From positions 1-60,450 of IMG/VR virus record IMGVR_UViG_3300032254_000005: a stretch of DNA of 60,450 bases, one strand, 5' to 3'. This DNA is from a virus. Taxonomy: Duplodnaviria > Caudoviricetes. How positions within the stretch are numbered: the stretch's first letter is position 1; the number at the start of each line of letters is the position of its first letter. Made by a program: the position numbers and the translations under genes. Shown here piece by piece: positions 1 through 60,450 of the stretch. The notes under the pieces were generated by a model. The model ran no database searches. It saw only the letters and a list, made by a program, of their open reading frames with translations, and was not told the origin of the DNA.

Positions 1-1
1 C

Positions 2-1315
2 CTGCCGGAGAATGAGCGCGCGCAGATCTTGGCGCAGTTCACTGAAAAAGAGGCCGAGGCCCTTCTTTACGATTGGCGGGGGTTTTTGGCGAGGCCGGAT
101 CAAATCGCGCCTGATGGCGATTGGGACATTTGGCTATGTCTGGCCGGTCGCGGATGGGGCAAGACGCGAACAGGTGCCGAGTGGGTTAAAGAGCAGGTAG
201 AGGCTAATACGGCGGGAAGGATTGCGCTTATCGCAGAAACTGCCGCAGACGCCCGCGACGTGATGGTCGGAGAGATCCTGCGCATCTTTCCCAGGCTCGA
301 CCGCCCGACCTACACCAAGTCCAACCGGTGCGTGACATTCGAGAATGGGGCGAAGGCGTTCACCTATAACGCGGTTGAGCCTGACCAGCTTCGAGGTCCG
401 CAGCATGACGCTGCATGGCTCGACGAATTGGCAAAGTGGAAGTACGCGAGGGAAACATTTGACCAAGCGCAATTCGGTTTGCGTATGGGTGACCATCCGA
501 GACAGATAATCACTACGACGCCAAGACCGATTGAGTTGATCAAGTCGATTGTCTCGGGTGGCGAGGGCAAGGTGCATGTCACGCGGGGCAGCACAATGGA
601 CAATCGCGCCAACCTTGCAGCGTCATTCATGGATCGCATCCAGCGTAAATACGCAGGCACGCGATTGGGGCGGCAGGAGCTTAACGCAGAGATCCTTGGC
701 GATCTGCCCGGTGCCCTTTGGCGGCAATCAACGCTTGACACATATCGAGTCTCAGATGCCAAGGAAATCGGGCGCACCGTTGTTGCCATCGACCCGGCAG
801 TAACAAATACAGAGGACAGCGACGAGCACGGCATTTGCGTGGCTGGCATTGGCCCGGACCAAACTGGGTATCTCCTAGAAGATGCCAGCATGAGCGGAAG
901 CCCAAACGAATGGGCCGCCGCAGCGATTGCGAAGTCCAAGGAATACGGCGCTGACGGTGTTGTTGTCGAGGTAAACCAGGGCGGGGATATGGTGGCGCAC
1001 GTGTTACGAACCATCGCCCCAGCGCTGAATATTATCGAGGTCAGGGCGTCACGCGGCAAGCATGTCAGGGCAGAGCCGATTGCTTCGCTTTATGAGCAGG
1101 GCCGCATCCGGCACGTGGGGCAGTTCCCAGAGCTTGAGGGCCAAATGACACAAATGACAACGCAAGGTTACGAAGGCGACGGCAGCCCAGACCGCGTTGA
1201 TGCCATGGTTTGGGCCATGAGCGAACTATTTGCAGACATGATCGAACCGCTACCGGATGCTTCTGTGCATCACCGGCGTCTCAATCGTGGGGGCGGGGGA
1301 TGGCTAGGCGCATGA
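2..1315 (+). CDS. terL: Terminase large subunit, phage A (5' end outside window)
   Basis: Walker A GRGWGKTR, Walker B AWLDE, LRGPQ, C-terminal nuclease AIDPA...SPDRVDA; the frame is open from the window edge. Confidence 0.95.
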   Translation: MPENERAQILAQFTEKEAEALLYDWRGFLARPDQIAPDGDWDIWLCLAGRGWGKTRTGAEWVKEQVEANTAGRIALIAETAADARDVMVGEILRIFPRLDRPTYTKSNRCVTFENGAKAFTYNAVEPDQLRGPQHDAAWLDELAKWKYARETFDQAQFGLRMGDHPRQIITTTPRPIELIKSIVSGGEGKVHVTRGSTMDNRANLAASFMDRIQRKYAGTRLGRQELNAEILGDLPGALWRQSTLDTYRVSDAKEIGRTVVAIDPAVTNTEDSDEHGICVAGIGPDQTGYLLEDASMSGSPNEWAAAAIAKSKEYGADGVVVEVNQGGDMVAHVLRTIAPALNIIEVRASRGKHVRAEPIASLYEQGRIRHVGQFPELEGQMTQMTTQGYEGDGSPDRVDAMVWAMSELFADMIEPLPDASVHHRRLNRGGGGWLGA

Positions 1316-3282
1316 AAAACGACGAATTGATTAAGCTTGCCCGCACCAGGTTGTCCGACGCTTTGGACGCGGATAGAACAAACCGAGAGCTTGCCGCCAA
1401 TGATCTGGAGAACCTGGTAGGCGACGGCCAATGGCCGGATGACGTTCGCACGCAAAGGGAGGCTGATAGCCGCCCGTGCCTGACAATCAACCGCCTGCCG
1501 CAGTTTGTGCGCCAAGTGACAGGCGATATTCGCAAGATAAATCCGGCGATCAATGTCACGCCGGGCGATACAGGTGCCTCAAAGGAAGTCGCGGAAGTCA
1601 TAGAGGGGCTTATCCGCCAGATCGAATACAGGTCTGACGCGTCGTCGGTTTATGAAACAGCCGCCGAGGGTGCCGCGCAATGCGGCATGGGATATTGGCG
1701 CATCCGGGCCGATTGGGAATCGGATGATGGATTTGACCAAGAAGTCTTGGTTGATCGCATCCATAACCCGTTTTCGGTTTACTTTGATCCAACAGCAAAA
1801 GACCCGACGCGCAAGGACGCCGAGTTTGTGTTCATCACCGAGGCGATGGGCGAGGAAGATTTCGAGGACGCCTATCCCAATGCGGTGATGGTGGATGTTG
1901 AGTCCGATAGCGACGTGGACGGCATTGAGAATTGGCGCGACAAACAATCTGTTATCGTGGCCGAATACATCTACCGCGATTATGACGATGTAGAAATCGG
2001 GCTTATGCAGGACGGCACCGTTGTCGAGAACCCATCGCCGCCCATGAATTTCGTCAGAACCCGCAAGGTTCAGCGCCAGAAAATCATGTGGTGCAAGGTC
2101 ACTGGCAAAGAGGTGCTGGAAGGCCCGACTGCCCTGCCCGGCAAGCATATCCCGGTTATCGCGGTTATGGGTGAGGAAATTTGCGTGGGCAAGGAAACCC
2201 GGCGCAGTTCGGTCATCCGCTATGCTAAAGACCCGCAACGGCTTTATAACTACTGGCGATCTGCGCAGACTGAATTGGTAGCGCTGCAACCCAAGGCCCC
2301 GTATTTGGTGACGCCGAAACAGGTGCAGGGCTTCGAGAGTTTATGGCAGGCCGCGAACAACAGCAACGAGCCTTATCTGCCATATAACCCGGATGAAAAG
2401 GCCCAGGGTGCGCCACAGCGCGCGACGCCGCCGGTTGCCTCGTCTGGCATGATGCAGGAGGTGCTGACAGCCGCCGAGGACATGAAGGGCACGACCGGCA
2501 TTTACGACGCCGGGCTTGGAAGTGCAGGCAACGAGAAATCGGGCATTGCCATTCAGCGTCGGCAGGTCGAGAGCGATATTTCGACTTCGATTTATTCTGA
2601 CAACATGGCAAAGGCCATTGCGCAGGGCGGCAGGGTTATCGTGTCAATGATCCCAGATGTTTATGACACAAACAGGGTTATTCAGATTCTAGGCAAGGAC
2701 AGCACGCCGCAACAGGTCATGGTTAATGGCGTGCAAATGTCGCAAAATGGTGTTGTCCCGGTTAATGACATAAGAATTGGCCGCTATGACGTGCGAGTTG
2801 CGGTTGGGCCGAATTACACCACCAAGCGGCAGGAAACTGCGGAGAGCATGATTGACTTTGTGCGCGCGTTCCCGCCTGCCGCTGGCGTGACCGCCGATCT
2901 TGTCGCGCAGAACATGGACTGGCCCGGCGCGGACCAGTTTGCAGACAGGTTGAAGAAACTCTTGCCGCCCGGCGTTGCGGAAAGCGATGAACCGCCGTCG
3001 CCGCAAGAGCAGCAGGCTATGCAACAACAACAGGCAATGCAGCAGGCGCAAATGCAGATGCAGATGGCGCAAGAGCAAGCAAAAACGGAACAGGAAGTTG
3101 CGGGCGCGAAAGAAGCGCAGGCGGATGCCGAAAAAGCCCAGCTCGATGTTGCGGAGAAATCTTTGGAATTGGCCATCAAGAACGGCCAGCTAGACGCGGC
3201 GATCCAACAGGCGGTCGCTCGTGCGCTTCATAGCGCGATGGGGCAGCAAGCCCCCCAACCGGTCTTAACGCGGACCTTTTAA
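1300..3282 (+). CDS. P22-like portal protein
   Basis: Follows TerL; GDGQW..D, RPCLTINRL, AKDPQRLYNYW, LGSAGNEKSGIAI, GRYDV.V.VGP motifs; Q-rich C-terminal helical barrel; start at 1300 or 1312. Confidence 0.92.
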   Translation: MARRMKNDELIKLARTRLSDALDADRTNRELAANDLENLVGDGQWPDDVRTQREADSRPCLTINRLPQFVRQVTGDIRKINPAINVTPGDTGASKEVAEVIEGLIRQIEYRSDASSVYETAAEGAAQCGMGYWRIRADWESDDGFDQEVLVDRIHNPFSVYFDPTAKDPTRKDAEFVFITEAMGEEDFEDAYPNAVMVDVESDSDVDGIENWRDKQSVIVAEYIYRDYDDVEIGLMQDGTVVENPSPPMNFVRTRKVQRQKIMWCKVTGKEVLEGPTALPGKHIPVIAVMGEEICVGKETRRSSVIRYAKDPQRLYNYWRSAQTELVALQPKAPYLVTPKQVQGFESLWQAANNSNEPYLPYNPDEKAQGAPQRATPPVASSGMMQEVLTAAEDMKGTTGIYDAGLGSAGNEKSGIAIQRRQVESDISTSIYSDNMAKAIAQGGRVIVSMIPDVYDTNRVIQILGKDSTPQQVMVNGVQMSQNGVVPVNDIRIGRYDVRVAVGPNYTTKRQETAESMIDFVRAFPPAAGVTADLVAQNMDWPGADQFADRLKKLLPPGVAESDEPPSPQEQQAMQQQQAMQQAQMQMQMAQEQAKTEQEVAGAKEAQADAEKAQLDVAEKSLELAIKNGQLDAAIQQAVARALHSAMGQQAPQPVLTRTF

Positions 3283-3294
3283 ACAGGCAGAAAA

Positions 3295-4143
3295 ATGGAA
3301 GAAGAGCAAACCCTCGCCCCTGCGGTGGCGAGTGATGATGACGTGACGGAAAACGAAACCATCACGCAAACCGAAGAAGTGTCAGACGAGACGCAAGAAA
3401 CGGAAGGGCAGGAAGAAGGCCAGCCCGCCTCGGAGTCGGAAGGTGAAGAGGAAACAGTCAGCCCCGCAAAGGCCCGCCGCGAACGGCGCAGGGCCGAGGT
3501 GCGACGGTTAAAAGATAGTGAAGCGCAGGCGCAAAAGGAATTGGCCGAAACGAAGGTCAAACTTGAACGCTTGCAGCAAGTTGCGCAAGAATCGCAGCCC
3601 CCCAAGCAAGAGGATTACGCCAATTACGATGACTTCCTGGCGGCAAAAACGGCCCATCATAGCCTTGCCGCCATCGACAACCGCCAAAAGCGTGAGTTGG
3701 AAATGGAAGCGGAGCGGAAAGCGGCTGAAATCAGCAGTATCTCCGAGCAGGAACAGCGGGAAATGGCCCAAAATTGGGCCGACCAAGCTGGCGAGGCACG
3801 GAGCAAATACACCGATTTCGACACCGTTGTAACCGCCGAAGATTTGTCAATTACGCCCTCTATGGCCCGCGTGATTGCCTCGTCCGACCTTGGCGCAGAC
3901 ATCGCTTATCACCTTGGGACAAACAAAGCGGAAGCGGCGCGGATTGCGCAAATGAGTGACCTTGAAATGGCGCGGAACCTAGGGGCAATCGAGGCCCGTC
4001 TATCCATGCCGAAGGTCAAAACCCAAACTACTGCCCCCGATCCGGTTACACCCGTGCGCCCGAAGGCCACGGCGACCAAAGACCCGTCCAAGATGACCCC
4101 GAAGGAATACCGGGCTTGGCGGGAAAACGGCGGCAGCTTCTAA
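3295..4143 (+). CDS. Capsid scaffolding protein
   Basis: Lies between portal and coat; acidic N-terminus, coiled coil, C-terminal MT.KEY..WR motif. Confidence 0.85.
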   Translation: MEEEQTLAPAVASDDDVTENETITQTEEVSDETQETEGQEEGQPASESEGEEETVSPAKARRERRRAEVRRLKDSEAQAQKELAETKVKLERLQQVAQESQPPKQEDYANYDDFLAAKTAHHSLAAIDNRQKRELEMEAERKAAEISSISEQEQREMAQNWADQAGEARSKYTDFDTVVTAEDLSITPSMARVIASSDLGADIAYHLGTNKAEAARIAQMSDLEMARNLGAIEARLSMPKVKTQTTAPDPVTPVRPKATATKDPSKMTPKEYRAWRENGGSF

Positions 4144-4155
4144 GGAGCCAAGTAA

Positions 4156-5388
4156 ATGGCAAACACCTTTCTGACGCCCTCTGTGTTCGCACAGGAGGGC
4201 CTAATGCAGCTTGAGAATGAGCTTATTCTAGGCAACAAGGTCAACACGGACTACTCGAAAGAGTATGCGATGGTCGGCGACACGGTTAGCATCCGCCGCC
4301 CTACGCAATACCTCGGGCAAGAAGATGACCTTGATGTGTCGTCCTACCGTGAGGATATCGTGCAGGGCAAAACCACTGTGACGATGAACAAGACAGTCTC
4401 GATTCCGGTGGATATCGGCGCAATCGACGCCACGCTTTCATTTGACCGTGTGCAGGAGGATATTATCCGCCCCGCCGTCATTCGGATGCGCGACAAGATT
4501 GAAACCGAGTTGGCGTCGCTTTACACCAGCGCCTATTGGTTCGACGGCACCCCAGGCACGGTCCCGGCGACGTTCAAGGCCCTTGGTGGCGTTGGCGCGA
4601 TCATGACGGATGCGGCAGTGCCGCAGGCTGATCGGTTCGCTGTCCACGGCACCGAGGCGGCGCTTGAACTGGCCGATGGACTCAAGGGCGTTTATGTCCA
4701 GGACAAGGCCAAGTCAGCATTCGAGGAAGCCAAAATAGGGCGTTACGCAGGTTTCGACAACTTCGAGAGCGTCCACACGCCAACCCACACCGTTGGCGTT
4801 GCAACCGGCACCCCGCTGGTCAATGGCGGCACTCAGGCTGTGACTTATCTGGCATCCAAGGACACTTGGTCCCAGACCCTGAACACCGATGGATGGACCA
4901 ATTCCACCACCGGCATTCTGAAAGCGGGCGATATTATCACTATCGCAGGTGTTTTCGCGGTCAACCCGATCTCGAAGCAGAGCACTGGCCGCTTGCAGAC
5001 GTTCACCGTTCTGGCCGATGCCGATTCCGGCGCGACCACTGGCCCGGCTGCTTTGACCGTATCGCCCCCGATGATCACCTCGGGCGCGTATCAGACTGTG
5101 ACGGCACAACCTGCCGACAACGCGGCAATCACGGTCAAGACCGGCACTGGCGGCACCGGCTACAAGCAATCGCTGCTGATGCACCCGAAGGCGTTTTCGC
5201 TGGTTACTCGCCCGCTGAAAATCGCCTCTGGCTCTGGTGTCAAAACCAGCACCAAATCGGGCAACAAGGTCACCATTTCGGCCACTGAGTATGTCAACGG
5301 CGACACGCTGGCGCACACCATGCGCTTTGACATGCTTTTCGGGGTAAAATGCACCGATCCGCGCCTTGTGGCTCGATTGACCAGCTAA
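4156..5388 (+). CDS. P22-type major capsid (coat) protein
   Basis: TAAGGAG RBS; MAN.FLTP, GDTVSIRRP, LKAGDIITIAGV, HPKAF.LV, RFDMLFG motifs. Confidence 0.93.
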   Translation: MANTFLTPSVFAQEGLMQLENELILGNKVNTDYSKEYAMVGDTVSIRRPTQYLGQEDDLDVSSYREDIVQGKTTVTMNKTVSIPVDIGAIDATLSFDRVQEDIIRPAVIRMRDKIETELASLYTSAYWFDGTPGTVPATFKALGGVGAIMTDAAVPQADRFAVHGTEAALELADGLKGVYVQDKAKSAFEEAKIGRYAGFDNFESVHTPTHTVGVATGTPLVNGGTQAVTYLASKDTWSQTLNTDGWTNSTTGILKAGDIITIAGVFAVNPISKQSTGRLQTFTVLADADSGATTGPAALTVSPPMITSGAYQTVTAQPADNAAITVKTGTGGTGYKQSLLMHPKAFSLVTRPLKIASGSGVKTSTKSGNKVTISATEYVNGDTLAHTMRFDMLFGVKCTDPRLVARLTS

Positions 5389-5397
5389 TCAACAACG

Positions 5398-5419
5398 GGC
5401 GGGGCTTAACGGCCCCGCC
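5398..5419 (+). terminator. GC hairpin after coat gene (weak terminator or stabiliser)
   Basis: ggcggggc-ttaacg-gccccgcc; no U tract. Confidence 0.45.
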
Positions 5420-5439
5420 TACTCAAACAGAGGTGTGCC

Positions 5440-5817
5440 ATGGCGACCGTCCGCGAAATCATATCCCGCTCGATGCGCAAGATCGGCCTTATCGGTCCTC
5501 GGGAAGAAGCCGAGGCGGAAGAAATGGCCGAGGCTCTGGACGCACTCAACGCGATGTTTCATGGGTGGAAACTGCGCGGCGTTGACCTGACGCACACAGA
5601 TGTAACACTGAATGACACATTCCCGCTTGGGCAGGAATACGAGGAAGGAACTGTTTTCCTACTCGCGGCGCGGATCTCTCCTGATTACGAGATTCCAGCG
5701 CGGTTTGATGCGGACGACTGGTTCCGCACGTTCCAGGCGGCATATTTCGCAACAAATGAGGCAACAATCGCGCCGGGCCTGTTGAATATGCCCTCACAAC
5801 GCACGTGGTTTAGCTAA
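5440..5817 (+). CDS. Head-tail adaptor, P22 gp4-like
   Basis: Synteny; T...II..S.RKIG, AL..LN.M...W pattern. Confidence 0.75.
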   Translation: MATVREIISRSMRKIGLIGPREEAEAEEMAEALDALNAMFHGWKLRGVDLTHTDVTLNDTFPLGQEYEEGTVFLLAARISPDYEIPARFDADDWFRTFQAAYFATNEATIAPGLLNMPSQRTWFS

Positions 5818-7310
5818 TGGTAAGCCTGACTTTCGCCGGGCAATCCGCGCGCGACCAGGATAACGAGCAGGGCAATTCAGGGCGGCTAATTAACTGTTAC
5901 CGTGAGCCATTGCCGCCGGGCGGTAAGTCAACCCATGCGATCAAGTCTGTCCTTGGCATGACCGAGTTTGTTACCCTGCCAGATTTGCATGTACGCGACA
6001 TGACATTTCTCGGCAGCTCGTTTTATGTTCTGGTAAGCGATACGCTCTACAGCATTGGTCAAGCGGGCACGGCAACGGCACTGGGAACCACTGTAAGCGC
6101 AGAGGGCGCGCAGATATTCGGCAACAAGACTCTAGCAAATCAAAATGTCTGTGTCGTCTCCGATGGCAGGTATTTTGTCTGGGATGGGTCTACCATGAGT
6201 GAGCCGACTTCTGGCGCGTTTTCAGCATTTGGTTCTGGCGACTTTCTCAGCGGTTATGTCCTGCTAACTGAGGAGGACGGGCAGAGGCTACAATGGTCTG
6301 ACTTGGCAGATCCCACGTCATTGCCGGGGCTTAACTTCGCAACGATGGAAGGGCGAGACGATAACAACCTGCGCGTTATGGCGATTGGCGGGCGCGCTTG
6401 GATCATGAAGGAACGGTCTATTGAGGTCTGGTATCCGACTGGGCAGGCCGGTGCCAACGCATTCGCGCGGATGACGGGCGCGGTCTATGACATCGGTCTG
6501 AAATCCAAACGCCTTGCGGCCAAGTTCAACGGCGGCGCGTTCTTTGTTGGGTCTGATGGCATTGTTTACCTTACCGATGGTGCCACAAGGCAACCAATAT
6601 CAAGTTCTGCCGTTGAAACGGCAATCCGGTATTCAGACCCGACAACATGTTTCAGCTATACCGACGAGGGGCACAAGTTCTGCGTCATCAAGTTCAGCGA
6701 CCGCCCGGCATGGTGCTATGACATCGCAACCGGTGAGTGGCACGAGCGGGCCAATGGCTTTGGGAATGATTTATGGAATGCTGAGGCCAGCGCAAAGGCT
6801 TGGGGCGATTGGTATGTCGGCAGCATTACCGGCAAGATCGACAAGCTATCCCGCACGAACGAGGATAACGGGGCGGCAATGGTTCGCCGCATTGTGTCAA
6901 GCACGCTTTACAATGAGGGCAAGCGGTTCCGCATTCCAAAATTGGAATTTACGGGGCGTGTCGGGCGGTTCGACCAGTCAAGTTTCACGACCTACGTTGA
7001 TACAATTATGGATCGCGAGGATGGCACCCCAATTCCGTATGAATATGACGCTCTTGTTCTGGAAGATGCGGATTATTGGGAAATCAACGGGGAATACACC
7101 CGAGAGCCGCAAATCATGGTTCGACTAAGCAAGGATAACGGCCAGACGTGGGGGCCAGAGCGGACCCGCGATATAGGCCGTCAAGGTGAATATCGGCAAA
7201 GGATCGTTCTGCGGTCACTTGGGCAGTTCCGACAGGCGACGGCAGAGGTAACCACATCAGATCCCATTGATTTCACGATGGACGCAAACGCAAACTTGGA
7301 AATAGTATGA
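5817..7310 (+). CDS. Tail hub / DNA stabilisation protein, P22 gp10-like
   Basis: Synteny; beta-rich; SIEVW, WCYDIATGEWHER, SKDNGQTW, G..GEY..R motifs. Confidence 0.85.
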   Translation: MVSLTFAGQSARDQDNEQGNSGRLINCYREPLPPGGKSTHAIKSVLGMTEFVTLPDLHVRDMTFLGSSFYVLVSDTLYSIGQAGTATALGTTVSAEGAQIFGNKTLANQNVCVVSDGRYFVWDGSTMSEPTSGAFSAFGSGDFLSGYVLLTEEDGQRLQWSDLADPTSLPGLNFATMEGRDDNNLRVMAIGGRAWIMKERSIEVWYPTGQAGANAFARMTGAVYDIGLKSKRLAAKFNGGAFFVGSDGIVYLTDGATRQPISSSAVETAIRYSDPTTCFSYTDEGHKFCVIKFSDRPAWCYDIATGEWHERANGFGNDLWNAEASAKAWGDWYVGSITGKIDKLSRTNEDNGAAMVRRIVSSTLYNEGKRFRIPKLEFTGRVGRFDQSSFTTYVDTIMDREDGTPIPYEYDALVLEDADYWEINGEYTREPQIMVRLSKDNGQTWGPERTRDIGRQGEYRQRIVLRSLGQFRQATAEVTTSDPIDFTMDANANLEIV

Positions 7311-7456
7311 CAGTCGAGCTGAAAGACCCGCTTTCGGGCCAGCCCATAATCGACCCCAAAACCGGCGCGCTGACACTGGACGGTCTGGAACTGTTGCAAC
7401 GCCTTGTGGCCGCGTTGCGGGATCACGAAGCCCGGATAGTAACGCTAGAGCCGTGA
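7307..7456 (+). CDS. 49-aa putative tail needle (gp26-like), missing from ORF track
   Basis: MTVELKDPLSGQPIIDPKTG...LRDHEARIVTLEP; ATGA and GTGA overlaps with both neighbours; gp26 position; DHE.RI..LE heptad. Confidence 0.65.
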   Translation: MTVELKDPLSGQPIIDPKTGALTLDGLELLQRLVAALRDHEARIVTLEP

Positions 7457-7836
7457 AAATCACAGTTGATGAAGCGCGGGAATACCTGCGCCACAAGTCG
7501 CAGCAGATAATGGGTGCGACGCCTGAAAACCTGCCCTCAGACGGGGTTAAATATTACGCGCATGGGCCGGTTTGTGGAATGTTTCATCGCACGTTCTGGC
7601 CGGGCGTTTGGATGGCGCATTACGCGGTAAAGCCAGAGGGTTGGGGGTTTCTAACAACCCCGGCGCGGGCCGTTTTGAATGAATTTTGGGAGGCCGAAGG
7701 GCCTGAACGTATCATCGGGTGGACGCCCGAAAGCAACCGTGCAGCGATGGCATTCGCGCGCCGCCTTGGCTTTGTCGAGGATGGCCGGATGCCCCTGCCA
7801 GGTGGTGCAATCATCATGCAAGGGTGGGCGAAGTAA
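7453..7836 (+). CDS. GNAT-fold virion assembly protein (P22 gp14-like)
   Basis: N.AA..FA.RLGF..DG GNAT motif; synteny. Confidence 0.75.
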   Translation: MKITVDEAREYLRHKSQQIMGATPENLPSDGVKYYAHGPVCGMFHRTFWPGVWMAHYAVKPEGWGFLTTPARAVLNEFWEAEGPERIIGWTPESNRAAMAFARRLGFVEDGRMPLPGGAIIMQGWAK

Positions 7837-8720
7837 TGGGCATTGGCGCAGTAGTTGGGGGCATTATTCAGGGCCGAGCGGCCAGCAGAGCCGCAAGGGC
7901 GCAACAGGCGACAGCGAACCGGCAGATTGATCTTCAAGAACGAATTTATGAAGAAGACCTTGGCCGGTTTGACCCGTATCTTGAAAACAACACAAACGCC
8001 CTTGCTGCACTGATGTTTGATCTAGGCATCGGCGATGCCCCGACAATCGGTGGAACGCCGGTCGATGTTACGGAAATTCCCGGCGGCGGGCGCTATGAAT
8101 CGTTTATGACCGAGCGGATGAACGACGCCGGGGAGGGCGGGAGAAGCATTCCGGGCCAGCGATGGGTTGGCGGCGCGGCAACGCGATACCAAGCGGGCGA
8201 TCAGATATTTGACACGCGCGAGGAAGCCGAGTCATACGCTAACGCGAACCGAACTGGCGGCACCGTTTACCAAGGCTATCAGGCCAGCCCTGACAATCTG
8301 TTCAGAATCCAGCAGGGCATAGCGGGCGTTGATGCAAGCGCGGCGGCGCGCGGTGGTCTTAATTCTGGCGCAACGATTCAGGCAGCAAACGACCGGGCAA
8401 TTGATATTGCCAGCCTTGGCCGCGATAACTACCTCAACCGGCTTTCCGGCCTGGTTTCAAGCGGCCAAAACGCGGCGGGCCAAGGCGCGGCGGCGGGTCA
8501 GAACTACGCAAACGGGGCAAGCACTGCGTTGGCAAATCTCGGCAACGCGCAGGCGGCTGGTGCCATCGGGCAGGGTAATGCCATTACGGGCACGATTAAC
8601 AACCTGACCGGCCTATACCAGTATCAGAACCTGCAAAACGGCAATCAGGGCGGGCAGGCTGGCGGATGGCTCGGTGACATTGCTTTTGGGGGCGGCGGCA
8701 ACTGGCTCGGGGGCTGGTGA
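7836..8720 (+). CDS. DNA ejection/pilot protein (gp7-like)
   Basis: TAATG overlap; A/G/Q/N-rich; SAAARGGL.SGAT, GNAQAAG motifs. Confidence 0.75.
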   Translation: MGIGAVVGGIIQGRAASRAARAQQATANRQIDLQERIYEEDLGRFDPYLENNTNALAALMFDLGIGDAPTIGGTPVDVTEIPGGGRYESFMTERMNDAGEGGRSIPGQRWVGGAATRYQAGDQIFDTREEAESYANANRTGGTVYQGYQASPDNLFRIQQGIAGVDASAAARGGLNSGATIQAANDRAIDIASLGRDNYLNRLSGLVSSGQNAAGQGAAAGQNYANGASTALANLGNAQAAGAIGQGNAITGTINNLTGLYQYQNLQNGNQGGQAGGWLGDIAFGGGGNWLGGW

Positions 8721-8721
8721 T

Positions 8722-9336
8722 ATGACAACTGACGCTTGGGATTGGTCTCCATATCTATCAGGCGGTGGAACCCGCGCCGACGCGATGTCGGGGCTTGACG
8801 CGCCGTTTGTTGGCGCATTGCAGCGATTGTTCTCGGAAGCCCCGCCCGAGATACAGGCGCAATTGCGTGTCAACTCCGCGTATCGTTCCCCGGAACTGCA
8901 AGCGCAGCTTTTCGATGACGCCATTCAGCGATATGGGTCTGAAAGCGCGGCGCGGCAGTGGGTGGCACCGCCTGGCAATTCCAGACACAACGCGGGCCGG
9001 GCGGCTGACCTCGGGTTTCTCAACGGCGCGGCGCGGGAATACGTCCATGCGAACGCAGGCCGATACGGTATGCAGTTCCCGATGGATTGGGAACCGTGGC
9101 ACATCGAACTAGCGGGCGCAGGGGGCGGCAGAGTGCCGCTTGATGACGGATCACCGCCCAACCCGCAGCAGAACGCCCTGACTGCGGTTTCTGAGTCCCC
9201 ACAGGGACAGCAGACCAACCAGCTTGCGCAGTTCCTCGCAGCGCGGCCACGGATTAATCAATTGAACGTCGCTGATTTTATGACGCGGCCAAACCAGAAC
9301 CAGAACTTTTTGAGCATGATGCCGGGGGCATACTGA
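8722..9336 (+). CDS. M15 (VanY/D,D-peptidase-like) zinc peptidase, probably virion-associated
   Basis: SAYRS..Q, APPGNSRH..G.AAD, EPWHIE motifs. Confidence 0.85.
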   Translation: MTTDAWDWSPYLSGGGTRADAMSGLDAPFVGALQRLFSEAPPEIQAQLRVNSAYRSPELQAQLFDDAIQRYGSESAARQWVAPPGNSRHNAGRAADLGFLNGAAREYVHANAGRYGMQFPMDWEPWHIELAGAGGGRVPLDDGSPPNPQQNALTAVSESPQGQQTNQLAQFLAARPRINQLNVADFMTRPNQNQNFLSMMPGAY

Positions 9337-10625
9337 TGGCAGTAATGGATTCACGGATCATTCTGGCGGGACAGCCGGTAAACTCCTTGGGTGCGCTTGC
9401 GGCGGGAACGCAGCTTGCGGCACAAACGAATGCGGTGCGCGACCAGAACAATTTGCGCGACCTTTATCAGACGCAGGGGCCGGGGATATTGGCGGGCGAT
9501 GCCTCGTCCCTAAATGCGCTGGCCGGTCTTGATCCCATGGCGGCATTGGATGTTAGAAATGTGCAGGACCAGCGGGCGGAGCGGCAGGAGCGTCTGCGAA
9601 TGGCTCGGGCGGCCGGTGCGCGGGCAGCGGCAAGCGCAGCGGCGTCTCAATCTCGGGCAGAGCGGGACGCGCAGGAGGCGGAAATCCGGCGCGGTTTAGG
9701 TGCCGCTCGAACTGCCGGTTCTGCGGCTGAGTGGGATGCCATCGCAACGCAATTCGGGGCCGATGAACTTGTCGGCCAATTCGATCAGCGCGACGCTGTT
9801 ATATCCTTCTATGAGGGTTACACAGAGCCGTCAGCGCCTTCTTACCGCGAGTTCGATGGCAACCTGTATACCGAAACGCCAACTGGCCTTGACCTTGCGA
9901 TGTCGGGACAGCCTGATACGCCGACTTATTCAATTATGTCGCCGGAAGAAGTCGCCGCTATCCCCGGCCTTGATCCCAGCCGAACATATCAGCGCAACGC
10001 TAACGGCCAGATAACCCCAGTTGGCGGCGCGCCACAGCAGACATCGGTCTACGACGAAAACGGAAACCTGATTTTCTCGCAGGGCGCACCTAATGCAGGA
10101 ACTGGCGCGGCACTGGGTCCGGAGCAAATTCAGCAAGACCCGATTGGGGGCGCTGATACCGCATTCGGTGTTGCGGGCGCGGCCAGAAACGTCGCAAATA
10201 TTGCCGCTGACACCGCAGGGCTGGACCAACCGTTCCCAGAAACGGCACAAGCAAGTGCAGAACTTGCCAGACTCACGGACGAACTGACGCAGGAACTTTC
10301 TGCGGCATACGATCGACAGCCGCCGTCTTGGCTGATGACAGCAATTCGGAGAACCATCCCGGAACCCGGATCATTGCTAACCGGCCCGCAACGCGCCACA
10401 ACGCAATTCAATGCCATTCGCGGCAGCCTTGAGCGTGAGTTGGCAACGCAACGGCGGGCGCTTGGTGGCGCGGTTTCGCCAAGATCCTATAGCGAAACAA
10501 GCAACAGAATTGCAGTAATTGAACGCATGATTGGCCGCGTGGATTCCGCGCTTGAAGGCATAAACACGTCAGCGGAAGGGCTTTCAGAGCAAGATACAGA
10601 ACTGTTGAACAGGTGGCTTGACTGA
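9336..10625 (+). CDS. Ejection protein (gp20-like position)
   Basis: Translationally coupled, helical and Ala-rich; synteny. Confidence 0.6.
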   Translation: MAVMDSRIILAGQPVNSLGALAAGTQLAAQTNAVRDQNNLRDLYQTQGPGILAGDASSLNALAGLDPMAALDVRNVQDQRAERQERLRMARAAGARAAASAAASQSRAERDAQEAEIRRGLGAARTAGSAAEWDAIATQFGADELVGQFDQRDAVISFYEGYTEPSAPSYREFDGNLYTETPTGLDLAMSGQPDTPTYSIMSPEEVAAIPGLDPSRTYQRNANGQITPVGGAPQQTSVYDENGNLIFSQGAPNAGTGAALGPEQIQQDPIGGADTAFGVAGAARNVANIAADTAGLDQPFPETAQASAELARLTDELTQELSAAYDRQPPSWLMTAIRRTIPEPGSLLTGPQRATTQFNAIRGSLERELATQRRALGGAVSPRSYSETSNRIAVIERMIGRVDSALEGINTSAEGLSEQDTELLNRWLD

Positions 10626-13228
10626 TGGAGTTAGAGCAAGCCCTTGAAGCCCTCCGCAATGCGTCTGATGCAGCTGATCGAGGCGTTCCAGGCGCGGCAA
10701 ACGATGCCAGAGAACTGGCGCGAATAGTGCAACAAATTCAGCGTGACGGGCCATCGTCTCGGCCCGGCAACATGGCGCAACTGAATCGCGGCATCGCTGA
10801 AAGCGTCGGGGGGTTGGTCGATTTCGTGAACCCGTTCAACGATCCTGCATGGGAGGGAACGGCGCTTCAAACAGGCTCAGCAACGGAAGGCATCACAAAT
10901 GCCATGGAGGCCGCAAACATAGCGGTTACGCGCGAACAGCCAGATGGGTTTATTCAGGGCGCTTTTCGTGGCGCAGGGCAGGCCGCAGGCGGCGCAATCC
11001 CGGCAGCGGCAGCCGCACGTGGCCTGTCGGCTGCGCCAGTTATCGGGCAATTCGCGGACGATGTTTTTAGCAGCTTGGCAACACGCGGTGGGCTTGCCGC
11101 AGAAGTTACTGCGGGTGGGGCATCTGGCGGCGCGGCAGAGCAGGCGGAGCAAATGGGCGCGCCGCCATGGATTCAGAATACCGCCGCTGTTGTGGCCCCG
11201 CTTGGCATTGCGGCAGTTCCTTCCGTCGCGCGTCAAACGGCCCGCGTTGTGCCGTCAGTAGTTGGCGCTAATGCGCTCCGCAACAGGCTTCAAGCCACCC
11301 TTGCGCCATATACGCGCGGCGGCTCATACGAAGTTGCGCGAACCAGAATGCAGGATCTGGCAGGCGGCGAAGAAAGGGCGCGAGAACTTGGGCAGCTAGT
11401 CACACGTGATAACGAATTTGGTCTTTCCCCGGCGCAACAAACCGGTGACCCCAACATGCTTGCGATAGAACAGACAGCGGCGTCGCAAAACCCTGTCTTG
11501 CGCGAACGTCTTGACGCTCAGTTGCAAGAAAGCTCCGACCGTGCTCTGGGCGCTATCCAGGATATGGGCGGCGATTTCGAGGCAACCCGCAGATTCTTCA
11601 CAAATATGCGGGCGCAATTCGGCGAAACCTTAGCGGAACGTGTGCGGGGAGCTTCCGAAGCCGCGAACGCACGTCTTGAAAAACTTGGCCCGCGTCGCGC
11701 TGAAAGTGATAATGGTGCGTTTGTCACAGAAGAAATCAGAGTTGCGCGTGCCAATGCCATGGCAGAGGAAAGCAAGCTCTGGGAAGCCATACCGGAGATG
11801 GTTCAGGTTGACACCAGAACATCTAGGGAAACTGCGCAGCGGGTAATTTCTGAGACATCGCGTGCGCAGCAAGCAGACATCCCGCTTGTTTTGCGCAGGC
11901 TGTTGGCAGAGGGCGGGGAGTTTGGCGACAGCGAAACAATCAGGGAAATGCACGGACTCTACTCTGAGTTACGAAGGCTTTCTCGCGTGTTCCGGGCAGG
12001 GCAGGCCCCTAATACAAATGCCGCCCGCATCGCCGACACTGTTGCGGAGGCGTTGTTGCGTGATATGGGGGCAATTGATGGCACAACGCAAATCGGCCAA
12101 CAGATAAATGAGGCGCGGGCCTTTAGCTCTGCTTTGCACGAAACATTTGACCGGGGCGCTGTCGGTCGGATTTTGCGGCGCACGGCTGATGGCGATACTG
12201 CGACAGACCCAGAACTATCGCTTAGCCGCACTGTTGGCCGCGCAGGCACGCAAGCGTCAGTCGCCGCAAGGCAGATAGAAATCGCGGCACCAGCGGCGGA
12301 GCCTGCAATTCGTGATTTCATCATGCGGCGATTTACTGAAAGCGCGATTTCCCCAACGGGGGAGTTTACCCGCGCGTCAGCACACAGATTCATTCGTGAT
12401 AATTCAGAATTATTGCAGAGATACCCGGATTTGCGCGATGACATTACAGGTGCGGTAGGAAAGCGGGACGCGGCTGATTTGCTAGCGGCCAGAGCATCTG
12501 ATAGGATTGCCGAGGTTAGTGGGGCAAGAACAAATGCGGCTGCTGGTTTCATAAATGGGCAGAGGGAAACGGCGATACGGTCGATCATCGACGCGCCGAA
12601 CCCGATGCAGGCGGCACGGCGCATTGCACTCGAGGCCCGGCGCGACACGTCTGGGGAGGCTTTGGCTGGCGTTAAAGGCGTTTTTTCTGATGAATTAATC
12701 CGCCGCGCACTCAGGACTGATGGCGGAAGCCAGTTCCCAAGCGGTGATAGGCTCGTGACAAGCATGAGCGACCCGCGTTTCCAGGTCGCAATGCGCCAAG
12801 TCTTTTCAAACGATGAAATCAGTCGATTGGAAAGCATTATCGCTGCAACTGTTCGCATGGATGCCGCGCGCACTGACGCGCCGTCAATAGGACCAAGCCT
12901 TTCAGGGGCATCCGCAAACCGCGCCCTTGAGTATGTTGTTCGCGTGTTCGCGGCACGGGTTGGCGCTGAAATGGGCGGCGGTGGTGGCGGCAGCCTTCAA
13001 ACCGCGCAAATGGCATCATCTAGGGCAAGGGACATGCTTAGGAGCCTGACCGCTGACAGGGCATCGCAATTGCTTGCAGACGCTGTTGAAGATCCTGAGC
13101 TTTTCCGCGCGCTTCTAACCGACACGGCAAGCGGGGCATTCGAGCAAAGAGTGGTCCCGAGACTCCTGCCATACCTTACCGGGGTGGCCGTATCGACGGC
13201 TACAGAAGAACGCACAGGTCCGCAATAA
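10625..13228 (+). CDS. Large ejection protein (gp16-like position)
   Basis: 867 aa helical protein, last gene before tail appendage genes. Confidence 0.65.
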   Translation: MELEQALEALRNASDAADRGVPGAANDARELARIVQQIQRDGPSSRPGNMAQLNRGIAESVGGLVDFVNPFNDPAWEGTALQTGSATEGITNAMEAANIAVTREQPDGFIQGAFRGAGQAAGGAIPAAAAARGLSAAPVIGQFADDVFSSLATRGGLAAEVTAGGASGGAAEQAEQMGAPPWIQNTAAVVAPLGIAAVPSVARQTARVVPSVVGANALRNRLQATLAPYTRGGSYEVARTRMQDLAGGEERARELGQLVTRDNEFGLSPAQQTGDPNMLAIEQTAASQNPVLRERLDAQLQESSDRALGAIQDMGGDFEATRRFFTNMRAQFGETLAERVRGASEAANARLEKLGPRRAESDNGAFVTEEIRVARANAMAEESKLWEAIPEMVQVDTRTSRETAQRVISETSRAQQADIPLVLRRLLAEGGEFGDSETIREMHGLYSELRRLSRVFRAGQAPNTNAARIADTVAEALLRDMGAIDGTTQIGQQINEARAFSSALHETFDRGAVGRILRRTADGDTATDPELSLSRTVGRAGTQASVAARQIEIAAPAAEPAIRDFIMRRFTESAISPTGEFTRASAHRFIRDNSELLQRYPDLRDDITGAVGKRDAADLLAARASDRIAEVSGARTNAAAGFINGQRETAIRSIIDAPNPMQAARRIALEARRDTSGEALAGVKGVFSDELIRRALRTDGGSQFPSGDRLVTSMSDPRFQVAMRQVFSNDEISRLESIIAATVRMDAARTDAPSIGPSLSGASANRALEYVVRVFAARVGAEMGGGGGGSLQTAQMASSRARDMLRSLTADRASQLLADAVEDPELFRALLTDTASGAFEQRVVPRLLPYLTGVAVSTATEERTGPQ

Positions 13229-13255
13229 TCCGACGCATACCCAAACCAACCGACG

Positions 13256-13278
13256 CCGCCCCAATGGGCGGTTTTTTT
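13256..13278 (+). terminator. Rho-independent terminator
   Basis: ccgccc-caat-gggcgg followed by T7. Confidence 0.8.
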
Positions 13279-13291
13279 ATGGGAAACCCTC

Positions 13292-14359
13292 ATGGCAAAC
13301 CAACTAAACCACAACCCAATTCGGGCCGTGGATGGCAACGGAAACCCGGTATCTGGCGCGCTGGCCCGGTTCTATAACGTGAACACGGTGACAGAGCAAA
13401 CGGTTTACTCAGACTCGGCGCTTTCGGCTGTTCACGCGCAACCGCTTGTGGCTGACAGCAGCGGCGTATTCCCACAAGTGTTCACGGCGGGCGCGGTGCA
13501 AACCAAGGTCAACGTAACAGACAGCAGCGGCGTGACCCTTCCCGGCTTTCCGTTAGATCCAGCCAATTCCATTCCCCTTTCAACATCTGGCGCGTCAGCT
13601 ATTTCATTTTCGCCCCCCCCTTGGTCATCCTCAACCACAGTGCAAGACGCCATCGAGGAGGTTCACACCAAGAGCCTGCAAAACGTTGTCGAGGACACGA
13701 CGCCGCAACTCGGTGGCATTCTGGACACGAACAGCAAGCAAGTCCGCTGGTCCAAAGGCGCGGATGTGGCTTCCGCTTCTGCGCTGACGCTTGGCGATGA
13801 CGGAAACAACTTTGACGTTACCGGCACCGCGACAATCAACACGATTGCGACAAAGGGCGTGGGAACAGTTGTTGCCCTTCACTTTGACGGCGCGGCGGTT
13901 CTGGCCAGCAACCCGCCATTTATCGTTGTTCCGACAACCGCGAACATTACCGCAGAAGCGGGCGATATCGCCGTTCTCCAAGAGTATTCCGCTGGCAGTT
14001 GGCGGGTGATTTCATATCAACGAAATAACGGTAGGCCGCTGTATCAGGGGGTATATGTGCAGGCACAATGCGTTCTGAATGGAACCGGAACGCCATCTGT
14101 GAGCGGAGATTTCAACATCGCCAGCGTTACAGACAATGGGACCGGCGACTACACGCTGAACTTCACGACCGCGATGAGCAGCGCCAATTACAATGTTCAA
14201 ATCACACTTGGGCCGCGATCAGATAGCCGGTCCGTTTTTGGGTTTGTTGGAACGCGGGCAACCGGGAGTGTGCAAATTATCGTTCTAAGCAACGTTTCAG
14301 AGAGTTCCACACCAGCGGCCTACGACCACGACGAAATCCACGTCGCCGTAATTGCATAA
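13292..14359 (+). CDS. Tail fibre/adaptor with head-binding N-terminus
   Basis: N-terminal DGNG.P.SGA..FY...T...VYSD...P..AD.SG; C-terminal N..SVTDNGTGDYT.NF.TAM fibre motif. Confidence 0.75.
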   Translation: MANQLNHNPIRAVDGNGNPVSGALARFYNVNTVTEQTVYSDSALSAVHAQPLVADSSGVFPQVFTAGAVQTKVNVTDSSGVTLPGFPLDPANSIPLSTSGASAISFSPPPWSSSTTVQDAIEEVHTKSLQNVVEDTTPQLGGILDTNSKQVRWSKGADVASASALTLGDDGNNFDVTGTATINTIATKGVGTVVALHFDGAAVLASNPPFIVVPTTANITAEAGDIAVLQEYSAGSWRVISYQRNNGRPLYQGVYVQAQCVLNGTGTPSVSGDFNIASVTDNGTGDYTLNFTTAMSSANYNVQITLGPRSDSRSVFGFVGTRATGSVQIIVLSNVSESSTPAAYDHDEIHVAVIA

Positions 14360-14376
14360 ATAACAAGGATACCGCC

Positions 14377-16305
14377 ATGGGTCTTATTCAGCAGCGCGAA
14401 ACGTGGTCAGCCACGCGCAAGAAAATCAACCAGACCAACCGCATCACATATGCAGAGTTTATTGCAAACACTGATTTCACATATACCGCCGGTAGTGTTG
14501 GTTCAGTCACGGCTGGGGATATATTCAGGCTTGCGGATGGGTCATCTTGGGAAGTTGCCGCATCTGGCGCAAGCGATCAGCATCTGACGGTCAACGGCGT
14601 CAAATGGTATGAGGCGGGCCTAAATTTCAGCACACGCGCCCGCATGGTTGCGGCCAAGGCACGGATGGACGCAGCGGGCGAGACCGTAGCAGATGGAGTA
14701 ATATGGACGGCTACGGGCTTCCGATATAGAGCATCCGCTGGGGCAACGACGATCAGCGACATGGCTGGCTGGCTGGCGGTGGCACCGGTCTATCTTGAAC
14801 ACTACGGCGTTGTAACATCGGCCTCTGCGGCTGGGGCGTCTACGGATTACTCCACTGAATTGCAAGCCGCGTTGGATGCCACGTCCGGCGATCTGCATTG
14901 CACGGGATGGGCATATACTTCGAGTGGTCTTTCGTGGCCAGATTATTGCGGCTTTAAGATCGTAGGGGATATAGAGTCGGGTGGCATCGTTACTGACAGC
15001 GCAATCGGCACAGCAACCAACCTCGTGGATTTCGGAACCGGTCTTGGTCCGTCGATTGATAGTCTGCACCTGTGGTTCAGGCAAGCAGCCGGTATCACCC
15101 TGCGGGCGCAATTGTATGACCATCTACCTCTGGTATCCTTCGATGACGCATCGCGCGGCAACATTCGCCACCTGCGCATAAGCCAGGCATCAAAAGGTAT
15201 CACGGCTCAAGATGGCGTTGGTGGCTCAAATCCCGGCGGCTGGAAAGTCCAAGTTGCAGAAATCGGAGCGTTTGAATCGCCGTTTGTGACGGATGGCGGG
15301 CTGGACTTCATCAAGATCGACAATGTTCACATCTGGCCATTTGGGATTTCATCTGACGCTGATCTTATGGCGATTTGGTCTGACGGTGCAGCGACTGGCA
15401 GCCAGATTATTTCCGCCGATGGCTTAATGATCGACACGTTTTCAACATTCAAAACGCCTGTTGAAGTTGGCGAAGCAGCAAGCGCAACTATCTTGCCGTT
15501 TATTCTTGGACTGCAACTTGACGGTGACGCATCACGGCTGATCTTCAAGGGTGGGCGAAGTGTTATCAGCGCACTTTATTCCACAAAGAATACCCCATCA
15601 GCCACGACAATCGTTGTGGAGGGAGGGACGCACCATCTGAATATGCCGCACCTTATCGGCGGTGAGGACAACATGATTGAAGTTCAGAGCGGGGCAGAAC
15701 TCAACGTAAATGGCGGGTACTTGCGCCAGCATCTGAGTGCCAATAAGCGCGGGGGCGTGGTCAAGTCTGGCGGCAAGCTGCGCTTCAAGGGGGCGCATTT
15801 CGATTTCCCGACCGGCGCTGGCACCGTGCCATTTGTCGAACAGGAATCGGGCGGCATTCTGGTTGTCGATGGCTGCTCTGTTATCCTTGGAAACGCCACG
15901 CCTCGGTCTGAGGTTGTTAAATTCAACAGCGATGTGGTCGGCAACTATGTGGATATTGACCAGCTTAAGCCGCATGGGGTGACTTATCCAGCCAACAGCT
16001 TGCAAGGCATATATCGGCGTCAAGGTGGCGTTCTTGGCGCAACCCCCGCGATCACCGGAAATGTAGACGGCATAGAAACCGGAACGATCCATTACACAGG
16101 CGACATCTCGGAAGCGACCGCTGTTTCGTGGAATTTGCCAGCTTTGGGTGGCACCGATACGCGCGCGTGGGTTTGCCACACATACGGCCAAGCCGCTCGG
16201 ACGGTTCAGCAGGCGACGGAGATATTGGGTGTAGGCACTACGCGAGGGCGCACGTTCATACGTGTCAGGCAGGCGTCCACTTGGTATTCGTGGGTGGAAC
16301 TGTGA
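14377..16305 (+). CDS. Tailspike / receptor-binding protein 1 (beta-helix-like)
   Basis: AAGGA RBS; beta-rich repeats; core shared with 49324..51984; C-terminal RTFIRV...W.SW motif. Confidence 0.8.
   Translation: MGLIQQRETWSATRKKINQTNRITYAEFIANTDFTYTAGSVGSVTAGDIFRLADGSSWEVAASGASDQHLTVNGVKWYEAGLNFSTRARMVAAKARMDAAGETVADGVIWTATGFRYRASAGATTISDMAGWLAVAPVYLEHYGVVTSASAAGASTDYSTELQAALDATSGDLHCTGWAYTSSGLSWPDYCGFKIVGDIESGGIVTDSAIGTATNLVDFGTGLGPSIDSLHLWFRQAAGITLRAQLYDHLPLVSFDDASRGNIRHLRISQASKGITAQDGVGGSNPGGWKVQVAEIGAFESPFVTDGGLDFIKIDNVHIWPFGISSDADLMAIWSDGAATGSQIISADGLMIDTFSTFKTPVEVGEAASATILPFILGLQLDGDASRLIFKGGRSVISALYSTKNTPSATTIVVEGGTHHLNMPHLIGGEDNMIEVQSGAELNVNGGYLRQHLSANKRGGVVKSGGKLRFKGAHFDFPTGAGTVPFVEQESGGILVVDGCSVILGNATPRSEVVKFNSDVVGNYVDIDQLKPHGVTYPANSLQGIYRRQGGVLGATPAITGNVDGIETGTIHYTGDISEATAVSWNLPALGGTDTRAWVCHTYGQAARTVQQATEILGVGTTRGRTFIRVRQASTWYSWVEL
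14596..15950 (+). repeat. Long direct repeat, copy 1 (tailspike core)
   Basis: Matches 50035-51389 at a constant offset of 35,439; identical by eye over 14677-15128, diverging towards the 3' end. Confidence 0.97.
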
Positions 16306-16327
16306 TGCCCGTCCATACCCAAGGAAA

Positions 16328-16377
16328 AGCGGGGGCGTCGTGATACCTCTTCGCAAAACCGCCGAAATGTTCATGGC
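16328..16377 (+). repeat. 50-bp direct repeat, copy 1
   Basis: agcgggggcgtcgtgatacctcttcgcaaaaccgccgaaatgttcatggc; 47/50 identical to 52021-52070. Confidence 0.95.
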
Positions 16378-16411
16378 CCTTTTTTTGGGGTGGAAAGGCA
16401 TAAAGCAATGA
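16340..16411 (+). pseudogene. 5' remnant of the membrane-protein gene at 52033
   Basis: VIPLRKTAEMFMAL vs MIPLRKTAEIIMAL; its stop overlaps the amidase ATG (ATGA). Confidence 0.7.
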
Positions 16412-17253
16412 AGCTTGCAATTGTAATAGGGCACAATAGCGCCAGTCAGGGCGCGGTGCGACAGGACACCGGCGAAAGTGAATTCGTTTGGAATGGGCGG
16501 CTAGCACGGCGCATAGAGCGCCTGGCGGGCGACTATGGCATCCAGGTGCGCACGTTCTTCCGCACGCCGGGCGGCGGATACTCGACCGAGATCAGGCGCG
16601 TCTATGCCGAGGTGGACGCCTGGGGCGCGGATGCGAGTGTTGAGCTGCACTTTAACGGTGCAAGCTCGGCCGAAGCGACCGGCACCGAAACCCTATCGAG
16701 CGGCACCGCGTTGTCCCTTCGCCTGGCCGAAAGCGTGCAACGCGAGATGGTGCTGGCGTTGGGCCTTCGGGATCGCGGGATCAAGACGCGCTCCAGCTCG
16801 GATAGAGGCGGCATGTCGCTGATCTCCGGCCGGGCTCCGGCGATCCTGGTCGAGCCCTTCTTCGGCAGCTCGCCGGTGGGCAACCGGGCAACCGACGAGG
16901 AGACGGAACAGGAGCGCCTGGCGGATGCGATCCTGCGCGGCACGGCCGAGGCGTTCCAGAGCTTTCCGCGCTCGACCCTGACCGGAAGCCGGACGATCCG
17001 CGCGGCCGAGACGCAGCGCACAGCCCAGGCGGTGCAGGGCCAGGCGGGCATTGCCGCCGGTGTCGCCGCTGCCGCGACCCAGGCGCGCGAACAGATCGAG
17101 GCGATCCCGGCCGTGGGTGGCCTGGCCGACTGGCTTCCCTGGGTGGCGCTGGGCCTGATCGGGGTAGTGCTGGCCGCGACCGTGGTGCAGCGCGTCATGT
17201 CCGACCGGATCGAGGAGGCTCGGGTTGACGATCACGAACGGGGCATCCGGTGA
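16408..17253 (+). CDS. Endolysin, N-acetylmuramoyl-L-alanine amidase (Amidase_3) with C-terminal TM helix
   Basis: IVIGH, E, SVELHFN, ILVEPFF zinc motifs; hydrophobic WLPWVALGLIGVVLAA. Confidence 0.9.
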   Translation: MKLAIVIGHNSASQGAVRQDTGESEFVWNGRLARRIERLAGDYGIQVRTFFRTPGGGYSTEIRRVYAEVDAWGADASVELHFNGASSAEATGTETLSSGTALSLRLAESVQREMVLALGLRDRGIKTRSSSDRGGMSLISGRAPAILVEPFFGSSPVGNRATDEETEQERLADAILRGTAEAFQSFPRSTLTGSRTIRAAETQRTAQAVQGQAGIAAGVAAAATQAREQIEAIPAVGGLADWLPWVALGLIGVVLAATVVQRVMSDRIEEARVDDHERGIR

Positions 17254-17468
17254 TCTGGGGCTGGATGCGCAAGCTCTGGCCGTTGATCTTGGGGGCTATG
17301 GGCATCGCTGCCCTGATGCTGACCGGGCGGCGCAATGGGCGACTTGAAGAACGAGTGGATCGCGCCCAAGCGCGCGACGAGGTAAAGGAAAGGATGCGGG
17401 ATGCGGTGGCAAACACTAGGACTGACCGGGATGGTGTTGTTGAGCGGTTGCGTGGCGGCCGTTTCTAA
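17250..17468 (+). CDS. Putative i-spanin (Rz-like)
   Basis: N-terminal TM then charged helix; overlaps a lipoprotein gene. Confidence 0.6.
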   Translation: MIWGWMRKLWPLILGAMGIAALMLTGRRNGRLEERVDRAQARDEVKERMRDAVANTRTDRDGVVERLRGGRF

Positions 17469-17619
17469 CGTCTGTCCGACGATCTTCGACTACTCGCAAG
17501 AGGTGCAGGACCAAGTGGCCAACGAGCTGCAAGCCCTGCCGGAAGGGTCGGCGCTGTCTGTAATGATTGGACACTACGGCGTCGTGCGGAACGAAATACG
17601 AGCGTGCCGGGGACAGTAA
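17401..17619 (+). CDS. Putative o-spanin lipoprotein (Rz1-like)
   Basis: Lipobox LLSGC; overlaps the i-spanin; start uncertain. Confidence 0.65.
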
Positions 17620-17942
17620 TGGGTGACGACTTGAAGTGGATAATCGGGCTGGGTGTTTCCCTTACCCTTGGGTGGGGATCAATACTAGCCGGGGCGTTCT
17701 GGAAATTGGTGTCGATGGTCCGCCGGGTGGAGGATGAAATGGACCGCAACTCGAAAGAGCTTCACGCGCGGATCAACAGGGTGCGTGAGGACACGGTGCA
17801 GAAGTCGGACCTTGACGGGCACCTTACGCGGCTATCCAGTGACATGCGCGATATGCGGCAAGAACAACGAGAGGCAACCAAAGACACGAACACGCGGCTC
17901 GATGCGCTTCTCTCCGCGATAGCCACTCGGCCCGGTCACTGA
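17619..17942 (+). CDS. Membrane protein (holin-like) with coiled coil
   Basis: Single N-terminal TM; in lysis cassette; TAATG overlap. Confidence 0.55.
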
Positions 17943-18196
17943 CCCAGCCGCTTCTTGCGCTCCCGATCTTCGGCCAAGATCATATCCACGCGAGTGGCGA
18001 CCTCTCCGATCATGCCCTCTCCAGGTGTTCCCTTTGCCCCCCGATGTTTGCGCCATATCTTAAGCAACTGCATCACGCTCTTGCCTTGGCGGGCCAGCAG
18101 GTTGTTGTAGGTTACGCGGCACTCCTTGCCGCAGTAGGTGCGTCCCTTGGCCGTGGCGCGGCCGCAGAAGTCGCAGGAGCCGCGTATAAGCGGCAT
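17936..18196 (-). CDS. Small zinc-finger protein
   Basis: CDFC...YCGKEC; GGAG upstream. Confidence 0.65.
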
Positions 18197-18288
18197 AGTT
18201 GCTTTTTTGCTCCATTGGTGTCCGAGACATGGCGACCCCTCTCAGCGGTTAATACAGCGGGCGCAAGTCACTTGCGCCCGCCCTGGTG

Positions 18289-18576
18289 TTACTCGTCCAG
18301 CCAATCGAGATGGACTTCCTTCGCCTTTGACGGCTCCGGCGGTTCATAGACGGCTCGCTGGGGGCCGAAAACGGCCACCTTCGCCTTGGAGCGCACCGCC
18401 TTCTGGCTCGCGCGGGCCTTGGCGTTGGCCTCGGCGTCCGGCCCCTGGAACACCTCGATGTTGTTCCGCGTCTCCGTCTGGTGAAACACGATGAACACAG
18501 CTTGCGTCACGTCGATTGCAGCAAAGGCGTTGTCGTCGTCATTCTCGGGCTTCTTGGTGGTCTTGTCGTCAGCCAT
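18289..18576 (-). CDS. Hypothetical protein
   Basis: AAGGAG RBS; in leftward operon; followed by hairpin gggcgcaag-tca-cttgcgccc. Confidence 0.65.
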   Translation of the reverse strand: MADDKTTKKPENDDDNAFAAIDVTQAVFIVFHQTETRNNIEVFQGPDAEANAKARASQKAVRSKAKVAVFGPQRAVYEPPEPSKAKEVHLDWLDE

Positions 18577-19024
18577 TGGGTTCTCCTTTGTGGCCTGGAT
18601 GGTCAATCATGGACGGCCCACCGATCTGGCGGATCGCCTTTCGTTCGCGCTTCAAAAGCTTGGCGATAGTCTCCTTTCTCAAGGCTCGCCCGGTCGCGGC
18701 GCGGTGCGCGATCCATTCGCTCGGCGTCATGTGCGCCTTGTCGTTGTTGCACGCCTGGCACATGAGCATGAGGTTGCACGCATGGTGTGTGCCGTTGCGG
18801 CTTTGCGGGATCAGGTGATCCACCGTGGCGATGGATTGCTCGATCACGACCTCGCTCGGCTCGCGGAAGCCGCCCCAGGCTTGTTGCCAGCGGCCGACAA
18901 AGCGGCTCTGGCTTTCGAGGCCACGGAACCATACGGGCCGACCGCAGCACCTGCACCATAGCTCATCGTTCTCGACGTAGCAGCACATCATCCTGCGCCG
19001 CTTGCCGCTTATCTTTGACCACAT
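18569..19024 (-). CDS. HNH endonuclease
   Basis: C..CG, ATVDHLIP.S.NG, NL.L.C..CN..K. Confidence 0.88.
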   Translation of the reverse strand: MWSKISGKRRRMMCCYVENDELWCRCCGRPVWFRGLESQSRFVGRWQQAWGGFREPSEVVIEQSIATVDHLIPQSRNGTHHACNLMLMCQACNNDKAHMTPSEWIAHRAATGRALRKETIAKLLKRERKAIRQIGGPSMIDHPGHKGEPNG

Positions 19025-19914
19025 CAGCCCAGCTCACCACGGTTCTCGTCTGCCCGCTTGGCTGTCTCCCACAGCTCGCGCTTGATCGGCTGGAGCGCTG
19101 CCCTCTCCTCCTCGGTGGCGACCTTCTGGAAAAACGTTGTGATCTGTTCGATACCGTCGTGGGCGATCCGCCGGGCGCGATCCCACATCTCCTTGTCGGG
19201 CGTCGTGATGGTGCCGCCGCGCGCCCAGGCTGCGAGCTTCGATCCCGCCTCGGCCGTGATGTGACGGCCGGGAAGGAAGCTCATGCGGTGCTGGTCCTGG
19301 ACCTTGTGCGGCAACGTGAGATCGACCACGCCGGGCGAGCTTGGATTGAGCGTGAAGCTGGCTGTCATTTCATACATGAACCGCTTTTCCTGGATCGGGA
19401 ACCAGCCCGCGTTTTCCACGATCAACCGGCCGCGATCATCCTTCTTGCTCATGTCGATCTTCTCCTCGGCCCGCAGGCAGAAGATCAGATGCGCGCGCAC
19501 CTGGAGAAAGGCGTTCATCATCTTCTTGTGGCGCATCTTGGGGTCTTTCCATGCGCCTGGGCCTTTGACGCTGGACGCCTCGGCCATGTCCATGATCCCG
19601 CCCTGGCCGTCAAATTCGTGGCTCATGCTGTCGATCACAATCGCCTCGAACCCGGCCTTCTCTGCCGCCCTCACCGCCTCCAGGTAGCGCTCCGGCGTGA
19701 AGGGCGGCGCGAAGTCGGCGTGCTTGAAGGTGAATTGATCGGCATAGTGCAGGGCGCGGCCTGCCTCGGTGTCGATCACGGCGAACGGCTTGTCGCCGCA
19801 AATGCCTGTCGCCAGGTTCATGGCGCTGAACGTCTTGCCGCTGCCGGAGGCCCCCGCAAGGGCCACCAGCAGGTGCGTGTTGCGGCGCTCGGCCGTGTTG
19901 AAGGTGAAGCTCAT
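19024..19914 (-). CDS. AAA ATPase, Sak4-like recombination protein
   Basis: GASGSGKT, IDTE, VIDSMSHE, F.YEMT; adjacent to an exonuclease. Confidence 0.85.
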   Translation of the reverse strand: MSFTFNTAERRNTHLLVALAGASGSGKTFSAMNLATGICGDKPFAVIDTEAGRALHYADQFTFKHADFAPPFTPERYLEAVRAAEKAGFEAIVIDSMSHEFDGQGGIMDMAEASSVKGPGAWKDPKMRHKKMMNAFLQVRAHLIFCLRAEEKIDMSKKDDRGRLIVENAGWFPIQEKRFMYEMTASFTLNPSSPGVVDLTLPHKVQDQHRMSFLPGRHITAEAGSKLAAWARGGTITTPDKEMWDRARRIAHDGIEQITTFFQKVATEEERAALQPIKRELWETAKRADENRGELG

Positions 19915-20900
19915 TCGATCACGTCCTTCTCGTCACGGCTCTGGCCCTGGACGGCGGCGGGTTGCCAGCCTTCGGGTGCCTGCCAGGTGCGCATCATCTC
20001 CAGCAGATCGGTGCCTGCCGACTTGGCCGCTTCCTCGGCGTCCTTCTCCGCGATCAGATTGCGTTCGTGCCATTCGGGGCACTCCAGCTTGATCGTCTTG
20101 GAGATCATGCCGGGCCAGGTATTCTCGCGCAGGCACCGGCCCCAGATCATCAGCGCGCGCTCGCGGCGCATCAGCGCTGTCTCCAGGAACGTGCTGTCAA
20201 TCTCGGCCGTCAGCAGAAGGTGCGGCTCGGCCGTCTCCTGCACCACGAAATACTGGCGCGGCGCGGTGCCGGTCAGGAGCTTCGCGCCCTGGTGATAATG
20301 CGCGGCCGTCATGTCCCAGCCGGAATTGGCGGCAAACTTGGCGAGCGTCACCGGCGCGATATCAGTGCCGGTGGTCTTGTAGTGGATCACCACGTTCTCC
20401 TCGGGCGAGTAGAAGTCGGGGCGGCTCCGGCACATGACGCCGCTTTCCTGCCATAGCATCGTGGCTTCGCGTAGGAGCTTCACCTGGTTGTCGCGCGAGA
20501 ACAGGTGCCCGATCTCGGGATTGTCACACACCTGGTCGAGCGCCACCTTCGCCATTGCCCGCACGCGCGGCATGTTCTTCGCCAGGATCGGCGTCTTGCC
20601 ATAGGCATAGGCTTCGATCCTGGCTTCCTTCGCTTCCTTCGACCGGAAGTCGGCCGCGTCGATCTCGACAATGGGCGCTCCGGTGCCGGTGAATAGCCGG
20701 TGCGCGGCCGAGCCCAAGTCGAAGATCGTTTTCTCCTCGCTTTCGGCGTCCTTGTTGAGCCGGGGCGTGTTCTCCCAAACCTTGCGCGGCGCGGTGCCGA
20801 GGAGGTCTTTCACAAGCGAGCTGGTCAGGCTCGGCTCCGGCATCGGATCGGCCAGGTAGGTGGCAAAATCCATGCCCTCAATCAGTTGGGGTAGCTGCAT
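19911..20900 (-). CDS. PD-(D/E)XK exonuclease (RecE/Exo VIII-like)
   Basis: Y.AD, L.SS, GSAAH, CRSRPD, YKTT, FVVQE..EP. Confidence 0.82.
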   Translation of the reverse strand: MQLPQLIEGMDFATYLADPMPEPSLTSSLVKDLLGTAPRKVWENTPRLNKDAESEEKTIFDLGSAAHRLFTGTGAPIVEIDAADFRSKEAKEARIEAYAYGKTPILAKNMPRVRAMAKVALDQVCDNPEIGHLFSRDNQVKLLREATMLWQESGVMCRSRPDFYSPEENVVIHYKTTGTDIAPVTLAKFAANSGWDMTAAHYHQGAKLLTGTAPRQYFVVQETAEPHLLLTAEIDSTFLETALMRRERALMIWGRCLRENTWPGMISKTIKLECPEWHERNLIAEKDAEEAAKSAGTDLLEMMRTWQAPEGWQPAAVQGQSRDEKDVIE

Positions 20901-21099
20901 CTTCGATCTCCTTTTTGATCTTGCGCTTTGCTTCCATCAGCGCGTCCACGTCGCCCTCCAGCAGCATGTCCACCAGTGGACCGCCGCGCCGGGCCTTCCA
21001 TGCGCCCCGCGCCTTACGGCACTCGGGACAGCAAAACTCTTGCCGGGGGTCGGCGGGCTCGAAGGCCCGGCCGCACTCATGCCATGCGCAGCGTTTCAT
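20878..21099 (-). CDS. Small zinc-finger protein
   Basis: C...ECG..F, FCCPEC. Confidence 0.65.
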   Translation of the reverse strand: MKRCAWHECGRAFEPADPRQEFCCPECRKARGAWKARRGGPLVDMLLEGDVDALMEAKRKIKKEIEDAATPTD

Positions 21100-21320
21100 G
21101 CTGTCGCCCTCGTTTGTTCCCGCACGTCGTAGCGCAGAGCCACGATAGGCTTGCCGCCCAGGTGCGGGTGCTGGCTGGCAATAGCCTTCATGGCGGAGGT
21201 AGACAGGGAGAACAGTGGGGCCGCGCCCTCGATCAAAATGGTAGCCGGGGTGATGCCGCCTCCATCCTGGACGAAAGCCAGAAGCTCCACGGATTGAATA
21301 ATCTTGCCGACTTTATCCAT
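21096..21320 (-). CDS. Hypothetical protein
   Basis: Overlapping starts and stops in the leftward operon. Confidence 0.5.
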   Translation of the reverse strand: MDKVGKIIQSVELLAFVQDGGGITPATILIEGAAPLFSLSTSAMKAIASQHPHLGGKPIVALRYDVREQTRATA

Positions 21321-21507
21321 AATAAGTCTCCGTCACGCTCTTGAAGCCGTCGTATTCCTCGCCAGTTTCGCGGCTCACCAAGCGGCAGGGGAACACTCCC
21401 ATGCCATAGGTTTCAGAATAGTTCAGATCCGAGTTGATATCTTCGCGTTGCACCTTTCGGGCCTCGGCCTCGGTGCGGTGGTAGGTTTCAGTTACCCGGT
21501 GCCCCAT
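21313..21507 (-). CDS. Hypothetical protein
   Basis: GAGG RBS, coupled overlap. Confidence 0.5.
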   Translation of the reverse strand: MGHRVTETYHRTEAEARKVQREDINSDLNYSETYGMGVFPCRLVSRETGEEYDGFKSVTETYYG

Positions 21508-21713
21508 TATCTCACCTCGCGGTCGGCGGGTTCCGACCGGTCGACAAAAACGGTTTCATGGATCAATTCCATTGCCGACCTTAATTCTTCCATTTCCCTT
21601 TTCAAGACTTCCTGGTGGTGCAGCCTATCGGGCATCCAGTAAAGCAGGCTCGCCGCGTCTGCTACGCTTTGCGCGCGGCATTTAAGGATGATTAAATTTG
21701 TGTTCCAATCCAC
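21507..21713 (-). CDS. Hypothetical protein
   Basis: AAGGAG RBS before GTG. Confidence 0.55.
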   Translation of the reverse strand: MDWNTNLIILKCRAQSVADAASLLYWMPDRLHHQEVLKREMEELRSAMELIHETVFVDRSEPADREVR

Positions 21714-21732
21714 AATCTCTCCTTTCGTGGTT

Positions 21733-22083
21733 TCAGTTACGGTCCCAGATCAGCAGCGTGGTGCCGATCACTTTCGAGGCGCTGCCCGCCATCATGTCAG
21801 AGCCGATCAGCTCCTCCGCGAAGTAGGTTTCCAGAGCCTCGAAACTCTCGAAGCGCAGGCGCAGCACAGCCTTGCCGTGCTTGTTGCGCGAGCTTTCCGC
21901 GTTGCAGAACGGCGCTTCCTTGATCTCCTGGGGCTCGGGGGCGGGCTTCGCCTCCGGCTCCTGCATGGGGTTGGGCGCGATGTAGGTGCGCGCCAGGTTG
22001 GGGTGGCCGTTCCGGTCCAATTCCCTCTCCTCGGGTTGTGCGCCGAAATCCGGCACGGTGGGGCGGTAGGGCTCGCGCGTCAT
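21733..22083 (-). CDS. Hypothetical protein
   Basis: Start MTREPY, overlapping the stop of a 42-aa ORF at 22080-22208. Confidence 0.55.
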   Translation of the reverse strand: MTREPYRPTVPDFGAQPEERELDRNGHPNLARTYIAPNPMQEPEAKPAPEPQEIKEAPFCNAESSRNKHGKAVLRLRFESFEALETYFAEELIGSDMMAGSASKVIGTTLLIWDRN

Positions 22084-22204
22084 GCGCCCGCCCTTTCCTC
22101 TGCGGCTTCGCGCAGGATGCGCTTCACCTCGTCGCACGCTTCGCGGTGCGTGGGTTTCCGGCCGAGCTTTTCGGCCAGGGCTTCCCAGATCGTCGGTTTG
22201 CAGC

Positions 22205-22663
22205 TCATATGTGCCTCCATGTTTCGCGGCTCTTTATCCGGCTGATGGTCGATGCGGTTACGGGGTAATCTTGCGCGATCTCAACAAGCGGCCTGTCGTC
22301 CGCGCGAATTGCCACAACATCGGCTTCGGTCAGTGGCGATCCTGCGCCACCTCCGTGCGTGCCGTCGGCTATCCGGTCGGCTTGGTTCTCTGCGGGTGTT
22401 GCCCAGCGCAAATGCGCAGGGTTCACGCATCGCTGATTGTGGCACACGACAGGAAGGTGGGCGCACTCATGTGCTGGGCTGGGCGGTGCCCCTTTCGCCA
22501 CCTCTAGCACGGCGCGTGCAGCAGTATTGTTTTTGCCGTCAATGCAAACGATCCCTCGATCACCCAACATTCCAAATGGCCACAAAAGGCATTCGTCACC
22601 GACGTGGCGTGCGGCTTCTTCGACAAACGCCAGCGCCTCGCCTCTCTTTGCTTTCCGATACAT
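22205..22663 (-). CDS. HNH homing endonuclease
   Basis: C..WPF, CAH....CHN..CVNP.HLRWAT..EN.AD, C-terminal HTH-like segment. Confidence 0.85.
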   Translation of the reverse strand: MYRKAKRGEALAFVEEAARHVGDECLLWPFGMLGDRGIVCIDGKNNTAARAVLEVAKGAPPSPAHECAHLPVVCHNQRCVNPAHLRWATPAENQADRIADGTHGGGAGSPLTEADVVAIRADDRPLVEIAQDYPVTASTISRIKSRETWRHI

Positions 22664-22761
22664 TGCTCACCTCCTTGCAACGCCCTATGTAACGAAAGCC
22701 GCTTGCCTCTGCAATAGATATTTTGCAAATATAAACGAGAAATTTAACAAGGAGCGAACAA
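22664..22761. promoter_or_regulatory. AT-rich divergent control region of phage B
   Basis: Strand switch; strong RBSs on both sides (AAGGAGGT on minus, AAGGAG on plus); AT-rich core. Confidence 0.6.
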
Positions 22762-23124
22762 GTGACTGAGAACGCAGACGAAAAAATCCTCGCCAGGGCG
22801 CAAGAAATCAAGGCAGAGCGCAACATCAGCCTGACCGACGCGATGATCCGCGCAGAGGAGGAGCTGGCACCGAAGCCGACGGTCCCGGCCGACTTCACGG
22901 TGACGATCCCGGTCAAGCCCAGGGTCGCGCGGTGGATCGTGGAGGAGTTTGCGCCGACCAAGACGCACACCACCGAGGAGCGCCTGGCGGCATATCTCGG
23001 CATTATCCTGAACCGGGCTCGCGTCACGGCGATGCGCTTTGCCGAGGATGCGCCGGATATCCAGGAGGGCGGCGCGGTCACGCTTCGCCGCGAGCAATTC
23101 CAGCAGAAGGCACCGAAGGCATGA
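22762..23124 (+). CDS. Hypothetical protein (possible DNA-binding regulator)
   Basis: First rightward gene, AAGGAG RBS. Confidence 0.6.
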   Translation: MTENADEKILARAQEIKAERNISLTDAMIRAEEELAPKPTVPADFTVTIPVKPRVARWIVEEFAPTKTHTTEERLAAYLGIILNRARVTAMRFAEDAPDIQEGGAVTLRREQFQQKAPKA

Positions 23125-23718
23125 ACGTGAAAGAGTTGCGCGAGCGGCTTTCGGAGCTGCCAGACTGGATGGACGTGCATGTGGAAAGCAACGACTTCAC
23201 AGCTCCTGTGGATGAGGTCAGGGAGACAGGTGGTGTCGTGCAGATATCAGCCGATCTTGATTTCGACGTCTGGGAGGGTTGGGAATGAGGCTTGATCTTG
23301 TAAAGGACCGCATCAGGGGGGGGTGGAGCCTTTATGTCAGCGTCCCGACGCATGGTCGCACATGCTGCCGCTACAGCCTGCGCGACGGCACCGAGGTGTC
23401 ACCGGAGCAATTCCAGAAGCTACGCGCCGATCTGGTGGAGCTGGACCCGCCACTTCTGCCCGGCTGTCACCCACTCAGCTACAAATGGAGGGCTGACCAA
23501 TGAACCTCACGATCCAGAACGCGGGGCCGGTCCTTGCGGCCGATCTCAATGTGCTGGGGGCGGCGGTCAAGATCATCTTGGCCGGTGGCTCCAGCCTCAA
23601 CGAAACCGAGATGAAGCGCGCAAGCGGGGCAAGCTATCATCTGTGGAAATCCAAGGGTGATGCGATCACCTCCTTAGTGCAACATCTGGAGGCGGTGCCG
23701 GAACCGTCTGGGCGGTAA
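23121..23718 (+). CDS. Three small coupled hypothetical ORFs (23121-23288, 23285-23503, 23500-23718)
   Basis: Successive ATGA overlaps. Confidence 0.5.
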
Positions 23719-23722
23719 TCCC

Positions 23723-24586
23723 ATGAGACAATTTGGCATCATCTCAAGCTCGATCTGGCGCAGCAAGCGCTTTCGGCAGCTCACCACAGACCTGGCCCGG
23801 CTGACCTATCTCTACCTACACACCACGACGCACGGCAACAGCGCCGGGGCCTTTGTCCTGCCGCCCGAGATGGCGGCACTGGAGCTGAAAGTGCCGAGCG
23901 AGGACGTGCGCGCATCCTTCATCGAATTGGCCGAGTGCAGGCTGATCCGATACGACCCAGAGGAGGAGCTGATCCAGATCGTCAACTTCTTCCGCTTCAA
24001 CTCGATATCAAGCCGCAAGCACTTGGCCGGGCCTGTGCGTATTATCCAGGCATTGCCGCAATCGCCGGTCAGGGACTGCGCCGCATGTGATCTGATAATG
24101 GCAATGTTTGAACGCCGCGAAGAATGGCGCGAGAAAGCATCAAGGCTTAAGCGTAGCGAACATCGAAGCGATCATACCGACGCCGGGAAAATCCTGGAAG
24201 CAATGGGCGGTTTCGACGGCACCGCAGCGGATATCATCAAGGAAATGAAGCTCGAACCTATGCTCTTATCGCAAGAAATCGGGATCGACGGACACACGCT
24301 CGACCGCCTCGGAGAAGCCCTACTGATACCCCTATCTCATACCACTATCGAAAGCCCTAGCGATACAACGGAAACGGAAAAGACAACGGAAAAGACAACG
24401 GAGAAGGATAAGACCAAGACCACGGATAAGACCACGACCACGGAGAGGGGGGTGCAGGGGGGAGAGGGTCCGAAAAGCTGCCCTCCCTCCCCGCCCGCTG
24501 ATAGCGGTCGGTCGGGCAGCACGAACGTCGGGGATGAAGCGCTCAGACATCTACGGCAACGCTTGGCAGAACGAGGGGAAAGGTGA
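23723..24586 (+). CDS. Phage replication initiator-like protein
   Basis: IW.S..F..L...ARL.YLYL.T..H.N.AG.F.LP N-terminus; internal T/E/K repeat linker. Confidence 0.7.
   Translation: MRQFGIISSSIWRSKRFRQLTTDLARLTYLYLHTTTHGNSAGAFVLPPEMAALELKVPSEDVRASFIELAECRLIRYDPEEELIQIVNFFRFNSISSRKHLAGPVRIIQALPQSPVRDCAACDLIMAMFERREEWREKASRLKRSEHRSDHTDAGKILEAMGGFDGTAADIIKEMKLEPMLLSQEIGIDGHTLDRLGEALLIPLSHTTIESPSDTTETEKTTEKTTEKDKTKTTDKTTTTERGVQGGEGPKSCPPSPPADSGRSGSTNVGDEALRHLRQRLAERGER
24365..24446 (+). repeat. Iteron-like direct repeats (candidate origin)
   Basis: acggaaaagaca x2 plus variants, ggataagacca x2, inside the rep gene. Confidence 0.6.
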
Positions 24587-25071
24587 TGGCAGATCGAGGC
24601 AAGCTCGCACTCACCGATCCAGAGCAGGTCGAGGCGCAGATCGAGGCTTACTTTCTCAGTAGGATGCGCAAGCGCTATGTCCCGACAGGTAAGGTCGATG
24701 GGCAAATGATCTACGAGGAGGAGGAATACATGGCTCCGCCAACGATGGCAGGGCTCGCGCTCGCGCTTGGTGTGACCAGGACCACGATCCTCTATTACAG
24801 CAAAGGCGAGGGGAACCGGGATGAAAGTTTGATCCCGATCATTGCACGCGCGAAGGGTCGGATAGCTGAATGGTGGGAGGAAGCGCTGGCGAACAGGGAA
24901 GCCTCTAACGGGGCCAAGTTCGCCCTGGAAGTGAACCACGGCTATGGCCGAGAAGATCGAGAAAGCGGTACGGGCGATGGTTTCGAGGTGAATGTGATCC
25001 CGCCAGCAGCAGGGGAACAGCTCAAGGCGATCCCTAAATGGAAACCGGAAGGAGACGACGATGGCGAATGA
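24586..25071 (+). CDS. terS: Terminase small subunit (P22 gp3-like)
   Basis: I.AYF, PPTMAGLALALGV.R.T..YY, GAKF.L..N.GY. Confidence 0.8.
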   Translation: MADRGKLALTDPEQVEAQIEAYFLSRMRKRYVPTGKVDGQMIYEEEEYMAPPTMAGLALALGVTRTTILYYSKGEGNRDESLIPIIARAKGRIAEWWEEALANREASNGAKFALEVNHGYGREDRESGTGDGFEVNVIPPAAGEQLKAIPKWKPEGDDDGE

Positions 25072-25704
25072 ATGGAGGTGCTACGGGTGCGGCACGGTAT
25101 GGGGCGACGGTTTATCTGATCCAGCGTGTCGGTGTGCGACGGCTTTTACCCATCAACGCGAGGTGAAAGGCAGCTTGCGGTCGAAAGTGGATCATCTCGC
25201 GCCGCTGGACAGCCCAGGAGCGCCGCGTGGGCGCGCCATGGGTCATTCGCGGGTCGAGGGTGCCGAGAACAGAGAAGCCCACTCAGCGGCCAGCACAGGA
25301 GGAGCAAGTGACTTGCCCAAGCTGTGGAGCCAAGAGGAGCTGGATGCAGACTGGCCGGAAGGATCGGGGCTGTTTGTGTGGGGGGCTGTCGGCCTGATCG
25401 CGTGGCTCGTTGCCGGGGGAGTTCTGGTATGGCTGGTTTAAAGCAGGAGTTGCGCGTCGAGCGTATGGATAGCGGCAGCGAGGAGGCGGTGATCGCCAAA
25501 GCACTAGACCGCGTGGAGCCGGGCGACCTAGTGGTGTATCATCGCGGCACGTCGGGCTCTGCGCCTCAATCCATCAAGGCGGCGGCGATGCTTTTGCATG
25601 ATCGCGGGCTCTGCCTCCTGACGCAGCGGATCACGGCCGAGCGCAACCAGGACGGTGAGCGGATCGTGGATTACCTGGCGATCAAGACGAGGGGCAAGCG
25701 GTGA
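25061..25704 (+). CDS. Two hypothetical ORFs (25061-25441 with CxxC and C-terminal TM; 25429-25704)
   Basis: Overlapping co-oriented ORFs. Confidence 0.5.
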
Positions 25705-26468
25705 TGTTTGAACGAGACACGAATGGAGTGCTGCATCTAGTCGGATTGTCTGGAGGCCATGACAGCACGCTTATGTCCTTCCTCCTCAAGGAACGCGAGC
25801 CGCGACCATACACCTACGTTTGCACGCCGACGGGAAACGAGCTGCCGGATATGTTCGAGTTCTGGCGCTGGCTCGGGTCGGACAACGCGCTGGGCAAGCC
25901 GCTGATCCCGGTTCTTGGTGGCACACTGGAGGGCGTAATCGAGCAAGAGGGTATGCTCCCTAACTTCCGCGCCAGGTTTTGCACGCGTATCCTCAAGATC
26001 AAGCCGTTTGAAGCCCTACTGACAGAGCAGGCCAAAATTGGGCCGGTGGTCGCCTACGTCGGGTTGCGCTCCGATGAGCCAGCAAGGGTCGGCGGTGTTT
26101 ACGCTCAGATATCAAACGTCGAGACGCGGACGCCGCTGCGCGAGTGGGGCTATGATGACCCTCGCGTTCTTTCAGAGCTTGCGGAGCGCGGCATCCAGGT
26201 GCCGCGTCGGACGGATTGCGCCCTGTGCTACCACCAACGCATCGGTGAGTGGTGGCTGCTATGGCGAGATCACCCAGAGGAGTTTGCAAAGGGCGAGGCA
26301 ATGGAGGCGGATATGGGTGCGACGTTCAGGACGCCAGGACGTGATAGCTGGCCCTCGTCGCTTTCGGAAATGCGGGCAAGGTTTGAGGCTGGAGACGTTC
26401 CCGAGCGTAGCTTGAAAAGGATGGAGCGCGAAGCGATGACGGGGCAATGCCGGGTGTGCTCGCTGTGA
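25704..26468 (+). CDS. PAPS reductase-family (PP-loop) protein
   Basis: VGLSGGHDS, RFCT..LK..P, GLR.DE..R, C..C. Confidence 0.8.
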   Translation: MFERDTNGVLHLVGLSGGHDSTLMSFLLKEREPRPYTYVCTPTGNELPDMFEFWRWLGSDNALGKPLIPVLGGTLEGVIEQEGMLPNFRARFCTRILKIKPFEALLTEQAKIGPVVAYVGLRSDEPARVGGVYAQISNVETRTPLREWGYDDPRVLSELAERGIQVPRRTDCALCYHQRIGEWWLLWRDHPEEFAKGEAMEADMGATFRTPGRDSWPSSLSEMRARFEAGDVPERSLKRMEREAMTGQCRVCSL

Positions 26469-26559
26469 CGGGATATCGGATCATAGGACGAGTAACGCTG
26501 GCGGTGACGAGTATCGCTGGCGTTCTCCATCTCGGGGCCACGGTGTTGGAGATGTTCGG

Positions 26560-28197
26560 ATGGTGACGCAGACATGGACCTACGAGACGAGCCCGGTGGC
26601 CTGGGCCTACAAGCTCGACCGTTCGTTCGCGTCGTTCATCATCGGGCCGGTCGGCTCGGGCAAGTCGGTGCCCAGCCTGCAACGCATCCTCGATCTTGGC
26701 CAAGAGCAAGCGCCCAGCGCCGACGGCAAGAAGCGTAGCCGCTTTGCGATCATCCGCAACACCATGCCGGAGCTGCGGTCCACCACGGCCGTGACCTATC
26801 AGCAGATTTACCCATCTGACGCCTTTGGGGATATCATCTGGCGATCACCGGCCACGCACATGATCGAGCCGCGCGGATTGGACCTGGAGATTGAGGTCAA
26901 CCTGGTTGCGCTCGACAAGCCCAAGGACGTGAAGAAGCTTCTATCGCTGGAGCTGACCGGGGCCTTCATCAACGAGATGCGCGAGGTGCCGCGATCCGTT
27001 ATCACTCGCCTGACCGAGCGTGTCGGCCGGTTCGGGGTGAACGAGCGCCCGACCACCTGGAGCGGCATTTGGGGCGACACCAACCCGCCCGACGCCGATC
27101 ATTGGCTCTACGGCTGGCATCACCGCGAGACGCCCGAGGGCTACAGCTTCCACCAGCAACCGCCCGGCGTCCTGGAGGTGAAGCCCAGGGGCGGCGGTGC
27201 CGAGATTGTGGACGAGAATTTCCCCGAGTATCAGGGCGTGCGCCTCACGTCTGCCGAGGTGCTGATCTGGTATCGCGGCAAGGTGCGGCGTGTCGAGTGC
27301 CCTATCGAGGTGATCCGAGCGGCGGATCGGTTCTGGATCGTGAACCCTTGGCAGGAGAACCTGGTTGCGCTGTCCCGCGTCGATGCTGGCTCGAACCCGC
27401 TCGGGGTGCGGAGCTACTACGGCCGCGCGCTGGCAGGCAAGACGCTGGAGGAAATCCAGAGCTATCTCCAGGGCGTCTACACGTTCGTGACGGATGGGCG
27501 GCGCGTGGTCCCGCAATATAACGGCCAGGTGCATGGCGTCGATCACCTGCCCGTCATGCCCGACGAGCCGATCTACATCGGGGCCGACATTGGCGGCGGC
27601 ACGCTCCAACCTTCGGCACTCCTGTTCCAGCGGCATCCCAAGGGCGTGCTGCTCGCGCACCGCGAGGTAGTGTGCTTCGACATGGGGATCAAGCGCTTTG
27701 GTGAGCTGGTGGGCGAGGCTCTGGTCAAGCACTTCCCAGATCACGTCGCCAAGGGGCTGACCGGCAAGGGCTGGGGCGATCCGGCCGGTGGCAAGCGGGA
27801 CGAGATATTCGAGACGGCGAGCTTCGACTGGCTGCGCTCGCAGCACGGCATCAACCTGGAGCCCGCGCCAACCCAAGACCCGAAGATGCGGATCGCGGCG
27901 CTGGCCGGGCCATGCGAGCGGATGATCGAGGGCAAGCCTGGGCTCCTGGTCAACAAGCGCAACTGTCCGATGCTGCACAAGGGTCTCATGGGTGCCTGGT
28001 ACTTCAAGCGGCTGGCCGTGTCTGGCGATGATCGCTATGCCGACAAGCCCTCCAAGAACGACGAAAGCCACATCTGCGACGGGGCGGGCTATGGCTTCCT
28101 GGGCGTGGGCGAGTTCGACCGTCTCGGCGGGCGCAGGACCGACGGCCAGGGCGGCGGATCGTTCCAGGCAGATGGTGATTGGGACGTTTTTGCATGA
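26560..28197 (+). CDS. terL: Terminase large subunit, phage B
   Basis: GPVGSGKS, IIRNT..ELR.TT, SLELTGAFINE, DTNPP, GDPAG, SHICDG. Confidence 0.92.
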   Translation: MVTQTWTYETSPVAWAYKLDRSFASFIIGPVGSGKSVPSLQRILDLGQEQAPSADGKKRSRFAIIRNTMPELRSTTAVTYQQIYPSDAFGDIIWRSPATHMIEPRGLDLEIEVNLVALDKPKDVKKLLSLELTGAFINEMREVPRSVITRLTERVGRFGVNERPTTWSGIWGDTNPPDADHWLYGWHHRETPEGYSFHQQPPGVLEVKPRGGGAEIVDENFPEYQGVRLTSAEVLIWYRGKVRRVECPIEVIRAADRFWIVNPWQENLVALSRVDAGSNPLGVRSYYGRALAGKTLEEIQSYLQGVYTFVTDGRRVVPQYNGQVHGVDHLPVMPDEPIYIGADIGGGTLQPSALLFQRHPKGVLLAHREVVCFDMGIKRFGELVGEALVKHFPDHVAKGLTGKGWGDPAGGKRDEIFETASFDWLRSQHGINLEPAPTQDPKMRIAALAGPCERMIEGKPGLLVNKRNCPMLHKGLMGAWYFKRLAVSGDDRYADKPSKNDESHICDGAGYGFLGVGEFDRLGGRRTDGQGGGSFQADGDWDVFA

Positions 28198-28221
28198 AAA
28201 AGCCCGGCACAAACCGGGCTT
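28197..28221 (-). terminator. Terminator between convergent genes
   Basis: aagcccgg-cacaaa-ccgggctt; the A run gives a U tract on the minus strand. Confidence 0.7.
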
Positions 28222-28247
28222 GATCGTCTATTTTTTTTAGGTAGATT

Positions 28248-28532
28248 TCAGCCGGAGCCGTCGCCGTCGCCGTCGCCGTAGCCGTAGCCGGAGCCGTAGC
28301 CGTAGCCGGAGCCGGAGCCGTAGCCGTAGCCGGAGCCGGAGCCGGAGCCGTAGCCGTAGCCGGAGCCGGAGCCGTCGCCGGAGCCGGAGCCGGAGCCGGA
28401 GCCGTCGCCGGAGCCGTCGCCGGAGCCGGAGCCGGAGCCGGAGCCGTCGCCGGAGCCGTCGCCGGAGCCGGAGCCATAGCCGTTTTCAGCGAATTGGTCG
28501 TTGGTCAGCTTCACTGCATCATGAAGGGTCAT
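28248..28532 (-). CDS. Glycine-rich (G-S/D/Y)n protein
   Basis: MTLHDAVKLTNDQFAEN then GYGSGSGDG...; overlaps the upstream gene's 3' end. Confidence 0.7.
   Translation of the reverse strand: MTLHDAVKLTNDQFAENGYGSGSGDGSGDGSGSGSGSGDGSGDGSGSGSGSGDGSGSGYGYGSGSGSGYGYGSGSGYGYGSGYGYGDGDGDGSG
28250..28481. repeat. Hexamer tandem array gccgga/gccgtc/gccgta
   Basis: Directly visible over about 230 bp. Confidence 0.97.
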
Positions 28533-28902
28533 ATTCAGGAGCCCCCAAGATGGACTGACCGGCTGCGGCGGTGGTCGAGATGATTTCGCAGGCGTCCAAG
28601 ACGACGATTTCGCCAAGCTTCCCGGCAATTTTGCTGCCCTCTGCATTCACGCCATGCAGCGCAACGCCAGAAAGAGTGTGGCCTTTCGCGGCCTTCCAAT
28701 ACCAAAGGCGGCGCGACCCGGTGAGGCGAACAGTGCGATCCTGAACGCTTACCAGTGTGCCCGCGTGAACGCCGCTATCACGGCTGCGAACGACCACGAA
28801 TTGACCGATAAGCTGGTCTGCCGGGTGGCTTGTCGGTGATTGATCGGACCCTCTACCGAGGATTTCAGCCAGGGCTGTGAGCTTGTTAAGGTCGATTTGC
28901 AT
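28519..28902 (-). CDS. DUF6948-like Sm-fold protein
   Basis: VVVRS..SGVH.G.L, V.L..SRRLWYW, TLS.VA..G, EII. Confidence 0.75.
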   Translation of the reverse strand: MQIDLNKLTALAEILGRGSDQSPTSHPADQLIGQFVVVRSRDSGVHAGTLVSVQDRTVRLTGSRRLWYWKAAKGHTLSGVALHGVNAEGSKIAGKLGEIVVLDACEIISTTAAAGQSILGAPEYDPS

Positions 28903-28946
28903 TTGCTTTCCTTTTGTTGGGGTGTGGTGCGTATTACGCGGGATGG

Positions 28947-28986
28947 ACGATAAATCTTGACTGTGCAGCTTGTCAAGGTGTATGTC
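28947..28986. promoter_or_regulatory. Overlapping divergent sigma70-like promoters
   Basis: Minus TTGACA-N18-TATCGT; plus TTGACT-N18-TATGTC; at a strand switch. Confidence 0.55.
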
Positions 28987-29015
28987 GTTCCGAACAAAAC
29001 AAGGGAATTGTGATC

Positions 29016-29827
29016 ATGGCCGAGGACGTTGTGCAGCGGAGTGAGGTTGACGCACCTTGGCGGCGCTTCACAAAATCCGAAGAAGAACAACGGCTTATCG
29101 TATTGGACACGCGGATCGAGCGCAGAAAAGCGATCCTTGAATGGGATCAGCGCGAGCGAACCAGGATCATGCACCGGGCGATCCGCCGGATGCGCAGAGC
29201 GGAGGGGAAGGAATGAAGATCAAGGCCGAGATGGGCGCTTATTCCAGCGTGGTGGGCAACAGCGTCCACCTGATCGCGGATGATGGGCGGATGATCGGAC
29301 AGATGGCGATCTTGTGCCACACGGACGATCTGCGAGGCAAGGAAACGCAGGCCAAGCTTTGCCGGGTAATCTGTGACGCGATTAACGCTGAGGCGACCGA
29401 TGGGTGATGCGATCTGGAGGGCGTTGGCGATACTGCCGGGACTGCCCGAGCTGGGTGCGTATCCCACGCCGCTGGAGTGCGCCGAGGCGGCGGATTACTT
29501 CGCCGGGGTTCTTGGGGTGGCGGTGCAATGCTTCGTGGCGGTGCCTGCATGAGCGAGGCTATGTTCATCTGCGAGGGGTGCGGCAAGGTCTACCCCGAAA
29601 CCTGCCCGACGTGCCCAGATCGCGGCCACGGCCGGGGTGTAACGGTCCACCAGATCAAGCAAGCGCTGCGCGACAGCCCAACGGTTGGTGACGTGAACCA
29701 CGCGGCCAAACACTACGGGCAACACGTTGCGATCCTGGATCGCGAGGGCGGCAATGCTCGAACGATGGCGATCCAGATCAAGAACCTGGCGAGCTATCGA
29801 CGCCGGGAGCTAGGGTATCGGCCATGA
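29016..29827 (+). CDS. Cluster of small hypothetical ORFs (29016-29216, 29213-29407, 29549-29827 with CxxC)
   Basis: Coupled overlaps. Confidence 0.45.
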
Positions 29828-30255
29828 GTAACCGCATGACAGCCGCCCAGCTCCAGGCGTTCTACAAGGCCGACGGCGACCACAGAGCGCCGCGCCAGGA
29901 CCGGGAGGGGCCGATCCACAAGGGTATCCTCCAGCTCCTCGATCTCGCGTTGCCAGGCGATGCGATCTACCACCACAGCCCGAACGAGCTGGACATGGCC
30001 GGGCCGGAGGCCGCGCGACAGATCGCCAAGGCGCGCAAGCTGGGCACCAAGGCAGGCTGGACAGATATAGAAATAGTGTGGCAAGGTAGGTTTTACGGGA
30101 TTGAGGTCAAAGCCCTAGGCGGTCGCGTTTCATCGGCTCAAGCCGAAACGCACGCCGATCTGCGAAGGGCTGGGGCATTAGTGGCCGTGGTTTCGTCCGT
30201 GTCTGAAATGAGGGAGGTTCTCGGCCAATGGGGATTGCTTTGCCGCCAGGTGTGA
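29824..30255 (+). CDS. VRR-NUC / PD-(D/E)XK nuclease (resolvase-like)
   Basis: H.PNE, G.KAG..D, IEVK..GR.S.AQ. Confidence 0.85.
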   Translation: MSNRMTAAQLQAFYKADGDHRAPRQDREGPIHKGILQLLDLALPGDAIYHHSPNELDMAGPEAARQIAKARKLGTKAGWTDIEIVWQGRFYGIEVKALGGRVSSAQAETHADLRRAGALVAVVSSVSEMREVLGQWGLLCRQV

Positions 30256-30713
30256 CGCTCAACGAGGCGCGCAACCATTTGCAATACGATGCGAGCACGG
30301 GTCAATTCACCCGCCTTACAGGGCACACCGCTGGCGGCAAAGTGGGGCGCACTGATGGGAAAGGCTATACCCAGATTGGCCTATGCGGCAGGAGATACAT
30401 GGCGCACCGTCTCGCGTGGTGGTTCCATCACGGGGGTTGGCCGCACGACCAAATAGACCATCTCAATGGCGACAAAGCCGACAACAGGATAGCTAACCTC
30501 GAAGTGGTCAACCAGACAACAAACCTGCTTCGGCGCGGCAGAAGGAAAGATAACACGAGCGGGACGCCCGGTGTCTCAAGGCACAAGGCAACAGGGAAGT
30601 GGGCGGCGTACATTTGCGTCAACAAAAACCTACGCCACCTCGGGCTGTTTGCTAAAAAAGCAGAGGCAATTGAGGCACGCAAAGCGGCGCTGAAATCATG
30701 GGGGCTGATATGA
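30228..30713 (+). CDS. HNH endonuclease with AP2-like C-terminus
   Basis: AHRLAW, IDHLNG.K.DNRI.NL, NTSG..GV, W.A.I...LG.F. Confidence 0.88.
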   Translation: MGIALPPGVTLNEARNHLQYDASTGQFTRLTGHTAGGKVGRTDGKGYTQIGLCGRRYMAHRLAWWFHHGGWPHDQIDHLNGDKADNRIANLEVVNQTTNLLRRGRRKDNTSGTPGVSRHKATGKWAAYICVNKNLRHLGLFAKKAEAIEARKAALKSWGLI

Positions 30714-31201
30714 CCGATCCCGATCTCGATCTTTCCATCCCGTCGCTGATGCGCGCCTGCAAGGGCAACGTGGCGATGCTGCCGAGCTTCATGGTGCATG
30801 ACGACGACGTGTGGCCGCGCTCCGGCGTGGTCAGGACCGACAGCAAAGGCCGCATCCACATGCGCCGCTCGACGTTCATCCGCGCCGTGGTGGGCGAGCT
30901 GCCGATCCGCGAGGGTGTCTGGCACCGGATCGACTGCCAGGAGTTCCACCTGGACCTGAAACCGCACCACCTCCAGGGATCAAGCGACCAGGAGGGCGGC
31001 AACCGCAGACTGGCGGCGCGCACCGTGGCGAAAGCCGATTGGGCCGGACGCATCAAGGGAGATGAAGGCTATGGCAATGCTCCATCCGGGGATCACCGGC
31101 AACAGGACGTTGAGCGAGATGTTGCAGAGGCTAAGGCCCGAGGAACAAGCGGAAGCGTTGGCTCAACCGTATTTGCCCGAGATGGTGGCGACGACGGCTA
31201 A
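30710..31201 (+). CDS. Hypothetical protein
   Basis: Co-oriented ORF; 3' part overlaps the next gene. Confidence 0.45.
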   Translation: MTDPDLDLSIPSLMRACKGNVAMLPSFMVHDDDVWPRSGVVRTDSKGRIHMRRSTFIRAVVGELPIREGVWHRIDCQEFHLDLKPHHLQGSSDQEGGNRRLAARTVAKADWAGRIKGDEGYGNAPSGDHRQQDVERDVAEAKARGTSGSVGSTVFARDGGDDG

Positions 31202-31523
31202 GTGGGCCTGGACCCTGGAGAGCGATCACGGCGAGTTCGTTGCCAGCATGGCGATCATGCCCGACGTAAACCGGCGCGGCTGGTTCGTCTCATATCCCGG
31301 CGCTGCAATCCGATCATCTGCCGAGCTTCGCCCGCTGTTCCGGCTCTACACGATCTTCCGCGACAGCGGCGCGGTGTATGACGAGCTGCGCGCTTGGGTT
31401 GCGTCGGATGATGCGCGCGCGATTAGATTTGCCGAGTGGCATGGTTTTCGGCTAGATTGCGGGCCAGCGACAGGGTTTTCACCGACCGGGCGAGACTTGA
31501 GCTTATATTTATGGAGGCGATGA
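31062..31523 (+). CDS. GNAT-like protein (T7 gp13-like role)
   Basis: L.AWV...D.RAIRFAEW.GF. Confidence 0.6.
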   Translation: MKAMAMLHPGITGNRTLSEMLQRLRPEEQAEALAQPYLPEMVATTAKWAWTLESDHGEFVASMAIMPDVNRRGWFVSYPGAAIRSSAELRPLFRLYTIFRDSGAVYDELRAWVASDDARAIRFAEWHGFRLDCGPATGFSPTGRDLSLYLWRR

Positions 31524-31738
31524 TGGCCGGAATTTTTGGAAGCGGCGACAACGGCGCGCAGGCAGAGGCAAAGAAGCAGGCGGGACAGGCGCGGCGCGAG
31601 CGGCAAACCTCAAACGAGGAAACGAACCGGGCGCAGCAGCGCGGTGAACGCGGCGGCGGTGCCGGTGCAGGCACGCGAGGGCGGGACATGCTGATCGGCA
31701 ACCTGTCTCAACGCCTCAAAGAAACGCTTGGGGGCTAA
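31523..31738 (+). CDS. Small virion protein before portal (T7 gp7.3-like position)
   Basis: GGAGG RBS; ends TLGG immediately before the connector. Confidence 0.55.
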   Translation: MAGIFGSGDNGAQAEAKKQAGQARRERQTSNEETNRAQQRGERGGGAGAGTRGRDMLIGNLSQRLKETLGG

Positions 31739-31740
31739 TC

Positions 31741-33363
31741 GTGGCGCAGTGGGACGTTGACAGAGCTTGGAAGGCGATAGCCAGGGCCAGGAGCGACAAG
31801 GAAGCCTCCGACGATATCTACAAGGAGGCGATGGAGCTGACGTTCCCAGACCGCGAAAACTTCGTGAAGCGGAAGGAGGGCCAGCAGAAGGCGGCTTACA
31901 ACTGGGACAGCACACCACAGGTGTCGGTGATCCGAGCTGCCAACCGCCTCTCCTCAGACTTCACGCCGCAGTTCCAGGACTGGTTTGAGATCGGCCTGGG
32001 GCCAGCAGCCGAACAAATGCCAGACGAGATATTCCAGGAGGCAGTAGGCAAGGCGAAGGGCGAGGCCAAGGCAGAGCTGGAGGCCGTTACCAACATCGTG
32101 CAGGCCGTGTTTAACGGGCCAGGCTTTCCGACCGCCTCGAACGAAACCTACATCGACTGGCATTACGGCCAGGGCGGGATGAAGATCACGCCGAACGACG
32201 ACTTCCTGGGCGAGCCGGTGGTGTTCCAGGCCATGCCCATGTCGCACTTCTACGCCTACGAGGGACCGAACGGGCGGCTGGATCGCTGGTTCTTCTGGCA
32301 CGAGCTGCGCGCCGATGCGATCACGACGGAATGGCCCGACGCCACGCTGCCGGAGAAGCTGAAAGAGGAGGCCGAGAAGCCGACGCCTCCGATGGTCAAG
32401 CTCGCCTCGGTGGTCTATCGCGACTATGACGAGAAAGAAGCGCCGTTCCGCTACGAGGTGTTCTGGCAGAAGGGGGCAGACAAGGCCCGCCTGGTCGAGC
32501 GCCAGAGCCGCACGTCGCCTTTCGTGACGCCGCGCTATTCCAAGCTGCCTGGAGAAAACCGTGGGCGTGGGCCGGTGCTGTTCGCCCTGCCCGATATCCG
32601 CACCGCGAACAAGATCGTGGAGCTGACCCTTCGCGCCGTGGCCGTGGCCGTGGCTGGTGTCTACACCGCGACCGACGGAGCCGTGAACGGGCCGATCTCG
32701 ATCAAGCCCTACTCAATCATCAAGGTGCGCCGCAACGGCGGGCCGGACGGTCCCAGCCTCCAGCGTCTCGACAACCCCCAGCGGATCGACTTTGGCGAGC
32801 TGGTGCTGGACACGCTCCATATGAACATCCGCAAGGTGATCGGTGACAACAGCCTGCCGCCCGAGGCTGGACCGATCCGAACGGCGACCGAGTTCGTGCA
32901 GCGTGCCCGCGAGCTGGTGGCAGACCAGGCCGGTGGCCTCGGCCGTCTCTATGCGGAGTTTGTGATCCCGGCCGTGCAGCGCGTGGTCGATATCCTGGAA
33001 GCGAAACAAATCCTGCCGACGCAGGGGCTCCAGATCGACCAGTTCTTGATCGAGGTGCGTATGACAAGCCCGCTCGCGCGGGGCGAGGCCATGCAGGAGG
33101 TCGAGAACATCGTGCGGTTCATGGAGATGCTGAAAGCCATTGGCGGCGATCAGCTCATGGGGTTCGAGATGGACCTGGAGAAAGTCACACCGCGCCTTGG
33201 CGATCTGATGAATGTGCCGATGAACCTGCGCACCACAAAGGAACAGAAGGTAGAGCTGATGAAGGCGGCGGCAGCACAGGTGGCGACCGAGCAAGGTGCT
33301 GATCCGAACGTGGCAGCGCAGGCGGTCGAACAACAGGAGGCGCAGCGCAATGGCAGACGGTAA
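31741..33363 (+). CDS. Head-to-tail connector (portal), T7 gp8/Bbp21-type
   Basis: DST...AA.RL, PR..K..GE..GRGP...ALPD, TATE...R, SPLA. Confidence 0.92.
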   Translation: MAQWDVDRAWKAIARARSDKEASDDIYKEAMELTFPDRENFVKRKEGQQKAAYNWDSTPQVSVIRAANRLSSDFTPQFQDWFEIGLGPAAEQMPDEIFQEAVGKAKGEAKAELEAVTNIVQAVFNGPGFPTASNETYIDWHYGQGGMKITPNDDFLGEPVVFQAMPMSHFYAYEGPNGRLDRWFFWHELRADAITTEWPDATLPEKLKEEAEKPTPPMVKLASVVYRDYDEKEAPFRYEVFWQKGADKARLVERQSRTSPFVTPRYSKLPGENRGRGPVLFALPDIRTANKIVELTLRAVAVAVAGVYTATDGAVNGPISIKPYSIIKVRRNGGPDGPSLQRLDNPQRIDFGELVLDTLHMNIRKVIGDNSLPPEAGPIRTATEFVQRARELVADQAGGLGRLYAEFVIPAVQRVVDILEAKQILPTQGLQIDQFLIEVRMTSPLARGEAMQEVENIVRFMEMLKAIGGDQLMGFEMDLEKVTPRLGDLMNVPMNLRTTKEQKVELMKAAAAQVATEQGADPNVAAQAVEQQEAQRNGRR

Positions 33364-33673
33364 CACCGGGCTCGACGCCCTGTTCGAGAACGGCGACAGC
33401 GAAGCGTGGCGCGATCTCATGCGACGCACCGAGGACCAGGCACCGATCCGGCAAGGTGTCGATCCCGAGCTTTATTCGGTTGTGTTCTCAACGCCTGCCG
33501 GGCGCGAGGTGCTGGCGGATATGTATAACCGCTACGTCAACGTAACACGCTGCATCCCAGGCCAGGGACCGGACGCGGCGTTCTACCGTGAGGGCATGGC
33601 GCAAGTCGTGTTCGATATCGTTTACAACATCGCCCTGGCGCATGAAGGAGAAGGCAATGGCAAAGAAGGATGA
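33350..33673 (+). CDS. Bbp19-like protein
   Basis: Y..VF.TP.G..VL.D, AFYREG..VV; follows portal. Confidence 0.7.
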   Translation: MADGNTGLDALFENGDSEAWRDLMRRTEDQAPIRQGVDPELYSVVFSTPAGREVLADMYNRYVNVTRCIPGQGPDAAFYREGMAQVVFDIVYNIALAHEGEGNGKEG

Positions 33674-34010
33674 TCTGATCGAGGAGGCCAAGGGCCTCGG
33701 GATCGAGATGGACAGCAACGAGACGGTGGCCGACTTGGAGGCCAAGATCGCAGAGGCCAAGGCGGCGCTGCCCGCTCCGGTCGAGGGCGAGCTGACGCGC
33801 TCCAAGGTGAACCGGGGCTCGCGCCGTCGGATCGAGCGTGCGATCACGCGGCTGAACGAGGAGATGGACGCGGCGATCAAGGAGTTCGATCTCCAGGCGT
33901 TCGTCGCTGACGAGGACGGCAACCGCACGGCCGAATGGCCCGCTGTCACCCGGCTGCGCGAGGCGAAGGCCGAGGTCAACGACCAGGTGAACCAGCTCCT
34001 CGCGGGCTGA
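33657..34010 (+). CDS. Hypothetical protein with Rho-N/HeH-like N-terminus
   Basis: K.DL...AK.LGI......T..DL...I; AAGGAG RBS. Confidence 0.55.
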   Translation: MAKKDDLIEEAKGLGIEMDSNETVADLEAKIAEAKAALPAPVEGELTRSKVNRGSRRRIERAITRLNEEMDAAIKEFDLQAFVADEDGNRTAEWPAVTRLREAKAEVNDQVNQLLAG

Positions 34011-34051
34011 TCTGAAAACCCACACCCCAGCGAAACAAGGAGACGACGTGC

Positions 34052-35056
34052 ATGTGGAAATTCTGGCAATATCACGCCCCCGTTTGGAGCCCGGCCGATG
34101 AAGGCTCGGGAGGTTCGGGCGAAGGCAACGGAGACGGCGGCGGCGAGGGCGAAGGCGCTGGCGGAGAAGGTGGAGAAGGCGAAGGCGGCAGCGGTTCCCA
34201 GGGCTCCTCGATCCTGGACTTCGCCACCAAGGGCAAGGCCAAGGAAGGCGAAGGTGGGGGCGACGGTGACGCCTGGAAGCTGCCTGACGGCATGGAGCTG
34301 CCGGATCATCTGGTGGGTTCGTCGGCTGACGAGACGCTGGCGAAACTGAGCAAGGCTTACCAGGGCGCGCGGCGCGATCTATCCAAGAAGGGCAAGGGCG
34401 AGGGCAAGCTGGATGGCGCGGTGCCCGACGATCCCGAGGGCTACAAGTTCGACCCCGAGGGTGACGACGACAAGATCGCGGAGGAGCTGAACAGCGAAGC
34501 CTCGAAGCCCTACGTCGATGCGTTCCGCAAGGCCGCGCACAAGCTCGGCATCCCTGACAAGGCGTTTACCCAGCTCATGCGCGAGGGCCTGTCAGGCATC
34601 GCGGAGGACGGTATGCCCATCGGCGTGTCGAACGAGGAGGCGGCGCAGATCAGCGGTGAGCAAGAGATGGAGAGCCTGGTGCAAGAGGTCGGCAAGAAGG
34701 AGGCCAGCACCATCGTCAACACCATCGGCACATATGCCGAGAAGCTGGCCCAGCGCGGCGTTCTCAAAGACGAGCAGGACATTGCCGAGTTCTCACAAAT
34801 GGTCGGCACCGGCCGCGCAGCGCGCATCTTCCACCGCATCTTAACTGGCGAGATGGGCGAAAGACCGATCCCAGTGGCCGATGGCGCGGATGGATCGGTG
34901 ACGCCGCAGGAAGCCTATTCCAGGCACGCCCAGGCCAGTAAGATGAAGCCCGGCGCGGAGAAGGACGCGGCAATGGCAGAGGCGCAACGCCTGATGCAAA
35001 AGGCGTTTGGCACTTCGCCGCAACAGACTGGCTCGATCCGCTCCGGTGTGCTATAG
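34052..35056 (+). CDS. Capsid scaffolding protein, phage B
   Basis: Synteny; G/E-rich N-terminus, L.KAY, VP..PEGY motifs. Confidence 0.8.
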   Translation: MWKFWQYHAPVWSPADEGSGGSGEGNGDGGGEGEGAGGEGGEGEGGSGSQGSSILDFATKGKAKEGEGGGDGDAWKLPDGMELPDHLVGSSADETLAKLSKAYQGARRDLSKKGKGEGKLDGAVPDDPEGYKFDPEGDDDKIAEELNSEASKPYVDAFRKAAHKLGIPDKAFTQLMREGLSGIAEDGMPIGVSNEEAAQISGEQEMESLVQEVGKKEASTIVNTIGTYAEKLAQRGVLKDEQDIAEFSQMVGTGRAARIFHRILTGEMGERPIPVADGADGSVTPQEAYSRHAQASKMKPGAEKDAAMAEAQRLMQKAFGTSPQQTGSIRSGVL

Positions 35057-35099
35057 GTGCGATGCGGGCGCAAGCCTGTATGAACCATCACTACTTGGT

Positions 35100-35136
35100 C
35101 GCCCCGGCAATAATAGATTGCCGGGGCGTTTTTTTT
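35100..35136 (+). terminator. Rho-independent terminator
   Basis: cgccccggcaat-aatag-attgccggggcg followed by T8. Confidence 0.88.
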
Positions 35137-35144
35137 ACACACGC

Positions 35145-35173
35145 TTGCCAGATCGCGCGGCTGGTGGCATATT
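35145..35173 (+). promoter_or_regulatory. Putative capsid promoter
   Basis: TTGCCA-N17-CATATT directly after the terminator. Confidence 0.5.
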
Positions 35174-35283
35174 GGCGCACAAGATGCAGACCCGCGAGGA
35201 ACGGCACCCGGCTTAGGCGACAGGCCCGCGACCCTTAAGGCCCTCGATCTTCCCCCGATTGAAACCTTGAAGGAGTGACGCAA

Positions 35284-36255
35284 ATGCACCGCAAAATTCT
35301 CAGCTTGATCTACACATTTCTTGACGTGGTAGCTGTCTACATCATCACCGCGCTGGTGGTTCTCGCCAAGCGTATGGACCCGGCTTTCTTCATGGCAGAC
35401 GAGACCGGTTCGGTCTCTCTCTCCACCGCAGCAATCGCCAGCTTCGACGCTGATGTGAAGCACGCCTATCAGGATATGGGCAAGCTGCGCGATACCGTGC
35501 GGATCAAAACCGGCGTCGTGGGTTCGACCCACCGCTTCCCGAAACTGGCCGCTGGCCTGGCAACCCGCCGCGTCAAGCAGACCGACGTTGTGCCGATGAA
35601 CCTCGCGCACACCAACGCGACCGCAACGCTCGAAGATTGGAACGCCGCCGAATACACCGACGTGTTCGATGATGCGAAAACCAACATCTCCGAGCGCGAG
35701 GAGCTGGCCGGTTCCATCGCCAAGGCGATCAGCCGCCGCGAGGATCAGCTTATCATCGACGCGCTGGAAGCCACCTCCACCACGCTGACCGTGGCAAGCT
35801 CCATCGGCGGGGCCAACACGAACCTCAACGTGGACAAGCTGCGCCGTGCATCGCGCCTCCTGGGCGACAACGGTGTGGGCGAGGACGAGGATATCACCTA
35901 TGTCGGCTCCTACGCTGGGCGTGAGGGCCTTCTGGGCGAAACCGAGGCCACCAGCGCTGACTTCAACACGGTGCGCGCCCTGGTCAACGGCGATATCTCG
36001 CAGTTCCTCGGCATGTCGTTCAAGTGGATCGCGTCCCGCGCTGAAGGCGGGCTCGACCTGACCAGCGGCGACCGCACCACCTTTGCTTATGCGAAGTCGG
36101 CACTCGGGCACGCAATCGGCATGGATCAGCGGATGGAGGTCAACTACATCCCGACCAAGACGAGCTGGCTTGCCAACATGCTATTCTCGGCCGGTTCCAT
36201 TGAGATCGACGCCGGTGGTGTGGTCGAGATCACCTGCGACGAGGACGGCGCATAA
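35284..36255 (+). CDS. Major capsid protein, phage B, with N-terminal extension
   Basis: AAGGAG RBS; F.A.VK.AYQ, A..R..DQ.II.AL, TSADFN.V.ALV.G, FLG..F, Y.P.K.SW. Confidence 0.9.
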   Translation: MHRKILSLIYTFLDVVAVYIITALVVLAKRMDPAFFMADETGSVSLSTAAIASFDADVKHAYQDMGKLRDTVRIKTGVVGSTHRFPKLAAGLATRRVKQTDVVPMNLAHTNATATLEDWNAAEYTDVFDDAKTNISEREELAGSIAKAISRREDQLIIDALEATSTTLTVASSIGGANTNLNVDKLRRASRLLGDNGVGEDEDITYVGSYAGREGLLGETEATSADFNTVRALVNGDISQFLGMSFKWIASRAEGGLDLTSGDRTTFAYAKSALGHAIGMDQRMEVNYIPTKTSWLANMLFSAGSIEIDAGGVVEITCDEDGA

Positions 36256-36317
36256 GCGCCATCAGGAGGGCGGGTTTGACGCTCGCCCTCTCCTGAAACT
36301 TAATTTGGAGAAGCAAC

Positions 36318-36566
36318 ATGGCTTTCAACCTGCAAGGACTGGAGAACCACAGCGGCTCTGGCGGTGGCATCAAGATTTTCAGCTACAACGCCGGGACCGA
36401 CGCGAAAGCGGCCGTCAAGGGCGCGGGATACTTCAACACCGCCGCCGATATTCTGAGCGTGGGCGACCGCATCCTGATCCACGCATCGGATGCCGATTTC
36501 GACGCTCATGTGTCGGCAATCAGCGCCGGTGTCGTGACCATCGCGGCAATCGACGCCTTCGTCTAA
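36318..36566 (+). CDS. Small capsid-associated protein
   Basis: GGAG RBS; Y...D....V..AGYFN...L.VGD.I. Confidence 0.7.
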   Translation: MAFNLQGLENHSGSGGGIKIFSYNAGTDAKAAVKGAGYFNTAADILSVGDRILIHASDADFDAHVSAISAGVVTIAAIDAFV

Positions 36567-36592
36567 TCCGCTGGGGTGTGGATGCGAGGGAC

Positions 36593-36627
36593 GGGCCGGG
36601 GCTATCATGGCCTCGGCCCTTTTTCTT
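36593..36627 (+). terminator. Rho-independent terminator
   Basis: gggccggggct...ggcctcggccc followed by tttttctt. Confidence 0.7.
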
Positions 36628-36638
36628 AGGGGACCGAC

Positions 36639-37277
36639 ATGACCTACAGCAAAGTGGATGTTGCATCGCAAGCGCTGGCTCGCCTGGGCGAACCGGCGAT
36701 TTCTTCGTTTGAGGAGGACAGCGACGCAGCCGAGAAGGTTAACCAGCTCTACGAACCGACGATACTCCAGCTCCTCGGCTCGCACGACTGGAGCTTTGCC
36801 ACGCGGCGCAAGGTTCTGCCTGACGATGCAGCGGGCTTGCCTCTCAACGAATGGAAGCGCGCCTTTCTCCTGCCGACGCTGCGCACGGATCGCGTGGGCA
36901 AGCCTCTGTCAGTTTTCAACTCGACGCAGGTTCGCGCGCCCCAAGTGTTCGATTACGAGACACAAGAGAAATGGATTTTCTCTAATTATGACCAGGTGGT
37001 GATCGAATACATCTGGCGCGCTCCTGAAAGCCAATGGCCTGGTTGCTTCCAAACGCTCGCAATCGAGGCTGTCGCCGCAACCCTGGCGCTGCCTATCACC
37101 GAGAACGCGAGCAAGGAACAAATGCACCGGCAAATCGCCTATGGCAACCCGAGCGAGTTAGGGCGTGGCGGGCTATTCCGCACCGCGACCGAGGCCGACG
37201 CCACCGGCGATCCGACGCGATCACTCCTGGACGATCACGATCCGATCTGGGGCGCGCGCTTTGGAGGGTATCGGTAA
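36639..37277 (+). CDS. Tail tubular protein A (adaptor)
   Basis: AL..LG...I.SF.E, H.WSFA..R..L, F.LP. Confidence 0.85.
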   Translation: MTYSKVDVASQALARLGEPAISSFEEDSDAAEKVNQLYEPTILQLLGSHDWSFATRRKVLPDDAAGLPLNEWKRAFLLPTLRTDRVGKPLSVFNSTQVRAPQVFDYETQEKWIFSNYDQVVIEYIWRAPESQWPGCFQTLAIEAVAATLALPITENASKEQMHRQIAYGNPSELGRGGLFRTATEADATGDPTRSLLDDHDPIWGARFGGYR

Positions 37278-40200
37278 TGCCGACGAGCCGATACATTCAG
37301 ACCAGCCTTTCGGCCGGGGAGTTCGACCCGCTCCTCTGGAGCCGCGAGGACGTGTCGTTCTTCTACAACTCGGCCAGGATCATCGAAAACGCCGTGCCGC
37401 TGCCCCAGGGCGGGGCCAAGCGCCGCGAGGGCTGGCGATATCGTGCGCTCCAGCGCGGCCCGATCTCCGAGATCGACCTGTCCGGCGCGACCGTCACCGG
37501 GATCAACGGCGGCACCATCGGCAACCTTACGGACAGCGACGAGACGACGCTTTTCCAGACCGGATTGAGCAAGGCGATCAGTGGCGTCACGAACGCCGAT
37601 CCGGCCGTGGTGACAGCCATCGCTCACGGCTATTCGACCGGAGATCGCGTACGGATCGACGCGGTTGAGGGTATGGGCGCTCCCAGCGGCACCACCGCGT
37701 CGATTACAAATGCGACCCAAGCGAACCCCTGCGTTATCACGGCGGCAGGGCATGGATTTTCGTCCGGCAACACTGTCGAAATTACCGGCGTGTCTGGTAT
37801 GACGGAGCTGAATAACGATACCTATACAATGACGGTGTTGACCAGTGACACGTTTTCTCTGGACGGCACCGACAGCACAGGCTTCACGGCATACTCAACC
37901 GGAGGCACGGCTGAGCAAATCCTGGCAACCTCGATCAACGGCCACCAGGGCGCGATCACGGTGCTGACGGCCGACACCTTTGAGCTGGATGGTTTCGATA
38001 GCTCGGCGCTGGGCCTCTATGTCTCGGGTGGCACGGCCGTGAAGGGCATAGGTGCCGCGACCGCATACGAGGTGCTGCGCCTCGATCTCGGATCGGCACA
38101 AGCGGTTTCGCTTATGGACATGCGCGATCTGCGCGTAGTGGAATTTCCGGCTGACGTGACCTCGGCCGATCTAACCTTGCAGCACAGCTCGGATGGATCA
38201 AGCTGGACGGATGCGGCCACGTTTGCCGCGGGCAACGTGGCCTATGATCGGCGGTTCGCGGCCGCACCTGATCAGCTTCTCGGAACGGCGCGCTACTGGC
38301 GTGCAATCGTTGACAACCCATCGGCTGTCGATCTCAAGGGCGCGACCGTCGATCTGTCTCAAGTCGAGATGTATCTGGAGGCCGGATATAGCAGCGGTGC
38401 GGCAGTCGGCCAGCTCTCGATCCACCGCCTGACCGCGACGATCCAAGACGAGTATATCGTGGTGCTGACTGCCGGGTGCTGCGATGTGTTTCGGGGCACC
38501 GACGGGGCATGGGTTGCCAGTGCCGCGATCCCGCACACCGACGCAGAGGTGGCCGAGGTCAAGAGCGCGCCGAACCTGGATACGCTGATACTCTACCAGA
38601 ACGATCAACCGCCGTGGGTAGTGCAGCGCCTCGACAGCGACACTGACTGGCGATCTAATGCGCTGGTATTCGACACCATCACCGAATTCTCCTTCGACAG
38701 CGGCAACGTCGGCGGCGGCGAGAATGAAATCCAGTTCCTGCGCTTTGACGACATATCGAGTGGACACAAGCTCTTGGTCGAATACAACGGTGAGGCCAGC
38801 GACGAGATCACATGGACCAACTCAACATCGACCAACACGGCCAACCTGGAGGCGGCAATCGAGGGCCTGACCGATATCACGTCGGTGACGGTGCGTGTGA
38901 ACGAGGGCTCCGGCGCGAACGCGGAATTTGAGGTCGAGTTTGCGGGCAATGATGGCAAAAAACCTTGGCCGATCTTGGTGATCGACATTCTGACCGGCGA
39001 CGGCACGGTGGTGCTATCCCGCAAGCAGTTTGGCAAAAAGGACTTTGACGCGCTATGGAGCGCCACGCGCGGCTATCCAAGCTGCGGCAACTTCTACCAG
39101 GGTAGGCACTGGATGGGAGGCTTCAAGGCACGCCCCGATATGCTGGTGGGAAGCCGAGCCGGTGCGCTGTTTGACTTCAAAGAGGATGCGGACCCGGTGG
39201 CAGCATCGCCTATCGTCGTTGCGCCCAACATTGACGATCAGGTAACGATCCAGAACATCTACCCAGGGCGGCACCTCCAGATTTTTACCAGCTCGGCCGA
39301 GCTTTATGTGCCGGACGAGCCGATTACCATCGACAACATTGCGCTCAAGGTGACGAGCCGCCACGGATCGAGCCCAGAGGTCAAGCCGGTGGACGTGCAA
39401 GGCGGCACAATGTTCGTGGATCGCAACGGCCGGGCGCTGCGCGAATACCTGTTCACCGACACCGAGCAAAGCTATTCGGCAGAGCCGGTGTCGCTCCTGG
39501 CCGGGCATCTTATGTCCTCGCCTCGATCACTGATGCTGCGCCGCGCGCGCGACGTGGACGAGCCCACACTCCTCTTGGCGTCGAACACCGGCACCGACCG
39601 CAACGGCGACGAGGTGCCAGCGGCCATGATCGTGATCGACCGCGCCCAGCAGGTGACTGGCTTTTTCCGCGTCAAAACCCAGGGCAAGCCTCTGGAGTTT
39701 GCCACGACACAAGGGGGCGAGGCGTTCGCGGTGGTCGAGCGCGACTTGGCTGGGGTGAAGTGGAATTTCATGGAGCAGTTCGATGATGCGTTCATGTCGG
39801 ATTGCAGCGTTTCGATCTCGGGCTCTGGCTCGACCATAGACGTGTCTGCCTATCCCTGGTTGGAGGGGCAGGAGGTCGAGGTGCATGGCGACGGCTTGCC
39901 GCTCGGTGCCTTCATCGTGGCCTCTGGCTCCGTGGACCTGGGAACGGCGACCTATGCCAGCTCGGCCGAGGTGGGTTTGCGCCAGGTGCCGCGCATCGTG
40001 CTGCATCCCTACAAGGGCAAGGGCGATCTCTCCCCGACCATGCAGAACATGCGCGTGTTCCGTGCCCTGATCCAGCTCGAACGCACCGGCGCGGTAGCGA
40101 TCACCGGGCATGACGGGGGCAGACCGCGCCCGGTGTCGCTCCAGAATTACGATACCGGGCTGATGGACCCAACGCTGGAGGAGGTTCTTTTCACAGGGCC

Positions 40201-40312
40201 AAAGCGCGTTGGCGGTTTAGGCCGCTGGCAGAAGGAGCCGACGGTGGAAATCACCCAGATTGAGCCTATGCCGTTCCTCCTGCGGTCGTTAACTTATGAT
40301 ATCCGATTTTAG
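37277..40312 (+). CDS. Tail tubular protein B (nozzle) with discoidin and FCCH insertions
   Basis: QT...AGE..P.L..R.D, QGG..RR.G, WS..RGYP....FYQGR, L.IFT...E; TAATG start. Confidence 0.88.
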   Translation: MPTSRYIQTSLSAGEFDPLLWSREDVSFFYNSARIIENAVPLPQGGAKRREGWRYRALQRGPISEIDLSGATVTGINGGTIGNLTDSDETTLFQTGLSKAISGVTNADPAVVTAIAHGYSTGDRVRIDAVEGMGAPSGTTASITNATQANPCVITAAGHGFSSGNTVEITGVSGMTELNNDTYTMTVLTSDTFSLDGTDSTGFTAYSTGGTAEQILATSINGHQGAITVLTADTFELDGFDSSALGLYVSGGTAVKGIGAATAYEVLRLDLGSAQAVSLMDMRDLRVVEFPADVTSADLTLQHSSDGSSWTDAATFAAGNVAYDRRFAAAPDQLLGTARYWRAIVDNPSAVDLKGATVDLSQVEMYLEAGYSSGAAVGQLSIHRLTATIQDEYIVVLTAGCCDVFRGTDGAWVASAAIPHTDAEVAEVKSAPNLDTLILYQNDQPPWVVQRLDSDTDWRSNALVFDTITEFSFDSGNVGGGENEIQFLRFDDISSGHKLLVEYNGEASDEITWTNSTSTNTANLEAAIEGLTDITSVTVRVNEGSGANAEFEVEFAGNDGKKPWPILVIDILTGDGTVVLSRKQFGKKDFDALWSATRGYPSCGNFYQGRHWMGGFKARPDMLVGSRAGALFDFKEDADPVAASPIVVAPNIDDQVTIQNIYPGRHLQIFTSSAELYVPDEPITIDNIALKVTSRHGSSPEVKPVDVQGGTMFVDRNGRALREYLFTDTEQSYSAEPVSLLAGHLMSSPRSLMLRRARDVDEPTLLLASNTGTDRNGDEVPAAMIVIDRAQQVTGFFRVKTQGKPLEFATTQGGEAFAVVERDLAGVKWNFMEQFDDAFMSDCSVSISGSGSTIDVSAYPWLEGQEVEVHGDGLPLGAFIVASGSVDLGTATYASSAEVGLRQVPRIVLHPYKGKGDLSPTMQNMRVFRALIQLERTGAVAITGHDGGRPRPVSLQNYDTGLMDPTLEEVLFTGPKRVGGLGRWQKEPTVEITQIEPMPFLLRSLTYDIRF

Positions 40313-40321
40313 GAGGCAGGC

Positions 40322-40879
40322 ATGGCAACAGTTTTCATGGCAATCGGGACGGCTGTATCCAGCGCCGCCGCTTCCGTCGGGACGCTTTTCGCGGGGGCCG
40401 GTGGGGCAGGAGCTGCGGCTGGTGCAAGCGCCGCAGCCGCAGGCTCTGGTGTCGTCACGCTATCACAGGTATTGAGCGCGGGCTCCGCTTTGGCGGCAAT
40501 CGGGCAGGGCGTGGCCGCAAGCCGGGCGGCAAAGGACCAGGCGGCGTTCGCAAGAACGCAGGGGCTCCAAGAGCAAGCCCAAGGCGCGGCTCAGGCGCGT
40601 GACCTTGCGCGGGAATACGCCGAGTTGACCGGCGAACAAAAGGTGATCCAGCTCGCCAATGGACTTGATATCGGGATTGGCACGCCGGTGAACGTGGCCG
40701 AAAGCACCAAGCGCCTGGCCGAGCGAAACCTGGATGTGACCAGGAGCAACGCTGACAACCGCGCCGCAATGTCCCGCCTTCGCGCGCGGGGCCTCATGTC
40801 CGAGGCGCGATCCTCGATGCTGGCGGGCTTTGGCCGCGCGGCTCAGATCGGCGTCGATGCGTATCAACTGACGGGGTAA
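40322..40879 (+). CDS. Internal virion protein (small)
   Basis: AGGAGG RBS; A/G-rich N-terminus; synteny. Confidence 0.7.
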   Translation: MATVFMAIGTAVSSAAASVGTLFAGAGGAGAAAGASAAAAGSGVVTLSQVLSAGSALAAIGQGVAASRAAKDQAAFARTQGLQEQAQGAAQARDLAREYAELTGEQKVIQLANGLDIGIGTPVNVAESTKRLAERNLDVTRSNADNRAAMSRLRARGLMSEARSSMLAGFGRAAQIGVDAYQLTG

Positions 40880-40882
40880 ACC

Positions 40883-43486
40883 ATGCCTTCAATTCGCCGC
40901 TACGGCCCCGCCCTCGTTACTCCCCAGGTCTCACCTCGGCCGGAGCTCGGACGCGGGCGTGAGAAAATGTTCGCCGCTTTTCAAGAGACATTCACTGCGG
41001 CGCAAAGTTTCATCCGGCCTGCCGTCGTACAGGTCCAGACTGCGCGAGGTGAGCAAGAGGCGGTTGAGACGCTTCAAAATGCTGGCCCTTTTCGGCAGGG
41101 GCGCACCAGCGCGCCCGGCGATGCCTCGGCAGCAGAACGAGACGAGGAGGAGCTTGCCAGGATCAATGGCAGCAGCTTCGAGCCGCGCTTGCCCTACACA
41201 GTCAGATCGGCAGCTTTCAACGCCTCTGCGGACAGGATTATTTCGGCGCGCGCGACTGAGGCTTTGGAGGCAGGGTTTCAACAGGCTGTCAGGGATGCAA
41301 ATGGAAACCTAGGCGCGCTTCGACAGAACGTCGATGCGATGCAGGCAGACCTGATAGGCCAAATCCCCGAGAACATGCCCGGAATTGCCACGCAACTGCA
41401 AATTGGCGTGGAGCGAGGGCGTGGCGTGGCGGAAAGAGCCGTCATTCGCGCGGCTCAGGCGGCAGCTATCGCGCGCGACCGAGAGGCCGCGAGAACCACC
41501 GCCGAAGCAGCAAGATCAGAAGCCGAAAGGCTGGCTATCACCGGCGCGACGGCCGACGAGCTGGCCGAATACATGACCCAAACGGCAGAGGCATTGGTGC
41601 GGTTCGGGCCTCGGGATGCGTTTTCAATCAATGGACAGGAATATCCTGCTGACCCGTCGCGCGCGGGCCTGGTTTCGGCTGAAAACATAGAGGCCAACAT
41701 TCAGGAGATCGCAGACGACGCTCGGCTGATTATGTTTGAAGCCGACTTCATAAATTCGGAAGCACCTGGGCAGTATATGGAGGAGTTCCGGCAACAGGTA
41801 TTTTCCGGCAATTCGCCTTTTTCTCCATCCGATAGTCTGGGGCTTTTGCGCACGTTCGAGGCGCGCGCGCGCGCGGCAGAGACACGGATCGAAACTGCGG
41901 CGGCGGCGGCACGGTCTGGCTTATTGCAAGAAAGCTCGGACACGATCAACAGTTATGTGTCCATGACCGAGGCGGGCGTGCCGGTCGCTATTCCTATGGA
42001 CGAGCGCCTGGGCATCCTGTCCGATCTGGCGCAATACCCAGAAGATCGGCAGGCTGCTCTAACCGCATTTTCTGTTGCAGATGCAATGGTAGAAACGAGC
42101 GGCATGAGCGGGCCTGAATTGATCGAGTATGTTGGCAGCGTTCGCTCCGGCATGGCGTCAGCAGCGGCTGATGGCATCCTCGACCTGGAGGGGGCGGCAA
42201 TTATCGAGCAACTGTCGGGCCGCGTCACGCAAGTGCAGGATGCAATCACGGCTGAATTGGTCGGGCTCCCCCTGGTTGAGCAACTCACATCTCGCGGTGG
42301 CCTTGCAGAAGATGTGGACTATGATGCGTTGCGCGAACGGGCATCCGGGAACCAAGACGTTCTCGACCAGATTACGGAGATGGAGGCTTTCCACCGCGAC
42401 GCGCAAGAAATGTCCAATATGAGCGCCACAGAGCGCGAGGCGTTGCTGGAACGCGGTCGCCAGCTTCTGCGAGGGCAAGCTGCCGTAGGCGAAACTTACG
42501 GCGCTGGCCAGGTTATGACCGGCCGCATTATGGACCGGCTGGAGGAGTGGTCGAATAGACAGCAGGAAATGGCGGCAAGCGACCCGGTAGCCTTTGCATC
42601 GTCACGAGGCATTTCTTTGCCGGGGTTCGACGCTGCCGAAACTATGGCCGACGTTGCTGGGGTGATTGCGGAACGGATTAGCTTGGTGGCCCCGGCGGCT
42701 CTGCGCGAAGGCGCTGCAAACGTAGTGCCGCTCACCCAAGCCGAGCTGGATCAGATTTCCGAGGTGTTTCAGAACAGCTCGCGCGGGCAGCGGATGGCGT
42801 TCGTCGGCGCAGTGGCCGAAATGGGCGAGGATCAGGCGATGGCGGTGTTCTCGCGGATCGGTCAGGCCGAGCCGGTGATCTACGCCGCCGGAGCGGTCTA
42901 TTCAATGGGAAACCAACAGGCGGCGAGCGTGATCTTGCGCGGTGCCGTGGATACGCGCCTGGACGGCGGCAGCTCCACCGACCTGGCAATGGCGCGCGAG
43001 GTGGCCTTGGGGCCGCTCCTGGAGGCCGACATGATCGCGCCCGAGGGCATCCGCGACCTGGACACCACGGCGCTGGCCTACGCGCGCGGCCTTGCAATGG
43101 CCGAGGGTGGCCGGGCAATCGAGACGGTCGACCTAGAGACGGGCTATCGCATGGCGCTGGGCGAGCAAGCCGACGGCACCGGCGGTATGGCGGAAACCAG
43201 GTATGGAACCACGCTCCTGCCTCCTGCCTGGGATCGTCGCCGCATCAACCGGGCAATCGGCAGACTGACCGTCGAGACGCTGACGCAGCTTGCGCGCGGT
43301 CTAGTGCTGGATCGCTCCGGGCGTCCGTTTTCGGCCCGCTCTTTGGAGCGATCCATCGAAGGACTGCGGCCGTCGCCGGATGATCCCTATGTCCTGGTGC
43401 CAACCGACGCCGAGGGCAATGTGTTCCTTACCGACGACGGAGACCAGCGCGGCGTCCTGATCTTCGATCTGCGGGAGTTAGACTGA
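40883..43486 (+). CDS. Internal virion protein
   Basis: 867 aa helical protein; DP..FA motif; synteny. Confidence 0.7.
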   Translation: MPSIRRYGPALVTPQVSPRPELGRGREKMFAAFQETFTAAQSFIRPAVVQVQTARGEQEAVETLQNAGPFRQGRTSAPGDASAAERDEEELARINGSSFEPRLPYTVRSAAFNASADRIISARATEALEAGFQQAVRDANGNLGALRQNVDAMQADLIGQIPENMPGIATQLQIGVERGRGVAERAVIRAAQAAAIARDREAARTTAEAARSEAERLAITGATADELAEYMTQTAEALVRFGPRDAFSINGQEYPADPSRAGLVSAENIEANIQEIADDARLIMFEADFINSEAPGQYMEEFRQQVFSGNSPFSPSDSLGLLRTFEARARAAETRIETAAAAARSGLLQESSDTINSYVSMTEAGVPVAIPMDERLGILSDLAQYPEDRQAALTAFSVADAMVETSGMSGPELIEYVGSVRSGMASAAADGILDLEGAAIIEQLSGRVTQVQDAITAELVGLPLVEQLTSRGGLAEDVDYDALRERASGNQDVLDQITEMEAFHRDAQEMSNMSATEREALLERGRQLLRGQAAVGETYGAGQVMTGRIMDRLEEWSNRQQEMAASDPVAFASSRGISLPGFDAAETMADVAGVIAERISLVAPAALREGAANVVPLTQAELDQISEVFQNSSRGQRMAFVGAVAEMGEDQAMAVFSRIGQAEPVIYAAGAVYSMGNQQAASVILRGAVDTRLDGGSSTDLAMAREVALGPLLEADMIAPEGIRDLDTTALAYARGLAMAEGGRAIETVDLETGYRMALGEQADGTGGMAETRYGTTLLPPAWDRRRINRAIGRLTVETLTQLARGLVLDRSGRPFSARSLERSIEGLRPSPDDPYVLVPTDAEGNVFLTDDGDQRGVLIFDLRELD

Positions 43487-46400
43487 TGGCAAGACTGGTT
43501 CAGCTCCAGCCGATTGATCCGCGCGCTACGGCAGGTGAGCGCGCTACCTTTGGCGATGCGGTGTCGAGCGGCTTTACCAGCTCCTTCACGATGGGCTCCA
43601 TTGCCGAGAACCGGCGAAACGCCGAGGTCTATGGCGGCTGGCGTCAAGTGTTTGATCGCACAGTGCAAGGCTATATTGAGCTACCGCCCGATCTCGGCCG
43701 TGCTGTAGCCGAGCAAGGCTTCGCCCCTGACGAGGAGACACTCGGACAGCTCATGGAATGGGCGCAAGAGGCATCGACGCAATACGACTTCGAGATCACG
43801 CCGGACATGGACCCTGCGGCCGTCATGCAGCGGCGCGAGGAGATTTACGCGCGGGATGCGGAGATCGTGGAGCGCGAGCAAGAGGTCTTGAGCCGGGCCA
43901 GCCCGTTTTCGCGCAATGTCGGTGGGCTGATCGGCGGCGTCGGTGCTGAGTTCCTGGACCCGATCAACATCGCCACGCTTCCGGCCGGCGCGACCGCCCG
44001 CGTCGGGCTTCTCGGCACGGTGCTGATCGAGGCAGGGATCAACGCTGCAATCGAGGCGGTAGATACGCCGAACCGCAACGCCATTGCCGAGAGGCTGGGT
44101 CAGGAGGGTAATTCCGTCCTGGAGAACGCCGCTCTCGGCGCGCTGTTCGGCGGTGCTTTCGCCGGTGTCATCAAGGGCGCTGGACTAGGCGTGCGACAAC
44201 TCGGCAGGATCGGCCGCCTCATTCCAGACAGACGCGCGCTGATCGACGTGGCCGAGGCGACGGGCGATCCAGAGGCACAGCTCATTGCACAGCAGCTCAG
44301 GCGCGATCTGGAGGACGAGGAGGCGGCAACAAGCGGCAATGATGGGTCAGAGGCGCGGGAACACCTTGACCGCGCCCAGGAGGCCGCACAGACGGCGCAC
44401 GAGGGTGGCGTGCCAGACATGCCAGATCGACCGACCTTTGCCCAGCCGCGTGGTTCCATCATCAATGGCGAGATTGAGGAGGTAAACCCGCGCGATCTCT
44501 TGGTGCATCCGGACGTGTTTCAGTTCCGCTCGAACGTCGTGGCCGAGGGCGGGCAAACCCAGCGACTTCTAGATGTGACAGAATGGTATCCAGAACGTGC
44601 CGGGATTGTGGTCGTTTACGAATACACGGACGGATCGCGGGCTATCGCGGACGGGCACCAGCGCACCGGCCTTGCGACCCGCATCATGGATCAAACGGGG
44701 CAAGAGATCACAATGGCCGCACGGGTGTTCCGCGAGGCCGATGGATTTTCGCCGGAGGATATCCGCGTGCTGGCGGCGCTCAAGAACATCGCTGAGGCCA
44801 GCGACGGCATGTCAACGGCGATGGCACGAGACGCGGCTCGTGTGCTGCGCGTGCGGCCGGATGCGATCACGCAACTGCCAGCCGGCCCAGGTATCGCGCG
44901 AGCGCAATCACTGGCACGGCTGTCTGACGAGGCGTTCGATATGTTCATCAATCAGGTGGTGCCAGAGCGTTTCGCGGAGCTTGTGGGCAGGATGGTGGAT
45001 AACCCTGACATGCACGCGGCGATGGTTCAGCTTCTCAAGCGCGCCGGGCCCGACACCACGGCCCAAGCTGAAAGCATTTTGTCACAAGCCCTACAAGCGC
45101 CCGTGTCGCGCGAGGTCACAGCCGATCTGTTCGGTGAACAAGAGATTGTGGAAAGTCTATATCTGGAGCGCGCAAAGGTGCTGGAGCGCGCTATGCGGAT
45201 CATGCGCGATGATCGCAGCGTGTTCCGCACCTTGGACGAGCGCGCGGATCGCATCCAGGGAACCGGCGGGAACCGCCTGGACACGGCCACGAACAAGCAG
45301 ACCAGGCAGCAAGTGGAACAAGCCCTGGCAGCGGTGCAGAAGCTGGCGCACCGGGCCGGGCCGATATCGGAGGCGTTGAACGATGGCGCGAAAGTCTACA
45401 AGGAAAACGGTCGTCTCAAAGACGCGGCACAGCGGGTTGCAGATGCTGTCCGACAAGAGGTTGAGCGAAATGGCCTCTCTGGGGCAAGAGCTGGCGATGT
45501 TGGACGTGATGCAGAACCTGCGCGTGCGAGCGCAGCGGCACCTGATCCCGCCCTCGAAGGCTTCTCGGACCCGGTAAACGGGGCAGGCATCCGCGCACAG
45601 ATCGCAAACACCAGGATTGAACCAGCGGCCGAGCCTAAGATCGAGCGCCTGCCCGACCTGGACCCTGCCGAGGCGGCGCAGCTCGAAGCCGGATTGAAAG
45701 CCGCCCAGGCGATCCGCGACGTGGACGATCTCATGGAGCGCGGCGCGCGCAACCATGTGGAGCTGACGCGCGAGATCGAGGTAGCGGCGCGGGATGCTGG
45801 CGTGACGGCCAGGGCGATACCGCTCAAGGGGCGAGAGCGCACCGAGCAAAAGGTGCGGGACAAGTATGCGGGCGACGTGAACCGCGTCACCGACGTGGCG
45901 CGCGGTGGTGTCGATGCACCGACGCCGGAAGCGGCCGAGGAGTTCGTGGCGATCCTGGCGCGCCGGTATCGGGTTCTCGATGAAGGCTGGAACGTGGTCG
46001 AGGGCGGATACTTCGACCGCAAGCTGACGGTGGTTTTCGATGATGGGCAGCTCGGGGAAGTTCAGCTCTGGGTGCCCGGCATGTTCGAGGTCAAGGAAGC
46101 TCGGGGGCACAAGCTCTATGAAGTCTACCGCGACCTGTCACGGTCGGAGAATGAACGGATGCAGGCGCTGGCCGACATGGAAGCGCTCTATGCGGGCGTG
46201 ATGGACAAGCTGCCGCCGCAATGGCGCTCTATCTTGGGTCAGGAAACGCCGGGCATGGAAGCGCCCAGCCGAGCCACGACGGAGACGAACACCTCCTCGG
46301 ACACCTCGGGCGAGCCTTCATCGGCAAGAACCTCGGACGGCGATACGTCGGACCAAGTGCCGTCGGAGCCAAGCAGCAACATCGAGCCTGGCTCCGGCTC

Positions 46401-46803
46401 CAGCGCTGGGATGGAGCGGTCTACTAGAAAAAATCTCATGGGGGATACCTCCTCTTCCGATGTAAGTAACAATGGTCGGGCTGTCAACACGGAGCGCACC
46501 AGCGCTGGCGAGCAAAGCCTGTTCGACGAGATCGAGCCTATCACGGAACGCACCAGGCTTGACCAGCGGGCATCGCAGCCGCTCGGCCGGGGTGGTGGCG
46601 CGGCTGATGATACAGAGATCGGCGGGCTGTTCGACCCAAACGATCCCGGCCGGCTCGACCTGTTCGACGCGGTGCCGGTGGACCGTAGGTTCGACGATGA
46701 AGGCAACGAGATTGCCGTGGTGAAATCTCGCGCCGATCTTGCGGCCGAGCTGGATGCTGACGACGAGGCGGTGGCCGTCCTCGACCTCTGCGTGAAAGGG
46801 TAA
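43486..46803 (+). CDS. Polyvalent internal virion protein with ParB-like and RelA/SpoT synthetase-like domains
   Basis: DP.N virion N-terminus; IADGHQR near 44644; LK..ER..QK, TDVARG, GYFD.K, GEVQ, GHKLYE at 45820-46125. Confidence 0.8.
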   Translation: MARLVQLQPIDPRATAGERATFGDAVSSGFTSSFTMGSIAENRRNAEVYGGWRQVFDRTVQGYIELPPDLGRAVAEQGFAPDEETLGQLMEWAQEASTQYDFEITPDMDPAAVMQRREEIYARDAEIVEREQEVLSRASPFSRNVGGLIGGVGAEFLDPINIATLPAGATARVGLLGTVLIEAGINAAIEAVDTPNRNAIAERLGQEGNSVLENAALGALFGGAFAGVIKGAGLGVRQLGRIGRLIPDRRALIDVAEATGDPEAQLIAQQLRRDLEDEEAATSGNDGSEAREHLDRAQEAAQTAHEGGVPDMPDRPTFAQPRGSIINGEIEEVNPRDLLVHPDVFQFRSNVVAEGGQTQRLLDVTEWYPERAGIVVVYEYTDGSRAIADGHQRTGLATRIMDQTGQEITMAARVFREADGFSPEDIRVLAALKNIAEASDGMSTAMARDAARVLRVRPDAITQLPAGPGIARAQSLARLSDEAFDMFINQVVPERFAELVGRMVDNPDMHAAMVQLLKRAGPDTTAQAESILSQALQAPVSREVTADLFGEQEIVESLYLERAKVLERAMRIMRDDRSVFRTLDERADRIQGTGGNRLDTATNKQTRQQVEQALAAVQKLAHRAGPISEALNDGAKVYKENGRLKDAAQRVADAVRQEVERNGLSGARAGDVGRDAEPARASAAAPDPALEGFSDPVNGAGIRAQIANTRIEPAAEPKIERLPDLDPAEAAQLEAGLKAAQAIRDVDDLMERGARNHVELTREIEVAARDAGVTARAIPLKGRERTEQKVRDKYAGDVNRVTDVARGGVDAPTPEAAEEFVAILARRYRVLDEGWNVVEGGYFDRKLTVVFDDGQLGEVQLWVPGMFEVKEARGHKLYEVYRDLSRSENERMQALADMEALYAGVMDKLPPQWRSILGQETPGMEAPSRATTETNTSSDTSGEPSSARTSDGDTSDQVPSEPSSNIEPGSGSSAGMERSTRKNLMGDTSSSDVSNNGRAVNTERTSAGEQSLFDEIEPITERTRLDQRASQPLGRGGGAADDTEIGGLFDPNDPGRLDLFDAVPVDRRFDDEGNEIAVVKSRADLAAELDADDEAVAVLDLCVKG
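46239..46439 (-). CDS. Nested antisense 66-aa acidic protein, candidate immunity protein
   Basis: AGGAGGT 7 nt before ATG; promoter-like sequence upstream; stop lies at the end of the RelA/SpoT domain. Confidence 0.7.
   Translation of the reverse strand: MRFFLVDRSIPALEPEPGSMLLLGSDGTWSDVSPSEVLADEGSPEVSEEVFVSVVARLGASMPGVS
46447..46487 (-). promoter_or_regulatory. Internal antisense promoter and RBS
   Basis: TTGACA (46487-46482)-N17-TACATC, then AGGAGGT (46453-46447). Confidence 0.65.
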
Positions 46804-46806
46804 GAC

Positions 46807-49320
46807 ATGAGCCTTAGAGATTGCCTCAATCGGGCGGTAGCCGGTGGCGATATGGACCGCGAGCGCGCGCAGCGTATCCTTCGGGAATACGACAACGCCT
46901 TCCGCGAGTTCCAGCGCAGCATGGGCTACACCCAGGCCGATATCGAGGCCGCGCGCGCCGTCGCCAGGAAAGCTCGGGCCGAGGCTGCGGACAAGCGCCG
47001 AGTGATGCAGCTCCAGGCGGCGGCAAGCCAGCGGCTTGCAGCACGCCAGCAAAGGCACAGGAACATTCGCGGCGACCTATCGCCAGGTGTGTTTCTGTCA
47101 GACGTAGTTCACAACTCACGGGGCGCTGGGGGCGAAACATTGGTCGGTACTTATGAAGCAATCAGGCGAAGTTATCGCCGCCGCCTTACAATGATGATGC
47201 AATCCTTCAAGGCAAACCTTTGGGGTTCCCGTCGCCGCAAGGATGTTATGCACAGCATGGGGCGGGCGATGTATGGTGAAAGCGTTTCAGACCCAAGGGC
47301 AGCGGAGATGGCAAAAGCGCTTGCTGACGTGGCAGATAGCGCGCGCCTGCGGTTTAATGCGGCTGGTGGAAGGATCGGCAAACGCGAGACGTGGGGCCTT
47401 CCGCAACGGAATGACACCGAGAGGGTGAGGAAAGCGACCTATGAAGATTGGCGGGCTGTTCGGCTTTATCGGAACGGCCGAGACGCAAGAGATGGATACG
47501 CGCTTGATTTGGAGGCGATGGGGCAGGACTTCAACAATGGCCGCGCCTTCACCGAAGATACATTAGAGGTGCATCTTCACGATGCCTATTTGGCAATTCG
47601 ATCAGATGGATATTCCCGCCGTGAGGCGTCCGCATCTCCCGGAGGGAGGGCAATTTACAACCGGCGCACAGAACGCCGGTTCTTCCAGCCAAAAACCTAT
47701 GACGACTGGCGGGCGTATAATGATCGGTTTGGAACGGGTCAGGACGTGTTCCGCACTATGCTTGCCCACCTTGACGACATGGCAATGGACACGGCTTTGA
47801 TGGAGGTGTTTGGGCCGAATTACTTGGCCCAATTCCGACTTCTAGGAGATAGCGCGCGGATGCTGGCCGCGCGCAGCCAAGACCCTAGTGCGCTCACAAA
47901 GGCGAAGGCAGACGTTAATTCGGCCAATGTTGTTTTGGATACCGCGCTCGGGCACCACAATGCAGCCGTTGGAACGTGGCAATCGAAAATGGCGCGGGGC
48001 GCAGCAGCTTTGCGAAACTACCTGACGAGCGCGCACCTTGGCGCTGCTATTTGGTCATCTGTAACAGACTTCAATTATCAGCGGGTGCAGGCGTCATTGG
48101 GCGGCTTCTCGCAGACGCAATCGGCCAAGTACCTCGCCAGATTGGTGCGAGATAAAGGGCTGCGCGAGGTCGCGCATGAGGCTGGTCTTATCTTCGAAAA
48201 TGCGGTGGACGTGGGCAATGCTGTTGCGCGCTATGAGATGGACGATCTCCATGTTGAGGTCGCGGCACGCATGGCGGACGCTACTCTGCGTGCATCTGGC
48301 CTGGCCCCCATCACAGAAATGCAAAAGCAGGCACATGGCCTTGTAATTATGAATGGCGTTGCAAAAGATCAGCGTGTTCCCTGGTCCGATCTCAGCGAGG
48401 TGTCGCGGCGCTTTTGGCGCGGCTACGGTATTACCGAGCAACGCTGGCCTTCGATACTTCGAGCCGAGCCGTTTACTGACGAGAAGGGTTTGACGATTGT
48501 TCGCCCGCAAGACATCGAGATCGCGGGCGACCAAGAGACGGCAGATTTATATATGGCCGCAATCGTCAATTCTACAATTCACGCAGTTCCACAGCAGGAC
48601 GTTAGGTCGCGCTCGATTGTTGAGGGGGCACTTCCGTCAGATACGATTTATGGCCAAACAATCAGGTTCATGCTTCAATTCAAAAGCTTTCCGATTAAGG
48701 TAATGATCGACATTGTTTCTCAGGTGGCGCGCGAGGCGAACGCTGGCCGTCCAGGAAGCGCTTTTTCGTTTGCAGCCAACCTTCTGATCGTCAATTCAAT
48801 TCTCGGCGGCATCGCTGTCCAGCTCAAGACAATGGATGATGGACGCGATCCGATTGACATGACCACTCCTAAATTCTGGGCGGCCGCGATTGCCCAGGGC
48901 GGCGGCGCTGGCATCTTCGGAGACTTCTTTTTTTCCGACGTAAACCGCTTTGGCGGGGGCGTGGCTGAAACGCTGGCCGGTCCTGGCGTTGGCTTTCTGG
49001 ACGACACGCTGCGCTTCTCGGTAGGCAACGCGCGCGAGCTGGTGCTGGGCGAGGACACGCGGGCCGGGCGCGAGTTCGTGCAGCTCCTGCGGAATTATAC
49101 GCCAGGCGGCTCGCTTTGGTATCTGCGGCTGGCCTACGAGCGCGAGGTTCTGGATCAGCTCCAGCAGGTTCTCGACCCAGATGCAGCGCAGTCGTTCCGT
49201 CGCCGCGTTCAGGGCGCGCGTGAGTATGACACTCAGTTCTTCGCACCGCCTGGTTCATCTGTTATACAGGGGCGAGGCTCGCTGCGGTCGCCAGATATTG
49301 CAAACGCTTTCGGAGGGTAA
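46807..49320 (+). CDS. Large internal virion protein (BPP-1/epsilon15 type)
   Basis: RFN.AGG.IG..E.WGLPQ, QFKSFP, GG.GI.GDF, PG..LWY.R. Confidence 0.8.
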   Translation: MSLRDCLNRAVAGGDMDRERAQRILREYDNAFREFQRSMGYTQADIEAARAVARKARAEAADKRRVMQLQAAASQRLAARQQRHRNIRGDLSPGVFLSDVVHNSRGAGGETLVGTYEAIRRSYRRRLTMMMQSFKANLWGSRRRKDVMHSMGRAMYGESVSDPRAAEMAKALADVADSARLRFNAAGGRIGKRETWGLPQRNDTERVRKATYEDWRAVRLYRNGRDARDGYALDLEAMGQDFNNGRAFTEDTLEVHLHDAYLAIRSDGYSRREASASPGGRAIYNRRTERRFFQPKTYDDWRAYNDRFGTGQDVFRTMLAHLDDMAMDTALMEVFGPNYLAQFRLLGDSARMLAARSQDPSALTKAKADVNSANVVLDTALGHHNAAVGTWQSKMARGAAALRNYLTSAHLGAAIWSSVTDFNYQRVQASLGGFSQTQSAKYLARLVRDKGLREVAHEAGLIFENAVDVGNAVARYEMDDLHVEVAARMADATLRASGLAPITEMQKQAHGLVIMNGVAKDQRVPWSDLSEVSRRFWRGYGITEQRWPSILRAEPFTDEKGLTIVRPQDIEIAGDQETADLYMAAIVNSTIHAVPQQDVRSRSIVEGALPSDTIYGQTIRFMLQFKSFPIKVMIDIVSQVAREANAGRPGSAFSFAANLLIVNSILGGIAVQLKTMDDGRDPIDMTTPKFWAAAIAQGGGAGIFGDFFFSDVNRFGGGVAETLAGPGVGFLDDTLRFSVGNARELVLGEDTRAGREFVQLLRNYTPGGSLWYLRLAYEREVLDQLQQVLDPDAAQSFRRRVQGAREYDTQFFAPPGSSVIQGRGSLRSPDIANAFGG

Positions 49321-49323
49321 AAG

Positions 49324-51984
49324 ATGGCGGTTTCGGAAAACGATCTTCTTGTGGGGCCAGTCATTCCAGCAGTAGGCGTGGCGACGATCTCGCTCGATTT
49401 CTACTTCGAGAACGAGGACTGGCTGGAGGTTTACAAGACCGGCTCAGAAACGCCGCTTGTTCTTGATACTGATTACACCGTGGCGGGCGAGGGCACTGCC
49501 TCCGGCGTGGTGACGCTGACGACGCCAGCCAACGGCGTTGACGCCTATTATGTCCTTCTTATGGTTCCTGCCGAAAGGTCATCTGATTTCGCCCTGCGCG
49601 GCGACTTCAAGAGCGGCCCGGTAAACGCCGAATTAGATAGGGTCTGGCAACGGCTGCAACGGCACTGGACGGAGTTCAACAGCGCCCTGCGGCTTTCCCC
49701 GGCAGACCGGACAGCTTCGCCGATTTACATGGATACACCAGAGGTAGGGCGTGTTCTGGTTGGCACTGCGGGCGGCGTTGAAAACGGGCCTACGGCTGAT
49801 GAAGTCGCGGCCGCTGAGGGATATTCTGTAGCTGCCGCAACATCTGCCGCGCAGGCCGCGCTGTTTGATGGCCCGCGTTTTGACAACATCACCGATTTCG
49901 GTTCGGACACATTCCTGACCTATACCGCCGGTCAAGACGGAACGGTCGCAGCCGGAACGATCATTCGGGCGTCCGGGCAGTTCGTGGAGATCGCATCGGT
50001 TGGTGCGTCTGACCAACACGGCACCACGGCGGGCGGCGTCAAGTGGTATGAAGCCGGGCCGAATTTCAGCACACGCGCCCGCATGGTTGCGGCCAAGGCG
50101 CGGATGGACGCAGCTGGCGAGACCGTAGCAGATGGAGTAATATGGACGGCTACGGGCTTCCGATATAGAGCATCCGCTGGGGCAACGACGATCAGCGACA
50201 TGGCTGGCTGGCTGGCGGTGGCACCGGTCTATCTTGAACACTACGGCGTTGTAACATCGGCCTCTGCGGCTGGGGCGTCTACGGATTACTCCACTGAATT
50301 GCAAGCCGCGTTGGATGCCACGTCCGGCGATCTGCATTGCACGGGATGGGCATATACTTCGAGTGGTCTTTCGTGGCCAGATTATTGCGGCTTTAAGATC
50401 GTAGGGGATATAGAGTCGGGTGGCATCGTTACTGACAGCGCAATCGGCACAGCAACCAACCTCGTGGATTTCGGAACCGGTCTTGGTCCGTCGATTGATA
50501 GTCTGCACCTGTGGTTCAGGCAAGCAGCCGGTATCACCCTGCGGGCGCAATTGTATGACCATCTACCGCTGGTATCCTTCGATGACGCATCGCGCGGCAA
50601 CATTCGCCACCTGCGCATAAGCCAGGCATCAAAAGGTATCACGGCTCAAGATGGCGTTGGTGGCTCAAATCCCGGCGGCTGGAAAATCCAAGTTGCAGAA
50701 ATAGGAGCGTTTGAATCGCCGTTTGTGACGGATGGCGGGCTGGACTTCATCAAGATCGACAATGTTCACGTCTGGCCGTTTGGGATTTCATCTGACGCTG
50801 ATCTTATGGGGATTTGGTCTGACGGCGCAGCGACTGGCAGCCAGATTATTTCCGCCGATGGCTTGATGATCGACACATTTGCTTCGTTTCAAATGCCATT
50901 GGAAGTTGGCGAAGCAGCAAGCGCTACTATCTTGCCGTTTATTCTTGGACTGCAACTTGACGGTGACGCATCACGGCTGATCTTCAAGGGTGGGCGAAGT
51001 GTTATCAGCGCACTTTATTCCACAAAGACCACCCCATCAGCCACGACAATCGTTGTGGAGGGAGGGACGCACCATCTGAATATGCCGCACCTTATCGGTG
51101 GTGAAGACAACATGACCGAAGTTCAGAGCGGGGCAGAACTCAACGTAAATGGCGGGTACTTGCGCCAGCATCTGAGTGCCAATAAGCGCGGGGGCGTGGT
51201 TAAGTCTGGCGGCGTCTTGCGTTTCAAGGGAACGCATTTCGATTTCCCTACCGGCGCGGGCACCGTGCCATTTATCGAACAGGAATCCGGCGGCATTCTG
51301 GTGGTTGATGGCTGCACGGCACCGCCATCGAATGCAACGGCGCGCTCCGAGGTTGTTAAATACAACAGCGACGTGCAGGGCAATTATCTGGATGGCGAGA
51401 GCCTGTATCCGCACGGCTGCACGTTCACGGCAAACTGGACAACCGGATACTATCGCGCCGGGCGGGTGGTTGCGCCACTCGAGCGCATTGCAACGCTCAC
51501 GCCTTCCTCTACCGTTAGCACCGAACAAACCTGGGGCAGTGGATATTCGCGGGTAAGGCTGGATTTGAACGAGGTGGCCCCGGCGACAGACGGCGCAGCA
51601 CTTCGCTTCCGCTTGCGACAGGGCGGCACATACAATACATCTGGTTATTCGTGGTCAGTTTTCGGGGTAAGCTCCGGCGCGATTAGCGTTTCTGACAGCA
51701 CGGGCGATGTTTCGGGCCTGTTGCACCCGCTGGCCATCACCATCGGCAATGTCGCAACGAATGAGCGCGGCGTGTCGGGCTGGATTGAAATCATCAATCC
51801 AGGCGATAGCGGATTTACCAACTACTTTGGACAAGTCAGGTATTATGACGCATCCGACGCGCCCAAGAGCTTTTCGATCAGCGGGACACTGAAAGTTGCC
51901 GGGGCCGTTGATGGCGCGCAATTATTTTTCGGTGTTGGCAATATCGCCTCCGGCGAAATCATCATTGCAGGCTATAGGGAGTAA
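49324..51984 (+). CDS. Tail fibre/tailspike 2 with T7 gp17-like N-terminal anchor
   Basis: F.F....L.VY, DYTV.G, N.ELD anchor; shares core with 14377..16305; different C-terminal domain. Confidence 0.85.
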   Translation: MAVSENDLLVGPVIPAVGVATISLDFYFENEDWLEVYKTGSETPLVLDTDYTVAGEGTASGVVTLTTPANGVDAYYVLLMVPAERSSDFALRGDFKSGPVNAELDRVWQRLQRHWTEFNSALRLSPADRTASPIYMDTPEVGRVLVGTAGGVENGPTADEVAAAEGYSVAAATSAAQAALFDGPRFDNITDFGSDTFLTYTAGQDGTVAAGTIIRASGQFVEIASVGASDQHGTTAGGVKWYEAGPNFSTRARMVAAKARMDAAGETVADGVIWTATGFRYRASAGATTISDMAGWLAVAPVYLEHYGVVTSASAAGASTDYSTELQAALDATSGDLHCTGWAYTSSGLSWPDYCGFKIVGDIESGGIVTDSAIGTATNLVDFGTGLGPSIDSLHLWFRQAAGITLRAQLYDHLPLVSFDDASRGNIRHLRISQASKGITAQDGVGGSNPGGWKIQVAEIGAFESPFVTDGGLDFIKIDNVHVWPFGISSDADLMGIWSDGAATGSQIISADGLMIDTFASFQMPLEVGEAASATILPFILGLQLDGDASRLIFKGGRSVISALYSTKTTPSATTIVVEGGTHHLNMPHLIGGEDNMTEVQSGAELNVNGGYLRQHLSANKRGGVVKSGGVLRFKGTHFDFPTGAGTVPFIEQESGGILVVDGCTAPPSNATARSEVVKYNSDVQGNYLDGESLYPHGCTFTANWTTGYYRAGRVVAPLERIATLTPSSTVSTEQTWGSGYSRVRLDLNEVAPATDGAALRFRLRQGGTYNTSGYSWSVFGVSSGAISVSDSTGDVSGLLHPLAITIGNVATNERGVSGWIEIINPGDSGFTNYFGQVRYYDASDAPKSFSISGTLKVAGAVDGAQLFFGVGNIASGEIIIAGYRE
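50035..51389 (+). repeat. Long direct repeat, copy 2
   Basis: Matches 14596-15950. Confidence 0.97.
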
Positions 51985-52020
51985 GTGCATGACGTATTGT
52001 CCCGCCCATCAACCCGGCAG

Positions 52021-52070
52021 AGCGGGGGCGTCATGATACCTCTTCGCAAAACCGCCGAAATCATCATGGC
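52021..52070 (+). repeat. 50-bp direct repeat, copy 2
   Basis: 47/50 identical to 16328-16377. Confidence 0.95.
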
Positions 52071-52431
52071 GCTATATGTCATCGGGTTCAGCGGGTTTGT
52101 TGCGGCGAGTCATGCGCGAGGGGTCAACGCTCTTGAGTGGACAGGAATGACGCACTTGGAGGCTTTGCAATTCGCATGGTTATGCCTTGGTGCGTCTGCC
52201 ATTCATGCGTTCGGCATTTGGTTGAATGGGTCTTTCCGATGGTCCCCTTTCATTCGGGCGGCGGCACTCATTGCACTATCCCTGGCGTTCTTAGATCTGG
52301 CTTGGGCCGGTGCTGGGAACACCGCGAGTTACACCTATCTGTGGGTGTTTTTCGGCTTCTTTCTGGCGCTGAGAACAACGGTGCGCGATTGCATTCTTGC
52401 GTGGCGGGGGCGCTATGGAACAACTCATTAA
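52033..52431 (+). CDS. Four-TM membrane protein (lysis cassette)
   Basis: Four hydrophobic segments; start at 52033 or 51985. Confidence 0.7.
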   Translation: MIPLRKTAEIIMALYVIGFSGFVAASHARGVNALEWTGMTHLEALQFAWLCLGASAIHAFGIWLNGSFRWSPFIRAAALIALSLAFLDLAWAGAGNTASYTYLWVFFGFFLALRTTVRDCILAWRGRYGTTH

Positions 52432-52744
52432 TGAATTCGCCGGGTATGGCCCTATCGGTCTAGTCGTGGCTCTCATTATTTTCATGATGCGCGGCGAGAT
52501 CATTGCGACCCTACGCGGTGGAACGACGGAAACAGGCCGCTTGATTGTCGCAATCGACAATAACACGGCTGAGATGTCAAAGATGGTTTCTGCCATTGGC
52601 GAACAGACTAAGCAGTTTGAGAATAACAACCAGTATTTTCAACAGGCCGTCTCCGGCATCCACGATGTCGTTGAGGCGACCGGAAAGACAAGCACTGAAA
52701 TAAACAATCTTAGAATGGATTTGGCCAAGAGAGGTGTTTCGTGA
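52415..52744 (+). CDS. Holin-like single-TM coiled-coil protein
   Basis: GPIGLVVALIIFMM then coiled coil; precedes endolysin. Confidence 0.6.
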   Translation: MEQLINEFAGYGPIGLVVALIIFMMRGEIIATLRGGTTETGRLIVAIDNNTAEMSKMVSAIGEQTKQFENNNQYFQQAVSGIHDVVEATGKTSTEINNLRMDLAKRGVS

Positions 52745-53568
52745 TGGATAAGCAAGCGTTCTACACAAGCCTGCGCCGCCGCAACAGCGGTGTTTTCGGC
52801 ACAAGCCTGTCGCAGAAGCAAGTCGAGGGCATGGAGGCGATCCTTGATGAAGGCGCGCACCTGCCGTTGTCTCATTTGGCCTATGCCCTTGCCACGACAT
52901 ACGGCGAGACCGGCGGACGGATGCAGCCGATTTCCGAAAACATGAATTACACTAGCGCGCGGCGGATCGAACAGGTGTTCTCCAATTCCCGCCGTAAAGG
53001 CATCCCGGGTGACCAGATGGTGCGGAACCCAGAAAAACTGGCAAACACGGTCTATGGCGGCATTCTTGGCAACGGCACCGATAACGGCGATGGCTGGCGG
53101 TTCCGTGGACGGGGGTTTGTTCAGAACACCGGGCGGCTTAATTATGAGAAGGTCCGCGCCTTGACCGGTGTCGATGTGGTCAGCACCCCAGATCTGGCGC
53201 TGCGCATTGATGTTGCAGCCAAGGCGCTCATTGCCGGTATCGAACACGGCATATACACGGGCAAAAAGGCCAGCGACTACCTGCCGGGAGATTACCGCAA
53301 CGCGCGGCGGATCATCAACGGCACATTCGAGGCTGACAAATATGCTGGCTACGCGCGGGCATTCGATGCAGCCCTGACTGAGGCTGGATATCAGGCGCAG
53401 CAAGTCGTGCCAACTTCCCCACCAGCTATGCCGGAAATATACCCAGAACCTGCCCCAACGCGGCCCACACAGCCCATTGATGATGCTTCACGGGCCTCTA
53501 CCAAAAAAAAGCCAGCAACCGGACTGCTGGCGTCGCTCTTGCGCCTGTTTGGCAGCCTGAAAGGATAA
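52741..53568 (+). CDS. Endolysin, glycoside hydrolase family 19
   Basis: AY.LAT...ETG, DGWRFRGRGFVQ.TGR.NY, ARRIING. Confidence 0.9.
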   Translation: MMDKQAFYTSLRRRNSGVFGTSLSQKQVEGMEAILDEGAHLPLSHLAYALATTYGETGGRMQPISENMNYTSARRIEQVFSNSRRKGIPGDQMVRNPEKLANTVYGGILGNGTDNGDGWRFRGRGFVQNTGRLNYEKVRALTGVDVVSTPDLALRIDVAAKALIAGIEHGIYTGKKASDYLPGDYRNARRIINGTFEADKYAGYARAFDAALTEAGYQAQQVVPTSPPAMPEIYPEPAPTRPTQPIDDASRASTKKKPATGLLASLLRLFGSLKG

Positions 53569-53571
53569 CCC

Positions 53572-53811
53572 ATGAACTTCCGGTACTTTCGCCCAACTTC
53601 GCTGACGTGGTGGGCCGGTCTGCTGTCCATCGCCCTTGGCGGCATGGTTATGGCCGGCGCGGGCGCGTGGGCGTCCGAGCTTGGCCGCGTTGTCACGATC
53701 CTGGCTGGCGGTCAGGATGCCAGCCCCGCAGCGCTTATTGTTCTCGGCGCTGGCCTGATCGGCATTCGTGACAAGCTGCAACGCACACTCACGGGTGGTG
53801 ACAATGCTTGA
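53572..53811 (+). CDS. Putative holin
   Basis: Small hydrophobic protein after endolysin; S.TWW, GLIG.R. Confidence 0.6.
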   Translation: MNFRYFRPTSLTWWAGLLSIALGGMVMAGAGAWASELGRVVTILAGGQDASPAALIVLGAGLIGIRDKLQRTLTGGDNA

Positions 53812-54034
53812 TTTGCTGTTCGGAATATGGCCGCAAGTCCTTGCCGGTCTAGGTGCGCTGGTTGGTGTTGCCGTGGCCTATTTCAAGGTGCGCAAGAGCG
53901 GTGTCGATGCAGAGCGCCGCAAAGCAACGGAGAAAGACTATGAACGTGCAAACGAAATTCGTGATCGGGTCGAGTTTGATCTTGCTGACCGCGTGCGCGA
54001 ATACGACGGGCGTGGCTACCGCGACAGAGAATGA
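53804..54034 (+). CDS. Putative i-spanin
   Basis: N-terminal TM plus charged helix. Confidence 0.6.
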   Translation: MLDLLFGIWPQVLAGLGALVGVAVAYFKVRKSGVDAERRKATEKDYERANEIRDRVEFDLADRVREYDGRGYRDRE

Positions 54035-54170
54035 AGTCTGCCGTTCATGGGGCGCGTCGTTAGCAACAAGGTCGGTAGACGACACTCCGCAGACGCAGGC
54101 AGAAATCCAGAACTCCTACGCTGTTTTCTCACTGGCCTGCCCCGAATGGGTTGACCTGATACCGGAGTAA
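53940..54170 (+). CDS. Putative o-spanin lipoprotein
   Basis: Lipobox LLTAC; overlaps the i-spanin. Confidence 0.65.
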   Translation: MNVQTKFVIGSSLILLTACANTTGVATATENEVCRSWGASLATRSVDDTPQTQAEIQNSYAVFSLACPEWVDLIPE

Positions 54171-54174
54171 AGCC

Positions 54175-54574
54175 ATGCGGGCATTTGTTTCTGACATATC
54201 CCGCTTCCTTCACGACGCGCTTTTCCCCGGCCCATCGCAAAGCCTTTGCGCCAGAGCGTGGCAGCATCGAAATGAGTCTGGTTTTTGGGCGGCATGGGTC
54301 CGCATCTTTGGCAGGCATCACTGCGAACGGTCTTTCAGATACCACAGGAGGCATAGAAATGGTTGAGACATTCCAGATTCTGCTGACTATCTGTTCCATG
54401 ACGATGTTCGGGCCAGAATGTGAAGAGCGGAATATTATGGCCCGCAACTGGCCGCTGGCGATATGCAATCAGCAGCGCCGCAGGTTGGAGCGAACAGTTT
54501 CTAGGATTCTGCCGGACGACGATAAAGAGTTTTTCGAGATAGGCGCGATCTGCGTTGCGGGGCAAGGCGTATGA
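54175..54574 (+). CDS. Two small ORFs (54175-54366; 54359-54574)
   Basis: GGAG and AGGAGG RBSs; S..ARAW...HC motif in the first. Confidence 0.5.
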
Positions 54575-54668
54575 TCCGCGCCGGGCGGCTCCCGGCTTTT
54601 GAAGAAAAGGCCCGTGTAGACTAGGCGTTCTGCGCCGCTTCAATCATCTGCCCTGATGATCAAACTCA

Positions 54669-54697
54669 CCCGTCAGCTTCGGCTGGCGGGCTTTTTT
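54669..54697 (+). terminator. Rho-independent terminator ending the late operon
   Basis: cccgtcagc-ttcg-gctggcggg followed by ctttttt. Confidence 0.85.
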
Positions 54698-54774
54698 CGT
54701 TGTTTGCCAAACAGCTTTCCATACCGCATGGCGAATAGATAATGATCCGCACGGAAGGATTTTCGTCATATCAG

Positions 54775-55314
54775 TCATTGTTCTTCATCACACACAGGAT
54801 AGCCGAACTGCGCCATTTCAGATCCGCGTAGGTTTGTGAACAGGGTAGTGATCCGCCCGCTTTCGATACCGTCGAGAAACCAACTGGCAAGCGCTGGGTT
54901 GTAAGTCTCCGCTATATTGGCATTTGCAATATCGCCAGCCGATCCGGTTAGAGGGATCGGTATCACAGTAAGGATACTGACACCAGCAACGGCGCGGTGA
55001 AACCCGAAGATGGTGCTGGCCTCTGCACACGACCCCGGTACGTTCTCGACGAGGAACAGGGCGAATGTTCCGGCACTGGTAAACCGGCCCGACAGGCGCA
55101 CAGGGCGTCCCTCGCTGAATGCCCGAGCCATCATGCGGTTGACATATTCTCGGCCCTGAGCGATGCCCCCGCCGCCCCTGCCGTCGATGATGATGGGCGG
55201 TGCAGATTGGTCAATGGTGCCACTGAACTGTGGCGGCGCAGAGCCTTCCGGCGCAACTGCGCAAGCAGATAGCAGCGCGATAAATGCGAGGGCAACGATA
55301 GCTTTACAGGACAT
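54775..55314 (-). CDS. Lipoprotein with ClpP/crotonase-like motif
   Basis: GGAGG RBS; lipobox LLSAC; GG...G..V.L.G...SAGT...C....FGFH. Confidence 0.65.
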   Translation of the reverse strand: MSCKAIVALAFIALLSACAVAPEGSAPPQFSGTIDQSAPPIIIDGRGGGGIAQGREYVNRMMARAFSEGRPVRLSGRFTSAGTFALFLVENVPGSCAEASTIFGFHRAVAGVSILTVIPIPLTGSAGDIANANIAETYNPALASWFLDGIESGRITTLFTNLRGSEMAQFGYPVCDEEQ

Positions 55315-55356
55315 AATTACCTCCAATAATAAGGGGCCTATATACTTAACTAGCCG

Positions 55357-56088
55357 CTATGAGAATAGCGCATTCTCAGGTGGTTCGATGCTATCCCACC
55401 GCTCAGCGATTGTGGCGCATGCGGCCTCAATATTTTGGAATCGACGGGTTGCATCTGTAGGTGCCGGGATAAATTTCCCGGTTACGCAATCAAGCGTTAG
55501 GCACAGTTTTTCCTCTGGTGCGGTGTCATCTTGAACGTCAATCATTTTGCGACAACCGAAGAGAACAGACGATTGATACGCGCCCACTTCTTCGTCTAGT
55601 GGTTTGTTCTTAGCGTAGCGGATCGTCCCTAAACCAGTGCGCAGCCTATTATTTCGCATCACTCGCTGCACCCCAAAGCGGATATCCGGGTTAACATCCA
55701 CGCCATTAATGTTGGCCTTGAAATTAGCGGAAACGTTTGTAATTTCAGCGGTCTTTGGAAAGGTATCCATGCTGAAGGCCTCGCCATAAGCGATCAAAAA
55801 GTCACCGTTAATGTCGAGCGTGTCGCGTTCAAATTCGCCGTCAGACATCATCTCGTGTAGCCGATGCCCCTCATCGTGCAGAGCCTGGGGAGCGATGCCC
55901 CCCGACAGAAGCGAGTTTGTTATAAAGGTTTTCGCGCGGTCGTGCTGGATTGATCTGGCGATTTTGCGATATTTGCAGTCGCGGATGATGGTGCGCCGTT
56001 TGATTTCAGATGCGACCATATAGTCACTCAGGTAACGCCCATTGACCTTGGGTGTCTTGACCAGTCTGTGTGTGGGTTTATCACTCAT
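55357..56088 (-). CDS. Hypothetical passenger protein (243 aa)
   Basis: Long ORF with normal composition; no family recognised. Confidence 0.7.
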   Translation of the reverse strand: MSDKPTHRLVKTPKVNGRYLSDYMVASEIKRRTIIRDCKYRKIARSIQHDRAKTFITNSLLSGGIAPQALHDEGHRLHEMMSDGEFERDTLDINGDFLIAYGEAFSMDTFPKTAEITNVSANFKANINGVDVNPDIRFGVQRVMRNNRLRTGLGTIRYAKNKPLDEEVGAYQSSVLFGCRKMIDVQDDTAPEEKLCLTLDCVTGKFIPAPTDATRRFQNIEAACATIAERWDSIEPPENALFS

Positions 56089-56113
56089 TCAAAAAACCTT
56101 TCGAGAGGCAGGC

Positions 56114-56341
56114 ATGGCAGATCTCTATCTTACAGGCACAACAGCAGATGGGAAGCGCCTGATGATTGCGCCCATCACGTCTTCCAAACTCGCCAGATGC
56201 CCAGAACCCCCATCCGATACGAGCGGCTACTTTCTCATGGAAGAGCAAGGGAGCGATGCAAATTGCATCGTGAATATTCTCGCGCGAATCTCTGACTCCG
56301 AGGCCGCGTTCCGTCTTGGTCGCTTGTTCTGTATGTCCTAA
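56114..56341 (+). CDS. Hypothetical passenger protein (75 aa)
   Basis: GAGG RBS; fills the gap between two minus-strand genes. Confidence 0.55.
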   Translation: MADLYLTGTTADGKRLMIAPITSSKLARCPEPPSDTSGYFLMEEQGSDANCIVNILARISDSEAAFRLGRLFCMS

Positions 56342-57369
56342 CCCTCGATCAACTTTTGGTCGAACATTGCGGCAATTTGCTCCGCTTCTAGTTTGCCGCC
56401 CTTGAGAACGTTCGCCTTCCCTAGGATGTAGCGTGGGAACTTCGTCGGGAGGTATTCGTTTCTGAACCATCGACGAAAAAGGGGTAGCGCCGCATCCGGG
56501 TAAGCCCACGGAGATTGCGGGTTGCTGGCAGATTGCGGGTAATACGAGGGGTAGTTATGCTCATACTTGATGCGGGCCCCATATTCGTCCTCCAGACTAT
56601 TAGCGGTCCAGAACTTACCCCAAGCCATGCCAACGCTGATGTCCGGCAAAGTTTTGTCGTTGACTGTGAGGTCAGCATTGATGAGGTCAACCGCTAAGCC
56701 CGTGGTTTCGGAAAACAGTATAAAGTATTCGGGTGGGGCGCTATCCTTGAGTATGGATACCCTGTCGTTGAAGTAACGCCACTTGTCCTCTGGTGTATAT
56801 TCCAGTGCTTCATAGATGAATTTTTGAAGGCCGAACCGTGCGAGGTTCCTGTAGTTGGTAACGGCTTCGCCGTGCGGGCTGTTTGCCTCGAACGCGAAAT
56901 ACTCAAGAACGGCCATGCAAACGATATCAGGATAGGCGTAGTGCGTTGAGCCGTCCTTCTGCAATTCCATGTAGAGCGTAGGTTCAAGATATTGGTTCTT
57001 GAAGAGGTATTCTTTCAGAAAGGCATTTCGCCCCTTACCTATCACCTCGTTGTTATATCTTTCTTCCCACTCCTTTGTGATTTCAAATATCGTCTTTCGA
57101 GAAGCGCCCGTTATGCGGGCAAGGCCCATTTGGGTCAGATAGGGCAACCCGTTCTCAAGAACTCCCATCTCGATTCCGTTTACTCGGCGCTCCACTTGAA
57201 TACCAAGGTCCAACGGGATTTGCCGAGGGGGTGCGGGGTAGTCAGGTGAAACAGGCCCTAAGTATTTGAAATTATTACCATCCTTGGGTGCGGGCTTGAC
57301 TATCTTGTCAACCACATCATCAAACGACCCATCCGTAATCGGTTCGATTTTTTCTGGCTTCCTAACCAT
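56338..57369 (-). CDS. bstA: BstA-like abortive-infection protein
   Basis: EMGVL..G.PYL...GLA, AYPD.VCMA.LEY.AFE, PDISVG..W, HNYP..YPQ..SNPQ, YP..AL..FR.W motifs as I recall them for the family. Confidence 0.7.
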   Translation of the reverse strand: MVRKPEKIEPITDGSFDDVVDKIVKPAPKDGNNFKYLGPVSPDYPAPPRQIPLDLGIQVERRVNGIEMGVLENGLPYLTQMGLARITGASRKTIFEITKEWEERYNNEVIGKGRNAFLKEYLFKNQYLEPTLYMELQKDGSTHYAYPDIVCMAVLEYFAFEANSPHGEAVTNYRNLARFGLQKFIYEALEYTPEDKWRYFNDRVSILKDSAPPEYFILFSETTGLAVDLINADLTVNDKTLPDISVGMAWGKFWTANSLEDEYGARIKYEHNYPSYYPQSASNPQSPWAYPDAALPLFRRWFRNEYLPTKFPRYILGKANVLKGGKLEAEQIAAMFDQKLIEG

Positions 57370-57649
57370 TGATAAGTTCCTTATAGGTCAGACGCTTCTC
57401 GACCATCCGGTCAATCGTCATGTTGATGAAGTTCATGGTGCCAACCTTGGCAGTGTTATGGCGGAACGAGAACTCGTTAACATAGCGGTGCAAGTGCTTG
57501 GTACTCATGTAGTGGTAGATACCGTAGTGGCCGCGCTTCAAGAGCACCCACGCCAACATGCCGTAGAGAGCAAGCCGCAGGGACAGAATGCCAGTGCCGG
57601 GGCGTGGTTCGCCGGGCAGGTGGTCTGGTTCGTGATGGTGCCGGGTCAT
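57362..57649 (-). pseudogene. IS1595 transposase C-terminal fragment fused to a phage ORF
   Basis: W..LKRG..G.YH..S.KHL.RYV.EF.FR.N...KRLTY..L; DDE core absent. Confidence 0.85.
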
Positions 57650-57816
57650 TATTCATCCCCTTCCGTTACGTCGATGAAGCCGTAGCAGCCCTCGCCACCG
57701 GGGTAATCTGTGAATGTTTGGTATTTCGGGCGTCCTGGGTCTAAGAAGCGCGCGCACTTACGTGATAGCGGGCATTCCTCACGAAGGCAGCGGGAATAGT
57801 CGAAGGGTAGTTTCAT
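57649..57816 (-). CDS. Small Cys-rich protein (not in ORF track)
   Basis: MKLPFDYSRC...CP...C.RF...C..F; coupled overlaps. Confidence 0.55.
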   Translation of the reverse strand: MKLPFDYSRCLREECPLSRKCARFLDPGRPKYQTFTDYPGGEGCYGFIDVTEGDE

Positions 57817-58091
57817 CACCAAAAATCCTCACTAAATGCGTCCCGTCCATGGGGGTTGTCCCGAACGATTGGCTGCTTGGCTATGTGCGCGATCTGCTTG
57901 GCCTGAACCCTGTTTACGAACCGGCCATCAGAGGTAAGAAACCCTTGGCACCCTGCGGATAGCCAAATGTCTGGAACAAGACCCTCCATACAATGAAGAA
58001 CTTGACCGTGGCGCGCTGGCCTCGGAAGACTAAACGTCAGACCCTTGACCTGCACGGCAGCCGCGACGATGGTTTCTTTGTTATTGCTCAT
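57816..58091 (-). CDS. Conserved phage hypothetical protein
   Basis: IVAAA, P.RH, QGFLTS.GRFV.R..A, FSED.W. Confidence 0.75.
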   Translation of the reverse strand: MSNNKETIVAAAVQVKGLTFSLPRPARHGQVLHCMEGLVPDIWLSAGCQGFLTSDGRFVNRVQAKQIAHIAKQPIVRDNPHGRDAFSEDFW

Positions 58092-58095
58092 GGCG

Positions 58096-58275
58096 TTAGT
58101 CCTTTTTGCAGGCACAGTAATGCGCTATTGGCCGCAACTGGTCTATCCAAGGTTCGCACCGCACCCATGCGGCTTCTGTAGCCTCAGCATACCATGCCCT
58201 TATTGCCTTGCGCAGCCGGTCAAAGTCGCGCAGCATTGTTTCCGCTCGGGCGGCGGTAATAAATGGTTCGGCCAT
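58096..58275 (-). CDS. Hypothetical protein
   Basis: GGAGG RBS. Confidence 0.5.
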   Translation of the reverse strand: MAEPFITAARAETMLRDFDRLRKAIRAWYAEATEAAWVRCEPWIDQLRPIAHYCACKKD

Positions 58276-58276
58276 A

Positions 58277-58648
58277 TTAGTCCTCCTGCGCAATCAGGGC
58301 TTTTAGGATGGCGATCAACCACGCTCGGGCGGGGCTTTCAGCTTCCGCTCGAAAATCATATCCAAGGCGCGGCTGTGTCATGGGGTTCCAAAGCGTCGCT
58401 TGCGACCAGTTAAAGCCAGACGCCCGAACCTCCCAACTCCATCCCGGCAAAACCTCCTTGTGCAGCGCTTTGGCGGCGTCTAGGGAACCCTCATACCCAG
58501 CAGAAAATAGATCGAACATGGACTCATCGAAGCACCTATCAAAGAGGCCGCAAAATTCCTCTGTGTAGCAGCGCTTTTCTGGGTGGATGCCTACCCCAGC
58601 ATCAACCATCACCAACAGGTCCGTCAGCGCTTCCTTGCGATCACTCAT
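58277..58648 (-). CDS. Phage hypothetical protein (ABA-sandwich-like)
   Basis: SLDAA..L...LPGW.W, PARA.L.A.L.A. Confidence 0.65.
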   Translation of the reverse strand: MSDRKEALTDLLVMVDAGVGIHPEKRCYTEEFCGLFDRCFDESMFDLFSAGYEGSLDAAKALHKEVLPGWSWEVRASGFNWSQATLWNPMTQPRLGYDFRAEAESPARAWLIAILKALIAQED

Positions 58649-59186
58649 GGCGATCACCGGACGCGACGGGCGGGTTGTCTTCTACCGGACCAACCCGCCA
58701 TATTTCCTTAATGCCGACCCGCTCTGCCCTGCGAATGAAGCAGACCGGACAGAGAATGCCGCCGGGATCATCCTTGCAGTCTTCGCCGCCCATGACACGG
58801 TTCCAGAGATCATGCGGCGCGAACCACACTGGGTTTTCCCCGCCGCACTCTTGACATCCTGTTTCATCAGGTGGCGTGGGCGTGTTGGTCAGCGCGAGAA
58901 TGTCTTGGGCTATTTTTACGCCAACATATTCCGCGCCATTTCTCCAATCGCGTTTTTCTTGAGTATCACCCCAGTCACGAGGGCGGGTCCATGCTTGTGT
59001 CGCCCCAACTGCCTCTCTCAGCCCCGCCTGCCGTCCTTCTTCGTGGGCTTTGTTAATCAGGTCTACAAGGGATAAGGCCATATTCACTGACGTTTCTGTG
59101 GCTTTAAACGCGCACTCTGCTGCGTCCATGGGTTGGCCGCACAGACCGCAAAAAGGATTGTTTAACAGTTCCGGTACTTCACTCAT
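58641..59186 (-). CDS. Hypothetical protein with CxxC motifs
   Basis: GAGGA RBS; C..CG, W....LW..V, LC..CF. Confidence 0.6.
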   Translation of the reverse strand: MSEVPELLNNPFCGLCGQPMDAAECAFKATETSVNMALSLVDLINKAHEEGRQAGLREAVGATQAWTRPRDWGDTQEKRDWRNGAEYVGVKIAQDILALTNTPTPPDETGCQECGGENPVWFAPHDLWNRVMGGEDCKDDPGGILCPVCFIRRAERVGIKEIWRVGPVEDNPPVASGDRHE

Positions 59187-59316
59187 GTCTTGTCCTCACG
59201 TGTCGATGTTTCAAAATACTGCGTGGTAGCTATTTTCCCGCAAGCGATGCAACGCCATTGGCCAAACCTGCCGCGCAGTTGAATAACCACATGCAGGCAC
59301 GCTCCGGTCTTTTCAG

Positions 59317-59616
59317 TCATTGATTGACCATTTTACGGTGTTGCGCTGCCCCCCGCAGCCTCTCCACCTCGTCCAGCGCGGCGGTGAGGGCGGCGTGAAG
59401 GTCGGGCGCAGCGGCGATCAGGCGGGCGTCCAGCGGGTCGCAATCAAACGCGATATAAACAGGTTGAATGCACTGGCCGATGTTAGCGATAAGATTATCG
59501 TCATCGTCCCACACAACAACATCTGTTGGGTCAGATATATCCACACACCACGGGCCTTTCGTAAACCCGGTCAGCCGCACCACCAGCGCGCGGGCTTCTT
59601 TGGTGTCTATGGTCAT
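59317..59616 (-). CDS. Phage hypothetical protein (Ead/Ea22-like motifs)
   Basis: T.GPW, ARLIAAAPDL, LDEVERLR. Confidence 0.7.
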   Translation of the reverse strand: MTIDTKEARALVVRLTGFTKGPWCVDISDPTDVVVWDDDDNLIANIGQCIQPVYIAFDCDPLDARLIAAAPDLHAALTAALDEVERLRGAAQHRKMVNQ

Positions 59617-59884
59617 TGCATTTTCCTCGTTTCATTCTGCGGGCCAGACGGGGGAGAGACCGCCCGACCCGCCAGCGACCGGGGCCGCTATTTCAAGATC
59701 ACAGCCAAATGAAGCCCGCGATTACTACCGCCGCCAGCATGAGCAGCGCCCACTGGATCGTGGAGTGGTTATTGCTGTCCTTCACCCGATCTGTGCGCGC
59801 CTCTTTTGTGTCCAATCCAAGCCATTTCCAAATTCGCATCCCAGATCTCCTTTCAGTTTGATAAATCCAGCCGCAGCAGGGCAG

Positions 59885-60450
59885 CTATTCTGGTGCGCCT
59901 ATAGAGCGCTTCGTCATTTGTGATCGCAGAGCCGCATCGCCCCATGCAGCGGCCGCAGCCTTTGCGACGCCTGGATAGGTCTTGCTGCGAAGCTTGGCGC
60001 GGTCTGGACCCGGCGGCATTCGGAACACCTGCTGCCATCTTTTGTATTCATCGCTCCCGCGCGGCGGCGGCGTCAGCTTGTCTGTCGGGGCTAGTTCAGG
60101 AAGGCCGATCAGGTAGAAGCCGGTTGCCTTGAACGCCGGATCACCAAACCACCAAGGCTGAACGATCTGCGGCTCTGGCAAGCCATTTATCCGCTCTCTC
60201 GCCCACTTATGCATCACCGGGTTCTCCAGCGCGCGCAGAGGTATTGGTGCATGGAGGCAGGCCTCGAACAGATCACATGCGGCCTCAAACTCTTCGATCA
60301 TGTCTTTCCATGTTCTGCCCTTGGGCAGTTTCTTTGGATGGGTCTTGTTCGGCCCGTAGAGCCAGCGCTGGCCTGCCCGACAGAGGCGGGTGCAAGGCGG
60401 GTGCATGACGCAGAGCAGGTGCCACGTCGGATCTTGCATCACGTCGCGGA
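59885..60450 (-). CDS. DNA cytosine methyltransferase-like protein (5' end outside window)
   Basis: HPPCT.L, ENP, QPW.FG...K.T, RSKTYPG.A.A.A..W. Confidence 0.75.
   Translation of the reverse strand, partial: RDVMQDPTWHLLCVMHPPCTRLCRAGQRWLYGPNKTHPKKLPKGRTWKDMIEEFEAACDLFEACLHAPIPLRALENPVMHKWARERINGLPEPQIVQPWWFGDPAFKATGFYLIGLPELAPTDKLTPPPRGSDEYKRWQQVFRMPPGPDRAKLRSKTYPGVAKAAAAAWGDAALRSQMTKRSIGAPE

Follow-up and report, generated by a model that had tools for sequence, protein, structure and literature searches.

The virus record analysed here (60,450 bp; hereafter the window, i.e. the whole stretch at its full length) is most likely an assembly chimera in which two independent podophages of one microbial-mat community are merged. 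Each of the two would be ~36 kb long, and the assembly program would have joined them at a common tail-spike segment. The record is a complete metagenome-assembled virus entry, with a completeness of 100% (CheckV); end repeats are absent and both ends fall within genes of the same phage (phage A). It is made up of 25 kb of P22-like podophage A, split by the full 35,439 bp of podophage B. Phage A has a P22-like head and its circular map measures ~36 kb, and phage B (~35.4 kb) has a T7-like tail tube and internal virion proteins. An initial annotation read this arrangement as one phage nested whole inside another. The anatomy of that reading is right, but the cointegrate as a real molecule finds no support beyond the contig, and the phage-in-phage nesting is probably not a molecule.

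Phage A occupies the two outer flanks of the window:

1-14594, + strand: left part of phage A (PHROGs; 95-98% nucleotide identity to the A-type records L004 and L005)
2-1315, + strand: TerL, 5' end cut (PHROGs)
1210-3282, + strand: portal (phrog_156, E 2.5e-147)
3295-4143, + strand: scaffold (PHROGs)
4156-5388, + strand: major head protein (phrog_283)
5817-7310, + strand: Hc3 (PHROGs)
7719-8720, + strand: ejection protein (PHROGs)
9336-13228, + strand: large virion proteins (PHROGs)
13292-14359, + strand: tail-fibre-like gene (PHROGs)
14377-14594, + strand: A-specific spike anchor
51394-60450, + strand: right part of phage A (PHROGs; 94-96% identity to A-type records just past their spikes)
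52033-52431, + strand: A-type gene, 132 aa, membrane-protein-like
52741-53568, + strand: endolysin (PHROGs), with small lysis-region ORFs also in the right part
56338-57369, - strand: BstA-like gene (PHROGs)
59885-60448, - strand: DNA methyltransferase, truncated by the contig end (PHROGs)

Phage B lies between them:

15955-50033, + strand: phage B outside the repeat (PHROGs; collinear with the B-type record G001, 90-97% over its blocks)
16408-17253, + strand: B endolysin, N-acetylmuramoyl-L-alanine amidase (PF01520, E 3.4e-21; phrog_435)
within 15955-50033: HNH gene (PHROGs)
19024-19914, - strand: Sak4-like gene (PHROGs)
19911-20900, - strand: ExoVIII-like gene (PHROGs)
23723-24586, + strand: DnaD-like gene (PHROGs)
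24583-25071, + strand: TerS-like gene (PHROGs)
25701-26468, + strand: PAPS-reductase-like gene (PHROGs)
26560-28197, + strand: TerL (PHROGs)
31741-33363, + strand: portal (PHROGs)
35275-36255, + strand: major head protein (PHROGs)
36639-40312, + strand: tail tube A/B (PHROGs)
40322-46803, + strand: internal virion proteins (PHROGs)
46807-49320, + strand: phrog_684 protein (PHROGs)
49324-50033, + strand: B spike anchor

The two TerL, portals, capsids and lysis cassettes listed by the initial annotation are all recovered with PHROGs.

Each parent is also found alone, at 90-98% identity: the relatives G002, L005 and G003 contain just an A-type phage, and G001 just a B-type phage. The A-type record L004/G002 (35,872 bp, with terminal repeats) runs from window 4782-13732 through a spike body of its own into window 52033-55335, and L005 runs from window 3612-10029 and 13255-14710, again through its own spike body, into window 52033-53579 (both 95-98% identity). 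The A-type G003 connects window position 60450 to position 1 via 10.7 kb. The B-type G001 (36,278 bp, with ends that overlap by 1.3 kb at 92%) runs from window 30969-49549 through its own spike body into 16408-32293, thereby closing from the spike to the B endolysin. Likeness to the B-type relative L007 restarts exactly at the ATG of the B endolysin (L007 position 13278, window position 16408). The 35,439-bp unit is a complete circular replicon, as judged by its collinearity with G001 and the overlapping ends of that record. As the initial annotation had it, excision between the repeats yields B as a complete genome, which is collinear with a separate record of 36.3 kb. It also restores an A-type phage in which the spike leads into that phage's own lysis genes, the arrangement seen in three independent A-type records. 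The spike bodies of these stand-alone relatives (G001-G003 and L005) differ in part from those of the window.

Composition falls into two classes, and the two outer flanks match each other. The inner segment was said to be richer in GC, and its content is 61.8% versus 57.5% (A-left) and 55.2% (A-right) for the outer flanks. Tetranucleotide correlations are 0.83-0.85 among A chunks and 0.83-0.90 among B chunks, versus 0.49-0.75 between A and B chunks.

The two phages meet in the spike genes, where the following features are present:

14377-16305, + strand: spike ORF copy 1 (642 aa), consisting of A anchor, common module and C-terminal part type 1
14595-15954, + strand: direct repeat copy 1, common receptor-binding module
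14677-15128 (copy 1) and 50116-50567 (copy 2), + strand: identical stretch of 452 nt (the core), likeliest A-to-B switch site
15955-16305, + strand: C-terminal part type 1, assigned to phage B
16308-16380, + strand: short repeat D4 copy 1, upstream region and first ~11-13 codons of the A-type gene
16340-16411, + strand: 23-codon stub before the B endolysin, in which these first codons of the A-type gene are retained
49324-51984, + strand: spike ORF copy 2 (886 aa), consisting of B anchor, common module and C-terminal part type 2
50034-51393, + strand: direct repeat copy 2, offset 35,439 from copy 1
51394-51984, + strand: C-terminal part type 2, assigned to phage A
52001-52073, + strand: D4 copy 2, covering the start of the full A-type gene (52033-52431)

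The direct repeat spans 1360 nt at 95% identity (1286 nt ungapped at 96.1%; the 300-nt seed family at 97%), and its offset of 35,439 agrees with the initial annotation. The identical stretch, earlier put at '~450 bp', measures 452 nt as an exact match, is the longest identity between the copies and cannot be due to chance. The proteins of the two spike ORFs have 464 of 522 residues in common. The two copies are reciprocal hybrids, i.e. to the left of the core copy 1 carries A-side letters and to the right it carries minority (B) letters. D4 is present at both joins, with an exact match of 28 nt (16342-16368 and 52035-52061).

Read depth in public runs bears directly on the join. Depth here is contig word depth, a single mean per contig that is not a copy number, and the seven strong runs are known as k=31 contigs, which are unable to bridge the 452-nt core. 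Run X1 matches the window best (0.96 of sampled words); runs X8-X19 contain only 0.05-0.06 of the words and no inference is drawn from them. A depth step at the repeats had been named as evidence against the nested reading, and such a step is present in X1: A-left has 154.6 (7203-nt contig, 0 differences) and B-right 63.8 (8175-nt contig, 0 differences). Further contigs agree, with 157.4 for A-left and 70.8 for B-right, so that per-contig means of 154.6 and 157.4 before the join fall to 60.3 and 63.8 after it. The 60.3 belongs to C-terminal part 1 (contig 15732-16370, 0 differences), and a contig of run X5 (15783-16413) continues from this part into the B endolysin. By contrast, an X1 contig with a depth of 103.9 departs from copy 1 at 15876, rejoins at D4 and is then identical to window 52071 onward; it is the path through C-terminal part 2 into the A lysis genes.

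The letters of the repeat follow the same division. The X1 contig 14623-15425 (depth 147.7) has exactly seven differences from the window, all to the right of the core, and the contig 15487-15761 has six; all 13 of these letters are of copy-2 type. At 14661 and 14676 the first of the two contigs retains copy-1 letters. Since copy-1 letters stand to the left and copy-2 letters to the right, the commoner population reads A-left and then copy-2-right, i.e. the majority letters in X1 follow an A-to-A path through the core; a majority-letter contig may stem from bubble removal and tells the dominant letters, not linkage. Phages A and B co-occur in runs X1, X4 and X5, at A-to-B depth ratios of ~2.4, ~1.4 and ~1.1, respectively, the X4 and X5 contigs being those of variant strains. 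In run X6, A pieces have a depth of ~3x and B is mostly without cover, which is no evidence for A without B. The depths and the letter switch fit two populations that run together in the core of the assembly graph.

An assembly graph could yield the record in a simple way. The 452-nt core would be one common edge with two entries (A-left and B-left) and two exits (A-right and B-right), and the B circle would loop on it. Assemblers with SPAdes-type path extension go round such a loop once. A path that comes in from A, makes one turn round the B loop and goes out into A would give exactly this contig. The true A genome would then consist of the A anchor, the module with copy-2-type letters, C-terminal part 2 and the A lysis genes, and the true B genome of the B anchor, the module with copy-1-type letters, C-terminal part 1, the stub and the B endolysin. 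Because the contig is drawn from a branching assembly graph, it is no evidence of linkage. The initial annotation had itself allowed that ~450 bp of identity might mislead a short-read assembler, and this is the reading now favoured. Short reads increase chimericity, according to the accessible text of one study (PMC4247695). In simulations, as given in the accessible part of another (PMC5610896), chimeras make up <5% of contigs of at least 10 kb, so a given contig has no high prior of being one.

The alternative that survives best is a true Campbell-type cointegrate, which we regard as unlikely. One crossover in the 452-nt core, possibly aided by the Sak4-like and ExoVIII-like proteins of B, would have put circular B into A during co-infection, and some intracellular DNA with the nested structure would have been sampled. 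The structure is as one crossover yields, with two hybrid direct repeats around a complete circle, and a real single crossover would also fall in the 452-nt core and yield an identical sequence. Moreover, B encodes recombination proteins, both phages occur together in X1, X4 and X5, and the phages evidently recombine in nature, given their common cassette with its conserved arms and the passage of other small pieces between the lineages. The depths are also compatible with a mixture of free A and cointegrates that hold all of B. Against this, depth as a proxy gives unequal inner and outer amounts in X1 (154.6 vs 63.8 across the join), so that no more than about two fifths of A could be joined to B, a share that would require every B to be linked; for the join itself, the contig is the one witness. 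At 60.4 kb the molecule would be ~170% of either genome, and neither capsid should package it. A 60-kb cointegrate would thus exceed the packaging of either ~36-kb phage and should not spread as a virion. Nor is a prophage state evident: the initial annotation saw no integrase, and neither PF00589 (tyrosine) nor PF00239 (serine recombinase) has a match anywhere in the window; the tyrosine integrase PF00589 has none in G001-G003 either, including the A-type relative with terminal repeats. The proposal that an integrase-less phage rides inside another thus lacks an integrated carrier, since A-type phages are also without a tyrosine integrase. That the contig is a single-crossover cointegrate of co-infecting integrase-less podophages, formed in the 452-nt core and caught as an intracellular intermediate of the cassette exchange to which the conserved arms point, is in our view distinctly improbable. 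If it were, resolution elsewhere in the 1.36-kb repeat would shuffle spike ends between unrelated lineages.

Much less probable is a chimera or recombinant joined at D4 rather than in the core, in which all of copy 1 would belong to the spike of A and all of copy 2 to that of B. D4 stands at both joins, and G003 contains an A anchor, a type-1 C-terminal part (~80% alike) and A lysis genes. However, in X1, C-terminal part 1 has the depth of B (60.3), the path through C-terminal part 2 is deeper (103.9) and continues into A lysis, and all 13 dominant letters to the right of the core are those of copy 2. It is also far less likely that an assembler would be misled, or a crossover hosted, by a match of 28 nt than by one of 452 nt. 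Because of the depths and the letter phase, we reject a crossover at D4. A single genuine 60-kb phage whose structural, packaging and lysis genes are each present in two complete sets has a negligible probability: it is favoured by the contig itself and its CheckV completeness of 100% only, and is contradicted by halves that differ in GC, tetranucleotide usage and depth, by stand-alone ~36-kb relatives of each half, and by contig ends that lie inside A genes and are bridged in a relative through 10.7 kb more of A.

Under the assembly-chimera reading, what remains as biology is that two unrelated phage lineages have a receptor-binding cassette with conserved arms in common, which is a known kind of event. 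Phages A and B have unrelated portals and capsid proteins, yet the module is 89% identical in protein over 522 residues. The A anchor region (14377-14710) is 94% identical in G002 with another spike body behind it, and the B anchor region (49324-49549) is kept in G001, also with another spike body behind. The first ~115 nt of the repeat form a linker that is conserved in every A-type and every B-type relative, and a downstream arm of ~40 nt at the start of the next A-type gene is conserved in both lineages. Judged by these sequences, the spike body is an exchangeable cassette between the ~115-nt linker and the ~40-nt arm. In the A-type record L003/G003, a ~80% alike version of C-terminal part type 1 follows an A anchor and precedes A lysis genes. 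The stub in B-type phages and the A-like GC content of the module suggest an A-type donor and a B-type recipient. Other small pieces, too, have passed from one lineage to the other. The common module suggests that both phages use the same host surface receptor.

The label 'tailspike' is based on gene position, the lineage-specific N-terminal anchors and a lead from the ESM-Atlas. There, spike copy 1 matches a 'tail fiber/spike' cluster (score 0.95, 172 features in common; a lead only) with Tail_spike_N on 43% of its members and pectate-lyase-like neighbours. Pfam returns no family for either spike, a PDB sequence search with the spikes gives no match below E 0.09 (chance-level hits only, E about 0.1), and a single-sequence AlphaFold model of the spike is unusable (mean pLDDT 33.8). 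IMG/VR scans with both spikes return three and four loci, none with the window's exact spike in full. Among JGI metagenome contigs, the common module as query finds one relative among 27 pattern matches, equal in length to G003, and no alternative join with the window's exact spike is found there.

The main worth of the case is data hygiene, i.e. a '100%-complete' virus probably consists of a whole phage and 25 kb of another. Used as a reference, the 60-kb record would distort statistics on genome size, completeness, clustering and host range. One A-type relative with terminal repeats scored only 59% complete, which we conjecture is the result that a 60-kb reference would produce. Furthermore, a cassette at 96% nucleotide identity in two unrelated mat podophages clearly illustrates, in nature, a known process.

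Compared with known phages, phage A resembles the P22-like podophages in that (i) portal, scaffold, major head, Hc3 and ejection genes stand in P22-like order and (ii) the spike is the last gene before lysis. It differs from them in its genome of ~36 kb, in which no integrase was found, and in a portal only ~40% identical to that of the nearest named phages (podophages of Vibrio and Shewanella, 33-37 kb); by megablast, its left part has no match among named phages. The portal of phage B is 65.6% identical to that of the 'Dunaliella viridis virus SI2' record and 24-31% identical to those of ~34-35-kb Pelagibacter and Methylophilales podophages, which are of similar genome size. Phage B shares the T7-like tail tube and internal virion proteins with SI2 and these marine podophages, and differs in its Sak4-like and ExoVIII-like recombination genes. 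By megablast against named phages, its sole nucleotide match is a 1.3-kb portal segment at 73.7%, so that for neither phage does a named relative decide the architecture.

The record resembles Campbell-type cointegrates in that reciprocal-hybrid direct repeats flank a complete circular genome, but the depth step argues against one-molecule linkage for most molecules. Like the metagenome chimeras described in the accessible text of two reports (PMC5610896, PMC4247695), it joins two genomes of unequal abundance at a near-identical region. It differs from these in that the whole of one parent is present as a loop traversed once, so that it looks like a nested element, and in that the record passes as 100% complete.

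The spikes themselves resemble other modular receptor-binding proteins (RBPs) in that a lineage-specific N-terminal anchor carries a common distal module. P22, Det7 and 9NA are a further example of such exchange. In Alteromonas phages, tail fibres are common to members of different families, as far as the accessible text states (PMC10579305), and the RBP modules of Klebsiella phages offer a further comparison (PMC8262889). Here, unlike in those systems, short conserved arms mark both cassette ends in both lineages, and the downstream arm consists of the first part of an A-type gene, left as a stub in B-type phages.

The 60,450-bp sequence is a complete metagenome virus record, classed as linear (without end repeats), for which CheckV gives a completeness of 100%. 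As a contig it was assembled and not sequenced from an isolate; wherever the graph branches, the assembler decided how the parts are ordered. The sequence observations of the initial annotation, i.e. a direct repeat and two sets of phage genes, hold. The reading built on them, in which an inner podophage (B) is nested in an outer P22-like podophage (A), is most likely an assembly artefact, given stand-alone relatives, a step in depth and the phase of discriminating letters. The contig is probably a chimera of two phages.

The repeat copies are offset by 35,439 bp and sit within two intact spike ORFs. Positions 14595–15880 (copy 1) and 50034–51319 (copy 2) share 96.1% identity over 1286 nt without gaps, with weaker identity on to 15954 and 51393, and their longest identical run, the core, is 452 nt (14677–15128). 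The encoded spikes have 464 of 522 aligned residues in common, while their N- and C-termini are unrelated.

14377–16305: spike ORF 1, 642 aa
49324–51984: spike ORF 2, 886 aa
16308–16380 and 52001–52073: D4, a short repeat (84%) after each spike stop codon, at slightly different offsets

PHROGs annotation separates the two gene sets. The outer segments contain, up to spike 1, a 5'-cut TerL, a P22-type portal, scaffold, major head protein, Hc3, ejection protein and the spike, and 3' of spike 2 genes for a membrane protein, an endolysin, a BstA-like protein and a methyltransferase that the contig end truncates. Within the inner segment are amidase endolysin (PF01520), HNH, Sak4-like, ExoVIII-like, DnaD-like and TerS-like genes, together with TerL, a T7-type portal, major head protein, tail tube A/B, internal virion proteins and spike 2. 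It is indeed more GC-rich, as had been noticed (61.8% versus 57.5% and 55.2% in the flanks), and tetranucleotide profiles cluster the two flanks together and the inner segment apart. The inner phage was also described as having no visible integrase, which holds: no tyrosine or serine recombinase domain occurs in any frame of the window, and a search for tyrosine integrase found none in the A-type and B-type relatives (G001–G003).

Several further features were observed. The BstA-like abortive-infection gene (56338–57369, minus strand; phrog_6287, E 8.4e-101) belongs to a phage type without tyrosine integrase, both in the window and in a relative with terminal repeats. Downstream of the B amidase, ORFs 17250–17468, 17401–17619 and 17604–17942 resemble a putative spanin/holin set when their translations are read by eye, and the N-terminus of the second (...LLSGCVAA) is lipobox-like. 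A hexamer array (AGCCGG × 37.7) at 28250–28482, directly after the B TerL, lies inside a minus-strand ORF (28248–28646) with a predicted Gly/Ser/Asp/Tyr low-complexity tail at its end; this region is not conserved in the B-type G001. Among named phages, the B portal (31741–33363) is closest to that of 'Dunaliella viridis virus SI2' (37.3 kb; 65.6% aa, and 73.7% nt over 1.3 kb), which carries an alga's name yet matches a podophage portal.

Relatives were sought by scanning a viral collection with both spike proteins, which found few close ones, followed by BLAST against the window. Two A-type records, L004/G002 (35,872 bp, terminal repeats) and L005, match A-left (1–14594) at 95–98% identity, retain the spike anchor plus the opening ~115 nt of the repeat, and then have their own short spike body; identity resumes at the ATG (52033) of the gene that follows spike 2. 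A third, G003, begins within the spike, continues into 52033 onward, reaches 60450 and, after 10.7 kb absent from the window, re-enters at position 1. This join indicates that A has a circular map of ~36 kb, of which the window has 25 kb. The B-type G001 (36,278 bp, rated 100% complete) has ends with a 1.3-kb overlap at 92% and is collinear with the inner segment from 30969 to 49549, then through its own spike body to 16408 (the amidase ATG) and on to 32293. Each of these records carries one phage alone, so both genomes that excision was proposed to restore exist in nature (G002, L005 and G003 for A; G001 for B). G002, the record behind L004, is 35.9 kb long with direct terminal repeats, yet is rated 59% complete; 35.9/0.59 gives ~61 kb, about the value expected if a ~60-kb reference like the present probable chimera had been used, a candidate link. 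Its end repeat overlaps a ~60-nt tandem repeat.

Seven public microbial-mat runs, available as k=31 contigs only, contain 0.29–0.96 of the sampled words of window 10001–20000, and the contigs of four were compared with window 5001–25000. The best-matching run, X1 (word share 0.96), yields the following contigs, each depth being one mean per contig with no copy number.

A-left: 7203 nt, zero differences, word depth 154.6
A-left, second contig: word depth 157.4
B-right: 8175 nt, zero differences, word depth 63.8
B-right, second contig: word depth 70.8
15732–16370, C-terminal part 1 of the spike: word depth 60.3

Depth therefore steps between the outside and the inside of the repeats, as compared following the initial annotation, but at the resolution of per-contig means (154.6 versus 63.8). 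Another X1 contig (depth 103.9) departs from copy 1 at 15876, re-enters at D4 and then has the letters of window 52071 onward (A lysis genes).

Letter phase indicates which parts belong together. X1 contigs at 14623–15425 (depth 147.7) and 15487–15761 differ from the window at exactly seven and at six sites, and 13/13 of these carry copy-2 letters; the former has copy-1 letters at the discriminating sites 14661 and 14676. Copy-1 letters left of the core and copy-2 letters right of it mean that the commoner population runs from A-left into copy-2-right. Its order in X1 is A-left, core, copy-2-right, C-terminal part 2 (51394–51984) and A lysis, although the majority-letter contig may stem from bubble removal. 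C-terminal part 1 and the B genes belong to the rarer population. A contig of run X5 (15783–16413) spans C-terminal part 1, a stub (16340–16411) and the amidase start with zero differences. The window's change from majority to minority letters falls across the core, the sole repeat interval >117 nt without a discriminating site and one that k=31 contigs are too short in k to bridge.

Two populations of unequal abundance would merge in the 452-nt identical edge and, with one of them circular, the graph would be a loop hanging on a path; a path in from A, once round the B loop and out into A would give exactly this contig. Path extension of the SPAdes type traverses simple loops once. In the available text of one simulation study, chimeras make up <5% of contigs of at least 10 kb, and MEGAHIT produces them less often than metaSPAdes or IDBA-UD (PMC5610896); that of another has chimericity rising as reads get shorter (PMC4247695). 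A real minority cointegrate of A and B is unlikely. A true crossover would fall in the core too and yield identical sequence, and the depths leave room for linkage to B in at most about two fifths of A. At 60 kb (~170% of either genome) the cointegrate would probably be unpackageable, and it has no evident prophage state; it would exist as an intermediate inside cells. Depth and letter phase speak against a join at D4 instead of the core, which is very improbable. The X1 depth step, the stand-alone relatives and the composition split contradict a genuine 60-kb phage. As a probable chimera, the record is best handled as two genomes.

In alignments of both copies with G001, G002 and G003, each end of the spike body stays conserved across the two lineages, irrespective of the body between.

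14595–14710 and 50034–50149: first end, a ~115-nt linker opening the repeat (L004 10219–10334; B-type L007 10700–10834)
16340–16380 and 52033–52073: second end, a ~40-nt arm (L004 ~11258; L007 ~13198–13263)

The arm is the start of the A-type gene 52033–52431, from its ATG through ~11 codons (MIPLRKTAEMF...); in B-types this start persists only as a 21–23-codon stub before the amidase. GC of the shared module is A-like (55–56%). Linker and arm resemble paired homology arms through which a cassette could be exchanged. Conserved ends, stub and module GC point to a spike cassette exchanged between the A and B lineages, putatively via homologous recombination in which an A-type phage would have donated the arm. 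A piece of A-right (58669–58877, ~210 nt) is 93% identical to G001 2982–3190, between its TerL and HNH region, and, judging from the alignment, probably marks additional genetic exchange between A-type and B-type phages. The 3' part (13733–14376) of the tail-fibre-like gene 13292–14359 is a second variable cassette, replaced in G002 and skipped by an X1 variant at depth 21.4. The spike proteins have no Pfam match and no PDB sequence match, and a single-sequence model reaches pLDDT 33.8; the sole lead on their putative identity is an Atlas match (0.95) to a tail fibre/spike cluster. Cassette exchange would imply a host receptor common to both lineages, and receptor-binding modules common to unrelated phages are already well known, e.g. 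PMC10579305 and PMC8262889.

Follow-up and report, generated by a model that had tools for sequence, protein, structure and literature searches.

Host virion gene and its variable slot

The window analysed here is a stretch of 60,450 nucleotides from a virus of the Caudoviricetes (IMG/VR record IMGVR_UViG_3300032254_000005), and the locus lies within a plus-strand gene at positions 43486-46803 that encodes a protein of 1105 amino acids, hereafter the host gene. As judged from its open reading frame (ORF) and translation, its product is a large multidomain protein in the internal-virion or ejection-protein block of a podovirus-like structural module. Upstream of it are a tail protein gene (37034-40312), an 'internal virion protein' gene (phrog_418, 40322-40879) and an 867-aa ORF, and the next gene on the same strand encodes an 837-aa 'virion structural protein' (phrog_684). 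Residues 327-686 of the host protein match PHROG phrog_10691 and part of phrog_21. The Pfam search returned no family in the whole protein and none in residues 1-724, and a MuF (SPP1 gp7-like) N-terminal trafficking domain was not found in the protein by Pfam or the PHROG scan.

Comparison of the host protein with its relatives by tblastn revealed a variable cargo slot at residues 727-1041 (45664-46608, plus strand), which in the window holds a RelA-SpoT-homologue (RSH)-like domain and a linker containing an antisense gene and its promoter. The cargo varied at this one slot of a conserved carrier: the slot was empty in five relatives (L008-L012), in which residue ~726 is joined to ~1042, it held a different insert in L007 (Pfam Zeta_toxin, E 6.7e-17), and it contained RSH plus an extra GNAT-like module in L018. 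Residues 1042-1105 (46609-46800, plus strand) form a conserved C-terminal module, which is common to the window and to relatives without the cassette (tblastn identity of 83-84% in L008-L011 and 62% in L012 and L007). The host frame is open in all relatives and runs on into this module, and since the module is conserved past the antisense gene, the host frame must be read through that gene. The RSH-like domain, a putative toxin, is internal, ending at about residue 919 of 1105, with 185 residues following it.

This domain (45658-46257, plus strand) was assigned as a Tas1/Apk-like RSH pyrophosphokinase domain, its activity being predicted, by a PDB sequence match, AlphaFold2 (AF2) and Foldseek. 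Its sole match among PDB sequences was Tas1 (6ox6_A; E 1.5e-4 with the single sequence and 2.5e-7 with a profile), while the Pfam RelA_SpoT model gave no match to it at E<=0.1. The AF2 model, made from 200 residues starting at host residue 725, had a pLDDT of 91.9, and the best of its 42 Foldseek matches at E<=1e-3 was again 6ox6_A (E 6.7e-8, TM 0.62-0.64), followed by the exported SAS 8vx3, SAS1, RelP and Rel, with small alarmone synthetases among them. An earlier note on this DNA had called the domain RelA/SpoT; the HMM and Foldseek matches bear out that identity and specify it as Tas1-like, and sequence and model together place the domain in the RSH synthetase fold. A weak match (E 0.004) to phrog_7625, 'head morphogenesis', also covers the RSH region. 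The last helix of the model ends at segment residue 194, and the pLDDT falls below 50 at residues 196-200.

The antisense ORF, its signals and its relatives

On the minus strand, wholly within the host gene and with the outer frame still read across it, lies an ORF of 66 codons followed by TGA (46239-46439; ATG at 46439-46437, TGA at 46241-46239), whose product would be a small acidic alpha/beta protein of 66 aa. A Shine-Dalgarno sequence, AGGAGGT (46447-46453), stands 7 nt before the ATG, and further upstream on the same strand are a -10 element, TACATC (46459-46464), and a -35 element, TTGACA (46482-46487), which lies 17 nt upstream of the -10. The -10 is weak in the window and reads TATATT, TATATC or TATACT in relatives. 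The earlier note had described each of these elements through to the stop codon, and all lie where it had placed them; the peptide that it gave is the translation of this ORF. It had further noted that the stop falls where the RelA/SpoT domain ends and that the host protein becomes an S/T/D/P-rich linker over the span, and we found the stop codon at host residues 918/919, where the AF2 model of the RSH-like domain loses order, and a host frame rich in S, T, D, E, P and G across the ORF.

A -35/-10 pair with a spacer of exactly 17 was present in all 22 distinct upstream sequences of this ORF family, compared with 1 of 1726 random 70-nt window tiles. All 22 also had GGAGG or GAGG 5-11 nt before the start codon, which was ATG or TTG. 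Over positions 46440-46492 silent-site change was lowered as well (SS rate 0.67 vs about 1.6 in controls). Going by these sequence features, the antisense ORF appears to have its own conserved sigma-70-type promoter and ribosome-binding site. A generic promoter scan of the window passed over this promoter, owing to the missing final T of its -10, and no intrinsic terminator for the minus transcript was found in the window scan. Public RNA libraries contributed contigs of relatives only, and these contigs are unstranded.

The third codon position of the minus frame coincides with that of the host frame, and the minus frame is open for 227 codons. Long antisense ORFs are common in the window, making up many of the 83 ORFs that reach 150 aa or more. 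The caution in the earlier note that the frames share third positions, and that openness is weak evidence, was thus well placed on both counts: openness of the minus frame alone is not beyond chance, but its conservation is.

All 28 metagenome loci that resemble the RSH domain plus linker at 45-98% identity carry the antisense peptide at the same place (one of these, L040, is cut by its contig end), and in all 28 its stop lies at the end of the RSH domain. Co-occurrence of the ORF with the domain, which the earlier note had proposed as a test, therefore extends to every related locus that keeps the domain at an identity of at least 45%, and the ribosome-binding site is kept in 22 of the 22 distinct upstream sequences; part of this linkage follows trivially from the physical location of the ORF within the cassette. 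In relatives without the RSH domain the ORF was lost except for a scar of 16-21 residues (46307-46358), seen by blastn as 88-90% identity over 52 nt in L008-L011 and as matches to peptide residues 23-43 or 28-43 in L021-L024. After more distant RSH domains, two other, unrelated types of antisense ORF were found at the same place; these further types, at least two in number, lie within proteins of >1000 to >2000 aa.

A HMMER profile search with the peptide against 1.84 billion representatives gave 25 matches at E<=1e-3, including 16 at E<=1e-10, and nine of these matches were ORFs of 65-87 aa aligning from within their first 6 residues. Orphan copies were present in Roseinatronobacter ekhonensis and Palleronia abyssalis (Rhodobacteraceae), and neither of these two genomes gave an RSH match. 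Nucleotide homology between orphan and phage copies covers the stretch from the ATG to about 25 nt past the stop, and the orphan unit is fused to a different, membrane-anchored N-terminal part.

Selection on the two overlapping frames

To separate the two frames, we counted changes that are silent in one frame but not in the other, which overcomes the problem of shared third positions. In the main set of eight sequences (the window and its IMG/VR relatives; codons 2-66), changes silent in both frames amounted to 57 events per 37.8 sites and changes that alter the host protein but are silent in the minus frame to 15 events per 15.3 sites. Host-silent, minus-changing substitutions numbered only 1 event per 11.1 sites, compared with 18.1 expected (Poisson P = 2.7e-7). 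The resulting SN/SS was 0.06 in the ORF vs 0.66-1.87 in 32 non-overlapping control windows of three genes, all of which behave neutrally. Sliding windows were used for this comparison as well. The zone free of host-silent, minus-changing changes extends from the stop codon at 46239 to about 46500. Variation at host codon positions 1 and 2 was 2:9 in the ORF vs 105:56 elsewhere (Fisher P = 0.003). The dN/dS-type check suggested in the earlier note thus favours the minus frame.

The signal was seen again in an independent, diverged clade of 13 loci, with SN/SS of 0.41 in the ORF vs 0.87-1.23 in 5 control windows. In these 13 loci the peptide was 53-65% identical whereas the host linker was 37-53% identical, and the peptide was more conserved than the host linker in 19 of the 19 comparisons with differing sequences. 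The sequence comparisons indicate that purifying selection acts on the protein encoded by the antisense ORF. Of the two partners, it is apparently the small gene that is constrained, with the host frame as its passenger.

The same counts bear on whether the constraint could have a source other than an encoded peptide, namely the host linker or the DNA or RNA itself (an antisense regulatory RNA or a recombination site). Such a reading can draw on the fact that chance openness is most frequent in the antisense frame that shares third positions, on the conservation of the host frame (pN/pS 0.215), and on the composition of the embedded peptides, in which the absence of Y, H and Q (0 of 1385 residues) is equally expected from a linker without Y, C and W. 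However, constraint on the nucleic acid would lower the changes silent in both frames, whose rate was normal (1.51 in the ORF vs 1.65 in controls), and constraint on the host protein would lower the host-changing changes, of which the minus-silent ones occurred at 0.98 vs 0.64 in controls; solely the minus-changing substitutions are missing. The unit has also moved from start to stop into bacterial genomes without the host frame, and the peptide has a confident predicted fold. We consider a non-coding origin of the signal very improbable, and the minus-strand ORF at 46239-46439 is very probably a real protein-coding gene.

Predicted complex and proposed immunity function

AF2 modelled the 66-aa peptide with a pLDDT of 93 and a pTM of 0.80, as four strands and two helices. 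A profile search of the peptide against PDB sequences gave no matches at E<=10, and the best Foldseek match in the PDB had an E of 0.94, with no 6ox6 chain among the matches listed. By these sequence and model comparisons the peptide would be without likeness, in sequence or fold, to Tis1 or any solved protein, and because it shows no likeness to known immunity proteins, the case for immunity is argued from position and the predicted complex and not from homology.

When the peptide was co-folded with the RSH domain, as the earlier note had suggested for the pair, the predicted complex scored 0.89, whereas the three controls scored 0.00-0.09, the best of them 0.09. The runs agreed in at least 92% of contacts, and the partner pLDDT was at least 92. 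Sequences in the two alignments were not matched up by genome of origin. Of 80 solved complexes 58 attained the mark used for co-folding, as did 2 of 110 mismatched pairs; these counts are rough here because our own alignments were used, and by the tool's own account passing the mark does not demonstrate binding. The predicted interface includes K65, E109, Y118, D120, K122, K146, Y154 and R158, RSH residues that are invariant in alignment A6. Given the conservation of the antisense product at the protein level and its predicted binding to the toxin-like domain, it is probably the toxin's immunity protein, its reverse complement being read as the host linker.

The binding model and the linkage data would also fit if the product bound the RSH-like domain as a folding or packaging chaperone, an adaptor or a regulator instead of conferring protective immunity, and full-length Tas1-like effectors need chaperones for their stability according to the available part of the source (PMC10083569). 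Yet the invariant residues contacted in the predicted complex belong to the catalytic face and not to a peripheral surface, and orphan copies in two genomes without an RSH match fit orphan immunity better than a chaperone without its client, so that we regard such a role as unlikely. It is similarly doubtful that the gene is real but unrelated to the RSH-like domain, acting for example in superinfection exclusion, anti-defence or regulation, with the disordered linker merely tolerating overprinting. This would accord with the lack of homology to known immunity proteins, and with the presence of the unit in two bacterial genomes without an RSH domain, where it is fused to a membrane-anchored part. 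Against it stand the invariant position, with the stop falling where the RSH domain ends in each of the 28 loci, the loss of the ORF together with the domain, the two unrelated antisense ORF types that occupy the same position after distant RSH domains, and the co-fold, which passes while its controls remain at 0.00-0.09.

In the reading that we favour, translation of the host protein continues straight across the small gene, whose reverse complement serves as a flexible, almost unconstrained linker between the RSH domain and the conserved C-terminal module. The 66-residue acidic product would most likely bind the nucleotide-binding face of the RSH domain and hold the domain in check while a cell produces the virion protein, and possibly also in a cell that carries the phage or the gene alone, in a manner like that of Tis1 and IapK, the immunity proteins of Tas1 and Apk2. 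Because the channel through which proteins leave a podovirus head is narrow, an inhibitor attached without a covalent bond would not travel with them, and after entry into the next cell the RSH domain would be free to act. We infer the binding from the models, and likewise infer neutralisation, the timing of expression and the delivery of the host protein into cells. A point against this reading is the cost to be expected when transcription runs head-on into that of the host gene.

The earlier note had proposed that toxin domain, antitoxin and promoter form one cassette that can move between virion proteins. The core of this proposal is supported by selection, the promoter and ribosome-binding site, co-occurrence and the predicted binding, and mobility holds in part: slot contents vary within one orthologous virion protein, but the same cassette was not seen in another protein. 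More broadly, we put forward tentatively, as something slightly short of probable, an 'overprinted immunity' in which an essential virion protein receives, within its length, a toxin domain together with a reversed immunity gene and its promoter, the three making up a single in-frame cassette that cannot be taken apart. The design may have more than one origin, and bacteria seem to take up the immunity ORF on its own, as an orphan that protects them from the injected toxin.

Immunity genes of the pore-forming colicins lie on the opposite strand, have their own constitutive promoter and run against the toxin gene, but they are downstream of the toxin gene and not inside its reading frame. The gene described here likewise has a predicted promoter of its own and is antisense to the toxin gene, but it sits within the toxin reading frame; a same-strand immunity gene directly downstream of the toxin gene was not found, and the candidate is antisense inside it.

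The closest phage parallel is the MuF polymorphic toxins of temperate phages that carry an Apk2 (p)ppApp-synthetase domain and IapK/Tis1-like and Aph1 immunity genes (PMC5576092, PMC10083569, PMC12226406, in the parts available). According to the excerpts available (PMC12226406, PMC10083569), the neutralising partners of Apk2 and Tas1 are small proteins, which act by covering the acceptor-nucleotide site. As in those systems, a phage virion-associated protein carries a Tas1-like toxin domain of RSH fold, the cargo varies among relatives (here RSH, zeta toxin or none), and, going by the model in our case, a small cognate protein may bind the active site and so block it. The differences are that the toxin is C-terminal there and internal here with 185 residues after it, that no MuF domain is found here by Pfam, that the immunity gene is downstream on the same strand there and antisense inside the toxin reading frame here, and that the product here is without likeness to Tis1. 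The Tas1 (Apk1)-Tis1 effector-immunity pair of the Pseudomonas aeruginosa type VI system (PDB 6ox6), in which the host domain has its top match by both sequence and fold, likewise includes a small protein inhibitor, but it is delivered by T6SS/PAAR whereas we propose the phage particle, its immunity gene architecture differs, and the 66-aa peptide is unrelated to Tis1 by the fold search.

Ejection proteins of podoviruses, such as T7 gp14-gp16, are expelled into the host at infection (PMC8605104, PMC8954989, as far as the accessible text goes). The host protein resembles them in genome position and as a large protein in the internal-virion block, its likeness to gp15/gp16 being one of position and not of recognised homology. 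No description of an RSH cargo in a podovirus ejection protein was found in the portions of the literature on such proteins that were available.

In bacteria and phages, claims of antisense genes fully embedded in others seldom find acceptance, the usual reason being weak evidence, and the present case offers unusually clean comparative evidence, a clear functional rationale and an inner gene that is free-standing in other genomes. Examples have been reported in E. coli and Pseudomonas aeruginosa (PMC9927249, PMC8850804, 10.1101/2020.11.18.388249, PMC7457138); in the parts of these reports available, they share with ours an ORF fully inside an opposite-strand gene, its own expression signals and purifying selection. 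Measured against the same excerpts, our case differs in the clear, if predicted, functional tie between the two products, in the persistence of the ORF while the host protein falls to 45% identity, in the occurrence of the ORF as a free unit in other genomes, and in that the host frame, apparently, is the passenger of a constrained small gene.

If its product is an immunity protein, the gene would represent a new toxin-immunity architecture, with the immunity gene inside the toxin gene and the two consequently inseparable by recombination. This would explain how a toxin domain can sit inside a phage virion protein and yet do no harm to the cell in which the virion is made. The system would also provide a test bed for the role of injected alarmone synthetases in infection, a question named as open in the available part of PMC10083569. 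Standard annotation, and searches for a small ORF downstream of a toxin, would then miss a class of immunity genes. The statement in the earlier note that gene callers would miss the ORF is not wholly right: 66-aa calls of it, unnamed, exist in public assemblies.

An antisense reading frame within a probable virion gene

Each element that had been claimed for a hidden antisense gene is present on the minus strand: a -35 box TTGACA (46487-46482), 17 nt further on a -10 hexamer TACATC (46464-46459), a Shine-Dalgarno sequence AGGAGGT (46453-46447), and, 7 nt beyond it, an ATG at 46439 that opens 66 sense codons ending in TGA at 46241-46239. This ORF is enclosed by a plus-strand gene of 1105 codons (43486-46803; the host gene). 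The codon phase is such that minus-strand position 3 faces host position 3 and minus-strand position 1 faces host position 2, in agreement with the shared third positions described in the earlier note; this arrangement is presumably the one called 'sas12' in the naming of overlapping genes. The ORF frame is open over 227 codons, and long antisense ORFs are common in the window, where G+C is 54-64%, so that openness by itself proves nothing, a caution that we share with the earlier note. A longer gene using all 227 codons (P0002) was considered and rejected, since the homologous locus L005/L015 carries a stop codon upstream of the ATG, and substitutions that alter the minus frame reappear once the -35 box is passed.

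The window is an entire IMG/VR virus record of 60450 bases, and its gene order from 24 to 53 kb is podovirus-like: terminase, portal-like, major head, tail, 'internal virion protein', an 867-aa ORF, the host gene, 'virion structural protein' and tail. From this order, the host gene probably encodes an internal or ejected virion protein. No Pfam family was detected in the host protein. Over residues ~725-919, the only PDB sequence match was Tas1 (6ox6_A), with an E-value of 1.5e-4 for the single sequence and 2.5e-7 with a profile. The AlphaFold2 (AF2) model of this Tas1/Apk-like RelA/SpoT-homologue (RSH) domain had a pLDDT of 91.9, and Foldseek again placed Tas1 first (E 6.7e-8), followed by small alarmone synthetases and Rel enzymes, with 42 matches at E<=1e-3. 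The minus-strand stop codon falls at the exact point where the model loses order, bearing out the proposal that the ORF stops where the domain ends; over the ORF, the host frame is a linker.

Two observations were made on relatives of these proteins. In L005/L015, the host-gene homologue lacks a stop codon and its open frame continues into the next gene, a homologue of the virion structural protein. P0006, a metagenomic protein of 334 aa, carries a relative of the RSH domain (45% identity) fused behind a NUDIX domain (PF00293) and ends directly after the domain, with no linker and hence no space for an antisense gene; a cis-fused hydrolase might offer an alternative means to tame this toxin.

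Because the shared third positions defeat ordinary dN/dS, each substitution was classed by its effect in both frames, following the logic of dN/dS for overlapping genes. Eight sequences were compared over codons 2-66, namely the window and its related loci L013-L019, with L020 omitted as a near-duplicate of L014; events were counted as minority alleles per column without a tree, which leaves slight miscounts possible, and the controls were counted identically. We found 57 events silent in both frames (37.8 sites), 15 that change the host protein and are silent on the minus strand (15.3 sites), 27 that change both (130.7 sites), and a single event that is silent in the host and changes the minus-strand peptide (11.1 sites), where 18.1 were expected (P = 2.7e-7, Poisson; comparing the two mixed classes by Fisher's test, P = 6e-7). 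The ratio of this last class to the doubly silent class was 0.06 in the ORF, compared to 1.08 (range 0.66-1.87) in 32 non-overlapping control windows from three genes. By these two-frame classes, selection thus favours the minus frame. The dip was unique among 68 sliding windows and was limited by the stop codon at one end and by about 46500 at the other, while the doubly silent rate was normal across the ORF and reduced across the promoter and leader (0.67). Host-changing, minus-silent events occurred at 0.65 of the silent rate in the ORF, compared to 0.39 in the controls, indicating that the host frame is nearly unconstrained there. Furthermore, variation at host codon positions 1 and 2 was in the proportion 2:9 within the ORF and 105:56 outside it (P = 0.003), opposite to the pattern in a normal gene and as a minus frame predicts. 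No dip in the host-frame synonymous rate was seen over the ORF, a measure that is uninformative for this frame pair.

Recurrence of the cassette, and copies of the ORF in bacteria

Scanning metagenomes with the aligned domain and linker retrieved 43 loci. The peptide was encoded on the opposite strand in the same place in all 28 loci at 45-98% identity, with the copy in L040 cut by the contig end; L053 stops inside the domain and cannot be judged for the ORF, and in the 14 loci at <=37% identity nothing resembled the peptide better than E 1.7. The set partly repeats contigs already present among the IMG/VR loci, and it comprises 21 distinct peptides and 22 distinct upstream sequences. In each of the 19 comparisons that differed from the window, the host linker was less conserved than the peptide, and in the diverged clades alone (13 loci), the ratio for host-silent, minus-changing events was again lowest in the ORF (0.41, versus 0.87-1.23 in five control windows). 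In all 22 upstream sequences, exactly 17 nt separate TTGA[CT]N from a TA-rich hexamer, which reads TATATT in four groups; a Shine-Dalgarno sequence follows, and an ATG or TTG lies 16 or 19 nt past the -10. This pattern was matched by one of 1726 random window tiles. A search of RNA data found six runs, each with <=0.12 of the sampled words, and the four that were mapped gave short Logan contigs (151-378 nt, 85-99% likeness). Some of these overlap the ORF, in X2 at 46207-46415, in X1 (probably DNA) at 46285-46554 and in X4 at 46380-46553, and the contigs are not informative on transcription because they come without strand, start or level.

Among the IMG/VR relatives of the host protein, the whole cassette of domain, linker, antisense ORF and promoter is kept in six loci, while its site behaves as a variable slot. 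In L008-L012, residue ~726 is joined directly to ~1042; four of these (L008-L011) retain a 52-nt scar of the antisense gene, showing that the cassette was lost from them rather than never present. The slot of L007 is occupied by a Pfam Zeta_toxin domain (E 6.7e-17), and inspection by eye found ORFs antisense to this insert. L018 carries the RSH domain and the antisense gene together with a GNAT-like module of borderline Pfam score, which starts just upstream of the -35 box in the minus-strand sense; the sole candidate for a further antisense gene within this module is a 100-aa ORF that looks poor. Directly upstream of the slot, silent diversity is very low at 45366-45563 (host residues ~630-700; pS 0.04-0.14, SS rate 0.37). 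A second hidden gene at 45381-45620 was considered for this low diversity and rejected, as no alternative frame beats the host frame (ratio 0.42); the island may instead be a recombination flank for cassette exchange.

Copies of the ORF also occur in bacterial genomes. A scan of one genome per species gave three matches, all in Rhodobacteraceae, one of which is a phage-like contig of a metagenome-assembled genome with the RSH domain present. In the other two, Roseinatronobacter ekhonensis and Palleronia abyssalis, homology to the phage at the nucleotide level starts at the ATG and fades ~25 nt past the stop, so that the unit that moved was the minus-strand ORF and not the host linker. The 66-codon unit forms the C-terminus of a 232-aa ORF in Roseinatronobacter (L070:5503-6201, plus strand), behind an unrelated N-terminal part with hydrophobic stretches, and of a 109-aa ORF in Palleronia (L071:5872-6201, plus strand), likewise behind an unrelated N-terminal part. 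The neighbours are an integrase and an AlpA-like gene in the former and a transposase fragment in the latter, and neither genome gave an RSH match (0/2). These copies look like an orphan immunity gene. In a sample of 401 genomes from the family to which Roseinatronobacter belongs, two contained the peptide, both of them already found, and it was absent from the others searched.

Predicted binding and a proposed immunity function

A profile search of 1.84 billion representatives returned 25 proteins at E<=1e-3. Five of the weakest are long proteins matched over several short stretches, presumably because of low complexity. Another nine, 65-87 aa in length, are ORFs with alignments starting within the first 6 residues, and in other matches the domain lies at the C-terminus of longer ORFs. 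All named members of the family clusters are 'hypothetical protein'. An AF2 model from 24 sequences comprises four strands and two helices (pLDDT 93, pTM 0.80). Pfam yielded only a sub-threshold PEP-CTERM match for the peptide and only sub-threshold matches for 10 relatives, and NCBIfam, PHROGs and PADLOC gave no match to the peptide, with PADLOC reporting a weak pPIWI_RE_Y match in the N-terminal part of the protein P0007. The ESM Atlas held no usable match, and the PDB had none by sequence and no solved look-alike by fold (best E 0.94). Scans of IMG/VR with the distant members P0022 and P0025 found no loci. Some family members contain Y, H or Q; the lack of these residues in the embedded peptides was entertained as a sign of mutual accommodation and set aside, since it would equally follow from a linker free of Y, C and W.

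Co-folding of the domain and the peptide, each with its own custom alignment (A6 and A5), scored 0.89, compared to 0.09 for the best of three controls, with at least 92% contact agreement between runs and a partner pLDDT of at least 92. The pair passes a mark that 58 out of 80 solved complexes and 2 out of 110 mismatched pairs also attained, a calibration that holds only roughly for custom alignments. As a prediction rather than proof, the model supports binding of the peptide to the domain, at a predicted interface that takes in invariant domain residues, with contacts at K65, D68-A71, Y118, D120, K122 and K146 (numbered from host residue 725). Apk2 and Tas1 are described, in parts of PMC12226406 and PMC10083569, as being neutralised by IapK- or Tis1-type proteins that occlude the acceptor site, and the same parts describe the injection of such phage toxins as still unknown. 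The peptide is accordingly predicted from the modelled complex to be the immunity protein of the RSH domain. Expressed from a host-type promoter of its own, it would shield the cell where the virion protein builds up, and perhaps also lysogens or cells with the gene alone. The inhibitor would probably be stripped off as the host protein is expelled through the tail, and the domain might then act in the new host.

Among known systems, the MuF/Apk2-IapK-Aph1 modules and the Tas1-Tis1 pair come closest; like this locus, they combine an RSH toxin, mounted on a phage or secretion carrier, with a small inhibitor that binds it (predicted here). The present locus differs in that the RSH domain is internal, the putative inhibitor gene lies antisense inside the toxin gene, no MuF domain was detected, and the peptide bears no relation to Tis1. 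MuF toxins and the immunity ORFs beside them are listed in the supplementary tables of PMC5576092 and PMC10083569. No description of an immunity gene antisense within its own toxin gene was found in the available main text of the literature searched, including PMC5576092, PMC12226406 and PMC3482391. The architecture is new, and the function is predicted.

Further antisense ORFs and other features of the window

A second, unrelated family of conserved antisense ORFs (67-99 aa) occupies the same place after more distant RSH domains, on the minus strand of three loci (L057:3549-3782, L058:3489-3707 and L062:3477-3713) and in 12 IMG/VR loci (L073-L084, around 3001-3300). Where no contig end truncates the locus, their host ORFs are longer than 2000 aa. 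A TA-rich -10-like hexamer is present, GGAGG is found in most loci, and the start codon in the IMG/VR loci is ATG in 11 of 12 and GTG in one. By score, the peptide is ahead of the host frame in 55 of the 66 pairs, which are non-independent, and the frames are equal for the three sequences alone. A third type, of 80 aa, lies on the minus strand of L054 (3411-3650) after an RSH domain at 37% identity, behind TTGTCT-N17-TATATT, GGAGGT, 7 nt and ATG; hhalign gave a probability of 0.3 between the first peptide family and this ORF, leaving homology unsupported. Both types are candidates for further examples of the arrangement.

The window also holds two complete structural modules. The first (1-17300) includes portal phrog_156, scaffold, major head phrog_283, head closure, a DNA-ejection protein and an endolysin, and the second (24000-53600) includes a terminase, the portal-like phrog_332, the major head protein phrog_3437, tail proteins, internal virion proteins and, at 52741-53568, an endolysin. 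Contigs of relatives measure ~36 kb, as does the stretch from 24 to 60 kb; together with the two modules, this suggests that the record may be two phages joined or in tandem. No integrase was found among the 35 window ORFs scanned with PHROGs. A minus-strand gene at 56338-57369 (343 aa) matches phrog_6287, 'BstA abortive infection system' (E 8e-101), and this BstA-type prophage defence gene hints at a temperate lifestyle.
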